NCBI GenBank assembly: GCA_038496445.1
Contig: JALMLS010000441.1
Location: 1-64,000, forward strand
DNA length: 64,000 bases
DNA from: Trichosphaerium sp. ATCC 40318
Lineage: Eukaryota > Protista > Tubulinea
Reading direction: 5' to 3'
In this document: piece after piece, positions 1 to 64,000 of the stretch
How the letters are laid out: every line of letters starts with the position of its first letter
Numbering within the stretch: position 1 is the stretch's first letter
Program-made: the position numbers and the translations under genes
The notes under the pieces: generated by a model
Database searches by the model: none
What the model was told of the DNA's origin: nothing
What the model saw: only the letters and a program-made list of their open reading frames with translations

Positions 1-2150
1 TTCACATAGCCTTCCTTGTTTCGTGACAAACAAGGTGGCCTCGCACGTTTAAGTGATAGAGGTATTATACGCATGGTTGTGACCTCTTTGTTTACACGAC
101 GCTGTAATTTTCCCAATCGTACTGAAGACCGGTAGGAATGTCTTCGTCCATGTCATCTTTATCATCACCCTCTTTTTCCTCTGAATTAAAGCATAAGTCA
201 GGTTATGATTCAGTTAATCAAAAAACAGATTCCATACCAACTTCAGGAGAGATAAAACAAAAATATCATCGCCAAGAGGATGGCATAGTAGTAATGTGCA
301 GTAGTATGTGTCAGGAATAAGATCTTCTTTCGCGAGTTTGGAATAAGGAGACCTGAAAAAAAAATAAATTGTCAGAAAAAAGGTTGAAATCGAAAAAAAA
401 TTTACTAACCCGCTTATGAACATGCTACCACCTTCCATACGTTCTAGTAAACTTGGTCTATTGTACAACTTGTTTTTGGTTGATTCCTTAATTCGGACAG
501 GATCTGTCATTCTGGCGTAGGTTATGCTATCAGCAAGAGACACTAGTACCCAAATTTCAGCAAGGAAAAAAATTATACTCCACTTTTACCTTGCGTAAAT
601 TTACTGCATCTCTTCTTGTCATTTGACTCAGCGTAAGTGTCAAAGAAACCCCAAAGTGTAGCACTTCTTTCAAAGAGTTTTTCATCAGAAACTAAATGCG
701 AGTGTAAGTAGAAACATAAAAAAGAGAAAGGAAGGAACTAACAAATAGGAACTAGAATTGAAAATAGAGTAAAAAACAAAAATAGAAACGAAGCCACGTG
801 CTCTTGGATGGAACTAATTTTCTTGCAAAATTATAAAAAGCAGAAGCAAGGGCAGCCTTTTGCTCAGCGTATAGCTTTTTCTTTTGGATGAGATACCTAG
901 GAAATAGACGTTAAAACAAACGGAAAAAGTAGCAACTTTTTTTTGTTTATATTCACTTACTTTAAGGCAAGGATGGCTGGAGGGAACTGAATTCTCCTAG
1001 CAAAGTGGCCCAAAAACGATTTTGCACCATCAAGATGAGCTGTAAGTACATAGAGAGAAGATAGGAAACAAATCATTCCAGATTTTGATTGCTCAACAAG
1101 AGCTGGTTGCCAAGCTACATCAGCTTGGAATCTATGACCTTGAGGAGTTTGTACATGTCTGAAATTATCCGCGCTCTCGCCAGTGTATCTAAAACGAAGT
1201 ATAAGCCCAAAACAAGTAAGCTTGGGTGTACCTTCGGAAAGATACAAAAAGTATACTTGGGTCATCCCAAGGAGCAGCTGGGTTTAATTCTTCCTTGCTT
1301 TGAAGCAAACGCGCAAATCCGAACTGACCCAAAGTCATCTGTTCAGTTTTATCGGTTACAAGTATAGGATGTGCAGCGAGGTGCAAGTCAACAACTAAAT
1401 CAGTTCCCTTTCGTAAAAAAGTGAGTACAAAAAAAGACTACTGTTCGCGTGTACTTCGAATCTAGCCTGTTCAGCTGGATTGCATCTTTCAGAGCTCGTA
1501 GTGTATGGCCCAAGGTTACAGTTATCTCTTGGACAGTCTCATGGTATGAACAACGATATTTGATGGTAATGGGTTCGTTGGATGGCTGGGAAGCAAGAAT
1601 TTGCAATTCTGTGAAAAGGTTAATGATAAATTGCTCCAATGGTGTAATGTTGTTTGTACCTGGTTCTAGTTCGGGCGCGTTTGGGTCAACTTCACATGAG
1701 GTCTGTTCCTCTTTTTTAGGCTCTGCGGTTGCGCCTGGTATGATTAGTTTCCGTTTTGACGTAACAGAAATGTAAGTTGGTTTTTTTATTTGTACCTTCG
1801 TCGAAAACTGCTACAACCTCGTCAGCCTCCATAATAGCGTCTTCCAAGATATCTTCGTTGAAAAGAAAGGCGTCATCAGCTTTTAACTTCAGTTCTGTAA
1901 TTTTCACGTTTAATCCGGCGTCTGTAGCAAGTCTACGCGTAAACGGTTGAGTTCAAAGAAATTTTTGCTTTTTTTTTGGTTACTGACAGCGTTCACGTAC
2001 TTTTGAATGGAGGTCTCCAAATCTCCAACGGTTGACTCAGGAGACAAATCACACGAAAATTTTGACGACCCAACCTAGAAAAGTTACAAACTTGTATTTA
2101 CACGCGTATTTCAATACCTCGACTGTGTAAGTAGTTGTTGTGTTGGCCAT
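1..2150 (-). CDS. Multi-exon hypothetical protein with N-terminal ubiquitin-like (beta-grasp) segment(s); 3' end lies outside the window
   Basis: ATG at 2150 (MANTTTTYTVE / VGSSKFSCDLSPESTVGDLETSIQK, UBL-like 'xTVxDL' pattern). A second UBL-like stretch is ITVTLGHTLRALKDAI...MTLGQFGF. Minus-strand GT-AG introns link ORFs 1716-1907, 1400-1639, 1189-1386, 957-1265 and 214-543. Confidence 0.6.
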
Positions 2151-2415
2151 GGTATTCTGCGTGCCGTTTAGACAGATTTACGCTAGGAAACCAACTTAAA
2201 CATAGCTCTTAAGGCATTAACGCACGTAAACAATGAACAGCTATTTGCTAGAGCAACCACAAGAAGGCTGAATTCAATTGTACGTCAAATCGTGCAACAT
2301 AAACAAAACCAGCCTGTCAAATGACAGAAGCTTCTAACGGTACGCTTGTTAACAATACCACCGCCCATAACGTTCAAACGGCACGTTAAATGAGTTGGTG
2401 TCGGCCAAACTACAA

Positions 2416-5400
2416 ATGGCGTTTCGACGAGAATCATATCCTATCTAGAGACTTACCACAGCACTTTAGGTGACCCGTTGGAGTACAAGATTGTTTGCGT
2501 AGGCCAAACATTTTTAAAAACGTCATTGGTCAGCTCTTTCGTAACGGAGACGCAACAAGTACAGGTCAGCCGCGTCGTTTCGTTTCAAAACAAAAATATT
2601 ATTTCGGCGCTTTTTTTCAAAAAAACTAACTTGACGAGCAGTATGACCCTATAATAGAAGAAAACTATACCAAATCTATAAAAGTAGATGATAAACTTTG
2701 TAATTTGATAATAACGGACACAGCCGAACAGGTATGAACCAAGTTTTTTAGTGTAAAACAAGAAAAGTTATTTTTGGAACAACCCTTTTTTTCTTTTTTT
2801 ATGTTCAGCTAATTCTGACTTTTCTTTCATTTCAGGATGAATTCTCGTACGTCTGAGTATCTTTTATATCTTTAATATGAAAGATTATGATATATTTCTT
2901 ACTCACAGCGAAAGGTCAATGCGAGAAATGTGGTTTAAGAACGGTGAAGGTTTTATTTTTTTCTACAATGTGAGGTCAAGGACAAGCCTTGAAGGACTTA
3001 AGTTTCAGTTGAACATGATGTTTAATTGTAAAGACAGTAGGGATATACCAGTTGTACGTTATAACGCTTACGTGACCTACAAGTGTTTTTATTTCTCTTG
3101 AACAACACGCCGTAAAAACCCGATATTTTATTAATTTAATTAGACTCTTTCGTTGATTTTTACGTAGGTCATTGTCGGTTGCTGTTACTCTCGTAGTGAA
3201 GTAGGCGACAGAGAAGTATCAAAGCAAGAAGGTAAAGCATTTGCTGCAGGTGTTTGCGATAGAGGTATTCCGTATTTTGAGGCTGACGGCGACACTTGGG
3301 TACTTTTTTCTTTCGAATATTACACCTTTTGTTCACTTCTTTTGATCTTTAGACTAATGTGGAAGAACCCTTCGAGGCTATTGTCAAACAAATAAACACT
3401 AGAAGAAGTCAACCAGCTATAAAGAAGATAGAGAACCCCAAACTACGGTTAAAGATATCAAAGAGAAATCTTCTGAGGATGGAAATCACAGACAAAGCTC
3501 AGAAACAAGGGCTGAAGCGTCTTCCAAAACCACTGATTCCTTACGAAAACAGCGTGGCTCATCGTATTTTGAAGCACTTGCGAGGACGTACGCGGTGACC
3601 TTCCAAAATATCGTTGCGAACTGACAATTGGTTTCTGTAGCGTTGGCAGAAGAAACCTCATTGCCGCCAAAGGTAAACGAAAAGATAATGACAGATGCTA
3701 TGGCTCAGGTGTTTGTGTTCACGGACAAGCCTACCAAGATTGCTGACCTGTGTTATCATGCTGAGAGCGAGTTCAAGAGCCTTAGGTTTCCTTTCGGAAA
3801 CAATAACAATCGGCCTCAGAGTCATGTTCGTGTTATAAATTTGAACTCTGGAACAGCAAAGTTTCAATATTCTAAAGCTGATATAATCATTCTTCATATA
3901 TCATCTGTAGAGTATCAGTGGGTATACGGTTATGTACAACATACGTTTTCATCGTCGTCTCCAATATTTATTATGCTACGGGAACCTAATAGCAAGATTC
4001 CTATTTTACAAGGTAAGCCAAAGATTTTTTTCAGTTCTGATGCACTTTCTTAAGCTCCTTTTTATTTAGAGATATCGATGGCACGTTGGTTGTCTGGACA
4101 TATTATTGATTGGCCTAATAAGTCAATAAAGTCTGTGAGAACTCAGATAATAGGCGTTATTCTTTATGAATCCAATTTGAAGCACGAGGCAGACTTCCTT
4201 GATTATTACAGAAATTGGGTTGAATCTAAACCGAAATTGTATCCTCCATTGACGACAACACGGCATCATACGCTCAAATTACTTGGTACTACACTTCTAG
4301 ATGTTTTTTTTAAAGTCTACAGTGATAAATGGCTGACATGAATCATTTTAGTTCTTGGTCATGGCGGTTGCGGTAAAACCTCACTCATCAACTTTTTGAA
4401 AAAAAAAAAGAATATAATTACACAGTCTACTATTGGTTTTGATAGTAGTTTTCTAAGGTAAACGTTGTTTTGACTTTTTGATGAACTTAATCTGTACTTT
4501 GTCCGTATGTTCGGTTAGATTAATGGTTTGTTGTAGCATACGATCCAATAAATTCACTGTTTATGACTTTGCTGGACAACTCGAGTATTTATCTGTCCAT
4601 AAGCACTTTATATCCGCAGAGTACTCAATCTACATCATAGTGGTACGCATAGAAACTCTAGCATCTATTGTCACGTGCTTGATCAAGAGTGGATCGCATT
4701 TTTATCCAAAATCTGTTTTGTTCTTCTTCTCGCAACTCATGGTATTCTTAGTTCGATGCATCACAACAATTTGAGGTTGCTATGAAACAAATTAAGCATT
4801 GGCTTGCTTTACTACGTGGTAAACTACCTAGCACAACACTCAATGCTATTTTTTTTGTTGGAACAAAGATAGACGAAGTCAATAATCGTAATACAATCGA
4901 TACCCTCCGCACTGATCTAAAAGCATTCTTGAGTCAGGAAACAGAATTTACAAACCATACAATTTCGTTCGTCTCTTCAATAACTGGTACTGCGCTTCAC
5001 CTTTTGGTAACATCTTGATTAACATGCTGTAGGTGAGGGAGTTACACAAATGAAGGGACACATAGCTGAAGTGTATAAAAGTATGAAGCCATTTCCTAAG
5101 GTATGTAAAAAAATGGCGGTAGAAACCGTGACGGTTTTTTATTGGAATGGAAAAAACTGAGATCTCACTTCTCAAATAGGTTGCAAACTTATGTCAAGTC
5201 ATTGCAGATACTGCTTCACAAGGAAATCATTGTAGAGTATTTACGAGTGTGTACGTGTTTGGCAAGACCGGTTGTAGTTCGCCTCAGCGTCTTGTTGTTT
5301 TGATTGCTTTTCTAAGTTCTCTTTTTAGCTCCGACTTTAAAGACATCTGCAAGAAAGAGTTCAAAAAGAGCCATACTGATTGGAACAGGTTAACTAAACT

Positions 5401-8400
5401 CGAGTTTGCGACATACCTTGAGTACTTGCATAACACTGGAGTGCTAATGCTAGATACTGTACGGATTAACTGTTTTGTTTTTGGTTCATCCCTCCTTCTC
5501 ATTTTTTTGGTTTTAGACGACTGCTATAATTTGTACAAAGCCAGCTATCATGTCTAAAATCTTGAGCAGTTTTATTGGACCTGATACACATATCAATCGA
5601 CTTCAGGAGCAGAAAGGAGGCTGTGGTGGTATGAGGAATCCAATAGTATCTTTAGAGGATGCTGTAAAACGTTTGCAACGTGTTCCTACTACTGATGGAG
5701 AACCATACAGCCGGCTCATTTGCTTATCGATTCTCAACTTTATGGAGCAGCTCAAGATCTGTTATATGCTGTCACCGCAAGAGGAGGTACGCTTGAAGTG
5801 ATAAGAGTGGAATCGTGTACTTATTGATCGATAGATATGTTACGGAAGACCTGGATACATGTTTCCAATGCTCCGACCAAAAGCTGAAATGGCCTATCTA
5901 CCTCCTGTAGTAGGTGATCGTGAGGGGTTACGTCTTTGGACGGCTAGACTTAAGTCCAGCGAAGATGTTAGTATTACCAGCGATTTTTTTAACTCGATGC
6001 AAGTTGAACTGAGAGGTAAGCAAAAGGATTGAAAGCGTTTTTTGCAGAGATTTACTTTTTTTCCTCGCAGATTTTCACGACTTCAAGTACAAGCTTTTCT
6101 TGAACTCTATGGTCCTTGCAGATAAACAAGGTAATATGGTGTTATTATACCACTCAGTAGATTCCATCATTATGATGGTGCGGGGTACTGATCCAACAAC
6201 TTGGGTACTTCCTATTTTTCTCATTTTCGTACTCTTTTTTATTGTTCTTTTTTATTCTTAACTTTGGTTTTGTTTTAGCTTTCTACGCTATATGCATTTA
6301 TTCCTCAATTGAAGAGAGCATCTTTTGATGTACTTTGTCCTTCGTGTACGGTATCAGGGACGTTCCAGTCATTCGATAGAAGCCATGTTTGTAAATCTTC
6401 TACAACAACGCTTACAGAACAGACTGTTGATCAAGGTGTTCCTATTGAAACTCTTGAAGGAGTTGTACCTAAATTATGGAGTCCAAAAGGAGGTATTACA
6501 TTGTTTTCTTTTCATACAGACTGTAGTTTAAGTCATTAATGTCGTTTCAATTAAGGCGTCTCTTTCTTTGAAAAAGGAGTATGGCAACAACAGCCTCAGT
6601 TGAAGTATACTGTTCTAGAGCAGTGTGAAGCTATAAAAGAGAGAAAAAGCGAGTACTTACGTGCTCGGGATATGTTCTACCAGTTTGTTGGTGTTGACAA
6701 TGCATCATTCTTTAAGCTTGATAAGGTTGTGTTCTTTCACAATCCTACTCTTGAAAATAAGTTTCATGCTTTTTATCAACGTGTTATATCACGTGTTGTT
6801 GACCAACATGATCCAAATGATATTGAGGATTCGACAGATGATGGTATGTACTAGCTAACAAGGTGTGACGATGCTAAGCAAAGTTTAGGTGCAAAGAAGG
6901 CTTGGAAACAATGGTTCTTAGAAAACTTCTAACAATGCCATATTCAAATTTTTTTTTATTTAGGATACTTGAAAAGTTAGATAGTTACGCTATGCGTGGG
7001 TCTGGGAATGAACAAGTGAATTTATTGCCAGGGTGCGTAACTTTGTTTGTCGTTTTGACTTTTTTTCTTACTTTTTTCTTTGTTTAGGTTTCATGGCACC
7101 ACAGAGGTATTTTTTCGCATATTCTAAGTCTAAGAAGGCTTTACTAATAAAGAGGTTATAGGAATCATCGTTTAAAATCGCTGAGAATAATTTTTTGGAG
7201 CCTCGAGAGCTCAACAATCAGACAGATCCTGGTTATTTTGGTACTTAATCGGCAGAATGTCAAACATGTCACTGATAGTCTTTGGTAGGTAAAGGCATAT
7301 ACTTTACGCAATCGCCAACGTATGGTATGGTTATATTCTTTCAAGTTTATTCTAAGCCCTAAATCACGTGTAGGATCCAAATACGCTGAACTAAAGCAAA
7401 AGACAGGTCAACACTGTCTCCTCATATCGGTACGGCAACTTTTTCAGAAAAAACAAAAATAGACACCCTCCCTTCCCTTTCTTTGTTAATGCTGCTCTTT
7501 AGTGGTTGATTATGGGTAAACCGTATCCTGTCATTGAGACACCGGATCCTAATGATCCAAATACGTTACTTGGAAAGCCATGCAAGGCTGGCTATGACTC
7601 TCATTATGTTGTTGTTAAAAAGGCTGGTAATGATATGATGTATATGCCATGTCGTCCTGCTGAAGAACCTGATGCAGATGAAGTTGTAGTATTCAACAAA
7701 GACCAAGTAAGAAATAGTTAAACGCACACCTTCTTGGAATTAATGGCTATTTAGATACTGCCGCGATACTTGGTGTACTACACTAGGAGTGGCACCAATA
7801 CGTTTGATACATTCGAACTTAGCTGGCGAGATTGTAGAAACTTGGTTTTGTGGGTAAGTACAGCAAGAAGAGATGGTCTTGGTCCGATACTGGCCACAGT
7901 AATTGCCACGACTTTGTGTTGAACTGCTTTTTTAGGTGGATGATAATCTAGCTGATGAGAATAAGTTCACTGTAAAAATGTTGGAGAAGGATCCTAAAGC
8001 GAGTGTCAAGGTGAGCCCCTGATATGAACATAAGTTGATTAGTAATGTATTTGTATGTAGGTCATACCCATGACGTCAATCACGGAATTGATGGCATTTT
8101 TGAAGCAGTATGCTGCCAGTAATATTAAAAAAATAAAGGTCATTACAAATCAGTACAGAGCGAATGATGGCAAGCAAGATGCTGCCAATAATCTTGTCAA
8201 GTACGTTTACCCATCAATTTTTATATGCGTTCTTGATTCAAAAAAAGAGCGCACAAAGAGCTGGTTGCTTATTTTTTTCCGTTTTTAGAGTTGTCAGGGA
8301 GAAAAAGAAGTGGAAGAAAATTCCAATATTGATATACGGCAACAATGTTGACAGCGCTGGTTTTCTTGTCAAGAAATATTCAAAGGTTAAGGCCACTACT

Positions 8401-8436
8401 AAGGCAGTTGACTTGCTTCACTTTTGTTCAAAGTAA
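2416..8436 (+). CDS. Roco-family multidomain protein: pseudo-Ras + degenerate G-domain-like region + Roc-COR + PARP-type ART + receiver-like domain
   Basis: Spliced in frame at the domain junctions. Ras-like: MATLGDPLEYKIVCVGQTFLKTS..YDPIIEENY..DTAEQ..GEGFIFFYNV. Roc: LKLLVLGHGGCGKTS, STIGFD, YDFAGQLEYLSVHKHF, FVGTKID, FVSSITG. COR: LEYLHNTGVL, FMEQLKICY, YMFPMLRP, CPSC. ART: FHGT, DPGYFGKGIYFT, GYDSHY, DADEVVVF, ILPRYLV. REC-like: VLWVDDN, VITNQYR, IPILIY. Stop at 8434-8436. Confidence 0.85.
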
Positions 8437-8799
8437 TCCATTTTCCTTCGCTGGTGTGTCGGTTCATTGTACAAAGAAAAAAATAAGAAATCAAGAAACA
8501 GATTAATACCTGTTGTCCAATAAAACAAACATGTGAAAAGAACTTTATCTTGTATTCAACTATGTGTTTTACATCATATATCTATGTGAGATTGGCGCCA
8601 TCATGTCCAGCAGAGGAGACTGTATTTTTTGGAGGTAATATGCCATTGAGGTCAACGGTGCAAAAGCTAAAAGGTTGTGTTGCAATTTCAAATAGTGCAA
8701 GGAAAACTCATAAGCTAGCTTTGGTACAAGGAGATAGGGACTCAATTCATAACATCGATACTAAACATGGCCCCAATGTTGCTTTTTAGTTCCTTCAAA

Positions 8800-9075
8800 G
8801 GGGTACATCTCATGTCGTACTCTGGAATTGACTGGGAATAGTGACAAAAAACATTATAATCCCAATTTTGAGCTCGGTATTGTTTATCACTGTGAGCATG
8901 TACTTCTTGGTAACAAACCAAAACATGTTTAAATACTTGCTAGCACCCATTGTATAAAATAAGAGAGATGAAAACGGTTTTACTTATAAGTAATGACGAA
9001 CTCAAAATTGGAATTATCGATTTTTTTTTTGTCACTAATCCGGGGCAATTCCTGTTAGTGAGCACATGTAACCCC
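8800..9075. mobile_element. MITE-like element with long imperfect terminal inverted repeats
   Basis: ggaattgactgggaatagtgacaaaaaacattataatcccaattttgagctcg (~8824-8876) is imperfectly reverse-complementary to cgaactcaaaattggaattatcgattttttttttgtcactaatccggggcaattcc (~8997-9052). Outer ends are GGGGTACAT / ATGTAACCCC. No ORF. Confidence 0.55.
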
Positions 9076-9741
9076 ACCATAGCACGTGCTTGCTTCGTAT
9101 AGGGAGTTGCCTTTTGAAAGTACTTTTATGATATTCTAAAATGCAACAAGCTGTATGTACCGCTTCCGATCATTCGAACTGGTTGACCTATATTGATTGT
9201 GGCTATTTTATCGCCGATTGGCAAAGAGGTGACTTAATTAATTAAGCCACATCCCAAAGCAACGTTAGCTCATCCAATAAAACAATACCCTGGCAGTTTG
9301 TGATGCTAGAGTACTAGGCGATAATTTATTGCGCGTTTGAGATCAGTTCGAAACGTACGAAATTTCGAACAACTTGTTCGAAAAAACTTGAGTTTCGAAC
9401 GAAAAAAAGGACTTTTAAACACACTAACCGCCACAGTCGTAGTTGCCGCTTCGAGAAAAAGGTTGTAGAGTTATCACGTGATAAACAAGCGTAAAAGGCA
9501 CGTAAAATAGCTTTTTCTAGAATTTACTTATCACGTGGAACGTGCTAGCGGAGTGAAAACCACGCAAATACAGAAACAAAAAAAAAAAACCGTTAACATC
9601 AATTTTTATATCAAGGACGGAAGAATGTCTTGAGATGGTCTATTTGATTAACTTTTTTTTAAGCGAACCGTTCAACACTCAACTCACATAATCCTGAGGA
9701 TACCTAAACTCTTCAAGTATCTACGCCTGTAGCCACATATC

Positions 9742-12700
9742 ATGTCAAACCAGCACCAAGAACATGCGCTAACATTGGCAGGTATTAGCAAACCCTTCTT
9801 TAATACAATGACTATAACGATATTACAATAGCTGAACTGAAACTTCTTCAAACCTCCTATGATACTTCTATCATGTGCATGTACTTTGATTCAAAACAAC
9901 TTATAAGCAAAATAAAGGATACCACAACAGGTACAATTTTATCTGAGGTAGCAAAGGTTCACATGATTGTAGTATATAAACTGAAAAAGAAGCTACGTTG
10001 CCTCAAAACAGCTGATCAAATTCTACTGTGTTCAGGTTTGTAAATAGTTGTACATACATAGTAACCAATTTAGTTTATGCCAGTTTACCTATTATCAAAT
10101 CAATGTGTTTAAAGGCAGGGGCAGATATCAGTGCTCCAGATAAATACGGAAGAACAGCGTTACACAAAGCAGGTACTATTAATAAAAATACAATGTATGG
10201 TCTAACATTTCCCAGTATTTCATGGATACAACCATATTGTTGAATTATTGCTCAATGCAAACACAAATATCAATGCTGCTGATAAAGATGGGCAGACAGC
10301 TTTACATATAGCAGGTAGGCTTGTAAATAATATACAACGTAAGTTCTCACACTTTCCAGCACGCCATGGACGCAATAATACTGCTAAATTATTGATCAAT
10401 GCAAATGCAAATGTCAATGCTACAGATAGCAATGGAAAGACAGCTTTACATAAAGCAGGTACTTTTATAAACATACAATGTATGGTCTCACACTTTTTTA
10501 GCATGCCATGGACACAACAATGCTGTTGACTTATTGATCAATTCAAACGCAAACATCGATGCCGGAGATAAAAATGGTGAGACAGCTTTACATAAAGCAG
10601 GTACTGTCATAAACAAACACTGTATGTCCTCACACTTTCCAGTACACCGCAGACACCATAATACTGTTAAATTATTGATTAATAGAAACGCAAGTATCAA
10701 TGCTACATTTAGAGATGGATGCACAGCTTTATACAAAGCGGGTACTGTGTTGTAACAATTTATGTTCTCACATTTCCCAGCCTTTAATGGGCATAATGAT
10801 ATTGTTCAATTATTGATCAATGCATTTGCAACAATCAATGCTACTAATAAAGATGGACACACAGCTTTACACGCTGCAGGTATTCTGTTGTAAGATATAC
10901 AATGTATGGTCTAACCTTTTAGTGTTTCATGGGCACAACGACACTGTTCAAGTATTGATCAAATCAGATGCAAATATCAATGCTAGAGATAAATATGAAC
11001 AGACAGCTTTACACCTAGCAGGTACTGTTGTGCATATACCAATGGTGGCCTAATCTTTCCAGCATATCGTGGACATTATGGCACTGCTAAATTATTGATC
11101 AACGCAAAAGCAAATGTCAATGCTGCAGATAAAGATGGTCAGACAGCTTTACATAAAGCAGGTACTGTTGTACTATTGTAAGCATAAAATGTATGTCTAA
11201 CACTATGTAGCATGCTGTGGACACAATGACACTGCTAAATTATTGCTCAACGCAAAAACAAATATCAATGCTGCAGATAAAGATGGTGAGACAGCTTTAC
11301 ATAAAGCAGGTACTGTTGTACTATTGTAAACATGCAATGTATGTTCTCACACTCTCCAGTATGTCATGGACACATCAATACTGTTGATTTGTTGATCAAC
11401 ACAGATGTAGACCTCACTGCCACAAACAAAGATGGACAAACAGCTTTACATATTGCTGGTTCTATAAACATTTTTGAGTTATAAAATATCTAACGCTTGC
11501 TAGTTGACTATTGCCACAGTGGAATAGCTGAGAACTTAATTAAAGCAGGTGCAAACGTTGAAGCAGTAAATAATAAAGGATGGACACCTTTATATTTTGC
11601 AGGTGATACTAGGATACCAGAAGACTAAGCAGTATTTTAACTCTTTATGTAGCACAATATAGACCTACTGAAGTATTTGTGAGCTTATTACCTGAAAGAG
11701 ATATTTTTCCACGTGCCATGACTGAACAGAGGTTTGATTTCAAAACAGTATTTTTGAAGGTTGTTGACAATGATCCTGCATACACCAAAGTGTTTGAGAC
11801 TCTATTGGCGCACCTTCCAATCAATCAACAAGGTCATTCACTATGGACTTCATATGCATATATGACAAGTCAGAAATACATTTTTGCAACTCAATTTCCA
11901 GAGTGGAGATCCAAGCTTGCAAAATGGTTACAATACTTGGTACAACTTTCAAGTCAAAAGTATTGTACTAATCGAATACCAAGCCAACACGTTCTTATTT
12001 TAAACTTGCAATACAAAAGGGTATTTGTTCATTAATCTGTACTTACAATCCCATCTTTGTGCAATCCCCAGTACTAACACGTGTGTTTCAAGTTCAAACT
12101 GCTCATCATTTTGTTAATAGAGCTTTTGGGTTCAGCAAGGAGACCTAATGGAAGGTATTCTGTGTGATTTACCACATAGTATGTGGAGCGAAAAACAAAA
12201 CGTAACTGGTACTATTGCTCAAATGTGTGAAGAGGATGGGCTGTGTATAAACTCCATTCAACAAGATAAACAACATTGTGCGTGGTTTAATACAAGAATC
12301 AAAAGTGTGGTGTTTACTGTTATTATAGCATTTGTAGACCCTCACATGTGCGGATATTGTATTGCACACCAACCTATCAGAAGTACTGTATGTCTAAAAG
12401 TTTTTTATTAAATACTTTTTTAACTGTTGATAAAGCGTATGGATATTGTTGGGAATAATCTCAAGTGTAAGATTGGTGCTTATGCTATTCAGCCTTTTAT
12501 ACCCAATAGAGTTTTATGTGACACTGCAGCTGGTACAATCAATACTTTTCTCCAAATAGATTGATTTTCAACAAGGATTAAGAAGTAAGACATCATGGGA
12601 CTTAAACCCTCGATTGGAGTATGCACGTGCCTGGGACAGATCAAACAACAAGTAGTGTTTTAATGTTGTTTAATTCATTTTTATTTTAACAGTTCCTAAA

Positions 12701-14113
12701 GAGGTTTTGTGGAAAAAGCAACTCATTACAGACTATTGGACCTTTTTGACCAAACCGACACTGTAGCCAACAGAGAGCTAAAGGTTCTTCGTAAACAGAT
12801 GTCAAAAATGCATGGATATGACCAAGTCACTGTTAAATCAGCATATCTTGTTTGCAATGATGTCTTGCTTCAGAACTTTGGCATGTACAATACAATAGTT
12901 AAGCATAGGCACCAGTATGTAGACATAAATGTTTACGGCTATTGATTGTTACCTAGAGAACTGCCCAAGTTGTTTTGTAGGAATGATTGGGAGCATGATG
13001 CCCACAACACTAAACGGACAAGCGTTTATAGCAAGTTTTCATCTTTGATTGCTGGATCAACCAACGCAGAACAGGTGCTGTTGTAATAACAACCCCTATA
13101 TGACTTATTAATTGTTCAGTTACCTGTTTTGTTAATGGCACATGGAACACGTGCAAAAGCAGCTTATAGTATTGTAAAAGCTGGATTTGGAACTGTAAGT
13201 GCATTGGATGCTGGATATTATGGACAAGGAATCTACTTTACAGTACTATTGTGTTCACTTGGTTTTTTCCTCTAACATGTTACCACAGAGTAGTCTCACA
13301 TATGCTGCCTCATATGACGAATCTCAAGGTGAAAAAACACTTATTCTGAGTTTAGTCACACCTGGAAATGTGTATCCTGTATGTACATGGGTTTGTTTGT
13401 TTATTTACAGCTTTGCTAGGTAATAGAAAAACCTACAGATCCTATTAATTTTCAGGGTAAGCCTATTAAACCTGGATACCAAAGTCATTATGCAGTTGTA
13501 AACAAATTGGGGCAAGCCGTGAAAGAAAATATTGACAAATGCAAATGGGATGAGTTGGTTGTAGCTCAAGGTAAGTAGTCATACGCCAACCATTATTGGT
13601 TTTATTTATAACGTGTTAATTTAGATGTACAAGCTGTTGCACGTTATGTCATAACAGTTGTAAAGAAGCCACGGAAACGAGTAATCCAGAACAAAAGCAA
13701 AGGAGCAAAAAAGAAAGCAAACAAACCAAAGCAGGCAAAGATTATCAAAACGATCGGAAGTGAAAACCTAGAAAACAAAGAGGTTGATAAATTGGAAGAT
13801 GATAGCGAGTCAGATGAGTTTTCTGATGACGACTCATTTAAAACTAAACGGTAAGGCTAACAAGACAGACTAGCTTAGTACTTATTTACTACAAAGAAAA
13901 TTATGGGCAGCTGCAAATCCAAATCAACTTGATCAACCGAGTGCACAAGATCAGCTTGTAATATCGTTAACACAAGAAGTCACAAAACTCAATCAAGAAA
14001 ACAAGGAAGCAAATACCAGAATCACGAAATTGGAGGAAGATAATGCAAATAAATGCAATCAAATTGCTGAACTACAAGCCCGAATTGCAATGCTTGAGAG
14101 CAAGAGTTCATAA
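9742..14113 (+). CDS. Ankyrin-repeat + PARP-type ADP-ribosyltransferase + C-terminal coiled coil (paralogue A)
   Basis: ATG 9742 (MSNQHQEHALTLA). About 11 ankyrin exons (GxTALHxA/xxGHxxxxxLLIxxxAxINAxDKDG) at 10074-11602. ART motifs: LMAHGT, DAGYYGQGIYFT, LVTPGNVYP, GYQSHY, WDELVV, QAVARYV. Heptad-rich end ...IAMLESKSS* (TAA 14111-14113). Confidence 0.88.
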
Positions 14114-14179
14114 CGATTTTGTGCTTGCTTCCTTCTGTATAATAAAAATTTCATTAGTTTCTGATAAGCGTCACTGTAT

Positions 14180-14295
14180 GCAAAGTTGCAACAGATACCA
14201 CGAATGTATCCTTATGGAGTACTGAACAGAAAGTCACGTGCATGCTATAAATCGGCTTAGCGCTACATAACATAGCACTATTTCAGGCCAAATCC
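14180..14295 (-). mobile_element. Partial reverse-oriented copy of the ~230-bp MITE family seen at 34181 and 35944
   Basis: aagtcacgtgcatgctataaatcgg and catagcactatttcaggccaaatcc match the reverse complement of the left end of the 35944-36184 element. Confidence 0.6.
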
Positions 14296-14528
14296 ACTGG
14301 CAGGGTATGAGAATATAGTAAAAGCACTGTAACTGTTAATAGATTCAAGAACTCCGTGGTACGCTATAAGCCACATGTGGAACAAAGCTAGACCAATGTT
14401 CTTCATTTAGAACGGATACACATTGAGCCTTGTAGAAGGCTTTGCATTGTAGTTATGTGGGCATACTTTTCCACCATGGAATCGCTTCTAAGCAGTCTTT
14501 TTTTGATATTTATTATTGTACATCATGG

Positions 14529-16967
14529 TTAGCGTTTTCCTCTATTTTTTGTAGAGCCACTGCTTTTGCGGGTATTTTTCTTATTACGTGATCCACCTGT
14601 ATTGTTTGTACGTACAGGGGCGCTTCTATTTTTTCTAAATATTAGCTTGAGTGGTGTTCCCAAGAATGAGAACTCATCACGAATTTGACGTTGTAAGAAG
14701 CTAATATATTGATTTGAAACAAGCTCTGGATGGTTCACAAAGAAAACAAAAGCAGGACCCTAATAAGGTACCCAGGTCATTAGTAATCGTATCAAAGATG
14801 GTTATGTAACGTACAGCCATATTTCCTTGTGTCACGTGACGAATCTTAAGCTTTTTAAGGCCAAGTTTTGGAGCTCCTCTGAGTAATGTAGCTTTTTCAA
14901 CAAGTCCAATCAAGTTGTTTGTTGAAATCTTTTTCCTCCTTTCTTTGGCTACTAGCAGAACATCGTCCAATAAATTAGGTACATTATAACCTAAGCAAGC
15001 ATAAGGACATTGAACACCATTAAAAAAAAGTTGTCAAAAGTCAGGGAGGCGTTCAGAAGTCGAAAAAAAAAAAGTTAGGTGTACCAGTTTTAGCAGATAT
15101 GAAGTCTATTGGGACAAAGTTTATCCACTCAATATGCTCTTGAAGTGCCTTACGATAACCTTCTTCAGTTGGTCTGTTTTTCTCACTTACTTTATCAGTA
15201 AGATCCCACTTATTTACAACAGTGATACAACTCTTGTACTGATCAAAAATATACGTCAAAAGCTTGTTATCCTAAAAAAAATTATTAAACACTCCGATAA
15301 AAAAAACTCGATCCAGGAACACGTGTTTAAAAAAAAGTACCTGTTTTACTGGTCCTTCAACTGCATCTATCATAAGTAAAGCAATATCAGAACGATCAAC
15401 AACCTTAAGAGCCCACATGGCGCTAAACAATAAATCAGTAAAAAAAGTAATAAATAAAAAACAGTTTCTGTACCTTATCTTCTCAATAGGCGAATCTTGA
15501 CTCTTTGGTCTCCTTACACCCGCAGTATCAATAAGTGTAATAGGTGTTTCCTTATCACCCCACTTTAAATGCTCATCAACAGGATCCATTGTTGTACCAG
15601 GAACATCTGAAACAACAGATCTCTCACGACCAGCAATATGATTCAAAAGACTAGACTTGCCAACATTAGGCTTACCAATGATAGCAACCTTAACATCCTT
15701 TCTCTTTGACTCATCATCTGACTACAACAATAAAATAAGAAAAACAAAACCAGTACACAGAAGGACAAAGACTAAAGGCCAAAAGGCCAAAAACAAAGAA
15801 AAGAACAAAAAAAAAACAAAAAAGACATAAAAACTTACAAATGGCATGAACCCCATACGCTTCGCTTTCTCCGTGAAGTTTTCCAATAAATTAACAATAC
15901 CCAAACCATGTATACCCGAAATAATTTCAGGTTTTCCTAAACCAAGACGAACAAATTTTGTGCATCTTCTCCCTATTTTTAAATTAGTAAAAGGTTTTTT
16001 TTTTCACGTGAGAAACACGTGCACACAAAAAAAAAGTTGCGTTCATAAAGTATGGTTTACCATTGTAGAGTTATCAGCTTTATTCGTTCCAAGAATTACT
16101 GGTTTTCCTGATTTCTTCAAGAGACGAGCAAGGAGCTTATCATGAGGGTGAATACCAGATTGACAATCTTTGAAAAGAGAAGATTACCAATCAGAATGTT
16201 ACGATTAAAAAAGTTGTAAATTTTACCTGTCATGTACAAAATAATATCAGCTTCGGATATAGCAACCATAGCTTGCTCATGAATTGACTTGGACCTGTCG
16301 AGATACGGTTAAAAAAAAAGAATTAAAAAATGTCAAAAGGAAAAAAAAAACAAAAGACCGTCGCGTACCAGTTGTCTGTCTCACCAAGCATACCACCTGT
16401 ATCTACCAATAGAAAACTCCAATCTAGCCAATCACATACACCATAAACACGGTCTCTAAAGCAGTTATGAGCGACAGACATAGAGAGACAACCCAAAAAA
16501 GAAAACACCTGCCAGTTTGACATTTTCGTTTTTATTTTCATTACCTTGTTGTCCCAGCAATGTCTGAAATCAATGCCTTTGAATACCCCACCAATCTATT
16601 AAATACAGTCGATTTACCTACGTTTGGACGGCCTACTATCGCAACTAAAGGCTTGAAGTATTTCTTCGTTGGTTCATCGAATCCAACTACGCTAAAACAA
16701 CTACCGTTAGCGAATAGAGTACTATACCGCGTTTTTAAAGTGCTTTTGAGGCTTTTTGGAAAGTTTTGCGCTCAGTGAGCTTACTTACACTTCTGAGCCT
16801 GGGACTTCCCTATCTTTTATGTTTGGAGAGTCTTTGAAGTCGAATTGAGATGGTCTAAAAGGCATTCTTCCTTTTGTATTAACTGTTGTACTACGTTGTT
16901 CTTTTGTCTTGTCGCAGTAGCATCGCACTCTTACAACCTTCGAAAACTCTATATAGCGTAAAAACAC
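14529..16967 (-). CDS. der: Der/EngA double-GTPase ribosome-biogenesis factor (probably mitochondrial); exact start uncertain
   Basis: GD1: [31 protein letters not shown]2: [44 protein letters not shown]-like end: [26 protein letters not shown]-terminal extension before GD1. Confidence 0.9.
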
Positions 16968-17284
16968 AGCTCATTGATATATAACCGTACTATTGACGTA
17001 TTTAGGCGCCCTTCGCGTATGCCTAGCGCTTTAGACAAGAATTAGTTGTTTGCATAGTTCGTTATCGCAAGTTACCTGGTAACCCCCCAAAGGCGTGCAG
17101 AGAATGTAAATCGGCGCATGAGGCCACTTGCGTTCAAATACAGTGCACGTAAACAAAAAACGATAAAAAACGGTCAAAATGTTGTCTTTTAGATTTACAA
17201 AGGGTCGACCTCTTTTTTACATGGGGCGAAATAAGGTACAACATGTTTTAACGCCAAAAAGGAGACGCTAAATGATCTCACGTG

Positions 17285-17652
17285 TTACTTTTTCTCTTTA
17301 CGTTTTTTACTTGGCTTCTTGTCCTCTGATTCAGTCTCAGCCTTTCTTTTTGCTGGTTGTCGCGCTTTAAGAGCTTCAAGATATCCAGGTGGTAATAAAT
17401 CCTCGAGAGGTACATCTGCTTCGCTTTCTAGTTGGTTGATCTCCTCCTTAGCGTCCTTTTTTGTCTTTACGTCATTTGCTTTTTACAAGTTAGTTAAATC
17501 ATACTACGTTATCTCTAATTACCCTCTGCTTGCGCTATAGAGTCTTCAACATCCTCTTCTTGATCAGGTTCAAACTCTTTATCTTTGCTTGGCGAAGTAG
17601 ACTTTGATTCTTTGGTTGCTTTGGTAGCTTTGGTATCTGCTTGTTTAGACAT
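17285..17652 (-). CDS. Small charged, probably nuclear protein with an 'EINQLESEADVPLEDLL' motif and a basic NLS-like tail
   Basis: Two exons: MSKQADTKATKATKE..DQEEDVEDSIAQAE / ANDVKTKKDAKEEINQLESEADVPLEDLLPPGYLEALK..KKPSKKRKEKK*. Confidence 0.7.
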
Positions 17653-17777
17653 TTTTGAAGATGCTTAGAAGAGTTTCAAGTTGTAACGCTTTCCCGCTAG
17701 AAATTTGAGGATTTCCGATATTTTATTCTACATCACATTCTCACAGAGGAGCGAATTAAAACAAGCATCTGTACATG

Positions 17778-18277
17778 TCAAATAGACGTTTCAGCAATTA
17801 CATACGCAATAGCATAGTCTATATCGTGAGAAATTGACAGGTGTATTTGTTCAATGTTCATTTTACGCACAATTCGCTCAGTTGCACCTTCAAATATAAC
17901 TTGAGGCTTTCCTATGCACCAATTAGCGAAGTGACGTTCGTTGCTCAAAAAAAAGTTAACGGCGTTACCTGACTCTGATTTTACGATATTAATCTCAGGG
18001 AACGCTATGCGATCTGTTGGACTGATTGCCTTCCATACTGCTTCTTTGGCAGCCCATCTTTGTTTTACATAAGATCAACGCAGAGATATACGCGTAAGTA
18101 CCTTGATGCGAGGTACTGGGTCGCTTTTTGTTCAGAAACAGATTTTCTCTGCTGAAACGAAGCTTGTTCTGCGCTATGTAGCACCTTACGCACGAAACGA
18201 TCGCCATAACGCTTAGAAACCCTCTCAATTCTACTTATCTGAGCAATGTCACAACCAATACCGCAAATACGTTGCAT
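17778..18277 (-). CDS. acpS: AcpS-type holo-[acyl-carrier-protein] synthase (4'-phosphopantetheinyl transferase)
   Basis: GIGCDIAQISRI..RFVRKVL..YLASR/WAAKEAVWKA..GKPQV..HLSISHDIDYAIAYV; two introns. Confidence 0.92.
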
Positions 18278-18389
18278 ATCTCTTTAACATGCGGTTATCA
18301 CCCGGTAAATTACCTGAGTTTACTTTATTAAGCGATTTTAAGCTTTTAAAAGTCAAACACGTTGATTTTGTTCAAAAAGTTTCTTATTT

Positions 18390-19791
18390 TCAAGCAGAGT
18401 CATGGAATTCTGCTGTTACTTCGCTAGCACCAGCAAGCTTGTTTATCTCAACTTCAGGTACTTCTTCGCCTTTGAAAAGGCGACAGAAATGATACAAATG
18501 TGTCATCTTTTCTTCTCGTTTTGTAATTGCTTTGAGTGTGTTCTCAACCCATTCATCTTCATCTAAAAGCAACTTTCCACCAAATTCAGTTACTAGTTCC
18601 TAACACAGTATGTCAGACAGCGACACATGTTAAAAAATTTGGTTTTATTTTGTGACAAGGCAACGACGTAGAAAAAATGTAAAAAAACATTGACGTACTT
18701 TTTTAGAAACGTATTTTTGTAACTCTTTTGGCTTTGCCAAAAAATTAATCATTTGCTTGTACTACAACAACAAGAGTAAGTAATTACAGATGTAATATTT
18801 TGGTATCAGAGAATGTTCACGAGAAACATTTAAAAACGTCACAATTTGAAAAAGGTGACACAAACTACTTTTTTCAAGAAATTCCAATTGTTGATAGTGA
18901 CGTTTCTACCAGTGACTGTAACCATTCTCCGTACGTATACTTACCTTTGCTGGTACCAATGGTTTGATAGCTAATGATAAAAAACCTGTTTAGCGATATG
19001 ACAAGGCGTGTGTTGTTCAAACAAAAATTTCTTTGACATTGGCTTTTTTTTCCTTTTGACGTACCATACCAAAGTGTTGAAACAATAAACGGAGAATTTA
19101 TAACAAGTATCTTATAGACACGCTAAAAGTTGTGTTATACTATTTCCCTACGCGTAGAGATACCTGTGGGAAGTATTTTGCGACTACAGCTGATACATCC
19201 TTCAAAATACCTTGATCTTTGTTTTTTAGACCGAAACTATGCGTTGTTAGTAGAATATACGCTGTTGAATACCTTCTTACCCTTTCATGTCGCATATTAT
19301 GAGTACTTGGCTTACATCCTTTGACATGTGCACTGTCATGGCCAAACAAACGGATAGAACCAGCTGTATTGTTTGTTCTCTCTCAAACTCTCCAGGTAAG
19401 TGGTTTTTTGCTCTAATCAACATGATTGGTCTACCCTGTATTGGTAAACGTTAGTTTATACATTAAAAACGAGTAAAAATACCTCTAGATCGTTTCCCAT
19501 CAATAGTACTTTTTTAGTTTTGATTTGTGCGCTCAAATCTGCTTTTAGAAGGTTTTCAACTTCACCAGACGCTAACCACGCATAGTAACGTTTTAACTAC
19601 GGGTTTTAGCAATGTTATATTGTCCGGTATCTAACCTTTGAATAAGCACCGTCTACATCGTAGTCCTTCTGCTTTAGAAAGCGATCAAAGTGATCGTCTT
19701 GGTCTTTACAGTTGTTAACCTCAACAAATGGTTTTTTCGCTGAAGAGATCTTTTGTTTTAACTGTTTAAGAGCTGTTGCTTCAGATGTCAT
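18390..19791 (-). CDS. Divergent CRAL-TRIO (Sec14-like) lipid-binding protein
   Basis: CRAL-TRIO N-terminal pattern DDHFDRFLKQKDYDVDGA, then GNDLE/GRPIMLIRAKNH, VVAKYFP, FINSPFIVSTLW; multiple introns. Confidence 0.7.
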
Positions 19792-19875
19792 GTTGGAGAG
19801 TTCGTTTAAAATTGGAACATTCTTGACTCGTATTGTAACGCTTAGAATAGTAATCCATCAACGAATTGGGGGTCA

Positions 19876-21721
19876 ATGAAGCTGTTTAAAGGTAATACGT
19901 GTGATGACATCATTGAATTTGTTAAGTCAGCGTGTCAAACGTCAGGGGATGCCCAAATGTCTACGGCGCATACAACAAAATTCGGCTGCCCACATATTGG
20001 TTGCTGGGCGAGTGATGGCGTTCGTTCACCTTTGATAGAACTACGTTCGAGTGCAACAACGAGCTGCCGCACACTGCTATGGTACAGACGATTTTTATCG
20101 GTATTCTAACAGCGTTTAGTTCGGTGTGCAAAAAAGCAGTTACAGCTTGCGATAATTGCTTTTCTTTGGTAGAAATAATTGAGGGGTGTGGTAAGGACAA
20201 TATAAGAGAGGATTTAAAAGTATTAACCTTTTGCGTAAAAGGTAGGTGCAGGAAATGCGGTTTTCCGAGTGTCGTCAATATAAAGACGCGCAATGCGCTT
20301 AAATTACCATCATTGGCGCCAACGTCTTCGAAAACCGTGGTAACTACATTATTGGCTATTTAAATACCCCAATAGCTAACCAATACGCGCAGCGCATCAT
20401 ACAGAGAAGAATCTCTGAAACAGGCTACATACAGTACAAAAAGGATGAACACGCACTCCTACAGTCACTCCTTGCTCCAAAGATTAACCTTGCAACAACT
20501 AACGCCGATTTGGGACAAACAGAGCCAAACAAGAACAGTACGACCTTTGAAAGTAAAAAAATTTCATACAAACTGAGTTGGCCTGTTTGTAGATTTGCCC
20601 AAGCCTCAAGGTATTGATGAAAGCACTGAAGACAAGAGAGGTGCTAAGAGAAAACGTTCTGATACTCCAGATAAAGATTGCGATATTACACGTGATGCAA
20701 AGAGATCCAAAACAAAGCATATAAATTTGACAGAAGTCAAAGTGTATCTTCCTGATAAAGACGTATTTTCAAGCTTTAGTAAGCAAGATCTAAAGTCACT
20801 TTGCGACGGTAAGGTTCAAATTTGTTTTTTCAGAACAAAGAGCTTGAGATTGAGAGTGTTTATTGACTCTGTTTTTTTTTTGTAGATGTGGAACAAGAGC
20901 GTCTTGATATTTTAGATTTTGATAAGAAGAATGAAGATACAAGGTTTTTAATGTCATTTCGTACATGTATATCTATTGGTATTTCTTCAAAATTAGGGGT
21001 AATGTTGTGTTCGTTTTTTTTTTTTTCGATCACGTGATTATTATAGAAAAATTTGTTGACGTTTTTTTTGGTTATAGATGTTGCAAGCGTTGTATGGAGG
21101 ACAAGGTGATGATAATACTACAGATATTTTTTTATCTGTCAGTGAGTTTTGTTGTCAGCAAGCTAATATTGTTTGTCAAAAACAAAATTCTGATTCAACT
21201 TCAAAAGTCTGGCAATCAGCTGCTAAAATGGCTGCAAATATCAAATCTTCTTCAAATAACGTTAAAACAGTTATTGCAAGAATACTTAAACAGAGGCATA
21301 AATGCGCAAGGTACAAAAAAGAGGCCATGGGCAACAATACTTTTTCTTGTTTTTTTCCACAAAAAGGTTCTTAACAGTTTTTTAGGCATTTGTTGAGTAG
21401 CTTGTCTTCTAATTACATTAAAACACTGTCATTGATTTCTAAAGAGTTATCTTCGTTATATAAAACGCTAGACGAGATATGGGATAAACAAAAGTCATCA
21501 CAACCAAGTGTAGTAGACAGAACGTAAGTCATCTGTTTTTTTTTTCAATACTTTTTTTTTGTTAGCAAGTGTTTAAGTTTTTCCGCAGGGAGCTACTTCA
21601 CGACTACAAAAGCACTGATATTGAAAAAGATATACTTTCTAGTGATGCTGTAGATAGATTAACATCTAAAATAGAGTTATGGACACAAATTTATAAGACA
21701 ATGTCGAGTTGTGTCTTGTAA
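19876..21721 (+). CDS. Multi-exon hypothetical protein (Cys pairs near N-terminus, helical C-terminus); start uncertain
   Basis: Exons at ~20079-20340 (CDNC..CRKC), 20394-, 20594-, 20886-, 21078-, 21388- and 21589-21721 (..IYKTMSSCVL*), separated by GT-AG introns with polyT tracts. Confidence 0.5.
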
Positions 21722-21873
21722 AAAACTGTAACTTTTTTCGAAAAAACATAACTGATTTCACATACTTGCTCCTCTGTAGGTCGGTCATATTATTGTAAAT
21801 ATAGTAAATAAATAACTGAAATAATGTATCAAACCTGTGTTTATTGATTATGATCGAGTCTCTTGATGATATT

Positions 21874-22645
<772 letters not shown>

Positions 22646-23955
22646 TTGTGGCACTTTAAAGCTTGGCTTAAAGAGTTGTTCCTATTTAAGTTCAAACGCA
22701 CCAGGAATACGACCGAAACTGCAGCACGTCGTTATTTTTAACCTCAATCATCAAGTGAGGTAGTAATGGCAGTCTTGGGTTAGCAAGAAAAGAAGACAGC
22801 CAAGGATGAATTTATGAGGTAGAAAAAGCAGCGTAGAGAAGTCGCATTCGCGTCTGTGCATCTTTTTCACCACTGGGAAAGGCTTGGAGGTACGAGGATA
22901 CGATTTTTGTTTGTGGAGTCTAAACGCTTATTAAAGCAACTAATTTACTAGTTAGAGCAAAGATGAACACTGTGTTATCTAGAAAATTGAAAACCGCCTG
23001 ACACAGCTTTGGGTGTGCACTTTACGCGCTGATAACATTGCTACTATAAAAACGCTATCGGTACCTATCCAGAATTACATTTACAGTTTTTGATCAAAAA
23101 CTCGAGTACCGTTCAATACAAGCGCCTTCAATTTATTTGGAGTGCACATAGAAACTCTTACGCAAAATTAGTGCTCAAACCAGGTGCAACAAACAAAAAA
23201 CTCTTTAGTATTAAAAAACGCACATAAGCTGTTTGTTAGTTGCAATTGCACTTTCATACGCGCATGATAATTGAAAACTCCATTTTGTTCACTTTTCGTG
23301 TTACTTACTATAGCTACATAGACGATAATGAGTATGAAGTGCTTCTAAGTGCATACGACTGGTATTGTCCAAGGATACGATTCATAGCACGAGACCTTTA
23401 CCTAATTGCTGCAAACACATCATATTTCACGCTCTACGTTAAATGTCAGTTGCTTCAAGCGATTAGAATTTTCTGTGGGATGTGGTGCGGTTTGGAGCAA
23501 AATAGGGGTTGAGCGTCAATGCAGCGTGTTGTTCATTTGGAGCGAAGATTTTACGCGACAGTCCGAATTAACGTCATAGTTTTTGTCAACTCTGATGTTC
23601 TAGTTTGTTTAATGCTCTTTTCACGTAGGTATAAGCTTGTTGCACGCTACACGTTAAATTTAGATACTGCATAGGCTCAATTATGTCGAAAACTATAAAG
23701 GTATTTACGTACAAGCGTTCTAGTGTACTTTCTGACTAATATTTAGGTGTTAACTGACAATTTTGGTTCTAAATGACTTCTAACGCAGTTTTTAAAGAAT
23801 TGAATGCTCGGAATATATGGTACACAAGTAGATACGCTGTTTATGGGTGTTCTAAAGTTCGATAAAAGTGACAGAGTTTATATTTTGGGCAGTTTTCTCG
23901 TATAAGGAATGGTCATGATCAGTAATACTCTAAAAGTACCCCAATACAACCTCAA

Positions 23956-24369
23956 ATGCTTAAATTTATTGTTGCAACTCTTGGCTCCATCCGATCGGCT
24001 ATTACAGGACAACGACAACGTCCACGACACGGAAGAGCTTACATCCTTGCTCGAGCACAAGCACAACAACGAGAGAACGCACAGCGCGAAGCGGAGGCGG
24101 CTAATAACACTACCGACAGCCGAACAGAAAACAACCCACCAGACTCAAAGACAGGCCGCAAAACGACACCGAAGACGTCGAAGAGGCACCTGATAACGGT
24201 AGAACAGTTCAATGCCAAACTTGCAAAGTTGAAGAAGTTACGCCAACAGTCCTTTAAGAAAGCGGCGAAGACAGTAAAAGAGGCAAAATCAACTGTCAAA
24301 GAAGCTACTAAAGCCTCTGCCTTCACAAGACATCTTCAAGAGAAAAGATCTAGGCGCCAACGGAAATAA
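23956..24369 (+). CDS. Possible intronless small basic (Lys/Arg/Ala-rich) protein
   Basis: 137-aa ATG ORF, higher GC than its flanks, AATAAA at ~24479. No recognisable domain. Confidence 0.35.
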   Translation: MLKFIVATLGSIRSAITGQRQRPRHGRAYILARAQAQQRENAQREAEAANNTTDSRTENNPPDSKTGRKTTPKTSKRHLITVEQFNAKLAKLKKLRQQSFKKAAKTVKEAKSTVKEATKASAFTRHLQEKRSRRQRK

Positions 24370-24733
24370 CTCTACTCCCTCCACCACTCCCAAAACTAAT
24401 GGTTTAGACGCCCATCCTTACCTACCATCAATATTAGAAATACCTAAAGTTCCACCTACATCTGTAAACTAAAACTGTAAATAAAAGTACCTGTATCATA
24501 AACCAAAGCCTTTTGTTTTTTTGTAGAATCGGTGATCAGAGTAGACACTTAACCTTTCAGATTAATTTTGTTGTTGACTACTCGCTTACAAGGTTTGTGG
24601 AGCTCGTGGTAAGGACACTTTCTAGTATGATAGAACGTCATGAACAGATGAAAAAGGGTAGTGGATTTAAAGTCAACGTTTGTTTGGTTAAGTCGAGTGT
24701 CATTCGTCTAGTATGTCTCGAAGTAGGAAGTAC

Positions 24734-27700
24734 ATGAAGGAGCCAGCGCTGTCGTACGAAAAGTGTTAAAAAGTAGGATTCTAACAATAAAAGTTTGGCT
24801 GGACGGTATGAACCGGCTGCCTTGGCCAATATCTCGTGGGAAACGCGTGCTATACATGGCGAGTCACCAGTTAAAGTATGATTTTGTTTAAAATTGACAA
24901 TTTAATCTACAAACCGTCTGAGTGCCATAAATTGATAAAAACCAGGCGTGTGACCGACTTACAAAAAACTTTATCACAATTAAACCGTTTGTTCTTACTT
25001 TACGTATTTAGTGGGGCTCTGGTGCTGTAGAGTACAAGGGAAAACTCTACGTATTCTCTGGGACAAAACGGCAGACAACAGACCTAGAACCGTTCCTTTT
25101 TGACTTGAAAACGTCAAAATGGTCTAGCGTGAGGGTTAAGAGCTCTAGAAGGGCTGCTAAAAGAGATTGCGTACCTTGCCACAGATGGGGCATGTCAATC
25201 GCGCTCTTACAAGGGAAGTATGCAGTAGGGTACGTGAAGAAATAATATACGTGCACAGCTGATTTCTTTTTTTTTTTTTTTGAAGACATGGAGGGTTCAA
25301 CAGCAAGTGCAATTTCTGCGATTTATTCGCGTTTGATCTGTCCTCTCACACGTGGTTACCTATTCTCATTGATAGCGCATTACCTTGTCTTCATTTTAGA
25401 GCGTTCCATAGCGCTGTGTCATATAATGATAAGGTAACAATGAGACAACAATTTATGTTTTGAATTAATTAAAAGAACTTATAATTTATTTATTATAGAT
25501 GTACGCTTTTGGAGGCATGTTCTGTAATGGTGGTCCTTACGATTACTACAACGATTTGGTAGAATTCTCATTAGAAATTACAAATGATGGAAGTGCATGT
25601 ATTACATGGAGAGTGGTAGAGACTAATGGAACTCCACCTGCACCTCGGTAAACCTTTTTTTTTTTATAATTTAGGCTTTCGCTTTGTTTTCGATTTGTTC
25701 CCTTTACTCTAACTCTCAAACCCTATTTAGTTCACAACATTCTTCTGTTGTCGTGGGGGATAAACTATACATCATTGGTGGTTATGACGGATATCATATA
25801 TTCAATGGTGAGTAGGGTTTCTTGAATCTTTTTTTTGTATGAACGTGCAATTTTAAATGATTATGCTTAGATGTGTGGTGTTTGGATTTAAAGTCATTGT
25901 TGTGGAGGAATATATCAAAAACCAGTATATTAAGACGACAAGATCTTATACCAAAAAACTTTAGGTGAGTGTCTGTGAGAGCTTGTCACAAAAATATAAT
26001 TTTTGATGTTGACATTCTTTTCTTTATTAGGATAAGCAATTGCTTCAGGCCTTTCTGTTTGGCTGCTAGCACTTTGTTTATGATAAACTTAGAAGCAAAT
26101 CTTTGTAGTTACCATATTCCATCTAATACATGGAGAACATACTCATTACCAGTCGACGATCCTATGCAGTACGTCTATTGACTTCAAAAGAAAATCGCAT
26201 CACAACAAATCATGACAACAAATTCTTATTATTTTCTTAAAGGTGCATACTGGCTATAGTTGATGATACATTACATGTTAATAGTCACAATACACATTAT
26301 ACACTCCAACTTAAAAATATATCGTTTATCAAAACCGATAATAGCCCAGAAACACCAAGTACGTCGTTTTTGTTTCAAAAAAAACCAAAAAAAAAAAAAA
26401 ACTTAAACAATGTGGGTTCGTGTTCATGTAATTGTATTAGGAGGTAGCCCATCGATGGGACCTAGAATTATGGTAAAATGTAGTCTAAGAAGTGGTAAAA
26501 AGGAAACACGTGCGATAATGTTCGAGTATAAGAATGATCTTGCTAGCCTTCAAGAAGCGCTTGCATTAAAGTTTGGTAAACCTTTGCATTCTTTCAATTA
26601 TAAACATGACGATGATTGGATAAACCTGGATGATGATAATGGTAAGTGCGCAACGTACTAACACGATATTCTAACACATGATATTATTTTATAGACCTAG
26701 CATTGGCCATAGACGTATGCGGAAAGAGCTTAACAGTTAGTGCTCTGCCAACGCAACAAAACAATAAACCGAAACAACAAAACCAAGGCCGTATCAATGT
26801 AAAGAGTATATATACAGAGCTTGATGATAAGTGCAAGATCCCTTGCAAAGAGATAGAACTTGGAGAATGTATAGGCTCAGTAAGTTTAATTTACTTTTTT
26901 TTTTTGAAATTTTTTTGTTTTTTTTTGAAGGTGTGGTTGTTAATTGGTTTGTTTTTCTTGTCTTTAGGGATTTTTTGGTAAAGTCTATAGATCAAACTGG
27001 AGGGGTCTTCGAGTTGCTTGTAAATCTATTGATAGACTTGAGCACAAGAGCAAGAGTTCAGAAGAGATGTTTGCTGCTGAAATACGCAATATTTGTAAAT
27101 TGCGTCATCCTAATATTGTTCTCTTTATTGGCGCCAGCATGGATACTGATACAAAGTACATACTATTTGAGGTAAGAAAATAGGGTAGAGGCAATGCCTT
27201 CAAAAAGGAAACAAAAAAGTTGATTATCAACACGTGACTTTGACATTTTTTGTTTCATGAAATCCAACTTTTTTTTCCCCTTTCCACATAAATATCTTTC
27301 GTTTTATTTCGCAGTTTTTCAACGAACGAGCTTTGATTTTTTGATTTTTGATTTTGTTGCCTAGTTCTGTGAGGGAGGATCTTTACGAGAATATTTACGT
27401 TCTATTGATACACCACCTTCTCAAGAGAAGATAGCTGGATACGCTTTTGATATTGCTCTGGCACTAAACTATTTGCATCACTGTAAAGTTTTACATCGCG
27501 ACTTAAATTCAGGGAATGTATTGGTACATCCTTTCTCCTTTTTATACATCCTGTAAATCTCTTGTGCTAAGTATATTGTTATAGTTGACTAGATTTTGCG
27601 CCAAGGTCGCCGATTTCGGATTGAGTAAAGTCCTTGGTACGTTTAAAAACAAAACTCAGTTTTTTTTTCAACTTTTTTTTTATTACTTCTAAAACTGTTT

Positions 27701-28305
27701 GTACTAGATCCTGATCAACGATATGCACAAAGTGGAGTATCTGGAGCAATGGGTACGTTGGAAAAGATTTATTATTCATTAGAAAGGAGGTGTAACTGAG
27801 ACTTTTGCTTTTTTTTAGCGTACATGGCGCCAGAGGTCATTAAAAAGGATTCCTATGGAGTCAAGGCTGATGTTTACTCTTATGGATTGTTGGTCCAAGA
27901 GATGCATACATTGCAAACACCTTGGTTTGGCATGACTATTCATCAGCTTGTTATGGCTTTGGAGAGAAAGGAGAGGCCAAAAGTATCAACGTATGCGACA
28001 AATGTTGTTGCAAAGTTGATTACAGACTGCTGGGCTGAGGACCCTAAGGATAGACCTTCTTTTAAGAGTGTTGTTGATACACTTAAACCTTTTGTTACTA
28101 TTCCTAATGGCGCACATAACCAAGAAGGTGCACTTGAGTATGATGAAGAGATTTTAGATGGTAAGCTTTTTTTTTTTTTTTTTGCGCAGAAGTTTTTATT
28201 AAATCTCTTTGCTTGCTTGCTAGTAACTTATGTTTTTTGCTCCTAGAAATGGATACAAGTATTGGTGGGTATATTAAAAAATCTGAATTTGAAGACTTGA
28301 GTTAA
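24734..28305 (+). CDS. Kelch-repeat + PB1 + tyrosine-kinase-like (TKL) protein kinase
   Basis: Kelch blades: KLYVFSG, HSAVSYNDKMYAFGG, PAPRSQHSSVVVGDKLYIIGGYDG, DVWCLDL. PB1: IMVKCSL..FNYKHDDDWINLDDDNDLALAI. Kinase: IGSGFFGKVY, VACK, LRHPNIVLFIGA, HRDLNSGN, DFGLSK, YMAPEV, DVYSYG, CWAEDPKDRPSF. Confidence 0.88.
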
Positions 28306-29601
28306 TGCCACGTGATAAAATAATCCATTTGTAAAAGTAGTGTATGAACCAAAAAAAAAAAGTTGTATTTGAACCAGAATCTTGTTTTCGTTCACGGTTG
28401 TGATTTGTCAGTTTATATTTGAAACAATTCACCAGACTAAAATTCTACTCCGTGTAAGTCTTGGGACGTATAGGTTCGGAATGAGACGATTCCGGGATTC
28501 TAGAAATGGTCTGACTTTTTGACAATATCAGCCAATCGTGGACCGGAAAAAATATTCCTGAACCGTATGCGTCTCCTCGGATATTTATCGGTGCCTAATG
28601 AAAACTTTAGTACTAATACCAGTAATAAATTATCGCTGTCTAAGGTGTTTTTAACCGAAGAAAAGATGTGCATTTATAGCGTGCAACAAGAAACGAGATT
28701 GGATCTGTGGATTTTTTTTTTCTTTCGAAGGTCATGGAAATTCGTCGTGGAGGGGAACGCTGAAAACGCCGAATAGGTCTCGGAAAACAACACGCAAACG
28801 TATGTAAATGCGATACAGATAAATAAAGGCAGTTTTGGTTAAAAAAAAACGGTTGGATTTTTGATACTATTTCTATTTATATTCAATACGCGTGGACGCA
28901 ATAAAATACAGTGACGGCTCTTTTAAGAGCGTATTAGGTTCAACGAGTAATTATTTGTACACTTTCAACAACGAAAAGGCGCCCCAAAGCACAGAAACAA
29001 CAAACCAATAATCGTGTTGGAGGTTTTTTTTTCAAACCGACAACCTCAGCACACAACGGGTATGTAGATAGCTACGATAGTTACAACGGTGTTCTAGGTG
29101 CCTTGAAAACTGAATATTTTCGCTATAGACCTCCAGTCTTACAACCGTGTAGCCTAATATAGCATAAAAGAAGAAAGCACTTTGAGGCACCAATCCAAAA
29201 AAACTAAAATTCTGCCAAAAAAGGCAGGTACAAAGAATTTTTGTGTGGTGTGCCCTAGAAGTCGCTTCTCTTATCCCTGTTGTCAGGTCTTCTATCACGT
29301 AACCCCTATGAAAAATGCGTTAAAAACATAGCATAGGCAGTGTTAATCGATCTGCAGCTTGAAAGATGTGATGATGTAACTACATCATGCATTGTCGAAT
29401 ACTTCTATTCTGTACACCACAGCTGCTTACTGCAGTATGGTGAACAAATGGTTCAAATTTGACGTTGCAGGACCACCAACCTGCAGAGACTACATTCAAT
29501 GCATTTAGCCTCCTTGGGAACAAGACATGTCTTAAGTACCTTGGTGGGGATGAGCACACTGTACTCTACACACTTTACCACAACCAAATATTTGGTTGTG
29601 T

Positions 29602-30316
29602 TGTAACTGTTCTCTTCTATCATTATAACACCCATAGCAGGTGTAGAAATGTTAATCGAGTTCTGGGTTACAGACATAGTACCCTAACAGGTGCATGCCA
29701 TCAGTTGCCTCAACATCTTTTGTGATGTAGGGGTGCTACAACTTTTACCCACAAGGAACGGCACTTGTCCAAGTACTTATGGAGGAAAGACACCAATGTG
29801 TCAAGAGTGATGCCCTTAGTAGGCAACATTTGAAAGCACCAATGCTCTTGTTCTCTTCTAGCATTATAACACACATCCCAAAAAAGGAAAAGTGTAGAAA
29901 TGCTAATCGAGTTCTGAGCAATGTTACACCAATGTGCAAGTCACATGGTTAACATTACACAAGGTATGTGTTAAAGTCCTTAATGGGCTACAACAAACCA
30001 TATGAACATATAACTGACCTTTGTTCTCTTCTAACATTATAACACCCATAGCAGGTGTAGAAATGTTAATCGAGTTCTGGAGCTAATACACAGTGTGCGC
30101 TAACTTGGATCACTTCTTCTAGCATTATAACACTTCTTCAAGGAGGTGTAGAAATGCTAATCGGGTGCTAAGCCAGGTATGCATTTACACAAGGTATGTA
30201 TTGAAGTCCTCAGTGGGCAACAACTAAACTACCTGTGTATGAAAGTTATTATCTCTTCTAGTATTATAACACTTCCCATCAAGGAGGTGTAGAAATACTA
30301 ATCGAGATATTGTAAC
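29602..30316 (+). repeat. Five dispersed copies of a ~65-80-nt stem-loop module (TTCTAGCATTATAACAC-loop-GTGTAGAAATGCTAATCG)
   Basis: Copies at ~29602-29672, 29843-29920, 30018-30081, 30104-30172 and 30245-30316. Arms are conserved; loops and spacers differ. Confidence 0.9.
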
Positions 30317-30918
30317 ACATCATTACAGTCCTTAGCATGTACAAATGTAACATGCCTGGGTGGATGAAAGGAATCAATGATTCCAACTAAGTAATTCAAG
30401 AAACTGTATGACACGTCTAGGGAACACCTAAAGGAAAGACAAGTTCTAGTACTTGGGTGGGTAACAGATGTGATGCATTGACTCAATTGACGGAAAGGCA
30501 CTCAAGCCAAGTACATCAACATGAGCATGCAAGTGTTACAGCTTCAACCTCGACAAGGAAAGGGACCAGCCGAGTACTTGAGAGGAAAGGTAATTCATAC
30601 GCTGTGTAACACATCTAGGTAACACCTAAAGGAAAGACGAGTTCTAGTACTTGGGTAATAGATGTGGCTGGTCTGAATGGCAATGGCAGATTAAAGGAAA
30701 AGGCAGTCAACCCAAGTACGTTTAGGTAGTGGTACACCTTCTAACTCATCTAGCAAAACAAGACGGAAATGGTTGGGCATTACAAAAGGTATGTAGTGAA
30801 GCCCTTATGGATGTATGACTAACCTTTATTTTATACCATAGTAGCGCACTAAAGGATGGGAGGATCACACTTGGACAAAGGTACAGCCCGTACTGCTTAC
30901 TGGCGTTTAGGTCAAATA

Positions 30919-31390
30919 CAAGATGTAGGGGTTCAATGAGGAGGTACAAGTTCATTTGCTAACTAGCTGCGCTATACACACTAATGATGAAGGTGTGTAT
31001 AGCCAATTGATCCAGGGAATGCAGTTTTAGGTACTAGCACGCAAGATGTCGGTGTTCAATGAGGAGGTGCAAGTTCATTTGCTAACTAACTGCGCTATAC
31101 ACACTATTGATGAAGGTGTGTATAGCTAATTGATCCAGGGATATGCAGTTTTAGGTACTAGCACACAAGATGTCGGAGTTAGTTCATTTGCTAACTTAGC
31201 TGCGCTATACACACTATTGATGAAGGTGTGTATAGCTAATTGATCCAGGGATATGCAGTTTTAGGTACTAGCACACAAGATGTAGGGGTTCAATGAGGAG
31301 GTGCAAGTTCATTTGCTAACTAACTGCGCTATACACACTAATGATGAAGGTGTGTATAGCCAATTGATCCAGGGTTATGCAGTTTTAGGT
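30919..31390 (+). repeat. Tandem repeat, 4 x ~123 bp, each copy containing a perfect 11-bp hairpin
   Basis: Units start at caagatgt (30919, 31042, 31166, 31276; unit 3 has a ~15-nt deletion). Each contains GCTATACACAC-tawtgatgaag-GTGTGTATAGC. Confidence 0.93.
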
Positions 31391-32854
31391 GCTCATCTTG
31401 TGAGCAGATGTAGATGTCAGGTGGTTCTATTATTGGCATTAACTATAAACATGAGGGTAAGTTGTGGTGTAATTGATGGTAACTTCTGTGCAGGTTGGCT
31501 AAGAGATGTTGGCAAAGGGATACAGATTTGGGTGCAAGTGGTGGCTTAGCATAAGTACGTGTTTATTGGATGTTTAAAAGTGTATTTACTAACTGTTCTA
31601 CCTTCGCAACTTGGCTTACAATAGGTAGGTACAAGGTGGGGTATAGATTCATAGGATGGTGCGTTAGGCAGGATTCACAGGATGGATGGCTATTGGGATT
31701 GTTACACCTACTGCTCATTATACGACTGTGGTGGTATCTGGACTGTAGTCTGTTCTTCATCCTCTTAGCACATGCCAGCTGGGTCAGTTTTCACTGGTTG
31801 ACCGAGTTTAACACGTGTTGAGATGACAAAGGAACAGATTACAGGGCAGTAGGTGTAACTCACAATAGGGTAGGTACAATGGGATGTGGATGCACAGGAT
31901 GGGTGCAGTAGATGTAATCATTAGGTAGGTTTCACAGGTTGGCTTTGGGCGATAAGGGACGATGGCTTGCAGAACGGTACATATGTAGTGTCCTTTAATA
32001 ACTTACTTTCTATTCTATATGTAGGGTTTCGCTGGTTCACACAAGGGGGTTGTTGTAATTAATAAAATCCTTTTTCTTCTTTTAATTAACATTTCACAAG
32101 TTTTCCTTTTTTTTTCTTTTCTTTCATTAGCATGCTTACCGCAGGGACAGGCAATGTAAAGCAACTTTAAGGGCGGCATAACTAAATCAAACAAAAAACC
32201 TAAAAGTTGCTTCTTGCTATTGCATTCTGAGACTAAATACATCTATGGGCCAGTTTCAAGGCCAATCCTTGTATACTTTTTTTTTACATCTCCTAGATGA
32301 CTTTATGCATCAAAAAAGTAGAGCACCACTTCGCTATCACGTGATATTAAAACAGTTTCTAGATTTAACATAGTTACATGCTACTAGTGTCTGGGAATGA
32401 AGAAGTGAATTTGGTGCCAGGAGGTTGCTTGCTAATCGGCATTGCCTATTGCTGAATTAACCAAACAAACTAGTATCTTCAGCCTATTGAAGTTGTATTG
32501 CTCCACATTTCTATGTTCAGTACATTGATAAACTGCTTGAAGTTTATGATTATATTTCACATTTAGTTCACCTTTTTGTGTACTTTATTACCAACACTTC
32601 AACTCTTGAACACTATTTCCGGAATTGTTGAAGTGAGATTTGATAACTACTGCTTTGATTGTCATGTTCAAAATAGTTTTTGAAGTGTAAGATGGTTACA
32701 AGGTGACACAAAGATTTCTTTTAACCAGTAATAGCAAAATCAAATTTCGTGCTTTTCTCGAAACTCTCAAGAAAGCGATGCTGCCCAAATGTTTTTGATT
32801 TTCCTGGTATTGATAAGGACAATTTCTTTCCCTCAAGTCCAAAAAGGATAAACA

Positions 32855-33035
32855 ATTGTCAAGTCAAGTTAACGCTTCAGTTTTTTTTTTTCTTTTCTCA
32901 AAATGGAAACCCACAACAGACTTATTGTTCCATTTTTTTTCAAAATTGTAGTACGGTCTCATTGCACATGTATTTTTTTTGTTGAGTAAGGAACAGTTAC
33001 AGATTTATGTCGTTAACTTGACATGACTTGACAAT
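32855..33035. repeat. Imperfect inverted repeat, possible MITE remnant
   Basis: attgtcaagtcaagttaacg (32855-32874) versus cgttaacttgac-atgac-ttgacaat (33011-33035). Confidence 0.4.
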
Positions 33036-33302
33036 AGTACTTCTAACAAAACATGAGGTTTGGAAATGGATTGTTAAATAAGTAATAATCTGGGTCACAA
33101 CTCCAAAGTTGAAAGTCAGTTTTCTAAGAGCTTTTGTGTTGATAACAACCCTGACTTTGGAGGTTACAAAAAGCATTTAACCTAAATTCGGTCGTTGGCA
33201 TTCCAAGCTAATTTGGCACAGCGCATTCACTTAACGGAAGTGCAATTTGTGGCAATTAAACGTAGCTTATAGACAATACTGTCCACATAGAGTACACCAA
33301 GC

Positions 33303-33638
33303 ATGCTAATATACATAAAACAGCCAACACAAACCGGGTTTGTAACTTTGGAGGTAGAGCATACGACGACCTTAGATATGCTAAAAGATATGATTTTAAA
33401 CAAAACTGGTGCGTATTAAACGATAATTAGGCACATTACGCCTCTAACGCTTTAAATAGGTATTGAAAAGGACATTCAGCGCTTGATAATGGCTGGGAAG
33501 GTCTTAGGAAACGACTCTTCGACTCTACGGGATTATAACATAAACGGAGAACAAGTCCTTCATTTACTAACTTCAGATGAACTTAACAAATCGGTACATA
33601 AAATACCTGTCTATGATCCTGCAGCTGTGCGTAACTAA
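33303..33638 (+). CDS. Single ubiquitin-like domain protein without a C-terminal GG
   Basis: MLIYIKQPTQTGFVTLEVEHTTTLDMLKDMILNKTG / IEKDIQRLIMAGKVLGNDSSTLRDYNINGEQVLHLLTSDELNK..RN*. One intron at ~33409-33459. Absent from the ORF track. Confidence 0.85.
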
Positions 33639-34180
33639 GAGCTGTGTGTGTAAATCGAACGCTCGTTTAATTTACTGTAAAGACAACTACTTGTGACACA
33701 ACGTTCATGAACGCCAATAAAATTGTAACTCCGTATTTGTTTTTATATCGTTTGTACACTTGCAAGCGGTTGTAGGTTTCTAGAGGCAAACTGCATGTTG
33801 TAATACTGTAGGCTCAAGATGTTCTTACACCTTAGAGTATTTTTAAGTTGTAAGTATTAAGCTTGTAGTGGCCCGGCTATCATTGCTTGAAAGCCCATTC
33901 ACCTCCTTGAGTATCCATGTAAGTTGCATTGTTCTCTAATTTTATGTCAATAGTTCACGTATTCACCAAATCGAACTAAACACAATATTTATTGTTTGAA
34001 ATCGTATCTTTAGGATGACGGTTTTCAATCATATTCAACTGGTTTTTTATTTGAAATCGTGTACCTTAAGGGTGCCAGTTTCAAACATATTCAATCATTT
34101 ATCGTTTATCGTTTGATAATTTCACTTGAAAAAAACAATTAAAGTAGATTGTTTTTTTTTGTGTATTTCCTTTCTACTTT

Positions 34181-34392
34181 GGATTTGCTGAAATAACGCT
34201 ATTTTATTGTAACATAGCCGCTCCAGATTAGTATCACACGTGATTTTCTGTTGGAATGCTCAAGTGAAGAAATCCACAACGATACGCTAATGGTATAGCT
34301 ATAGAGTTGCAAAAGGCTAACTATGTTCACAAGCTGTCCCAAAAAATCAGGAGTAGCGTTAACACAAAATAGTGTTATTTCATGTCAAATCC
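34181..34392 (+). mobile_element. MITE copy A
   Basis: TIRs ggattt-gctgaaataacgctatttt / aaaatagtgttatttcatgtcaaatcc. The interior aligns with copy B (gattagta..cacgtga..ctaatggtatagct..agagttgca..gttcacaa..aaaaatcagg). Confidence 0.75.
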
Positions 34393-34506
34393 TCCTAGCC
34401 GAATTATCTTTCGGGGGAGAAGAAAAGGAGGGCATAGTATATAGTGAAGTTTACCATCAACCCACATGCTTTGTATCTTAGTTGCCCATCTATATATACC
34501 ACTCTT

Positions 34507-35796
34507 TCATTTCTCCATGTTTTTTATCGTCAACCCACATGTTTTGTATACAAATCGATTTTTTTTTGTTTGTACACCATCAAACCATGTGGTTTGATTC
34601 ACTAATCGTCCTGTTTCATGCCAAACCTTTTTTTCGCCATGAAGTTTACCATCAACCCACATGCTTTGTATCTTTAGTTGCCCATTTTCATACCACTCTT
34701 TCATTTCACCATGTTTTTTATCATCAACCCACATGCTTTGTATCTTTAGTTGCCCATTTGCATACCACTCTTTCATTTCACCATATTGTATATCATCAAT
34801 CCACATGCTTTGTGCACTAAGTTTTCCACTTTCATGCCACTCTTTCTTTTCGCCATGTTTTTTATCATCAACCCACATGCTTATTTCCTCGAGCTGTCCA
34901 CTTTCATACCAATCTGTTTTTTTACCATGGCATTTACCATCAACCCACATGCTTTGTGACCCGAGTTGTCCATTTTCATACCACTCTTTTTGTTCACCAT
35001 GACATTTACCATCAACCCACATGCTTTGTGACTTGAGCTGTCCATTTACATACCACTCTTTTGTTTCACCATGTTGCTTATCATCAATCCACATGCTTGT
35101 TGCCTCGAGCTGTCCACTTTCATACCAAGCGTTTTCTTTACCATGACATTTACCATCAACCCACATGCTTTGAAATTGTAGTTGTCCATTTTCATACCAC
35201 TCTTTTTGTTCACCATGTTGTTTATTATCAACCCACATGATTTGTGCCTCGAGCTGTCCACTTTCATACCAAGCTTTTTCTTTACCATGACATTTACCAT
35301 CAACCCACATGCTTTGTGACTCGAGTTGTCCATTTTCATACCACTCTTTTTGTTCACCATGTTGTTTATCATCAACCCACATGATTTGTGCCTTGAGCTG
35401 TCCACTTTCATACCAAGCGTTTTCTTTACCATGACATTTACCATCAACCCACATGCTTTGAAATTGTAGTTGTCCATTTTCATAGAACTCTTTTTGTTCA
35501 CCTTTTTTCTTTCCATTTATCATCATACATTGTAGCTTGATATTTCCATTCTCATACCAAACTTTACATGGACCTGTCCTATATTGTTTAATACATACTT
35601 TTCCACTTTTATACCACCCTATCCATTGTCCTTTTCTTTGTAGTGTTGCATCAAAATGTGTATTGATTGCTGCTCTTTTTGAGAGTGTATGGAATTTTGT
35701 GAATGCTTCAATGTTGAACGTGCAGAAATATGTTTGAATTTCACATGGAAGATCAAGTACAGTAAAAGCCAAGCTCTTTGTTGAATTTGTTTCCAT
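34507..35796 (-). CDS. Intronless F-box-like + MORN_2-repeat protein
   Basis: N-terminal VLDLPCEIQTYF (F-box-like), then ~14 repeats of 24 aa (WYENGQLxxQSMWVDGKxHGExKE). The 72-bp units form a 144-bp higher-order period. Confidence 0.9.
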   Translation of the reverse strand: METNSTKSLAFTVLDLPCEIQTYFCTFNIEAFTKFHTLSKRAAINTHFDATLQRKGQWIGWYKSGKVCIKQYRTGPCKVWYENGNIKLQCMMINGKKKGEQKEFYENGQLQFQSMWVDGKCHGKENAWYESGQLKAQIMWVDDKQHGEQKEWYENGQLESQSMWVDGKCHGKEKAWYESGQLEAQIMWVDNKQHGEQKEWYENGQLQFQSMWVDGKCHGKENAWYESGQLEATSMWIDDKQHGETKEWYVNGQLKSQSMWVDGKCHGEQKEWYENGQLGSQSMWVDGKCHGKKTDWYESGQLEEISMWVDDKKHGEKKEWHESGKLSAQSMWIDDIQYGEMKEWYANGQLKIQSMWVDDKKHGEMKEWYENGQLKIQSMWVDGKLHGEKKVWHETGRLVNQTTWFDGVQTKKNRFVYKTCGLTIKNMEK

Positions 35797-35943
35797 TTTC
35801 TTTTTTGTTGTTGAAAGTTATGTAACTTGATTTAACAGTTACACTTGAGTGTACAATATAAAGTGATAATACCTAGAAAAGAATAAGGGAATATTCGTAA
35901 ATTGAAGGTGAAACGACACGTGTATTTCAGAAAATAATCAAAA

Positions 35944-36184
35944 GGATTTTAACCTGAAATAGCGCTATTTTATTTTAACACTAAAAAGCCTACTTTGTAG
36001 GCCCACTCCCGATTAGTAGCAAGCACGTGACTTTTTGCTCGTATGCTCACATAATTTACTCCATATGGGTATACTAATGGTATAGCTCGCAGAGTTGCAC
36101 AAACGAGCTACCTACGTTCACAAACCATCTCGAAAAATCAGGCTTAGCGCTACCACAAAATAGCGCTATTTCAGGTCAAAATAT
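35944..36184 (+). mobile_element. MITE copy B (best-preserved TIRs)
   Basis: ggattttaacctgaaatagcgctatttt ... aaaatagcgctatttcaggtcaaaat; ~240 bp, no ORF. Confidence 0.8.
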
Positions 36185-36807
36185 TGTTTTTTACGTCTTT
36201 GGGCTACATGATATTACATGCGCCGCTAATACGTAATACACAGCCAGAAAAACGAAAGATAACTACGGTTTTGTGTAATGTCACTACTCCGGGTCTTGTA
36301 CGCGTATATAATAGTACGTGCAGTGTACTACCAATGCGAGCTGTTTTGAATGCTTTTTACGTAATATTGTACGTACGTTAAGGGATTAACTATCAAACTA
36401 CTGGTGCGTCAATAGTTCTACGTAGGCAAAGCTCCGGTAACAAAATAATAACTAAAGAAAAAGTCTTACAAGTTCAACGTGCAAACTTAAAATAGTATGG
36501 TGTTAAGTGTGAACTACATTAAATACCATTTTGCAAGTACTAATCCCAGTGCTGATGTCATCTCTATAAACAGCCTTGTCAAAAGTGTACTCGCTACTGG
36601 AGTGAGGTGGATCCTTGCACGTGCGTTTTTGTGTGGCTATTGGTTAGGTATTCTAATAGACGGCTATTGGTTAGTACCTTGGTTAGATATTGTTTAAAGT
36701 CGCTTTTTTGGTTACCGACGTAGTATTTCGGATGTCATGAACACAGGCAGCCCTGTGAGAGTCTGCAGCAAGCGGTCCAATTTTTAAGGGATATTGTATA
36801 CGATAGT

Positions 36808-36871
36808 AAGTCACGTGCTTACTAATGTGAGTAATGTTAAATAAAGATAGTGTTTTTTCAAGTCAAAAGCC
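36808..36871 (-). mobile_element. Reverse-oriented fragment of the same MITE
   Basis: aagtcacgtgcttactaat..gttaaataaagatagtgttttttcaagtcaaaagcc is a degenerate reverse complement of the left end of copy B. Confidence 0.5.
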
Positions 36872-37289
36872 AGCATGTCGACATCCATTTAATCGTTTCC
36901 GCCTCTGTATGGGCTTTACAAGCTTAGAAGATCCAAGCTCGATTATTTGTATGCGTTTCGGAGCGTTGTGAGCGAAAGGCCAAAAAGCCGAAAACTGTGC
37001 AAGCTTTCTTTGTAACAAGTGCTCTAATGACAGGAAACGCGCGAACCAATATTCGGCTTTTTTGCTGCAAAGACTAGGAAATATTTAAGTGGATGCCGAA
37101 AATAGGCAACTCACGGAGAATTGTTCTCTACAATGCAGTCAAATTTACGTCCACTAAATATACCAGAATCCATTGAGTGAATTTCCAGTGTATAAGTATG
37201 TACACTTTGGGACGGAGAAATACAAAATTCCTTGTAGTTGACTTAAAACCACTTCTGCCTTTTTTGGTTAAAACGCTCTAATTAGTACA

Positions 37290-40200
37290 ATGCAACAACA
37301 CAAACTAGTTTTACTGGTTTTGTGCTCAATAGCAGTATGCAATACGTCGCTTCTAGATACTTTGAAGAACTTTGAAGAACGCTACGACTTTTCTCATGAC
37401 CCATCAACGGATAGTGGTAGATTCTGGGTTTTTTGGACAGTTAGAGGCGAAAGCGTTGATATAGCCATTGTTGGGAAAGCACAAGGATACCTAGCACTCG
37501 CATTGAACCCTACAGCTGGTAATGAGATCTTAAACGCAACAATGAACGGCGCAATCGCTACAATTGGTACCGAGCACTATTTTGGTACAAATGTATACTA
37601 AAACGCGTTTAAAGGCTTCCAGAAGGAAGACAACATTACTATTGGTACCTACGACTTGTTTGAAACGGATGATGATCACGGTGCAACCAACACAACGAAT
37701 ACGTTCACAAACGGGACTTGTACGCGAAAACGAACTCCCTGTTTCGGTTTAGACTCACATAACGTAGTTACCAAAGATCCCGAGTTTGTGACTATGACAT
37801 ACACTCAAAACTACACTACTGAGCAGATAACGACACAACAAGGCTGGTTATTTGCTTTTAGGGACACACCAGAGCTTGGATACCACACTGACCGTTATAA
37901 TAACATACTAACTCTCAGTACGACACTGTTTTTTTTTGATTCAAAAAAAACTAGGAATTCGTTTTTTGTACTAATTTGGCGTTCCGCTATGTTGTTTTTT
38001 TTTTGTCACAACCAATAATGTGCTTTTGGTTATTTTATAAATATCATTTTCATAATGAAAAAAAAAAATGAGAAAGTTGTGACTTGTTTAAGCGAGCTAA
38101 AAGTGAGATTCTCAAAATTTCGTGAAACTTCTTTCGTTGATTTTTTTTGGTACCTACGTTTTAACATTTTTGTTCTTCCCTAGGCTCTGGAGCTGGCGCT
38201 ACACCTGTAGTATTATGTAATTGTAGTACTTGTGATCCAAATGAGGCGAATAAGTGCATTACACCAACAACAGAAGCACCAACAATACCATCAGCACCAA
38301 CTACTGTTGCTCCGACAAAGCCTTTTGAGCCAATTAATTCGCCAACATTCACAGACTACCTGGGCGTAACAGGTTTAACTGCAAGGTTTGAGTTGTCGGA
38401 AAATGAAATCGCCGTCACACTTACAGTACCAACCGCAGGTATCCCGTCACTCCAAAAAGTCAAAAACACATATGTTTTTTTTTGAAAGTTTATTGTTTTG
38501 TTAGGTTATATTGGTATTGCTTTTGGATTTGGAAACATGGTTCCAGCTGTAGCTATTATAGGGTTCGTTGGTAAAGATAACAACACCAAGAATGTCAAGG
38601 TAAAACCTCAAATTCTTGTGCATTCAGTTTTTTGTTATTGTACACGGTACTGACACTAAAAAGGCTTGGGATCTGTTGGCTTACGATGACAAACACCCAG
38701 AATTATCAGCAAAAATAGATCCAGAGTCACCAATCACTTTTATTGAATCTGGAGTTACAACTGATTCATTGAATGTAACAACACTTTGGTTTTCGATGGA
38801 AAGAACATTTGTCGCAAAGAATGACAGTAAGTCACGTGTTTTTTTAGAACATAATATTGTTGTCCATTATCTCATTTTTTATAGGTATTACTGTTGCTGA
38901 GGGTGTTGATGTTCTTGTCGCACATGGACAAGTAAAAGAAGGGCAACCTCAATATCATGAAGATCGTTCAAAAGGAAAACTCAGTTTTGCTCCACCTACT
39001 ACTGTTCCACCTACCACTGCTGCCTCTGGAGAAGATTTCTTGGGTGTTCGTGGGTTCAGACAAAGTAATGAAATAAAAGGAGACGAGATTAAAATCTCGT
39101 TTTCTGCACCAGGAGGTCCGGAAACAAAAGAAAACTTGACGCATTTTTCTAACTGCGTTTTGCAGAATATGTTGCTCTTGGATTTGCTGATACCTCTCCT
39201 GCACGTATGGTAGGTTCTCTAGCATTAGTTGGTTGTGTAGTAGAAGGCAACGGTATCTTGAAGGTAATATATTCACAGCTGGTGTGCTCACAGTTCTAAC
39301 TGTTTTTCTTCGAAAGACATTTGCCTTAAACGCTTTAAATGAAGCTGGTGTTGTTGAGAAACCTGGTGTCTTTAATATCATCTCTTCGTCAGTAACTAAA
39401 TCCAATGGTGTTACATCCGTTGAAGTCACACTAAAGACAAAATACAACAATGGTATAACAGTTTTTTATCACGTGATTCTGTCTAACTAAGCGTTTTTTT
39501 GAAGATAAAACAATTAGCGCTTCTTCTGATGTTGTCATTGCCTTTGGCAACCTTCGTGCAAGTAGTATTGCACCAGCACAACATAGTACGTACCTAAACT
39601 TACACAATAATGGCTCTAAACGGTAGTCTAGGCCCACAAGATCATGGTGCTGGTACTCTTTCTGGAAGCAAAGCGCCTATTGATAGTTTGCTATGTATGC
39701 TATTGTTATTCACTCATCTTCGCTTATATTACTTTTAAGTGTCTCATGGAGTTCTCATGTTCTTGGCATGGGGTTTGATGATTCCTCTTGGATGGATGGC
39801 AGCACGATACTTGAAATTTGCCAAAGGCAAAGTTTGCAACTTTCCATACTGGTGGGCAATTCACAGGTTGATGATAAATTCGTATTTCTTGTGGTTCTTA
39901 TTCTTATTAGACCTCTTCAAATTGCTGGATTTGTACTATCTCTTGCAGCTTTTGCTATTGTTGTGTACTCAATTGTTGATAACAAAGGTACAGAATAGAG
40001 CTAAGTGAGCTTTGATACGCTAACAATTAAATAGGAACTCAATTTTGGGGTGGAATATCTAAGTTTCACAAACCTTTGGGTCTTGTTATTACTGTCTTGG
40101 GTGCCGTTCAGATCTTAATAGCGTTGATCAAGTACGCTGAAACTCAAGCTTTATATCAATGTATTAACATACTTTTCTTAGACCACACCCAGCAGAAGAT

Positions 40201-40595
40201 GGAAGCAAAGGATTGCTACGCTTATTATGGGAACAAAAACATAGATGGCGTAAGAAGTTGTTTTGAATATTCTTATTTCTTTTCTAACACGTGTACACAG
40301 TTGGACGATTCATGCTTTTTGCTGCTATTCCTCAAATGTTCTCTGGAATAGTAGAGCTACTTAAGGAAGACCAAGGTCGTAATCTATGGTACGTCAGTTG
40401 TACCGACAAAACAGTTTTTTGGTTCTTAGTTTAGTCTTTCAAGTTGTTGACACTGTTTTCAGGTTATACCTCCTTGGTGGTGTTTTGTTCACATTTGTTG
40501 TTGCTATTATTATCTTCGAAATATTAAGATGCAAGCAGAGTAAGAGTACTAAAGCAGAGAAAGATCCATTACTATACAAAGAGCTAAAAGACTGA
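37290..40595 (+). CDS. Membrane protein with signal peptide, multiple DOMON domains and cytochrome b561 (ferric-chelate reductase-like)
   Basis: Signal peptide MQQHKLVLLVLCSIAVC. DOMON-like units: FWVFWTV..GYLALAL..MNGA..GYHTDR; GYIGIAFG..NMVPA..QYHEDR; YVALGFAD..AFG..AQH. b561 His motifs: SHGVLMFLAWG, WWAIHR, KFHKPLG, QKHRW. Final TM segment. Confidence 0.88.
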
Positions 40596-40789
40596 GCAAT
40601 TTTTTTGTAGAAACAAAATAAAGTGAATAATTACACTAGAGCAAATTTTAAAGTGTTAGTAATATTCAACAAACAGTCTTAAAAACAGAGCTTAAATATT
40701 ATAACCCTGATCCCGTACAATTGATTATTGACAACAAGGTTTCAAGCTGAAAGTCAGATTTGCACAATCATTCCTGTCACGTGAGGCGT

Positions 40790-41160
40790 CATGCAAGTAT
40801 CATATACGAAAGTTTCAGAGTTTTCTCTTGTATCATTCAAAGACGCAGCCTGCCACTTTGTGTTCTGGTGTTAGTAGATGGATTTCAAAGTATCTTGGCC
40901 AAGATAGTCGCAGATGATGTTTGCGAATCTGGTACGGAATTGTGCAGATTATCGATTAAAAAAATATTCACAACTTTTACAAGTTCTGTAGTACTAAATC
41001 ATTGCACTACCGAAAATCAACAAACGGTGTACTGTGGACTGAGAGAAGGGAATGCGTACTTGTTGCCAACGACAATAGAGTTATCCTCTTTTTTTTACTA
41101 GACTCACGTGTTCTTGTTGATCTACAATACCAGATTGGAGGAGAGAATACGTCTCACTAA
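40790..41160 (+). CDS. Possible short spliced hypothetical gene or gene remnant
   Basis: Two GT-AG intron-like segments (~40932-40991, ~41056-41101) join ..AKIVADDVCES / VLNHCTTENQQTVYCGLREGNA to a short terminal exon. Start codon and last-exon frame are not resolved. Confidence 0.2.
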
Positions 41161-41641
41161 GCTTCGATTCCCATATCACATGTACATATACAACATAAAT
41201 CAATTGAAGTATTCAATCCATCAAAACATGACAAACAATAAGGATATTTGAATCGTAACCTGGGGTTGTATACAACTGCTACTTGCTGATTGTTTTACGA
41301 TTCTAACGTACTTAAACAACTACCTCTCATTCATCAAACGCCAGTAAAATACGTATTTACACTGTCAAAATAGCAAGGTACAGAAATGTTGTTTCTTGAG
41401 GCCAAGGCACCTTGATCTAATACGAGGTAAAGGAGCGTTGCTGTGGGTACAATCTTGAAAAGATGGTTTTCAGATCGCAAGTGTGTGCCTTGTATAGCCC
41501 GCCTTGAGCCTATTATTTAGACAAAAGGTGTTCGAGGAGCGATTGCGTAACATAAAAAGTTTATACGTCACATTTGTACATGTCTTATACAACAAAAAAG
41601 TAAAAAGAAGTTTTTTTTTTTTCCTTTGTTTTTTTTTGTGC

Positions 41642-42826
41642 TTATGCTGATGGAATATCTGGTCCAACAATAGGTGTAGCGATATTATAAATAGCAGCTC
41701 CCTTTGAGTAATCTTTACCGGGTATCTTTTCAATACGCTGAGGGTAGTTTTCTCTCTTGTCTGAGTAGTACGCACTATGTAAATCACCAGCTAAAAAAAA
41801 AGTGTGATGTTAGTAAAGAAATAGCCTTACTTTTCTTTGAAATTGTTAGATGGTAGTACCTGATGCGGCATTAAATGTAAAGAAGTAAGCACGTCTTGGA
41901 CTATTTGTTTTGTTGATATCACTTCGATGTGGAATAAACGCATCAAAGAAAACAACGTCACCTAAAAAGATGTCAGCCATTTCAGCTTAAAGTTGCACGT
42001 GATTTAAATAAAAATACCTGGCATCGCTAGTACAGGCTCAAATGTAAGGTTTTTGGCTACTTCTGGATGAATCTGAAAGGCATGATGTGAGAGGAGACAC
42101 AAATAAGGATATTCAAGCGTACCTCCTTTCGCTCATTCATTCTCAAACGTTTACCTTTCCAGTTGCCAGCACTGAAGCATACTGTCCCGTTTTCGACTGT
42201 ACATGGATCGATAGGAACCATAACAGTTATATAGTAGTCAGCCAAGACATATGCGGGGATATCTTGATGATCAGGGAAGGCACCACCACCTGTAACAAAA
42301 AACTGTTAAAAAAACTTGACAGAAAAAAAGATGCAATTTTTCTTTGGACTTACCAGGCATTTTATAGTTAATCTTTTCTTTATAGAGGTACATCTCACTG
42401 CCGTGAAGTTGTCCAACAATATTACGCAAAATCTCATTTGCAATGTGACGCATACCTTCATGATGATCTACAAAGTTTTCTGTACGACATAACCGCTCAC
42501 CCTTTGGTGTATTCTAAAAAACACATCAAAAAACGTGACTTAACACTTTTTTTGTCAAACGATTTTGGAATATTTACAAAACAAGACTTTTTATGTAAAA
42601 ACGTCTACAAAGTGTCTTATACGCTAATAACAAGCGTTTTCTATTGATTAAGACATACCTCAAAGTAATGCATCCATTTTCCTTTTTCTTCTGGCCAATT
42701 TGTAATCTCTGTAGTCCAGCGTTGTAAGTCACATACTTGTTTATCGTTAAAGAGTCCGCGCATTACAATATGAGAGTTGTCTTTAAAAAACTGTAATTCA
42801 TTCGGAGACACTGTTTTATGTGACAT
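41642..42826 (-). CDS. Fe(II)/2-oxoglutarate dioxygenase, PhyH family (PhnY*-like subgroup)
   Basis: WMHYFE..RTENFVDHH..LYKEKINYKMPG/GGAFPDHQD (HxD) ..IDPCTVENG..PG/DVVFFDAFIPHRSDINKTNSPRR (distal H and R) ..GDLHSAYYSDKR. Confidence 0.88.
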
Positions 42827-43340
42827 TGTTATTTGTTTGTATGTTGATGAGGTGTTGTATGCGTTGAGAGAGTGTTAAGACTTGGAGACAAAAATACTTC
42901 AGGAAGGTGTCATTTGGCTGTCAAAGTCTTTTGTGCACTTTTATCGTGTGAGGCATACTGTTTCGCGTTCTACTACGCGCATAGAGAACGTAGGTAATAA
43001 TTGGAGATGCTCTAGTCCTAATTGGCGATTTTAGTCAGTTATCGTTAAAAGAACAATCAAACTCTATCAATACTACGAATAGTATAATTGTAGCTTGTGT
43101 TGGTGGCATTGGAAGTAACTTTAAGCTACAAAATGTTCAATGTCGCAACGGAGTAGTTACAGAACTGCAATTTATTTAAAACAGCCTTTGTCATGCTCAT
43201 TGAAGCATTGTAGTAGAGGATTTGACCTTACCGACTAACTAACGCTTTGAGTGCCAAAAACTTCTGCGAAAAGCAACGAAATTGTGTAAACTTGGTATTG
43301 GTAGCTTATAATAGGTGTTTGTCTTTCAATACGCTCGTAA

Positions 43341-45910
43341 ATGCTAAAAGAAGCTGAAAATGTCGAAATGCGCATATTGTTTAACGTTAGAACGAAAAAA
43401 AAGCTAGGAGATGATTTTTCAGCGTTATATAGAGACAAGTACGAGTTTAGAACTGTCGCTAGTATAAAATAATTTATAAACCGTTAAAATGATCTTCACA
43501 CGCGTCTATATAGGCTTTACACAGATGTCAGCGTACTTGTTGGTAAAAATATTTATGAATTACACAAGCACGTTAATATACATCCATACATGTACTAACA
43601 GAGTTATAGATGCGTTCTAGCATGCAGGTAGGTGTTTATGTCAATGCCAGCAAAAAAAAACGAAAATACCGTTTAGGTCACCGACATTACGTGCAATGCT
43701 CTCTAAAAAATGGCGTAAGGCAGATGCAGGTTTGTTATTATTTTATTTATTTCAATGTTAATTCTTTCATCTGAAGCAAATGAACCAGTAGAATTGAAGG
43801 AAGTACGCAACTAATGTTACAAATATACCAACAACATTTATCCATTTTTATCTCGTTTTTTTATTCAACTCGGCTTTAGATTACACCAAGTATATTTGAA
43901 GCAGTTATAGAGGTATTGATTATTTTCTATTATGCACGTGTGTTGACACGTGGTTTTGGTTTTTTTTTGGCACAGAGAGTTGTTGTTTCTTATTTTTTTA
44001 TAGTTTATGTACAGCGGTAGAATTACTCTTAGAGGTGACCAAGAATTTCCATTGATGCAATTACTTAGGGTACGGTACTAAATTCTTGTTTGAAAATTTT
44101 TATGGCACACTGTGTTGGTACAGTTGCTGCCTTAAAAAGCGTTTCGTTTAAGCGTCATTTTAACAGGTTTTTTTACAGGCTGCAGAGTTTTTCCAGATGC
44201 AATCAATGCACTCATTACTTATGTACGTATTTATCTTTTAAAATTCGATTTAGATGTTGATTGGAGCTAACTTTAACCAAAGCGAACAGTTTGTTACTCC
44301 TGATTTTTTGACAATTGAGAATATACCTTGGATGCTCGAAGTACGGCGTTTTTACATTATATGTGGTTCGTTATGATTAATGTATAAAAGGTCGCATTGA
44401 ATGCAGAAGATGAGAAAACGATAGAAATCTTATCAACCTTTGTTGAATGCACGGACTCTTTTTGTTTTTTTACTTTCAACGTTTTATTTTGGATCGAGCT
44501 CATTGATTTGTAGTTATGTCGAATGAACTGTATGAGTCTAATTACTTGGAGAATTTTACTAGAGATGCTCTTATACACGTGATATCAAACCACTACCTGC
44601 GTATAAATGAGCAGAAAGTAAGAACGTCTTCCGTTTGGAGGAACTAAACTTGACCTGACTTTTTTTTTCAGATTTTGATAGTAGCGTTACGGTGGCTCTT
44701 ACAAACAAATAAAACAGAAGAAGATATGAAAGTATTCAGATATATAATCTATGATAATATTATAGACAATGTTGCAGACATTATTAAGAAATTTAAAATA
44801 CAGATGATGGACGACAAAGGTTTGTTCACTTTTTTTTTTTTGAAAACGTTTTTTTTGTGTTGGCTGTTTTGAGATGGTTGTCAACGTGTGAATATACTAT
44901 TATTTGCTGATATGGTTGCATCTAGTATTAAGTAATGTTATGAGAAACTTAAAAATACAGGATGTCGATATTACAAGGCAAGGATCAAGTAAGAAAAGAA
45001 AACTAAAGAAATTTTTTTTTGCTAATTATTTATCACTCATAGCAATCTACTGTGATGTTGCAATATTCACATTGACAGGTTCAGCTACAAGAATAAATGA
45101 TACCTGCGATGCACCGATGCGTATGTTGAAGAATCAGTAACGTTCAAATGAATTAATTTGTGTTGAAGGTGTCGGTCCTGGAGAAGGAAGCGCAATAATT
45201 TCTCTTCCGTCACAACGTATTGAGGTGCACTTCACATTCCAACTGGCAAAGTTAATATGTAACCATACTTATCCTTAGAACATGGCATATAATTTTGAAG
45301 TAATCATCCCAGAAGATAGGTAACCAGGACGTTTCGAAATCGTTCGCTAATTTTTTTCTTTTAGCAAAGGATTTGATATTAAGTTCATGTCGTTCTTAAA
45401 AGTATTGTACCACTTTTCTCCAAGGTAAGAGAATTCTCTTCTATCAGTAATTAACGTATTCTAATCCTTTTGATTCAGATTCAAGGATGGTAAATCCTTC
45501 CTTGCTCGAAACAAGTATGAAAGGCAAGTTCATTTTTTTTTAATTAATTCTATTATTGCACTGTTCACGTGTTTTTTGTGAAGATCTAAACTTCTTTTTA
45601 AAGCGATGATATTACTGAACCTGAGATAAAATGTAATCCTGGAGATTCTATGGTTGTATGTATAAAGATATTAAAGGATGGACTTGAAGTATGGGTTGAT
45701 TATAGATTCCTTGTAAGATTTTCACAAGTACTTCTTCAACTTAAAACATCTGCTTTGGCTATTACTGGTGATGTCATTGTTACTGCTTTTAAGATGGGTT
45801 TAAGCAAGAAAGAAGTTATAAAAGCTAAAAGACAACGTAAGAAGAGTCAGTCAAAGTCAAAGAAACAATCAACTTTGAATGTAACTACAAACGGAAATGA
45901 AGCCTCTTAG
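43341..45910 (+). CDS. BTB/POZ (+BACK-like) domain protein with a beta-rich C-terminal domain; start approximate
   Basis: LGDDFSALYRDK/LYTDVSVLVGKNIYELHK/CVLACRSPTLRAML..W..PVELKE..FMYSG..AAEFFQM; many introns; stop at 45910. Confidence 0.8.
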
Positions 45911-46171
45911 CTGTAAGTCTGTCTTGAATGTTTTCAAAAAAACATGTGCCAACCGTTTAACAGAATGGTACAAACACTGTGTCCATCTTATTTCGCAAAA
46001 AAATTGTCGCCTCGTCTAGCTGTTGTGACAACTTTGATCGGTTGAATTTGTATTGACTTAAACGATGGTTTAAGTTGCCTTGTGGCTTTTTTTTTGGCTG
46101 CTTTTTCGCATAACAACGTTCTTAGCGATTCTCTATAATAATCGGAGTATCTACAATAGTTTTAATCAATA

Positions 46172-48726
46172 ATGAAACTCTTTTCGGTAGCTAACGTCGC
46201 TTCGGTCCCAAAACGCGCGGTACGGTATAATAACGCTAAATCACGCGGTAAGAGATCGTTTGCAACGGAACCTCCAGTAGAAAGCTTTAAAAGTACCGAA
46301 GCGCAAAAAACCTTCCGGTACACGCATGAACATACTTAATTTACGCAGTACCGGACTATTAGAGCTAAATTATGTCCAGACACAATATTCCTTGGACAGA
46401 TCCCGAATACTACGACGAAAAAAGCCTAGAGAAGGTAATAAACGCTCTTTCAGAGTTTTTCCGCTGACGAAAAAACTTAAAAAGGAAATGCGGCGTGTTT
46501 TCGACGTTTGTCACGGTTGTCGACTCTGTTATAACTTATGCGACTCTTTCCCTACTCTATTTGATCTTGTCGATGATTCAAAGACTGGAGAGCTTGATAG
46601 CGTAGACTCAAAGGAATTTAAGGCAAGTTCTTGTTTGAAACTTTTTTTGATTTTTGAAGAAAAAAAAAATTATTTCGGATTTTTTTAACGGCGATACTTC
46701 GTGATTAGAAAGTTGTTGATGATTGTACTTTATGTGATATGTGCTCTATAGCAACTTGTCCTTATGTCCCACCTCATCCATTAAATGGTACATGGCATTT
46801 AAAAGTAGTTATTAATAATTCACTGAAAACACTTTGTAATTTTTTTTGCTGTATTTTTCTGACGTCTGTTTTTTGCCTTTAGTTGACTTTCCACGTTTAA
46901 TGTTACGATATCGTGCTATTGAAAATAAAGATGATAAAAAGATTTTAAACAGATACTATATACCACCAGAATACAATGTCAAAAAGGTGAGTTCCGAAGT
47001 TGCCAACTTTTTTTTCTTCTTCTTTTAACAAAACCAAACCACCATTGAGTCTACGCCAAGCTATAACCGTTAACAATAATGTAATAGATATCTGGTGCTG
47101 GTAGCGGACACGATGGAGAGGTTAGAGTTAATGAAGGAGTTAGTAGAAAGCTTGAATTCAAACCAGAAGGTTAAACAAAACGAAATCGATTACTTTGGCT
47201 GACCATTGTTGTGTAGGCTTCGTTCACAAGATGATGACAGACACTGATTATATGGGTAAGCTTGCAGCTAAAAGAGCACCATTAGTAAACTGGATGGCAG
47301 ATCAACCTCTAGCACGTAAAATAGCTGGTAGGTGCTACAACAAAACAGAACAAAGATCGAATACAAGTTTTTTTTAATTGTCTTTTTAAGGTGTTCATAA
47401 AGATGCCAAAGTTCCTAAAATGTTAAAAAAAGACGACCAATTTTCAAGTTATCTTGAACCAATGGATGTTAATCCTGAGGCTCCTGCATATGGTACGAAA
47501 AAGTGATTGAATTTAATGTGTATTTTTTTCAACTTGTTTTGCTGATAAAATCTCTCAGGACAGCGGAAAGTGGTTATGTATTCTACATGTGTTGTTAATA
47601 ATAACAAACCTGATATTGGCAAAGGTATGTGTTTTTTACTTAGCTTTTAGTTGACGTGGTGTTAAGTGGTATTTAATATTTTTTGGTTTTTTTAAGTTTT
47701 TCAATAGCTACAATGCGTGTTCTGTTACATAATGGTGTTCGTGTTGAGAGCGAGTATATTGGTTGCTGTGGTATGCCACAATTAGAGAGTGGTAAAATCG
47801 CTGAAGTAGAAGAGAAAGCCAGAAAAATAGCAGAGATTCTTGTATTAAAGTAACAACCAAAGCTGTTTTTGTTCCATATTTTTTCTGACCATTGACGTTT
47901 AGGTATGTTAACCCAGGATATGATGTTGTTGTTCCTGTGGCTTCTTGTTGCTTAATGTTTAAAAAAGAATGGCCAATGTTATTCCCAGATGATGAAGTAC
48001 AGCGTTATTTTTAAAAAGACTTTTGTTGTTGTGTGCATGTGTTCTTATTTTTTTCTTAGAATATACAAAAACTTGCAAAATTCACGTTTGACCCTTGTGA
48101 GTATCTCTTGAGATTAAAAAAGAAGGAAGGTATTATACCTACACAGCCGCTTGCAAAAAAAGTTAATGTAACATTACATCACGCTTGTCACTCAAGGGCA
48201 CAAGGTATTCAACAAAAAATTTTACAAGTTGTTCAAATTGTCTCGTTAGGTATGGGATTCAAGGCTCTTGATGCTTTGAAATTGTTTGATAATATAAATA
48301 TAACATCAGTGGAACGATGTTCAGGCCATGGAGGAAGTTTTGGCGTAACAGAGGTACAAGAATTTGCAAAAACAAAAAGTTGCATTTATCTTACTCTTTT
48401 TTTTTAAAGCATGGTCATAAAGCGGCACATAAAGTTGGCAAGCCTGTATTTAGAAATGTTATAAAATCTCTTAAAAAAAGAGATAACAAGGAAGACCCTG
48501 TCTATGTTTTGTCTGATTGTCCACTCGCTGTACGTCAACATTAATAAGGGAATCTTGAACTTGAAATACTAAAGTTTTTCTTGTTACTTTTGCTGATGTG
48601 AATCTGGTCTAGGTTGATCATATCAAAGAAGGTGTACTTAAACAAGATAATACAACAAAAAGTGATGACATGGTTACAGCACATCCGATGGAGTTTATTG
48701 CAAAGGCATACGGATTGGAATTTTAA
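46172..48726 (+). CDS. GlpC/HdrD-like Fe-S oxidoreductase (4Fe-4S + CCG domains), rubrerythrin-associated (RFO) type, with a mitochondrial-type presequence
   Basis: Presequence MKLFSVANVASVPKRAVRYNNAKSRGKRSFAT. Then RHNIPWTDPEYYDE..RVFDVCHGCRLCYNLCDSFPTLFDL, CTLCDMC..CPYVPPHP..DFPRLMLRYRA, GCCGMP, ASCCLM, HHACHSRAQ, RCSGHGG, SDCPLA, HPMEFIAKAYG. Confidence 0.9.
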
Positions 48727-49089
48727 TTAATAATTCAGAAATAAAATCTATGAGCTCTGTATAAATTGACTTTTTGGGTCCACATTTCGGACTTGCACTA
48801 TTTGTTTGTATAATTGTCAATTTCCATAAAACTCTACACGTTTTGAAGTCTAATAAGACACTATGTTATTTTGGTGCGTTTACATATCTAAGTTTGAACA
48901 CGTGTTTGGAAGGGCATTCTTTTTACAATGATTATTTCTGTAAACAATTGATTCTTGTTTTCTAATCTGTTGCGTTTTTTATTCAGTGCAATTGCTGCTA
49001 TTGGAAGAGTTCTACATTAGCTGGTTTAGAATACTTGCTTACGACGTGGTTTGACTAGTATTTTTTTGCTTTTTTTTCAAACAAACCAA

Positions 49090-50055
49090 ATGAAGCGCAG
49101 TGCATCTTTATCAATTAATGAACCTCCCAAGAAGATAAGGAAGTTAACACAGTATTGTAATAACGCTCTGGAGTCGCTACCTGATGATAAACTAATAGAA
49201 CAACTAACAAAGTATCAAGTACCAGTAGAATCGCTCTCTGAAGAGATATCAAAGCGTGTTGGCAATATTTATGCGGAAAAACTGTTACAATCAATGTTCG
49301 ACCTAAACAAAGAGCTAGAGCTTCCAAACATCAAAACAAACAAGGTTGCTAACGAGCACGTGCTATCAGCATTAAAGAGTAAAGTAGATACAATGATAAA
49401 CACCAACCAGGTCCTTTCTCGTTTAGATAAGTGGATAACATCTTTGAGGGAGTTTTTGAAGAACCCCACTGATGACGATGAAGGTGACAATTACTGTACT
49501 AGTGAAGAACAAATCAACCAATTATTCCTTTTGACACAATTGGTACAAGTCCAAAGTGTAGGTATGTAACATCAGATTAACACAAAGTAACCACGTAAAA
49601 CAAATTGTGACTAAAGATACCATGTTATTAAGTGTTTCACTGATTGTTTATTTATAGAAAGAAATGAAACAGAAGTACAGAATGATGAAGGATACAATAT
49701 GAATGTTGATGTAACAATTGGAAAAGGAAATGAAAGAGTGGGTATCTCTTTCAGCTATACAGACTGGACTAAAGGCTATTCAAACAGCTACATACGCATT
49801 TTATCCATATACAGGCATGGCCTAAAATATAGTGAAGAAATCTATAAAAAAATTTACGATTGCGATGAGACTAGTTTAGAAGGGATACAGAAATTTCAAC
49901 AAGATGTTTTCAAAGTCATGTCACCTCACCTTGGAAAAGAGGTTAACATGGCTTTTACAACACGTCAGTTTTGTATCTTTTTAGATATCTTGTTTAACTG
50001 TGACAATGAAGAGTTCTATCTAAAAGGAGCTGCAGTAAAAAATGGCGTCATTTGA
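49090..50055 (+). CDS. Two-exon hypothetical protein with an N-terminal NLS-like motif
   Basis: MKRSASLSINEPPKKIRKL... spliced at ~49562-49658 to ORF 49699-50055; AATAAA downstream. Confidence 0.65.
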
Positions 50056-50689
50056 AACTCAAAATAAAACTATCAACATATTAATTTTGTGTTGGCATTG
50101 TTTCTACCTACGTCGAACCCTTTTATGTTGGTGTTTGCTTTATTATATTGGGCCATTTAATAGAGGATTTGTTGACTCCATCATTGACAATGGTTAATCT
50201 CTTACGTAGTTCTCAAGCTCGCTATGCTATGACATTATTTCATGCAAATGTCAAGTTGATAATACGACATTTATTTTAGTAGGACTAACACTCGTAAGAG
50301 AATTTCACGTGCAAAACCAGCTCTGTGCTAACGTCAACTACTGTCCATTGCGTTCTGTTGTTAAAAATAGTTGCCAACAACTTTGAACAGGTTTTGTTTT
50401 GGTCTAAACTGAAGCCCGTTCTTGTGGTCTTGAAGAACGCTTCTACCGGTTAGTCTGACAATCATATTTCTGATGATATCGCTGCAAGAACCTTTCTAAC
50501 GTTAGTGTACCACCAAACATACCTGTACAACGAACAGAATTCCGATGAACGCCAAGAAGCTCTTTTTTTATGGTCGTTTGGCAAACATGTTCTCCAGTGG
50601 ACTAATTGCGCGTAGGAGCTTGTTTTGTATTAGATAATAACCTCATTTGTGCTTATTTACGCGGATTATACAGGAATTGTAGTTTTTAT

Positions 50690-50941
50690 TTAAGAATATC
50701 GGTGTCTACGCCTTATTACTGCGTATTGTCGTCTGCAACTTCTTTCGCAGGTCAAAGTATGACATGCATAGGCGTCTTCAGGAGATGAATATTTTAAACA
50801 CTGAATGCGTGAACAGCTACATCCTCGTAAACACCGTTGTTTTGGTGTTTCTTCCTGCCACCAAAACTTGAAACACCCTGAAGCAACAGATATGCAAGCA
50901 AGAATAACTAAGAGAGCTAAGAGAGTACGTATTGCAGCCAT
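50690..50941 (-). CDS. Small secreted cysteine-rich cationic peptide
   Basis: Signal peptide MAAIRTLLALLVILACISVASG. The ~61-aa mature part has 8 Cys (two CxxxC) and the tail RRRHRYS. Confidence 0.7.
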   Translation of the reverse strand: MAAIRTLLALLVILACISVASGCFKFWWQEETPKQRCLRGCSCSRIQCLKYSSPEDAYACHTLTCERSCRRQYAVIRRRHRYS

Positions 50942-51747
50942 TGCTATAGCAGTCAAGAAAAAGAAGTTGCAATTACTTGTTTTGACGAGTAGACACTAAA
51001 ACGGGAAGTGGTTTCTTCTTTTGAGTCCAACTAATTGATTGAGCTACTAAACCGTGTAAAGTACTGAGGAGGTTCTAAGTTTTTGACGTATTTACAACGT
51101 TTTGCAATGGCAACCATCCAGATAAACGCTTCTGTCCCTATACAGACTTTCCTTGCGTAGGATAGCCTATTAAAACTATTTGCACGCGTTTTAAGGCCCT
51201 TGTGAGCGAGAGGTAAAAAGTCGAAGTTACTGCGCGTTTGCTTGCGTACAGGCGCCAAAAGAATGACACTAAACAACGTATGTATTACTCACGTAAACTC
51301 GTCTTACCTTTTAAACTTATGTAGCATGAAACTCTCGCTGTACTAGCTGAGTTTGTTTTAGAGAATTTTTCGCTAAGCAGTTGAATGTGCTATGGTGTAA
51401 GCACTATATGCTTTGAATCTACACAGAAAGTATGAGAGCGTAATATAAACCTGTAGCCGTGTAAAAAAATAAATACGTTTTACTGTTTTTATGGTATGAC
51501 GTTATTGTAAGATGTGAAAATCTTCTCGCTAGGTCTTTATTGTTCATCATTTATACCTTGAAAGTGTATAAAGAGTACTATTGCATTGAACCTGAGTGTG
51601 CACACTAAAATGATAGTTGTGGCTCCGCTAAAAACGTCAAGTTCCGCTTATTGATCTTGATTAGGGATATAAAACCGAGTTAAACGCTTTTCATTTGTTG
51701 TAGGGCACTTTTTCTAAAAATGTTTACAGTGTTTTTCCTCTTTCTAA

Positions 51748-51846
51748 CTTATGCAACATCCCAAACAGCCAAAAATGACACATACATACTACACGCGCAT
51801 GTTGAATACAATACATCATTTTTGGCTGTTTGGGATGTTGCATAAG
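51748..51846. other. Perfect 31-bp inverted repeat with a 37-nt loop
   Basis: cttatgcaacatcccaaacagccaaaaatga (51748-51778) is the exact reverse complement of 51816-51846. Confidence 0.95.
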
Positions 51847-52847
51847 ATAGTGAACAAAATTGTTTTATAAACAGCGTTGTTTGACCTAACCTCAGGGATA
51901 AGTAGTACATCACTGTTTAAGCGGATTTGGCCTATTCATTCGACGGAAAAAGGTGTTGATGCTCTTAAATAAGGAATTACAAGTTCCTTTTTTGCTGAAA
52001 AGATCACGGCACATATTTTCTATGATAATTGTGTATAATGTACTTATTGTGCATATCAGTTTCGATCTTCCTGTTGAAATACAAACCTTAAACTATCATA
52101 TACGGCAGTTTCAGGCGAGTAGCTGACTGCTGTGTTACTGACACATTTTTTACTTTTTCATCAACTGCTTAGAGAAAAATTCTCTATTTCTTCAATAACA
52201 CGTGGAAAACTTTTTTGGCTTTGCTACAGTTTCTCACCGCCATGTTTTTCTGTCTATTTTACTGAACTCGTGCTTTGTAGTCATCACAATACATTTAGTA
52301 GCTCTGCTTTTATCTATGACAACCCACCCATATTTTGGGCGTGAAGTAATAGCTACTCAAAAAAGAATGTCGTGATATATTGTCACGTGCACAAAAGGAA
52401 CCGGTTCGTAACGTACGCTTACGTTAACGCAGGTATCGCGAGACACTTTACGTGAATATTTTTGTGTTTCTACATTCTACCTTCTTTATTGCGACTGCGC
52501 GTCCTTTTAATAATACAGGAGGAATGGAATGGGTAAATCTGCGAAGAGTGATTGCGCTACAACTGCGCGTAACTGTGAAAATACTACAAACCAGGATTAA
52601 TATCTTGTAGGACATACGAATATCCGTTAATTAGTTGGTTAAAGCTACAACGGGAGGAAAATAATCGTGTTGCTGTAACAAATCAGTAAAATAGACCGTG
52701 ATACTACCTTTGGACTCTCATTCTTTTTAATCAGAAGCACAAAACCAGAACCGTAACGCGAGCACAATAACAGTTCAACGAAAAACCGGAGGTCAAGTCA
52801 CGCCGCTTAATATTGTTTTACGATAACTTCAAGAGTGACAACACGTC

Positions 52848-55800
52848 ATGGCAGAACCACAGCGTGAAGAAACTCAAGATCCAAATGGTTGAAAATAACG
52901 CTTTTTTTATAATGTTGGTAACAATAACATTTATTCATAGTTGAGTGGAATATGTGGCATCCAATTATCTGCGAAAATGAACTGACCGCAATTGAACTTG
53001 TGTGGTTTTTTGCAGGTATGCAATATGTGGTAAGCATAGTTAACCAGTTGTAGTAAGAAATGGCTATGGAGAAATTGTTTCATCGCTTATTAAAGTGAAC
53101 ATAAATGTTGATGTTGTAAATTCTAGCAGAAAGACAGCTTTAATTTATGCTGGTAATGTCACATATGGAATACAGCGTGGGTTTACTAACATTACTATGT
53201 AGCCTGTAAAAAAGATTATAAAATTGTATCAATGCTAATCAAGGCCGGAGCAAATATTGAGGCTGTTGATGAATATGGAAACACAGCTTTGATTAGGGCG
53301 GGTAATACCATTGAGATACAAAATACAACTTGATACCACTCACACTATTAGTAAACAATGGAGATAATAAAACTGTATCAGTGTTAATCAAGGCTGGAGC
53401 AAATATTGAGGCTGTTGATGAATATGGATACACAGCTTTAATTTATGCAGGTAATACATATTGAATACAAACATGTTCGCTTACATCACTATTTAGCCAG
53501 TAAGGGACATTATGAAACTGTATCAGTATTAATCAATGCTGAAGCAAATATTGAGGCTGTTGAAATAGATGGAAACACAGGTTTGATGAGGGCAGGTAAT
53601 AGCATTGAGATACAAACATGTTTGCTCACATTACTATTTAGCCGAATTGAACCAATATGAAACTGTATCACTATTAATTAATACTGGAGCAAATATTGAT
53701 GCTGTTGATAAATATGGAAACACAGGTTTGATTCATGCGGGTAATAGCATTGAGATACAAACATGTTCGCTTACATTACTATTTAGCCAAAATGGGACAT
53801 TATAGAATTGTATCACTATTAATTAATGCTGGAGCAAATATTGACACTGTTGATGAAGATGGAAACACAGCTTTGATGAGTGCAGGTAATGCCACATATG
53901 GAATACAGCATGGGTTTACTAGCATTACTATGTAGTTTGGGAAAATCATGATAAAATTGTATCAATGCTAATTAAGGCTGGAGCAAATATTGAGGCTGTT
54001 GATGAATATGGAAACACAGCTTTGATTAGGGCGGGTAATACCATTGAGATACAAAATACAACTTGATACCACTCACACTATTAGTAAACAATGGAGATAA
54101 TAAAACTGTATCAGTGTTAATCAAGGCTGGAGCAAATATTGAGGCTGTTGATGAAAATGGATACACAGCTTTGATTCAAGCAGGTAATAGCATTGAGATA
54201 CAAACATGTTTGCTCACATTACTATTTAGCCAGTAAGGGACGTTATGAAACTGTATCAGTATTAATTAATGCTGGGGCAAATATTGAGGCTGTTGATAAA
54301 AATGGATACACAGGTTTGATGAGGGCAGGTAATAGCATTGAGATACAAACATGTTTGCTCACATTACTATTTAGCCAAAATGGGATGTTATGAAACTGTA
54401 TCAGTATTAATTAATGCTGGAGCAAATATTGACACTGTTGATAAAGATGGAAACACAGTTTTGATGAGTGCAGGTAATGCCACATATGGAATACAGCATG
54501 GGTTTACTAGCATTACTATGTAGTTTGGAGAAACCATGATAAAATTGTATCAATGCTAATCAAGGCTGGAGCAAATATTGAGGCTGTTGATAAATATGAA
54601 TTCACAGCTTTGATTAGGGCAGGTAATAGTATTGAGATACAAACATGTTCGCTTACATCACTATTTAGCCAATAAGGGACATTATGAAATTGTATCAGTA
54701 TTAATTAATGCTGGAGCAAATGTTGACGCTGTTGAAATAGATGGAAACACAGCTTTGATGAGGGGAGGTAATAGTATTGAGATACAAACATGTTTGCTTA
54801 CATTACTATTTAGCAAAAATGGGACATTATGGAATTGTATCACTATTAATTAATGCTGGAGCAAATATTGACGCTGTTGATAAAGATGAAAACACAACTT
54901 TGATTTGGGGAGGTAATAGCATTGAGATACAAACATGTTCGCTTACATTACTATTTAGCCAATATGGGACATTATAAAACTGTATCACTATTAATTAATA
55001 CTGGAGCAAATATTGACGCTGTTGATATTAATGGAAACACAGCTTTTATGTGTGCAGGTAATGTCATTATATAAGATACAACATGTTTGCTCAAGAGAGG
55101 ATTAGCACACAAAGGAGACAAAAAAATCATGTCAATGTTAATCTATGCTTATGCAAAAATTTACACAGTTGGTGAAGATAGAAACAATGCTAATTCGGGT
55201 ACTGTACTCAATCAAAAAGTAAACCATCATTATTTGCCTTAACTGTTTTTTGGTAGTTATATCACCAGACAACACAATGTGGCAAGACTTACTTTTTTTG
55301 TTATTTAAGCAACTAATTTCAAATGCTCTTGGATCTGTTGTAGCATTTGTAACTTTTTTACAATACTGTCCAAGTGGTAAAGAATGCAAAGTAATGTGGA
55401 AATCTTGTTTGTCAAACGTATACTTGGCTTCTGATAAACAAACGCTTTTTGAACATATTAAGCAATGGCTTCCATACTTGGTATGCCACTATGGAACAAT
55501 ATGTTAGTTCTTACTAATCATACAACATTTAGCCAACACGGTCTTATTTTAAACTGGCAATGGAAAAAGGCATTTGTTATTTAATTGGTTATATTTATAT
55601 AGCCAGATACAGCTATGATAATGTACCTTTACCACAAATCATTAAGCTAACTGGTTTATCAGGGATTATTTTGGAAACAAGATGGCCTATTAATGCATGG
55701 TATCTTTAGAGATATGCCTGATGACACATGGGACAAAAACCTGGATGGGCAGTTTTTTACATATCGCAATCATCTATCATTTATCACAGGTACAACAAGT

Positions 55801-57576
55801 TACTGTCTTACAAATACTAAAAAATATAAGAATTAAAACATGAAAACGGATGGGATCTTAATCCACAATTGTATTTTGCACATTCTTGGGACAGATCTAA
55901 AAGCATGTACGTCTGTTCAATGTGCCATTGTGGGTATCTTTATTTATTTGAAAAGAGGAATTATTACAAAAGCGACTCACTATAGAACATTAAATCTTCT
56001 TGATGAAAATGACAAAGTTGCTGTCAGAGAATTGAAAATCCTACAGCAAGATATGTCAAAAATGCATGGTTATGACAAATACAATATTGTTGAAGCGACT
56101 CTTGTTTACAATGAAATCTTGACAGAAAACTTTGGTCGATCCAACAAAATACTAAAGCATAGGCATCAGTACGTTTTTTTGTAGTTTATTTAGTCCTTAC
56201 ATATTTTAGAGAACTGCCTGCATTTTTTAAAAAGCAAGATTGGAAAAAAGATGGCAACAAAAAGTACAAAGAGAGCGTTTTCATTAAATACAATGCCATA
56301 CCCACTCAGGAATATGAAAGTACATACAATACAGACTATTTAAAAGAAGACAATACAGAAGGACAGGTGGTGTTCATCAACGATATCTTACTCTCACACC
56401 TGTTTAGTTACCAGTGATATTGATGGTTCACGGAACAAGTGAAAAAGCAGCTTACAGTATTGTAAAGGCTGGTTTTGGAACTGTGAGTGCTTTGGATTCT
56501 GGATACTATGGTCAAGGCATCTATTTTACAGTATGCAAAAAACAGTCACATTCCATTGCTGATTCCACTATAGCGGAGTATAAAATATGCGTGTTCATAT
56601 GACACTGGAGGAACCAAAGAAAAAACAGTTATTTTGAGTCTTGTCACTCCTGGCAACGTATACCCTGTACATTAACAAAAGTTTATCATGTTCTTTATTA
56701 ATTGATGACTATAAAAAAGGTAAAACCAACCGACAAGTTAAGAGGACAACCGATAAAACCAGGCTACCAAAGTCATTACACATTGGTTGATCACAAAGGT
56801 AGACCTGTCACAGAAGATAAAGTTACTAGTGCAGTGTATGATGAACTTGTTGTCGGACAAGGTACACCCAAAGAAGAATGTAACGATCATAAACTAACGC
56901 TATGCAATCAGATACTCAAGCTGTTGCTCGCTATGTTCTCAAACTACTACCAAAAGAGCAGAGTAAGAAAAGAATCAAAACAAAAAAAACCAAGAAAGGA
57001 GATAAAAAACCAAAGAAAGGGGATAAAGTTTCAGAGCTAGTTGGTGGTTCCGATGATCTTTCAGATGATGAAGAAAATTTTCACAATAGTAGCAGGTAAT
57101 CTATTTCTTTTCTTGTTCTTACTTATTGACTTACCAGGAAATTGTGGGCTGCCCGCGATTTGGACACAACTGATGACCAACAATCAAGTACCAATAATGT
57201 AAATCTCGAACTAGAGTCTTCACAAAAAACACAATGTGAAATCGAGAAACTAAAGAAAATCAACGTAAATATGAAGGAACTTCATGAGAATATACATGCA
57301 AGGCAACAACAAGATATAGCCAGCTTAGACCAAGACAATATCATCTTACAAAGAAACGTCAATCACCATCAAAAAGAAAATGCCAACTTATCTCAAATTA
57401 TCAACACCCTAAAGCAAGATAATTCGAGCCAGCAACAAGAAATTACCAACTTATCACAAATTATCAACACCCTAAAGCAAGATAATTCAACTCAGCAACA
57501 AGAAATTATCAACTTATCACAAACCGTCACTACCCTACTTGCCAAAATAGCCCACCTTGAAGGTAGCAAGAAGTAG
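52848..57576 (+). CDS. Ankyrin-repeat + PARP-type ADP-ribosyltransferase + coiled coil (paralogue B)
   Basis: ATG 52848. Fourteen 99-nt ankyrin exons plus one degenerate exon (~53054-55198). Linker shared with paralogue A (WLxYL/PTRSYFKLA; KATHYRxL..MSKMHGYD). ART: MVHGT, DSGYYGQGIYFT, LVTPGNVYP, GYQSHY, YDELVV. 21-aa coiled-coil repeats; TAG at 57574-57576. Confidence 0.9.
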
Positions 57577-58071
57577 CTCCAATGTACAAGCATCCCGTAG
57601 CACAAATAAACATTTCCTTTACTTATTGTACTCTTTATTTGCACATGTTAAAAAGATGATGTAAATGTTGCTGTGTGCATCAATTTCAATGTGCCTCTGT
57701 TATGACCCAACAATTATTAGAGGTTATATCATTGTCCAGATGAACTTTGTAATAGTAAGTTCTGCTTTAACTGGCGCTTCTGTGCTTTATGTGTCTAACG
57801 GTGGTTGCTGCACTACTAGATCAATTATCAATCCCTTATCATTTTATCTTGTGTTGTAGGATCACGTGGGAATGAATAAAACAGATCACAAACTGGAGTT
57901 AACAGTAGCAACAGCACTTATTAAGAGCGCCTAACACAGTGCTGTACTAATACATGAGCTAGCTGGTAAACATTGCTCACAAAGTCAAATCAATATCCGC
58001 GATGTGAATTCAGCTAATATGACTTTTGCTTGAACAATAAGAGTCCAAGTCACAACAAAACCAACCCTGAG

Positions 58072-58925
58072 ATGGCCGCTAATGGAAACGATTCTAGCCT
58101 TATTGATATCATGCCTCTAGAGCTGCTATGCGCTATTTTTACTCAAATGGCATCAAATAAGACTCGCTGTACTGCAGGACAATGTTGTAGGCTTTTTTCT
58201 ACTATAATACACGATTATGTTGGCTATTACGCAGTTAGAGTTACAGAACAAAATTGTAGGCAAATTATACCTTGTAAGGCTATCATACGTCATTCTATGA
58301 TAAGATTTTACGATTTGGCTCCTATATTTCTATTCACTGGTTTAAAAAAAGTGCGTTTTTCTTATGGTAGTGGATCACGTGTCACGGACGAGATTGTTCG
58401 ATGCTTAACAGGGGTTCACACTATTAATATAACATCTTGTCGGTTGATAAGTGGCAAAAGTCTGAAGGCATTCCGTGGCGCACATACTGTTATTCTTCAA
58501 GGATCATGTGATTTCAATGGCAAAGGAAAAACTACTTCAAAGGTGTTCACACCCTTAGATTAGGTTTTTATCCAAGGCCTACCTACTCTGGTCGTTGGAT
58601 AGCTTCACTAGCAGGTATACATACATTGGACATTGGCCTATCAGTGAGTAGTATTGGTATTAAAAACGAACATATAGCAGCACTTGCTGGTATCTCGGAA
58701 CTGGTTTTGTCAGGTGCTTCATTCTTGACTGATGAGGGTATAATACCTTTGAAAGGTATTAAGATATTACGTATTAGTAACTGTAGTGTTACTGCAAAAG
58801 GTATTCATTGGTTACTACCTGAGCTTAAGGTTTTTGACATCTATGAGTGTGATACTATTTCTAAAGAAGAATTTAAAGATATCTTAACTAAAATGTTAAC
58901 CTACAAAGAACAACGTACGGACTGA
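58072..58925 (+). pseudogene. Intronless F-box + LRR gene interrupted by a single-base frameshift (pseudogene or sequencing error)
   Basis: LIDIMPLELLCAIF (F-box) and LTGVHTINITSC LRRs. After GGAAAAAC (~58525-58532) the repeat continues in another frame (NYFKGVHTLRLG..LAGIHTLDIG) into ORF 58626-58925. Confidence 0.75.
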
Positions 58926-59396
58926 CTCTTGACAAGCTTTGTGATATCACAATCAAACATAGGAATTAGTTTGTGTTATTTTTGATGAATATAGTGACTG
59001 TAAATAGAGAAAATTAATAAATAAACACTGGGAAGGAACATTTCCGAAAAGTTATTTTCTTACTTATGCTATCGATTTCCCCTTTCAATTACCTGAGAAA
59101 GAACTGTGATTCATGTAAATTAATAGCCACTGTAGCGTCCTACTAATTAAGAACAGCGAAGTATGCGTACATGGGCATTGTAAAAAGTAATTGAAAAAAA
59201 AAAGCATTCAAAATCTCGAAATGTTGTTCTAGCCTAAGAAACTTTGTCGTGTTTTTAAACGACTAAGCTACATGCATTAGCAAACGCGGTACCTGAGTGA
59301 TGTAAAACCTGTCACAACAGGTTTTCGATTCACAACAGATAAGCTAGCTTTCACATGTATTTCTTTGTTCACGGTTAGTTAATAATCGCACGTAGA

Positions 59397-61292
59397 ATGT
59401 TGTACACGGCCATAATTTTCTCTGTATGCGCTATTGTATTCATGTATTGGCTGTTTCAACGTAAAACAGATATTCCAGGACCAAAAGGATATCCTCTTAT
59501 TGGTAGCTTATTAGATGTAATAAAATCACCTGAAAACCGACTTGATTTATTCGAAGAGGCACGTTTAAAAAAACAATTTTCAATCAAAACCCACGTGATA
59601 TTTTTTTTTTGACATTCTATGTTAGTGGCGGCAAAAATATGGAGATGTTTATCAAGTTAGCGTGTTTGGAAAGAAAATGGTGTTCATTTCTGATTTTGAA
59701 GATATGAGGACTGTACTGAAGCATAAAAACATCTTTATATCAGACATAGTGTCAAACCCAAGAGCAGTGGAGGTTCGGCTTGAAAGTATCTTTTTTTTTT
59801 TTGGTTTTTTGATTTTTACCACGCACGTGCTTTTGATCTGAATCGATACTAGTCACTTAAGCTTGATCTTTCTTTGGGACTTCAAAAGGGTCATAACTGG
59901 AAGGTGATGAGAAAGTTGGTAGCCCCTGGTTTTACGAATAAATACTTGAGATCCAAGTTTGATGGGATTTTGCATGTGCTTGCATCACAGACATATGAAC
60001 TTGAGAGCTTTGCAAAGAGCGGTGAATGTATAGTTGATCCTTATAAGTTTACATCAAGAATGACTCTTGGCGTTATATCTCAATTACTTTTTAAGATAGA
60101 CAAGTTTGAAGGTAAGCTCTTTTCATAGTATTTATTATTTTGAAAATCTCAAAAAAAAAGATGAACAGAAAGAGCGTCAGTTGCTTGATGCTTTTGGAGC
60201 ATTATTGGTTGTTCTTGTAAGAAGAGACTCGTTTGCTTTTGATTATTGGAAAATACCTTTATTGGTGCCAAAGGTACCAATATTAAACGGCTTTTTGGAA
60301 CAGTCTCTGACAACTTGAAAACAAGGAGGAAAAAGCCTTTATGCATTCAATGGACAATGTTGTCATTCCTTTCATTAAGCAAGTCATGGAGAAAGCAGAA
60401 AATAACCTAAAGATTCCTGGATACAAACCTCAAAATATAGTAGAGGTACTCGAAATACAACACCAGAAGCTAACAAATTAAATTTTTTTAGGAAATGCTT
60501 GTTGAAAAAGATGGAGAAATATGGACTTCTGAAAGCATTTTGTCTAATATTCTTGGTATCTATCTTGCAGGAGTTGAAACAACTGCTTCTGTGATGGTTT
60601 CTGTGATGTATGTTTTGTGCAAATATCCTGAGTTTCAGGACATCATCTACAACGAGGTTGAACCAATGATGAAGAAAGAAAATCCCGATTTCGCTGATTT
60701 TATGAATAACACAAAACTCCTGAACTTTGTGAAAGAAGTACTTCGTCTATACGGACCTATACTCTTGTTATTCAGAAAACCGATAAAACCATATAAATTA
60801 CAATCAAAACATGGGAGTACGACTTATAAACTTTCGCCAAAAATTCTCTTTTTTTTCTTACCTTATATTTTTTAACACGTGGGTTTTTCTGTAGCGTTTG
60901 AGATTCCTGCAGGCGCTAATGTAATTCTTAATACTCAATCTGGTTACCAAGATGAAACTAACTATGTAGATGCTAAGATTTTCAACCCAGATAGATACAA
61001 TAGCCCAGGTAAGATAACAACCTCGTTGCATTTCGTTTTTTTCAAAAAAGACAGAAACAGAAATCTAACCTTGTTAGGAGTCACTCCGTACTTTGGGTTT
61101 GGCGGTGTTCCCCGCATTTGTCCAGGCCAGCATTTGGCTATTATAGAGTTAGCAATACTATCTGCAGTGATGTGTTATCACTTCCGTATATCACCTGCAC
61201 CTGGATGCATTCTAGAAGACGTAAAGTTTGTTTCAAAGCCTGCAGTAAGATGCAAAGGTCTTTCAGTGCAACTATCAATGCGTCAAGTATAA
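59397..61292 (+). CDS. Cytochrome P450 (membrane-anchored)
   Basis: N-terminal TM segment + PGPKGYPLIG; I-helix LAGVETT; KEVLRL (ExxR); FNPDRY; haem motif FGGVPRICPG. Confidence 0.95.
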
Positions 61293-61780
61293 AAATACAT
61301 ATTTAACAATGTATTAATAAAACATACACAAAGGGGGTACTCCTAAATGAAGTTACCGGGCTGGCGATTGATAAAAGCCTGAAAATTGGGTAGAAAACAA
61401 TTAAAAAAGGTATTCACATTGAGTACCTCTGTTGTGATCGATAGTTAAAGACTAGGTTTGGTAGAGATATGTGGGATGCAGTCAAAGCAGAGTCTTGAAT
61501 CTATTTAAAACGCGTTTCAAAGCTGCATAGTGTGCCGCGGCGTAACAAACTTCAAGGATTTAACATTAACTGACACTGAATAGAATAACGATAGTACGAT
61601 CCACTCTTGCGGGTGCTACACGCAAAGAAATACATCCTATGTAAGTTAGAACCCCCGAAATGGTCAGATTTTTAAACAAGATTTACGTAGCATAATATCA
61701 CGTGATAATCATACAAAACAACTAAACACACGTGAAATACGCGTCGACACACATTGAAATTTCGATAAAAATACAAAACA

Positions 61781-62998
61781 ATGCAATCTGTAGACACCCT
61801 CATACACCTTCCAATAGAACTATTAGTGCGTATTCTTAGCTACAATCTAGACGTAGACATGGACTCTATATCATGTGTTTGTCGTTTGTTGTCGATTATC
61901 GCCGATCAACACATCCAATACATCTCAACTCGTTACATAAGGTTAAAAACAAAGACAGACGTTTACAGACTTTTACTGTACCCACGATTACTCACAAAGG
62001 CAAGAATAACATGCTACCCGTCCATATCGAACAGAAGACTATTAAAACTATCAGGTGTACGTAATATAGCTTTAAGGAGAGCTAGTAGAATCACAGATAA
62101 GGGTCTATCTGCGCTCTTGGGAGTACATTGCATAGATTTATCCGGTTGTCATTCGATCACAGGTGAAGGGTTTAAAGCGTTATCTGGAGTACATACAATA
62201 AAACTCAGTGACTGTCGTCGTATCACAGATGAAGGTTTATCCTATCTGTCTGGAGTTTATTATATTGACTTGTCGGATACCTTTGTTTCTGATAAAGGAA
62301 TTCAAGCGTTACAAGGTGTTCACACAATAAACTTGTCAATGTGCTCAAGAATAACCGATAAGGGAATATCTTATCTATCAGGTGTTCACACTATAAGTCT
62401 CAAGTATACAAAGGCAGGTGATGTTGGGATCAAATCGCTTTCTGGTGTACATGCCATTGATTTAGAAGACTGTGAGAATATTACAGATGAAGGTATTAAA
62501 TCATTGGCTGGTGTTCATACAATTAACTTACAGTACACTCATGCTACTGATGATAGTATTAAATGTCTTTCTGGTGTTTATAGTATAAAGTTAAGTGAAA
62601 CGGAAGTAACAGATGAAGGTTTAAAATCGCTCTCTGGCGTTCACACTATTTGGTTGGTAGATTGTAAAAATATCACAAATCTTGGTGTTAGAGCTTTAGC
62701 TGGTGCTCATACAATTAATCTTCAGTATTGTCATCAAATAACTGACTCTGGTATTGTACCTCTTGCGGGTGTACATACTATAGGATTATCGGCAACCAAT
62801 GTTACAGATAGAGGCGTAAAAGCTCTTGTTGGTGCTCATACTATTTATTTAGGTCAAACAAAAGTCACCAATGAAGGTGTTGAAGCACTTGCAAAAGAAG
62901 CTGATACAATATCATTACATAATTGTCGTGGAGTAAATGCACTTGGTGTTAGAGTTATATCTAAGGCTTTTTTACAAAGAAGATTGGTAGGGTTGTAA
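61781..62998 (+). CDS. Intronless F-box + leucine-rich-repeat protein
   Basis: LIHLPIELLVRILSY (F-box), then ~14 repeats of LSGVHTIxLxxCxxITDxGxxx; single 405-aa ORF. Confidence 0.92.
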   Translation: MQSVDTLIHLPIELLVRILSYNLDVDMDSISCVCRLLSIIADQHIQYISTRYIRLKTKTDVYRLLLYPRLLTKARITCYPSISNRRLLKLSGVRNIALRRASRITDKGLSALLGVHCIDLSGCHSITGEGFKALSGVHTIKLSDCRRITDEGLSYLSGVYYIDLSDTFVSDKGIQALQGVHTINLSMCSRITDKGISYLSGVHTISLKYTKAGDVGIKSLSGVHAIDLEDCENITDEGIKSLAGVHTINLQYTHATDDSIKCLSGVYSIKLSETEVTDEGLKSLSGVHTIWLVDCKNITNLGVRALAGAHTINLQYCHQITDSGIVPLAGVHTIGLSATNVTDRGVKALVGAHTIYLGQTKVTNEGVEALAKEADTISLHNCRGVNALGVRVISKAFLQRRLVGL

Positions 62999-63351
62999 GC
63001 GAAAAGACATTTTTCAAACACCTTTGTCAGTGTTCTATTAATAAAAATACTTCAATGTTAATCCACCTGTCACTGGCCACTCAAACTTTTTTCCAACCTC
63101 ACATACAACATTTTTAAGAGCTTAAATTCACCAGGGCAATATGTGTCCCTCGTATACAGGACTTGAAGTCTCCACTGTTTGTTGATTAGGCACGCTTGTT
63201 TTATTTTCTAATGACATTGATTCGATTCATTACAAACACAAAAACGGTTGACAGCAGCATTGACTTATGCATTCATTCCTTGCTGTTGAGGAACTAGGTG
63301 TGGAAATAGTGTAAAAAGCATCGATTTATTTTGACGCCTTATCTTGTTTTT

Positions 63352-63864
63352 TTAATGCAACCACGTGCGTTTTCTATTCTTATCAATAATGTATGCTTTT
63401 TCAATTGTACCATCTTCATTCCAATACTCGGATTTACCTATTTCCTTACCCTCTTTGTATGTCTTTTTCATGTACACCTTGCCACTAGCGTACCATTTAG
63501 TACAATCCCCTTCTAATACATTATTGTTGTAGGAACAAACTTCATAGAGTTGCCCGTTTTGATACCATTTCCTTGATACGCCACTTCTTTGTCCGTTTTT
63601 AAACCCAAGTTCGCTCTTTTTGGTTCCATTCTTATGCCATTGTGTACATAGACCATCACGTACGCCCATAGTAAAAGATTGTACTTCTACAAGCTGTTGA
63701 AAGTCCCACTTTTTAAAAACACCGTTTTTTACCAAATCGTATGAGAATCTAGATGTCGTTGCTGTTTGCTTGCATAGTAGTGGCCAAACTACAAAAACAG
63801 AGTTATCAATAGATGTAATGATATAGTGAAGTTCAGTGGGTATGCCCAAAAGCGACGAAGCCAT
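63352..63864 (-). CDS. Intronless F-box-like + MORN_2-repeat protein
   Basis: LLGIPTELHYII (F-box-like), then MORN_2 repeats (GLCTQWHKNG, GVSRKWYQNGQ, GDCTKWYASGK). Confidence 0.85.
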   Translation of the reverse strand: MASSLLGIPTELHYIITSIDNSVFVVWPLLCKQTATTSRFSYDLVKNGVFKKWDFQQLVEVQSFTMGVRDGLCTQWHKNGTKKSELGFKNGQRSGVSRKWYQNGQLYEVCSYNNNVLEGDCTKWYASGKVYMKKTYKEGKEIGKSEYWNEDGTIEKAYIIDKNRKRTWLH

Positions 63865-64000
63865 TACACTAAGTTTGTTGGCCTGCTACGCCAATTTCAA
63901 ATAAAACTATTGGTGTAGGTTAAGTTCGTATAGTGGTTAAGATACTGTAAACTTGTGACAGTATAAAGAAGTATTTTACTGGCGTTTGATAAGTGAGACG

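Follow-up and report, generated by a model that had tools for sequence, protein, structure and literature searches.

On balance we favour the view that the 64,000-nucleotide stretch of Trichosphaerium sp. ATCC 40318 DNA analysed here (the window) carries an intact gene of 29 exons for a Roco protein of 1372 aa, in which a PARP-type ADP-ribosyltransferase (ART) and a pseudo-receiver take the position of the kinase, and that this protein would act as an enzyme gated by nucleotide. In LRRK1/2, in DAPK1 and in the Rocos of Dictyostelium, the domain that stands C-terminal to COR is a kinase.

Gene model and evidence for a single gene

The predicted gene, built by hand, occupies positions 2321-8436 of the window on the + strand; all its introns are GT-AG, with lengths of 46-130 nt. 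The spliced coding sequence of 4119 nt has no internal stops and yields the 1372-aa product. Its features, with the exons of the spliced model, are as follows:

2321..2339, + strand: probable first coding exon (ATG, 19 nt), tentative, from splice signals
2470..3400, + strand: pseudo-Ras domain (aa ~8-183), from Pfam Ras pieces and motifs read; exons 2470-2558, 2642-2731, 2836-2846, 2909-3053, 3168-3299, 3353 onward
3400..3700, + strand: charged linker (aa ~184-255), read from the sequence; within exons 3353-3587, 3641-4012
3700..4285, + strand: second degenerate G-like domain, G' (aa ~260-430); exons 3641-4012, 4070-4285
4352..5100, + strand: Roc GTPase domain (aa ~431-608); exons 4352-4457, 4537-4642, 4752-4986, 5033-5100
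4357-4380, + strand: GHGGCGKT, Roc G1, in frame
4565-4579, + strand: DFAGQ, Roc G3, in frame
4863-4874, + strand: TKID, Roc G4, in frame
5180..6600, + strand: COR-A and COR-B (aa ~609-985), from the family alignment and profile A3; exons 5180-5458, 5517-5786, 5835-6015, 6071-6204, 6279-6492 and the start of 6556-6847
6600..7800, + strand: predicted PARP-type ART domain (aa ~985-1235), from profile A1, H-Y-E and the homologue model; exons 6556-6847, 6964-7032, 7088-7106, 7162-7240, 7289-7324, 7374-7429, 7503-7706, 7755 onward
7089-7100, + strand: FHGT, ART His, within the 19-nt micro-exon
7294-7305, + strand: GIYF, ART Tyr, in frame
7671-7682, + strand: DADE, ART, with the Glu codon at 7680-7682
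7810..8433, + strand: predicted CheY-fold pseudo-receiver domain (aa ~1240-1372), from the homologue model and strand positions; exons: end of 7755-7853, 7936-8010, 8061-8200, 8289-8436
8434..8436, + strand: stop codon TAA, read from the sequence
8519..8524, + strand: AATAAA, possible polyadenylation signal, 83 nt past the stop, read from the sequence

The earlier note began the gene at ATG 2416, but from there the frame meets a TAG after 10 codons and lacks an in-phase donor; ATG 2321 is favoured instead and is probably the start. The donor of this first exon (GTACGC at 2340) scores 8.5 on a PWM made from the gene's own donors, compared with -3.9 for the donor at 2394 that would serve an alternative ATG at 2390. 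Joined to the acceptor at 2469, exon 2321-2339 gives the N-terminus MTEASNG-DPLEYKIV. The intron between COR and ART most likely ends at 6555; an end at 6576 was rejected because the choice of 6555 restores a motif conserved in homologues. The model requires two micro-exons, 2836-2846 (11 nt) and 7088-7106 (19 nt), which like the first exon were placed from splice signals and homology; homologous proteins derived from transcripts contain the FHGT micro-exon sequence without a break.

In the spliced model, the majority of domain boundaries are spanned by one exon: exon 4070-4285 codes at its 3' end for the first half of beta-1 of Roc, the linker motif between COR and ART shares exon 6556-6847 with the N-terminus of the ART, and the last strand of the ART and the first receiver strand are encoded together by exon 7755-7853. 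In BLASTP searches the spliced protein matches a 302-aa protein from a Trichosphaerium transcript (E 5e-102) and P0006, a metagenomic protein of 920 aa from an uninterrupted ORF on a 2950-nt contig (E 1.7e-78, one HSP, aa 431-1357). These matches argue that the open spliced frame is not a product of chance. The HSP with P0006 runs co-linearly from Roc through the C-terminus, and two Clydonella Trinity transcripts (P0045, P0134) are co-linear with the window protein over Roc-COR-ART (E 1.5e-68). Pfam detects Roc together with PARP in P0006, P0045, P0062, P0111, P0134 and P0139, in some of them along with COR-A/COR-B, and the closest relatives fuse Roc-COR to the same ART. Because domain boundaries fall within exons, and because an independent ORF and independent transcripts keep the same order, we conclude that this is one gene and not several. 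The original description of Ras-like, Roc, COR, ART and receiver-like domains joined in frame is thus upheld by the 29-exon open frame, by the named motifs, all of which are found in frame in the window sequence and the spliced model, and by the co-linear relatives.

It is very unlikely that adjacent genes (a pseudo-GTPase, a Roco and an ART-REC) have been merged here across short gaps, or that the locus is a decaying pseudogene. ART-REC is also known from databases as short stand-alone proteins or fragments (P0001, P0008), but every gap between coding blocks falls in the 46-130 nt range, is GT-AG ended and keeps the frame, exons span the domain boundaries, internal stops are absent, and the same fusion occurs in single ORFs and transcripts of other species.

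Domains of the predicted protein

The Roc domain has a complete set of motifs: G1 GHGGCGKT, G3 DFAGQ, G4 TKID and a G5-like SSITGEG. Pfam Roc matches the window exons in two pieces that are in register (15.8 and 18.9 bits) and matches P0006 with an E of 1.7e-16. A Roc-COR profile made solely from other organisms matches aa 430-978 of the window protein (E 5.5e-79). The COR region, the module for dimerisation and transmission, contains a conserved LWxPK...F motif, and the end of COR-B carries a CxxC...C motif; Pfam COR gave no match on single window exons. Exons of the window line up with the family in the Roc-COR alignment, and the resulting profile A3, which contains these exons, runs through COR-A into COR-B of LRRK2 (residues 1333-1713, E 1e-28), CtRoco (residues 39-449, E 2e-22) and LRRK1 (E 1.5e-20). 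It also extends through COR in MbRoco2 (E 2e-21); plain Rabs are matched at ~1e-13 at best, in the G domain alone. With a Roc that bears G1-G5 and a COR directly C-terminal to it, the window protein is by sequence a member of the Roco family.

All three residues of the ART triad named in the earlier note are present in frame in the window protein: H1090 (FHGT), Y1125 (GIYF) and E1211 (DEVVVF). Profile A1 (ART-REC) was built without rows from the window and matches the window protein over aa 1068-1371 with an E of 7.9e-100. The same profile matches PARP2 (E 6.6e-9), aligning H, Y and E to the HG, GIYF and NEY(I) motifs. Homologues have Pfam PARP matches; single window exons gave none. The AF2 model of P0001, which is 50% identical to aa 1055-1355, has a pLDDT of 88, and its top PDB folds in Foldseek are PARP1, PARP2, PARP4 and ZC3HAV1; the PARP and receiver folds are assigned by proxy, through this homologue. 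The H-Y-E triad does not separate mono- from poly-ADP-ribosylation.

The ART could instead be a sensor that binds NAD+, ADP-ribose or an ADP-ribosylated partner and informs Roc-COR, with GTP-dependent scaffolding or dimerisation as the output. The more distant homologues P0111, P0090, P0038 and P0065 have lost the catalytic His or Glu, the His being absent in each, and keep both this domain and the pseudo-receiver, so an ART domain can persist as a non-enzyme; Rocos of the MFHAS1 type, too, function without enzymatic output (PMC6337361). Against this, the predicted NAD+-binding and catalytic His-Tyr-Glu residues and a second Tyr are intact in the window protein and in its closest relatives P0001, P0008 and P0023, which argues for a working enzyme. 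We therefore give the sensor reading little probability and retain that of an enzyme.

The C-terminal domain, described in the earlier note as receiver-like, has the fold of a receiver and lacks its chemistry. For the homologous domain, AF2 gives a model with a pLDDT of 91 and a (beta-alpha)5 topology, and its best PDB folds are the receivers RcpA, Rcp1 and CheY, at a TM of ~0.6. Receiver residues were located from strand ends in this model. The two acidic residues that follow beta-1 are retained (WVDD). Where beta-3 ends, Asn 1307 (ITNQYR; family consensus ITNRxR) replaces the phospho-acceptor Asp, the end of beta-4 has Gly in the window and Cys in the family in place of the usual Thr/Ser, and no Lys follows beta-5 of the window domain. 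Since Asp, Thr and Lys are missing, this tail is predicted to be a pseudo-receiver. Pfam Response_reg (PF00072) had no match in the window exons, P0001, P0008 or P0006, and the receiver profile matched only de novo designed proteins among PDB sequences. In structure the domain comes closest to the C-terminal domains of rotifer arginine-ART (PF01129) proteins (TM 0.74-0.83). The pseudo-receiver is a constant partner of this ART, and such a domain also stands behind these unrelated arginine-ARTs.

At the N-terminus, consecutive exons match Pfam Ras 28-58 (17.9 bits) and 62-96 (14.9 bits), each below the 21.6-bit cut-off. We searched this domain for the P-loop GxxxxGK[ST], NKxD and SAK and found none: GQTFLKTS (a G1 without GK), CCYS and DGD stand at those places. 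G3 reads DTAEQ, and a switch-I-like stretch close to the Ras effector loop, YDPIIEENY, is kept. The loss of the G1, G4 and G5 motifs suggests that the Ras-like domain is a pseudo-GTPase. A search for family matches to the charged linker (aa ~184-255) found none. The G' domain lacks a P-loop, and a Pfam search of its exons gave no match; by protein-atlas features its look-alikes are CENP-M (a pseudo-GTPase), Arf, Ras and RagA, with scores up to 0.88, which serve as a lead only. We predict that two G-like domains dead in nucleotide binding stand in for the usual N-terminal repeat domains, in agreement with the earlier statement that the gene has no repeat sensor.

Relatives and possible roles

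The Roc-COR-ART architecture is not unique to the window: unannotated Roc-COR-PARP proteins, some with ankyrin repeats, occur in transcripts of Clydonella sp. ATCC 50884, in Mastigamoeba balamuthi (m51a1_g4989, g10957) and in metagenomes (P0006, P0062), placing the window gene by its sequence in a family found in Amoebozoa. None of these relatives is named or has a described function. They share the Roc-COR-ART order, most have the pseudo-receiver tail, and identity is 25-28% over ~900 aa; they differ in their N-termini (ankyrin repeats in Clydonella) and, in some, in the loss of the catalytic His. As the earlier note had supposed, our literature search found no described Roco with an ART, and the word 'ribosyl' is absent from the 2019 Roco review. 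Two further ankyrin-ART genes lie within the same window.

In Roco proteins the nucleotide state is coupled to dimerisation and to the activity of output domains (Wauters et al. 2019, PMC6337361), and in bacterial AP-GTPase/COR proteins the C-terminal effector domains vary (Kaur et al. 2021, PMC8195603). We infer, from the analogy of LRRK2 and CtRoco, that Roc-COR would gate the ART through GTP. The nucleotide state of Roc would be passed to COR as a conformational or monomer-dimer change, which would free or position the C-terminal ART to move ADP-ribose from NAD+ onto a target or onto the protein itself. The pseudo-receiver, as the constant partner of the ART, may be a regulatory or docking domain, and the dead G domains may provide an input or recognition surface.

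An unlikely reading, which would refine this explanation and does not exclude it, is that of an NLR-like immune receptor whose dead Ras-like domains are a decoy, with a Ras switch-I-like surface, for pathogen effectors directed at small GTPases. Once bound or modified, the bait would flip Roc-COR, and the ART would execute by ADP-ribosylation of host or pathogen or by consumption of NAD+. Consistent with this, the pseudo-Ras has lost G1, G4 and G5 and yet keeps YDPIIEENY, one ART-pseudoREC cassette is joined to varied N-terminal modules (among them PDZ, SH3 and, in Clydonella, ankyrin), and the window holds the two further ankyrin-ART genes. Brown-algal ROCOs have been proposed as immune receptors (PMC11378527). 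However, the equally varied Dictyostelium Rocos serve ordinary signalling and development (PMC6337361). We hold it to be quite unlikely that X-Roc-COR-ART-pseudoREC proteins as a whole form an amoebozoan family of NLR-like intracellular immune receptors with integrated decoys and swappable N-terminal sensors. If they did, the N-terminal modules would detect pathogen effectors, the one here being a nucleotide-dead Ras mimic with its effector loop kept; the place of the STAND ATPase as switch would be taken by a Roc-COR GTPase, execution would fall to a PARP-type ART, and the pseudo-receiver might be a new regulatory or acceptor domain linked to ADP-ribosylation.

Comparison with known systems

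The predicted nucleotide-gated Roco shares its layout with LRRK2/LRRK1 and with Dictyostelium GbpC and Roco4: a central Roc-COR is followed by an enzyme and then by one more C-terminal domain. In LRRK2/LRRK1 and the Dictyostelium Roco kinases, however, the output is a kinase, the C-terminus is WD40 and the N-terminus consists of ARM/ANK/LRR repeats, whereas here these places are taken by a PARP-type ART, a CheY-fold pseudo-receiver and two dead G domains. The Rocos of Chlorobium tepidum (3DPU, 6HLU) and Methanosarcina barkeri (Roco2, 4WNR), from which the model of a GTP-dependent monomer-dimer cycle comes, have the same Roc-COR core but are LRR-Roc-COR proteins without an enzymatic output. The catalytic domains of PARP2, PARP1, PARP4, ZC3HAV1/PARP13 and PARP12 share the ART fold and the positions of the H-Y-E motif, at only ~15-22% identity; unlike the PARPs, the window ART has no helical regulatory, WGR, zinc-finger, macro or WWE domains and is fused to a GTPase switch. 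CheY and the Rcp1/RcpA receivers have the same (beta-alpha)5 fold and acidic pair after beta-1, but their phospho-acceptor Asp is Asn in the window protein, and their Thr/Ser and Lys are missing from it.

Structure and splicing of the Roco gene

Six-frame reading of the region 2300-8600 (G+C ∼37%) recovers ∼28 open blocks on the + strand, with short gaps between them. The gene model was joined by hand from direct reading of the DNA, linking the open blocks via GT-AG introns. A first model had 29 exons and encoded 1360 amino acids without internal stops; the final model spans 2321-8436 (+), with a coding sequence of 4119 nt, a protein of 1372 amino acids and introns of 46-130 nt. The donors are mostly GTACG, GTACT or GTAAG, the first two being unusually frequent, and the acceptors are mostly TAG or CAG preceded by a T-rich tract. 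Scored with position weight matrices, the donors of the model reach 4.6-11.0 against a mean of 0.1 (SD 4.1) for all GTs of the region, a contrast to be read as indicative because the matrices were derived from the internal introns of this gene, the same introns that were scored. All splice junctions are predictions from splice signals and homology.

The start at ATG 2416, proposed in an earlier note made from the sequence alone, was abandoned: it meets a TAG after ten codons and lacks an in-phase donor. ATG 2390, the start of the first model, was dropped as well, as the donor it requires (GTTGGT) scores -3.9. ATG 2321 is the probable start; it opens an exon (2321-2339) whose donor, GTACGC, scores 8.5 and which splices in phase to the acceptor at 2469; the resulting N-terminus reads MTEASNG-DPLEYKIV. 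At the COR-ART intron, acceptor 6576 of the first model gave way to 6555, because the latter adds seven residues and restores LWxPK...F(Y/F), a motif that the homologues carry at this place. Two of the predicted exons are micro-exons.

Micro-exons in the model of the Roco gene
2836-2846, + strand: 11 nt, encodes DEFS where Ras has EEYS
7088-7106, + strand: 19 nt, carries the catalytic His motif FHGT

In the homologues, the FHGT residues and those on either side form one unbroken stretch, which supports the predicted 19-nt exon. An AATAAA lies 83 nt downstream of the stop. Upstream, coding blocks on the opposite strand stay open up to ∼2047, leaving ∼270 nt to ATG 2321. Scanning the window for Rfam families and tRNAs gave no matches.

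Continuity of the gene across domain boundaries

The case for a single gene is based on exon structure and on comparison with other proteins. Exons run across the domain boundaries. The first half of Roc beta-1 closes exon 4070-4285, and the remainder lies with the P-loop in exon 4352-4457; exon 6556-6847 contains the first ART strands as well as the post-COR motif; and exon 7755-7853 carries the last ART strand (ILPRYLVYY) along with the strand that opens the tail domain.

Independent proteins align co-linearly with the predicted gene model. The homologous metagenomic protein P0006 is an uninterrupted open reading frame of 920 amino acids that fills a contig of 2950 nt, and it aligns with the first model in one HSP (aa 431-1357, E 1.7e-78). 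Three Trinity transcript isoforms from Clydonella sp. ATCC 50884 (P0045, P0134 and P0135) align across Roc-COR-ART with E of ∼1.5e-68 to 2.3e-68. P0001, a Trichosphaerium transcript protein of 302 amino acids, is 50% identical across the ART and the tail (E 5e-102).

Domains of the predicted protein

Run on single window exons, Pfam detected just Ras and Roc fragments and missed COR, PARP and REC. As it is nearly blind at this scale, we relied on family profiles.

The Roc GTPase described in the earlier note is indeed intact: GHGGCGKT (G1), DFAGQ (G3) and TKID (G4) are present, along with a G5-like SSITGEG, and two window exons match Pfam Roc in register. Aligned with the Roc-COR of seven homologues, the window exons share YLHNxG, VCxxPxxLSKxLSxF, FPxLxP, VRGxxP and LCPxC. 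The profile of this family alignment, A3, matches LRRK2 at residues 1333-1713 (E 1e-28), the C. tepidum Roco at 39-449 (E 2e-22), M. barkeri Roco2 (E 2e-21) and LRRK1 (E 1.5e-20); with ordinary Rabs it gets to ∼1e-13 at best, in the G domain only. A Roc-COR profile built without the window matches the window protein at aa 430-978 with E 5.5e-79 (Z = one million).

COR-B closes with a cysteine motif, LCPxC...C(x)nH-like (window 6320-6400, aa ∼915-935), that is conserved in the A3 homologues. This motif may fold into a small zinc-binding knuckle that separates COR from the ART.

An exhaustive search with the ART exon 7503-7706 as query recovered 133 relatives, the best match showing 58-67% identity across this exon in a library from which the window's own protein is absent. 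In the long relatives, Pfam PARP is accompanied by Roc, COR-A or COR-B, ankyrin, SH3 or PDZ. A homologue search with the ART-REC part of P0006 gave 6 matches, too few for a census. The ART-tail profile, built from 38 sequences with no window rows, matches the window protein with E 7.9e-100 and PARP2 with E 6.6e-9. Its columns WHG, GIYF and DE(I/V)V coincide with the HG, GIYF and NEY motifs of PARP2, and the window has H1090, Y1125 and E1211 in these columns, which bears out the H-Y-E triad claimed earlier. A further Tyr follows eleven residues past Y1125. The ART fold is likewise supported by modelling: the best solved matches to an AlphaFold2 model of the homologue P0001 (pLDDT 88.4) are PARP1, PARP2, PARP4 and ZC3HAV1. 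Mono- versus poly-ADP-ribosylation and the target cannot be read from the sequence.

The C-terminal domain, previously called receiver-like, retains a receiver fold in a model of a homologue but departs from a canonical receiver. The homologous tail-domain model (pLDDT 91.2) shows a five-stranded beta-alpha sandwich whose best solved matches are the receivers RcpA, Rcp1, CheY and RR468 (TM 0.57-0.64). The domain has no Pfam Response_reg match, and its profile finds no natural relatives among PDB sequences, so that it is placed by fold comparison only. With positions judged from where the model's strands end, the phospho-acceptor is replaced by Asn (ITNRxR in the family, ITNQYR in the window), the beta-4 Thr by Cys (family) or Gly (window), and the beta-5 Lys is missing; the acidic pair following beta-1 is retained (WVDD). 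The nearest structural neighbours of the tail-domain model m3df9cd6fa74e in AFDB and the ESM Atlas are C-terminal domains in rotifer-dominated protein clusters (TM 0.74-0.83), some of which carry PF01129, an unrelated arginine-ART domain, N-terminal to the pseudo-receiver fold. The AFDB neighbours also include one PARP-catalytic fragment and one NB-ARC protein. Found behind both a PARP-type ART and the PF01129 arginine-ART, the pseudo-receiver pairs with two different ART classes. This suggests that the fold is an ART-associated accessory domain absent from Pfam.

At the N-terminus, a Ras-like domain with a degenerate nucleotide site is the likely assignment. Exons 2642-2731 and 2909-3053 match successive stretches of Pfam Ras (profile 28-58, 17.9 bits, and 62-96, 14.9 bits), and the stretch YDPIIEENY, resembling the Ras effector loop, is kept; G1 is altered to GQTFLKTS, G3 is DTAEQ, and both G4 and G5 have been lost. 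The following block (aa ∼260-430) matches no Pfam family and shows a weak feature likeness to CENP-M, Arf, Ras and RagA, with a score of 0.88 that falls under the guide value of 0.9. On these grounds a second dead G domain here is plausible but unproven.

Neighbouring genes, proposed mechanism and known Roco proteins

Other coding features lie in the same window.

Further features of the window
9800-13520, + strand: multi-exon ankyrin-ART paralogue, many ankyrin exons (Pfam Ank E 1e-12), then an ART-like region
34507-35796, - strand: single-exon MORN_2-repeat ORF, 429 aa (Pfam E 2.8e-58)
53440-57600, + strand: second ankyrin-ART gene, ankyrin repeats, a related ART region, then a coiled-coil-like stretch
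58030-58920 and 61781-62998, + strand: F-box and LRR_6 proteins (Pfam LRR_6 E 1.6e-26, F-box-like E 2e-4)

With the Roco gene, the two ankyrin-ART genes bring the ART genes in the 64-kb window to three. The region 13117-13512 of the first shares 28% identity with the Roco gene's ART (tblastn E 2e-6), and the ART region of the second, 56429-56854, is matched with E 9e-7. No Roc-COR adjoins the MORN_2 ORF. Judged by eye only, 59380-61290 resembles a cytochrome P450 gene and 14530-16770 (-) a Der/EngA-like double GTPase gene.

The Roc-COR core is intact, the ART retains every catalytic residue, its pairing with the pseudo-receiver is conserved as a cassette, and all of this lies in one polypeptide. 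In Roco proteins the nucleotide state of Roc is passed via COR to the oligomeric state and to the adjacent enzyme (PMC6337361), and the effector domains at the C-termini of the equivalent bacterial AP-GTPase/COR proteins are variable (PMC8195603). If the present protein works likewise, Roc would govern the activity of the ART, or access to it, by binding or hydrolysing GTP, and the ART, using NAD+, would ADP-ribosylate a target. Regulation or docking of the ART is the most likely role of the pseudo-receiver, and the dead G domains most likely make up an input surface. A decoy or immune role is a live, unproven refinement of this model.

Full-text literature searches found no paper describing a fusion of Roco or Roc-COR with a PARP or ADP-ribosyltransferase, in line with the earlier statement that no characterised Roco with an ART effector and no repeat sensor was known. 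A 2019 review divides Roco proteins into three groups by domain topology and leaves ribosylation unmentioned (PMC6337361), and no GTPase is named in a 2014 survey of PARP architectures. Unannotated examples of the fusion are already present in public protein sets, and the closest relatives come from Amoebozoa (Trichosphaerium, Clydonella and Mastigamoeba). As read from sequence, the Roc-COR-ART architecture is real and robust, and its function is predicted. To our knowledge, this would be the first GTPase-coupled PARP-type enzyme.

Such a family would give amoebae a candidate class of defence or signalling receptors. The pseudo-receiver, recurring beside two ART classes that are unrelated to each other, also looks like an accessory domain of ADP-ribosylation systems that has yet to be described. 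Interest in Roco proteins is mainly due to LRRK2 and Parkinson's disease, and the control of a neighbouring enzyme by Roc-COR is still under debate. The same switch driving another enzyme would offer an independent system for what Roc-COR transmits.

Follow-up and report, generated by a model that had tools for sequence, protein, structure and literature searches.

The question raised by this locus is whether its three predicted ADP-ribosyltransferase genes belong to one family, in which a conserved enzyme is joined to exchangeable sensor parts, and what such a family would do in an amoeba. The window, i.e. the whole stretch of 64,000 nucleotides that was analysed, is from Trichosphaerium sp. 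ATCC 40318.

ART domains found in the window

Six-frame motif scanning and a scan of the entire window with a family HMM find exactly three domains with the PARP-type ADP-ribosyltransferase (ART) fold, each encoded on the + strand. Each displays a complete H-Y-E triad, with the context FHGT / GIYF / DEVVV in ART1 and HGT / GIYF / DELVV in ART2 and ART3. An initial annotation, made from the DNA letters alone, had assigned shared distinctive motifs and an intact triad to the three domains; all of the motifs are present, and they are found family-wide. A family profile built without the window domains gives 154.9 bits for ART1, 263.7 bits for ART2 and 253.5 bits for ART3, but only 10–27 bits for this genome's canonical PARP genes.

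The exons of the window genes were searched singly, and the proteins encoded by transcripts P0001, P0002 and P0152 served as stand-ins for Pfam searches and folding. Single window exons give 19–21 bits with Pfam PARP, under the 26.7-bit cut-off; P0001 (36.5 bits) and P0002 (30.9 bits) are above it. Spliced translations of the window genes, with splicing modelled from GT-AG borders and guided by homology, were used in the alignment, identities and trees. The features are as follows.

2416–8436, + strand: gene 1 (Roc-ART); Ras-like piece, Roc GTPase, about 450 aa in the place expected for COR, ART1 and a C-terminal tail; ends approximate, splicing predicted
4357–4900, + strand: Roc G domain of gene 1; G1 GHGGCGKT at 4357, G3 DFAGQ at 4565, G4 TKID at 4863
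6582–7790, + strand: ART1, nine exons (6582–6843, 6889–6913, 6964–7032, 7088–7106, 7162–7240, 7289–7324, 7374–7429, 7503–7706, 7755–7790)
9873–14100, + strand: gene 2 (ankyrin-ART); short N-terminus, about 11 ankyrins, linker of about 270 aa, ART2 and a lysine-rich tail; ends approximate
10076–11610, + strand: ankyrin array of gene 2; one 99-nt exon per repeat, period 142–149 nt, Pfam Ank_4 E-value = 1.7e-10
12709–13675, + strand: ART2, six exons (12709–12914, 12957–13074, 13120–13242, 13289–13378, 13420–13570, 13625–13675)
53060–57576, + strand: gene 3 (ankyrin-ART); ankyrins, linker, ART3, basic/acidic stretch and C-terminal coiled coil; 5′ end approximate, stop codon at 57574–57576
53205–55060, + strand: ankyrin array of gene 3; 13 regular one-exon repeats, introns of 46–50 nt, internal duplication of about 733 nt
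55250–55959, + strand: linker between the ankyrins and ART3, located by tblastn of P0002; its counterpart in gene 2 is at 11680–12700
55960–56962, + strand: ART3, six exons (55960–56168, 56210–56366, 56408–56530, 56574–56666, 56720–56861, 56912–56962)
57138–57576, + strand: coiled-coil tail at the C-terminus of gene 3, heptad-like and Q/N/L-rich, preceded at 56960–57095 by a K-rich and then a D/S-rich stretch

Genes 1 and 2 are neighbours on the same strand with a gap of approximately 1.4 kb, as had been noticed initially; such an adjacency is not a general rule at the other loci of the genome. The description of different N-termini holds for Roc, about 11 ankyrins and 13–15 ankyrins, but the COR part of the first N-terminus finds no match with Pfam or in a COR-A scan.

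Gene 1, a predicted Roc-ART fusion

The Ras-like piece of gene 1 was found by exon search (Pfam Ras, E-value = 0.03). The Roc domain gives a Pfam Roc E-value of 7e-4 on one exon, which is below Pfam's cut-off because that exon alone was scored. ART1 shows an open frame after manual removal of eight GT-AG introns of 45–73 nt, with a single weak splice donor (GTTCTT at 6914). Its DxGY[YF]GxGIYFT motif is interrupted by a 48-nt intron (7241–7288), and its HGT motif sits on a 19-nt exon (7088–7106).

Pfam yields no COR match on exons 5249–6536, in an exon-by-exon search that is insensitive, and an Atlas lookup for this region is blank. A genome-wide COR-A scan (PF16095) shows 36 places, none of them in the window or at other Roc-ART loci. 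Gene 1 resembles Roco proteins (LRRK2, the Dictyostelium Roco kinases, bacterial Roco) in that a long region separates the Roc G1, G3 and G4 motifs from an enzymatic output domain downstream. However, this output is an ART and not a kinase, and COR is not detectable. A literature search found no paper that joins Roco with PARP.

Genes 2 and 3, predicted ankyrin-ART fusions

Eight of the approximately 11 repeats of gene 2 fit a strict pattern, the remainder being deduced from the 142–149-nt period. The H-Y exon of ART2 alone gives a Pfam PARP E-value of 2.6e-4. Gene 3 had been described as carrying 14–15 ankyrins. The array is present (Pfam Ank, E-value = 1.7e-10), but it consists of 13 regular repeats flanked by degenerate ones, so that the count is about 13–15. 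Intron positions and phases of ART3 are identical to those of ART2, and an identical ART3 copy is carried by contig C304.

The linker is modelled by AF2 as helical, with pLDDT <50, and the window linker exons show no domain match in Pfam or the Atlas. The P0002 transcript shares 84% identity with gene 3 in the first linker exon and has the same end point. A coiled-coil tail similar to that of gene 3 is found in transcripts P0001, P0002 and P0152.

The array of gene 3 consists of near-identical tandem repeats in which change is focused on surface codons. Variable (binding-face) codons show pN = 0.41, compared with a divergence of 0.124 in the introns of the array and pN = 0.128 in the framework; divergence at the binding face is thus three times that of the introns. 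Synonymous change at the variable codons is high as well (pS = 0.32), so that their pN/pS reaches only 1.27. Part of the excess over introns could reflect gene conversion that homogenises introns and framework. Surface positions of ankyrin repeats vary generally, and the most variable positions in gene 3 include those randomised in designed ankyrin binders.

In fungal NLRs, the repeat domains (ANK/TPR/WD) combine repeats of high similarity with surface sites under positive selection (PMC4986451). The ankyrin arrays are like these in that their tandem repeats are almost identical, vary in number and change mainly on the binding surface. Unlike fungal NLRs, the family shows no NACHT/NB-ARC, its PARP-like effector is C-terminal, and each repeat has its own exon.

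Family size and conservation

The family consists of roughly 150 PARP-like loci in a 70-Mb genome, approximately 100 ankyrin-ART and at least 34 Roc-ART, where the copy numbers are counts of exon matches and some represent haplotigs or recent segmental duplicates. The H-Y exon of ART3 gives 125 genome matches (about 105 at ≥70% identity) and the E exon 118; about 55 ART1-type loci are found besides. The Roc G3 exon of gene 1 has 41 matches, and about 34 of the 38 that are non-self have an ART1-type exon 2.8–3.3 kb downstream on the same strand. Ankyrin repeats are situated upstream on the same strand at all ten loci for which the upstream sequence exceeds 2 kb. The N-terminal layout was read at these 10 ankyrin-type loci, and that of the Roc type from match coordinates. 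The proposal of a modular family, with one ART attached to different input modules, is borne out by these counts. The family is clustered, with many inverted or tandem pairs no more than 10 kb apart, and exons identical to those of the window are found on contigs C304, C504 and C234.

ART2 and ART3 share a 60% identity and fall in a clade that comprises sequences of this organism only; no members from other organisms were found among 1.84 billion cluster representatives. ART1 shares 36–38% identity with ART2 and ART3, has different intron positions and lies outside their clade (SH-aLRT 100). Thus the single subfamily that was initially proposed holds at the family level only; the three domains are not one recent subfamily with exchanged N-termini, ART1 being a deep branch.

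All 40 sampled copies have open exons and every catalytic motif, including the H-Y-E triad, and an alignment of 50 family sequences shows no variation at the catalytic E and Y. The H-Y exon shows a pN/pS of 0.17 at pS = 0.43, with an adjoining intron divergence of 0.33, which marks purifying selection on the catalytic exon. Several paralogues are transcribed, with correct splicing: the splice junctions of the MMETSP transcript P0152 coincide exactly with the introns predicted for paralogue L063, P0001 is almost identical to paralogue L058, and spliced ankyrin repeats precede the linker and ART on transcript contig L071.

Fold and comparison with known PARPs

The AF2 model of a transcript-encoded ART (P0002, positions 165–410) has a pLDDT of 89.2 and a pTM of 0.88. 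Foldseek with this model gives 367 PDB matches at E ≤ 0.001; the best 50 of the 367 are all PARP catalytic domains, the top E-value being 3.7e-10. A profile search of solved structures shows ZAP (1.5e-8), PARP10 (1.3e-5) and PARP12 (5.9e-5), and also PARP4, PARP2, PARP14 and PARP3, with no tankyrase match at E < 0.01. The fold search places tankyrase at the same distance from the family ART as PARP1, PARP3 and PARP12. The family is remote from tankyrase and from every solved PARP.

Tankyrase (PARP5a/b, PARP clade 4) is similar in layout, with ankyrins N-terminal to a PARP-fold H-Y-E catalytic domain. Its chains rank with the best fold matches (E about 4e-10, TM 0.55–0.68), and it combines substrate recruitment by ankyrins, which is probable here, with a self-association element. 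However, the fold match displays only 16–19% identity, and instead of SAM there is a linker of approximately 270 aa, with a coiled coil at the C-terminus. Tankyrase has one or two conserved orthologues; the family described here has approximately 100 fast-diverging copies, with one ankyrin per exon and hypervariable surface codons. The SAM domain was noted as missing from the start, and Pfam finds PARP alone in P0002 from the linker to the C-terminus and no domain in the window linker exons. With no SAM, no tankyrase match in the profile search and 16–19% identity, convergence appears to be the better reading of the tankyrase-like layout, as the initial annotation had suggested. Low-copy orthologues nested in tankyrase, named there as the opposing outcome, are not what is found: there are about 100 loci, and no tankyrase match in that profile search. 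The combination of ankyrins with PARP has arisen several times independently (Perina et al., 2014; PMC4245714). The clade-1 ankyrin PARPs (Dictyostelium ADPRT3, C. elegans PME-5) are such independent origins (PMC4245714), but they are low in copy number and carry a clade-1 catalytic domain, the DNA-repair type; the canonical PARPs of this genome score only 10–27 bits against the family profile.

The best profile matches among solved structures are the clade-3 'antiviral' mono-ARTs (ZAP/PARP13, PARP12, PARP10, PARP14), a group with members that evolve rapidly in host-virus conflicts (PMC4038475). These matches are weak and partial, however, and the family shows no WWE, macro or CCCH domains. 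Clade-3 mono-ARTs are generally without the catalytic Glu; the present family keeps H-Y-E.

Relatives outside this genome

In other tubulinid amoebae, the relatives are type-I receptors that cross the membrane once and carry a predicted cytoplasmic ART. One membrane helix is situated 60–85 aa before the ART in 20 of 26 long relatives, and K+R counts around the helix are 56 after it versus 20 before. The modules carried by relatives outside this genome are LRR, TSP1, EGF, FG-GAP, zf-UBR or Ank+SH3. The membrane-receptor relatives suggest a signalling route; a literature search found no paper on ART signalling of this kind from membrane receptors.

Full-length family members are also present in two genomes of amoeba-associated Chlamydiales/Parachlamydiales (100.8 and 74.7 bits), and these copies hint at a conflict. 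Four matches to viral contigs are weak and partial (16–25 bits, H-Y region only) and do not represent family members. Metagenome contigs scanned with the ART1 exon gave no relative, in a collection where the records of this genome may be absent. PADLOC defence models gave nothing meaningful.

Proposed function

The reading favoured here, with moderate confidence, is that of a large PARP-fold H-Y-E ART family, expanded in a tubulinid amoeba, with a conserved output and swappable inputs, in which the ankyrin repertoire most likely tracks non-self. The conserved ART would be the output module. The inputs would be hypervariable ankyrins (about 100 loci), a Roc switch (at least 34) and, in related amoebae, a receptor ectodomain with its membrane span. 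The ankyrin array may recruit a protein partner, as in tankyrase, and the ART would move ADP-ribose from NAD+ onto the partner or onto itself, as predicted from its fold and triad. Self-association, the part of SAM in tankyrase, may be provided by the C-terminal coiled coil. In the Roc form, GTP binding would gate the ART, where other Roco proteins have a kinase. The fast-changing partners tracked by the repertoire would be non-self, e.g. intracellular bacteria, viruses or other conspecific cells. By analogy, the fast-changing recognition parts resemble an immune-receptor repertoire; a role in defence is what we infer from this.

A possible alternative, though a less probable one, is general signal transduction, with the ART as this lineage's alternative to kinases and the ankyrin forms as scaffolded regulators of endogenous pathways. 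It would account for the type-I receptors with cytoplasmic ART, relatives that are as compatible with general signalling as with defence. Roco proteins usually have a kinase, and no known immune adaptor (NOD/STAND, death-fold or other) is seen in the family by Pfam or PADLOC. In amoebae, signalling families often undergo large lineage-specific expansion with no immune role. The ankyrins of tankyrase recruit endogenous substrates (PMC4245714). However, about 100 paralogues with near-identical scaffolds and a binding face that changes faster than introns are unusual for housekeeping regulators, and the restriction of the ankyrin-type clade to this organism also speaks against it.

A more specific scenario is put forward tentatively, and is rather unlikely as a whole. 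The tubulinid ART may be a general receptor output, equivalent to the kinase of receptor kinases, on membrane ectodomains, Roc switches and ankyrin arrays alike. The approximately 100 ankyrin forms of this species may be an innate recognition repertoire with no NOD that directly ADP-ribosylates proteins of intracellular bacteria or viruses, and chlamydiae that infect amoebae may have captured the domain as a counter-measure.

The analogy with NLR/TIR systems drawn in the initial annotation appears weak, the proteins having no NOD/STAND module and a PARP-fold transferase rather than an NADase. A suicide system of this type, in which a ligand-activated ART consumes NAD+ and kills or arrests the infected cell, is improbable. 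A conserved NAD+-using enzyme is attached to variable repeats, the coiled-coil tail could drive activation by oligomerisation, and overactive PARP1 depletes NAD+. Nevertheless no NOD/STAND lies between sensor and enzyme, PARP being the only Pfam domain in P0002. NACHT/NB-ARC are absent: the ankyrins of L071 are directly 5′ of the linker, and gene 1 has Roc instead. The PARP fold with its transfer-competent H-Y-E is not that of a TIR or SIR2 NADase, and there is no sign of autoinhibition, with the linker model being of low confidence.

Decaying or selfish duplicates, mostly pseudogenes produced by segmental duplication or assembly redundancy, would fit the identical copies on C304, C504 and C234 and the close inverted or tandem pairs, but are very improbable given the 40 intact copies of 40 sampled, the pN/pS of the H-Y exon and the correctly spliced transcripts. 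Tankyrase orthology (no SAM or profile match), pseudogene decay (purifying selection) and an NLR-type layout (no NOD) were thus considered and rejected.

Significance

New here are the link between ankyrin-ART and Roc-ART proteins, the membrane-receptor relatives and the chlamydial copies. The Roco family would be extended to an output other than a kinase, and the ankyrin-ART genes represent natural libraries of ankyrin binders fused to an enzyme. Active enzymes would make this one of the largest PARP-type gene families of any genome, with ADP-ribosylation, not phosphorylation or NOD-driven oligomerisation, as the output of variable receptors. The family offers a testable system for the recognition of non-self by eukaryotes outside the animals that feed on bacteria and harbour chlamydiae and giant viruses.

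ART domains of the window

The window lies on contig C248 of an assembly of 70.3 Mb in 642 contigs. Its GC content is ~37%, and its genes carry many GT-AG introns of 40-75 nt, frequently with a CTAAC-like branch site. A published table gives 70.8 Mb, 37.7% GC and 8.7 introns per gene for Trichosphaerium sp. (PMC10980511). A six-frame motif scan and a family-profile scan of the window both show exactly three PARP-fold ADP-ribosyltransferase (ART) domains, at the same places as in the initial annotation:

6582-7790 (+), ART1, in gene 1 (Roc type, 2416-8436): eight GT-AG introns modelled, H-Y-E in an open frame
12709-13675 (+), ART2, in gene 2 (ankyrin type, 9873-14100): six exons
55960-56962 (+), ART3, in gene 3 (ankyrin type, 53060-57576): six exons

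At first sight ART1 looked interrupted, since a 19-nt exon holds its HGT motif and an intron divides its GY[YF]GxG motif. Under the predicted eight-intron model, which includes one weak donor (GTTCTT at 6914), ART1 reads as a single ORF that contains all of H, Y and E. Intron positions and phases are identical between ART2 and ART3. A profile built from 50 database relatives, with the three window domains excluded, scores ART1 at 155, ART2 at 264 and ART3 at 254 bits; the same genome's canonical PARP genes reach 10-27 bits. Window genes were searched as separate exons, and joined translations served for alignment, identities and trees.

Other features of the window are:

29350-32070, ORF-free
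34507-35796 (-), MORN-repeat gene (MORN_2, E = 3e-58)
49051-50055 (+), 5' of gene 3, two long open frames (172 and 118 aa) with no family match
58030-58563 (+), F-box-like gene, just 3' of gene 3
61781-62998 (+), F-box and LRR_6 gene, also 3' of gene 3
63352-63864 (-), MORN-repeat gene (MORN_2, E = 3.8e-11)

Rfam at gathering thresholds gave no match anywhere in the window.

Family, fold and tree

A half-domain search of 1.84 billion cluster representatives showed 329 relatives at E <= 0.001. Only two fall below 1e-30, and both are transcripts of the window organism. The closest named relatives are all Tubulinea (Amoeba proteus, Copromyxa protea and Pyxidicula operculata). The 50-sequence alignment (A1) displays the signature NPxL, HGT, LDAGYYGxGIYFT, PGNxYPV, GYQSHY, YDELV and QxxP; the motifs first taken as distinctive of a subfamily are present, but since the signature is common to the alignment they are family-wide.

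The AF2 model of the transcript-encoded ART (P0002:165-410) is confident (pLDDT 89.2) and shows a PARP catalytic fold, equally distant from tankyrase, PARP1, PARP3 and PARP12 (E ~1e-10 to 1e-9, identity 12-19%). Among solved structures the best sequence-profile match is ZAP/PARP13 (1.5e-8), followed by PARP10, PARP4, PARP12, PARP2 and PARP14, and this search gave no tankyrase below 0.01. In an IQ-TREE quick search with SH-aLRT support, which included canonical PARPs of the same genome, a long branch (support 100) divides these from the ART family. All ankyrin-type copies, ART2, ART3 and three transcripts form one clade (support 100). ART1 is near the base, outside this clade, with the basal order unsure because the root sits on the long branch. 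ART2 and ART3 share 60% identity, and ART1 is 36-38% identical to either. From the tree and the identities, therefore, the three window domains share a family but form no recent subfamily, and the original grouping as one ART subfamily holds only at family level. The differing heads of the window ARTs reflect old domain shuffling.

N-terminal modules, tails and transcripts

Gene 2 carries ~11 ankyrin repeats, each on one exon, and gene 3 carries 13 regular repeats with degenerate ends. In gene 1, a Ras-like piece is accompanied by a Roc G domain that shows the G1, G3 and G4 motifs. The Roc and ankyrin N-termini first described are thus recovered; the COR module was not confirmed in gene 1, where exons were searched individually, a weak method that may account for the blank.

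Transcripts matching this genome come from MMETSP. P0152 matches the paralogous locus L063, with splice sites exactly at the predicted introns, and the P0001 transcript protein is nearly identical to paralogue L058. P0002 shares 84% identity with the first linker exon of gene 3. Its 2.6 kb contig shows, in order, spliced ankyrin repeats, an N-run segment that looks like a retained intron, a linker, the ART and a coiled coil. Close paralogues therefore express the ankyrin-linker-ART-coiled-coil layout as a single transcription unit. P0151, a sister transcript of P0152 from L063, retains the intron before the exon with the His and Tyr motifs (H-Y exon) and terminates prematurely; either regulated or simply incomplete splicing may be the cause.

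Window positions 56960-57095 and the tails of P0001, P0002 and P0152 display a conserved series of K-rich stretch, D/S-rich stretch and NFxSxRxLWA, in that order. The pattern sits between the ART and the coiled coil and may serve for nuclear targeting or as an automodification region.

Family size and duplicates

Haplotigs or very recent duplicates probably account for some copies, which makes the family counts approximate; with that limit, the ART3 H-Y exon (41 residues) is matched 125 times genome-wide, in ~105 cases at >=70% identity, and the catalytic-Glu exon 118 times. At least 21 pairs or triples of H-Y exon matches are spaced <10 kb, and C41, C93 and C64 are among the contigs with six to nine copies each. 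The ART1-type exon is found in three identical copies (C248, C504, C234) and at ~55 additional, diverged loci, of which C3 holds ten. For the Roc G3 exon of gene 1 there are 41 matches, 38 of them non-self, and at ~34 of the 38 an ART1-type exon lies 2.8-3.3 kb downstream on the same strand. Thus the Roc-ART family has at least 34 loci. Ankyrin repeats are found upstream in 10 of 10 ankyrin-type loci with >2 kb of upstream sequence read. Every catalytic motif is kept, in open exons, in all 40 of 40 sampled copies.

Exons identical to those of ART3, ART2 and ART1 are also present on C304 (30223-30672), C504 (7257-18202) and C234 (69520-72729). The Roc exon region at identical-exon contigs shows only 93-94% identity. 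As haplotigs or very recent segmental duplicates, these copies inflate the counts. That genes 1 and 2 are neighbours, as noted at first, is probably incidental, because elsewhere it is found only in the same-segment duplicates on C504 and at no other loci.

Selection

For 37 distinct copies of the H-Y exon, pS is 0.43 and pN 0.074 (ratio 0.17), and the adjoining intron shows a divergence of 0.33. By these values the ART copies are old duplicates in which selection maintains the enzyme core. In the gene 3 array, eight variable codons show a pN of 0.41, versus 0.124 for between-repeat introns and 0.128 for framework codons; pS at the variable codons is likewise high (0.32). Among the most variable positions are the beta-turn flanks and the start of the second helix, sites that are randomised in designed ankyrin binders. 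The repeats (ANK, TPR, WD) of fungal NLRs show the same pattern (PMC4986451).

Relatives in other organisms

The modules attached in long relatives are LRR, LRR+TSP1, EGF-Ca, FG-GAP, TSP1, zf-UBR or Ank+SH3. In 20 of 26, a single strongly hydrophobic helix lies 60-85 residues N-terminal to the ART, and several have a signal-peptide-like start. K+R counts flanking the helix are 20 before and 56 after. Judged from these features, relatives from other Tubulinea resemble type-I membrane receptors whose ART is cytoplasmic. Receptor-like examples (database proteins P0018, P0075, P0051, P0022, P0019, P0007 and others) display a juxtamembrane LP motif and have LRR, EGF, TSP1 or FG-GAP ectodomains. In P0003, P0005 and P0011, Gln replaces the catalytic His (MVQK, MLQGT, MIQGT); P0003 and P0005 carry a tandem pair of ART domains.

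A scan of prokaryotic genomes showed full-length members in two metagenome-assembled genomes of Chlamydiales/Parachlamydiales (100.8 and 74.7 bits), groups that include amoeba symbionts:

L076:3773-5113, ART family member, H-Y-E present
L077:3476-6520, ART family member, H-Y-E present, joined to C-terminal LRR_6 repeats, a module shared with the window gene at 61781-62998

Viral contigs gave weak partial matches only.

Interpretation

The PARP-like enzyme of the family is probably active. The ankyrin surface would recruit a partner, which the ART would ADP-ribosylate; the coiled-coil tail would give self-association, and in the Roc form GTP would gate the enzyme. A candidate role in non-self recognition agrees with how many copies there are and how they cluster, with the enzyme-repeat contrast and with the copies in chlamydiae. 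General signalling, instead of defence, is a serious alternative. The analogy first drawn to NLR/TIR systems is valid only in outline because a NOD module is absent. Repeated origins of ankyrin and PARP combinations are on record (PMC4245714), as is the part of PARPs as conflict genes (PMC4038475). A literature search found no paper on Roco and PARP fusions, receptor-type PARPs in amoebae or expansion of the ART family. New here are the family-level link and deep split between ankyrin-ART and Roc-ART types, an estimate of how strongly purifying selection acts on the enzyme, the relatives of membrane-receptor type and the chlamydial homologues. What is well established is a modular family whose conserved, probably active PARP-like enzyme serves as common output for ankyrin arrays and Roc switches and, among relatives, for membrane receptors.

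Follow-up and report, generated by a model that had tools for sequence, protein, structure and literature searches.

Gene content and structure of the locus

The stretch of DNA that we analysed, called the window throughout, is 64 kb long, and at 29350-32070 it contains a hairpin-rich domain of about 2.7 kb, read here on the + strand, that is free of open reading frames (no ORF of more than 88 amino acids). The domain lies between two convergent protein genes: a kinase gene on the + strand, whose stop codon is near 28305, and a MORN-repeat gene on the - strand (34507-35796). After correction for GC content, it ranks first in the window for structure among 2.45-kb blocks on the + strand. The introns of the kinase gene are 66-84 nt long, of the GT-AG type and T-rich at their 3' ends; both the MORN-repeat gene and an F-box/LRR gene at 61781-62998 (+) are intronless, and the proteins encoded by these two genes have their nearest look-alikes, at about 33% identity, among giant viruses (Nucleocytoviricota) and the transcripts of marine protists (MMETSP). 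These likenesses hint at a protist host of giant viruses, perhaps an amoeba, as the source of the DNA. No informative domains were found in the further ORFs of the window.

At the start of the domain, spanning 29602-30316, stands an array of five paralogous hairpins of about 70 bases each on the + strand. The same domain holds several other hairpins. A single hairpin at 29385-29472 folds with -32.5 kcal/mol on the + strand and -26.4 on the - strand, and another, at 29920-29960, carries the central-stem words of the array, AATGTTA and TAACATT, in reversed order. A two-copy module (30389-30561 and 30587-30757; 70% identity) forms a hairpin on the stem CACRTCT/AGATGTG, in which an A to G difference gives a G.U pair on the + strand only. 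Farther along, four tandem units of 110-124 nt (30949-31393) each include a perfect hairpin of 11-12 bp (30969-31004, 31092-31127, 31202-31237 and 31326-31361), with AUGAUGA or UUGAUGA in the loops. These units can be loosely aligned to the five-copy hairpin and, on their 5' side, likewise differ by TAGC versus TAAC; judging from their sequences, they may be its distant relatives. A long hairpin at 31738-31849 has 43 pairs, 8 of them G.U, with folding energies of -51.2 kcal/mol on the + strand and -41.9 on the - strand, and its predicted shape makes it the best candidate small-RNA precursor of the locus.

Two additional elements deserve description here. A three-copy module (D4; 29955-29997, 30185-30227 and 30780-30822) contains AAG/GTATGT, which strongly resembles a 5' splice site; its GTATGT sites are at 29966, 30196 and 30791. 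Two of its three copies are 86% alike within otherwise diverged spacers, and about 65 nt separate the module from hairpin copies 3 and 5, which lie downstream of it. Behind the third D4 copy come ACTAAC, a T-rich stretch and TAG (30791-30842); on another reading, what lies downstream of this copy is a TATA-like word, some 32 nt ahead of position 30868, at which the contigs of run X1 (described below) start. Beyond the domain, a 28-nt stretch at 32085-32112 shows 82% complementarity to copy 2, across its loop and 3' arm, and within this stretch 11 nt complement the 3' arm of copies 1 and 3 without a mismatch. It may be a coincidence, the relic of an arm or a site that resembles a target.

Five hairpins with a common fold

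A reading of this DNA from its letters alone (the sequence-only reading) had proposed that a stem-loop with two internal loops recurs five times, and both a pattern search and the folding of all five copies bore this out. A gapped pattern of the two arms gave exactly 5 matches on the + strand, against 0 expected from 100 shuffles, and a search with the 3' arm that allowed up to three mismatches returned the same five sites and nothing more in the 64 kb. The common fold, found in 5/5 copies, consists of a 3-bp helix, a 3x3 internal loop, a 7-bp central helix, a second 3x3 loop and an apical helix of 4-8 bp, closed by a variable terminal loop of 4-19 nt; a basal stem is present in four of the five copies. 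The lower internal loop is UUC x AUC and the upper AUA x AGA, in which the middle U.G can pair. From the start of one hairpin to the start of the next, the distance is 91-241 nt.

Copy 1 (29602-29672, +) has the basal stem TGTAAC/GTTACA and scored 92.1 bits against a covariance model. Copy 2 (29843-29920, +; 75 bits) combines the basal stem TGCTC/GAGCA and the central stem TAGCATT/AATGCTA with a 19-nt loop, and copy 3 (30019-30086, +; 85.4 bits) has the central stem TAACATT/AATGTTA, with a compensatory A-U pair, above an unclear basal stem. The apical stem of copy 4 (30103-30178, +; 84 bits) is lengthened to 8 bp with G.U pairs, and copy 5 (30245-30316, +; 85.5 bits), whose central stem TAGTATT/AATACTA includes a compensatory U-A pair, has a long basal stem. 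Folding z-scores were -5.5 for copy 5, -4.4 for copy 2, -3.9 for copy 4, -2.0 for copy 1 and -1.3 for copy 3, and copies 1 and 3 folded no better than about 4-13% of shuffles.

Two details of the sequence-only reading had to be trimmed. Its statement that the basal stems differ in sequence yet still pair holds for four copies, whereas copy 3 (z -1.26) lacks a convincing basal stem. It had also given each copy a CTC/GAG helix; copy 4 has UUC/GGG instead, held only by two G.U pairs, although pairing as such is retained.

Conservation and pattern of substitutions

Between copies, the 21-nt 5' block is 91% identical and the 20-nt 3' block 93%, compared with pairwise identities of 38% in the loops and 36-40% in the 60-nt flanks, which is the level of random alignment. 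On these sequence comparisons the hairpin copies are old, their arms forming conserved islands amid diverged surroundings.

We inferred seven substitutions in the arms from the alignment, six of which keep pairing. The covariation that had been claimed for the central stem was confirmed: a G-C pair became A-U in copy 3 and a C-G pair became U-A in copy 5, in each case through two events that make up one compensatory pair. In the lower helix of copy 4, C has become U across from a G, and A has become G across from a U; both changes leave wobble pairs that exist on the + strand only. The sole disruptive change is found in copy 1, in which the central stem TATCATT/AATGTTA contains a U.U mismatch. 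The internal loops had been called invariant (TTC x ATC and ATA x AGA), and indeed 0 of their 12 positions are changed in any of the five copies.

For the structure described above, 91.4% of the cells of the alignment pair, versus 81.5% after shuffling (0/500 shuffles reach 91.4%), and only 33-44% of cells pair when the registers are slid. Seven pairs are changed on both sides, five of them in the basal helix; because that helix is poorly aligned, the covariation argument rests mainly on the two central-stem pairs.

It is well supported that the array is under purifying selection, acting on two arm sequences of about 20 nt and on their pairing. The conserved arms, the pair-preserving changes (6/7) and the unchanged internal loops argue for selection on an RNA hairpin, and on this point the sequence-only reading stands. 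Neutral decay, DNA-binding half-sites and palindrome-correcting template switching are disfavoured because none of them predicts the observed substitution pattern; template switching would also have erased the internal loops. The hairpin family is very probably a functional structured RNA, and a putative role as small-RNA precursors is the most likely one for its members.

Origin of the copies

In a self-comparison, 29854-30074 resembled 30115-30306 and 29608-29911 resembled 30022-30306, a pattern which suggests that the array grew by duplication of units of two and three hairpins. The 59-nt cores of copies 1 and 3 are identical at 58/59 positions, with unrelated flanks on either side. Moreover, loop similarity pairs copy 4 with copy 5, whereas unit order pairs copy 2 with copy 4. 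Because of the shared core and of this conflict between loops and order, gene conversion is likely to have acted as well.

Strand and run X1

The G.U pairs had been taken to fix the RNA strand, which was too strong a claim. Variable G.U pairs in the lower helix of copy 4, and in the apical extensions and basal stems of copies 4 and 5, do point to the + strand, and copy 4 reaches -26.3 kcal/mol on the + strand versus -19.9 on the - strand. Copies 2 and 3, however, have a small energy advantage on the - strand, and the invariant loops mirror each other, with a U.G in the upper loop on the + strand and in the lower loop on the - strand. By folding energy alone, the strand is ambiguous for the five hairpins of the array. 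Among 13 hairpins of the domain the + strand was the better one in 10, with summed energies of -293.6 versus -260.7 kcal/mol. The + strand is therefore favoured as the RNA strand but not fixed.

We also compared the locus with run X1, a public data set from 2015 in the form of assembled contigs, whose type is only guessed as RNA and in which DNA may be present. Its contigs cover 30868-31897 at a word depth of roughly 5-48 and include the four tandem hairpins and the 31738-31849 hairpin. No contig falls at 29350-30867, and hence none over the five hairpins of the array, a gap that proves nothing. The contigs come in two forms about 5% apart and of similar depth, which represent either two diverged alleles or a second genomic copy of the 30868-31897 part; some continue into unrelated sequence after 31033 and 31267. 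In the variant form of the 31738-31849 hairpin, the differences are concentrated apically and spare the lower stem, where a single C facing G has become U; the fold still reaches -48.6 kcal/mol. From the X1 contigs, part of the ORF-free domain probably exists as RNA.

Comparison with databases and the literature

A covariance model built from the five copies, run without filters on both strands of the 64 kb, recovered those five copies and no sixth; the next match had an E value of 0.33. Rfam 15 gave 0 matches at gathering score in the window, in agreement with the earlier suggestion that the motif is undescribed. A permissive Rfam search (E up to 10) produced only chance-level matches, such as, on the - strand, SNORA69 (27 bits; gathering score 47) and mir-576 (18.7 bits; gathering score 99). 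ARAGORN found 0 tRNA genes in the window, and with them no sign of a tRNA-derived element. The arm pattern and that of the neighbouring hairpin had 0 matches in collections of metagenome, bacterial and archaeal genome and viral contigs. A literature search found the arm sequences in none of 8.4 million papers and, for the neighbouring hairpin sequences, a single chance 12-mer only. Nor do the arms occur in the supplements of a survey of amoebozoan miRNAs (PMC11014262).

Several known RNA motifs were considered and rejected. Conserved C (RUGAUGA) and D (CUGA) boxes, as in box C/D snoRNAs, are missing in and beside the five copies; for an H/ACA snoRNA, the 3x3 loops are too small to form a pocket and no ACA is found at a constant distance; and the tandem GA pairs of a K-turn do not occur, as read by eye. 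The Pumilio element is matched by UGUAGAAA at 7/8 positions, which are partly paired. The likeness of the 3' arm to GUGUAGUA, the branch-site sequence of U2, was put down to chance, since their registers disagree.

Possible functions of the array

Our leading interpretation, put forward tentatively, is that the array may be a putative polycistronic precursor of miRNA-like small RNAs of about 21 nt. The five hairpins would be paralogous units of one + strand non-coding transcript between the convergent protein genes. A Dicer-type enzyme would cut each hairpin into a duplex of about 21 nt composed of the two conserved blocks, the 5p block ending in ...ATTATAACAC and the 3p block beginning with GTGTAGAAAT..., and one or both strands of the duplex would then be loaded into an Argonaute. 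Taken as a whole, this would be a lineage-specific miRNA-like cluster that expanded via local duplication and gene conversion.

This interpretation is favoured first by the arms themselves: blocks of 20-21 nt, the size of a small-RNA duplex, are paired along their whole length and border directly on a variable loop of 9-19 nt, and their identity of 91-93% is set against 36-40% in loops and flanks. It is favoured as well by the two compensatory pairs and two wobble-preserving changes, by a spacing of 91-241 nt like that in polycistronic clusters, and by the presence of other hairpin families and of the 43-bp hairpin in the same domain, where the X1 variant differences spare the lower stem of the latter. 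The domain has no ORF and the window no scattered copies, which again favours it. In all five copies (5/5) the fold is one hairpin whose two arms each carry one candidate strand, as the miRNA criteria applied in PMC11014262 ask of a precursor. Amoebozoan miRNAs are mostly 21 nt long and come from precursors of 75-125 nt, according to the amoebozoan survey (PMC11014262).

Duplex quality counts in both directions, and other observations weaken the miRNA-like reading. In the duplex, 15/20 positions pair (14 Watson-Crick and 1 G.U), leaving 5 mismatches and 0 asymmetric bulges. The plant-type criterion for miRNAs, said to be that of Axtell and Meyers in 2018, allows up to five mismatches with up to three in asymmetric bulges, and the animal criterion, with which the names of Axtell and Meyers 2018 and Fromm 2015 are connected, asks for at least 16 paired nucleotides in the duplex; ours is exactly at the plant-type mismatch limit and one pair short of the animal limit. 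Pairing of 15/20, below the animal criterion, is weak for a Dicer substrate, and copies 1 and 3 fold weakly. In old miRNA paralogues the star arm usually drifts. Here neither arm varies at its unpaired nucleotides, which fits sequence-specific recognition by a protein better. The array's own antisense aside, no target site better than 4 mismatch-equivalents was found in the window, and the arms are absent from the amoebozoan miRNA lists (PMC11014262). Finally, X1, whose type is only guessed as RNA, is without a contig over 29350-30867.

The main rival, possible if somewhat unlikely, is that the hairpins are a repeated, putative protein-binding module, that is, docking sites on a scaffold or sponge long non-coding RNA which is not cut into small RNAs. 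Recognition would be specific for both sequence and shape, through two invariant 3x3 loops set 7 bp apart. The substitution pattern lends itself to this explanation, since all 12/12 internal-loop nucleotides are invariant and the helices change only in pair-preserving ways, as if the loops were read and the helices were spacers. The five same-strand copies in an ORF-free, highly structured domain would suit such a transcript, and duplex pairing of 15/20 is poor for a Dicer substrate. On the other hand, the exact small-RNA size of the conserved blocks would have to be a coincidence. No candidate protein or known motif was found, the GA/GA tandem pairs of a K-turn being absent and the Pumilio-like match of UGUAGAAA being only 7/8 and partly paired. 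The X1 contigs show no transcript over the array, although that gap proves nothing.

An element that acts at the level of DNA is improbable. The copies could then be sub-terminal repeats bound by a transposase, a tiny mobile palindrome of the fold-back or MITE type, or neutral leftovers of tandem duplication without an RNA function. The 59-nt block that copies 1 and 3 share (58/59) between unrelated flanks is what a mobile element or a conversion event would leave, a 20-bp motif recurs in inverted pairs much as tail-to-tail transposase sites do, and X1 shows no RNA over the array, with the same reservation about its gap. Yet the edges of the 59-nt block bear no target-site duplication, the unfiltered search of both strands of the 64 kb found no further copy (next match at E 0.33), and the window contains no second array and no convincing terminal inverted repeat; candidate terminal inverted repeats at 30333-30407 and 32352-32383 were weak collinear matches with poor alignment and were discarded. 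In addition, the differences between left and right half-sites are systematic and conserved, the changes are compensatory or of wobble type, and palindrome-correcting template switching would have erased the internal loops too. Dispersed copies, terminal inverted repeats and target-site duplications, by which a transposon or MITE is recognised, were thus not found within the 64-kb window. The sub-terminal repeat of a transposon, which the sequence-only reading had set up as its counter-case, is unlikely; its disfavour is a statement about the 64-kb window, in which there are no further copies.

Least probable of all is a role in splicing, or a coupling to it: the hairpins would be putative structures within a spliced non-coding transcript, located in its introns or hiding its splice signals. 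The 5' splice-site-like AAG/GTATGT some 65 nt upstream of copies 3 and 5, a pyrimidine tract that runs into TAG in the 5' arm of copies 2, 4 and 5, the branch-point-like CTAAT of the 3' arm, the three D4 copies (two of them 86% alike within diverged spacers) and the nearby kinase-gene introns of 66-84 nt with T-rich 3' ends would fit it. Against it, the AG is missing from copies 1 and 3, neither spliced contigs nor joints occur in X1, whose contigs start at 30868, chance is expected to produce arms rich in pyrimidines with an AG behind them, and the third D4 copy is equally readable as lying upstream of the TATA-like word and the contig start at 30868.

Significance and comparison with known systems

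The locus could be a multi-family polycistronic small-RNA locus in a unicellular eukaryote outside animals and plants, or else an undescribed protein-binding module with twin 3x3 loops on a protist long non-coding RNA, a claim that we regard as possible but doubtful. If the former were true, the architecture of animal-type miRNA clusters would have arisen independently, with five paralogues and further hairpin families; the latter, if true, would be equally new. Bona fide miRNAs have been described in only about 15 protists, and most of these are single, species-specific hairpins, according to the amoebozoan survey (PMC11014262). A family of five paralogues under structural selection would offer a test case for the birth and expansion of small-RNA or scaffold-RNA families in a unicellular lineage; it also adjoins other hairpin families within one ORF-free locus.

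Inverted-pair motifs invite comparison with the sub-terminal repeats of CACTA/hAT-type DNA transposons and with MITE fold-backs. Like the sub-terminal repeats, the array repeats a motif of about 20 bp as inverted pairs, with several such pairs in some 700 bp. Unlike these elements, it is accompanied in the 64 kb by no terminal inverted repeats, target-site duplications, second array or transposase ORF, and its substitution pattern is RNA-like.

The Xist A-repeat and the roX stem-loops are hairpin modules of scaffold long non-coding RNAs in animals, with known protein partners. The array resembles them in its short conserved stem-loop copies, variable spacers and invariant unpaired nucleotides, in what would here be a putative transcript. 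It differs from them in that it has no sequence similarity to either and is known from DNA sequence.

Compared with miRNA clusters, the array is distinguished by a duplex paired at 15/20 positions and by a pair of symmetric 3-nt loops in which neither arm varies. In the consulted part of the survey of Edelbroek et al. 2024 (PMC11014262), most amoebozoan miRNAs are unique to one species, two paralogues are mentioned for two miRNAs of A. lenticulata, and no array as large as five hairpins is reported. At the same time, animal clusters of the mir-17~92 type and the amoebozoan miRNAs of that survey (PMC11014262) are alike with the array in consisting of related hairpins on the same strand, here 90-240 nt apart, and the length of its precursors is near the low end of the amoebozoan range of 75-125 nt given there. 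The array also shares with miRNA clusters the conserved arms of about 21 nt, the variable loop, the compensatory changes in the stem and the intergenic, ORF-free setting. The hairpin family is undescribed, yet it falls within a known kind, that of clustered paralogous non-coding hairpins.
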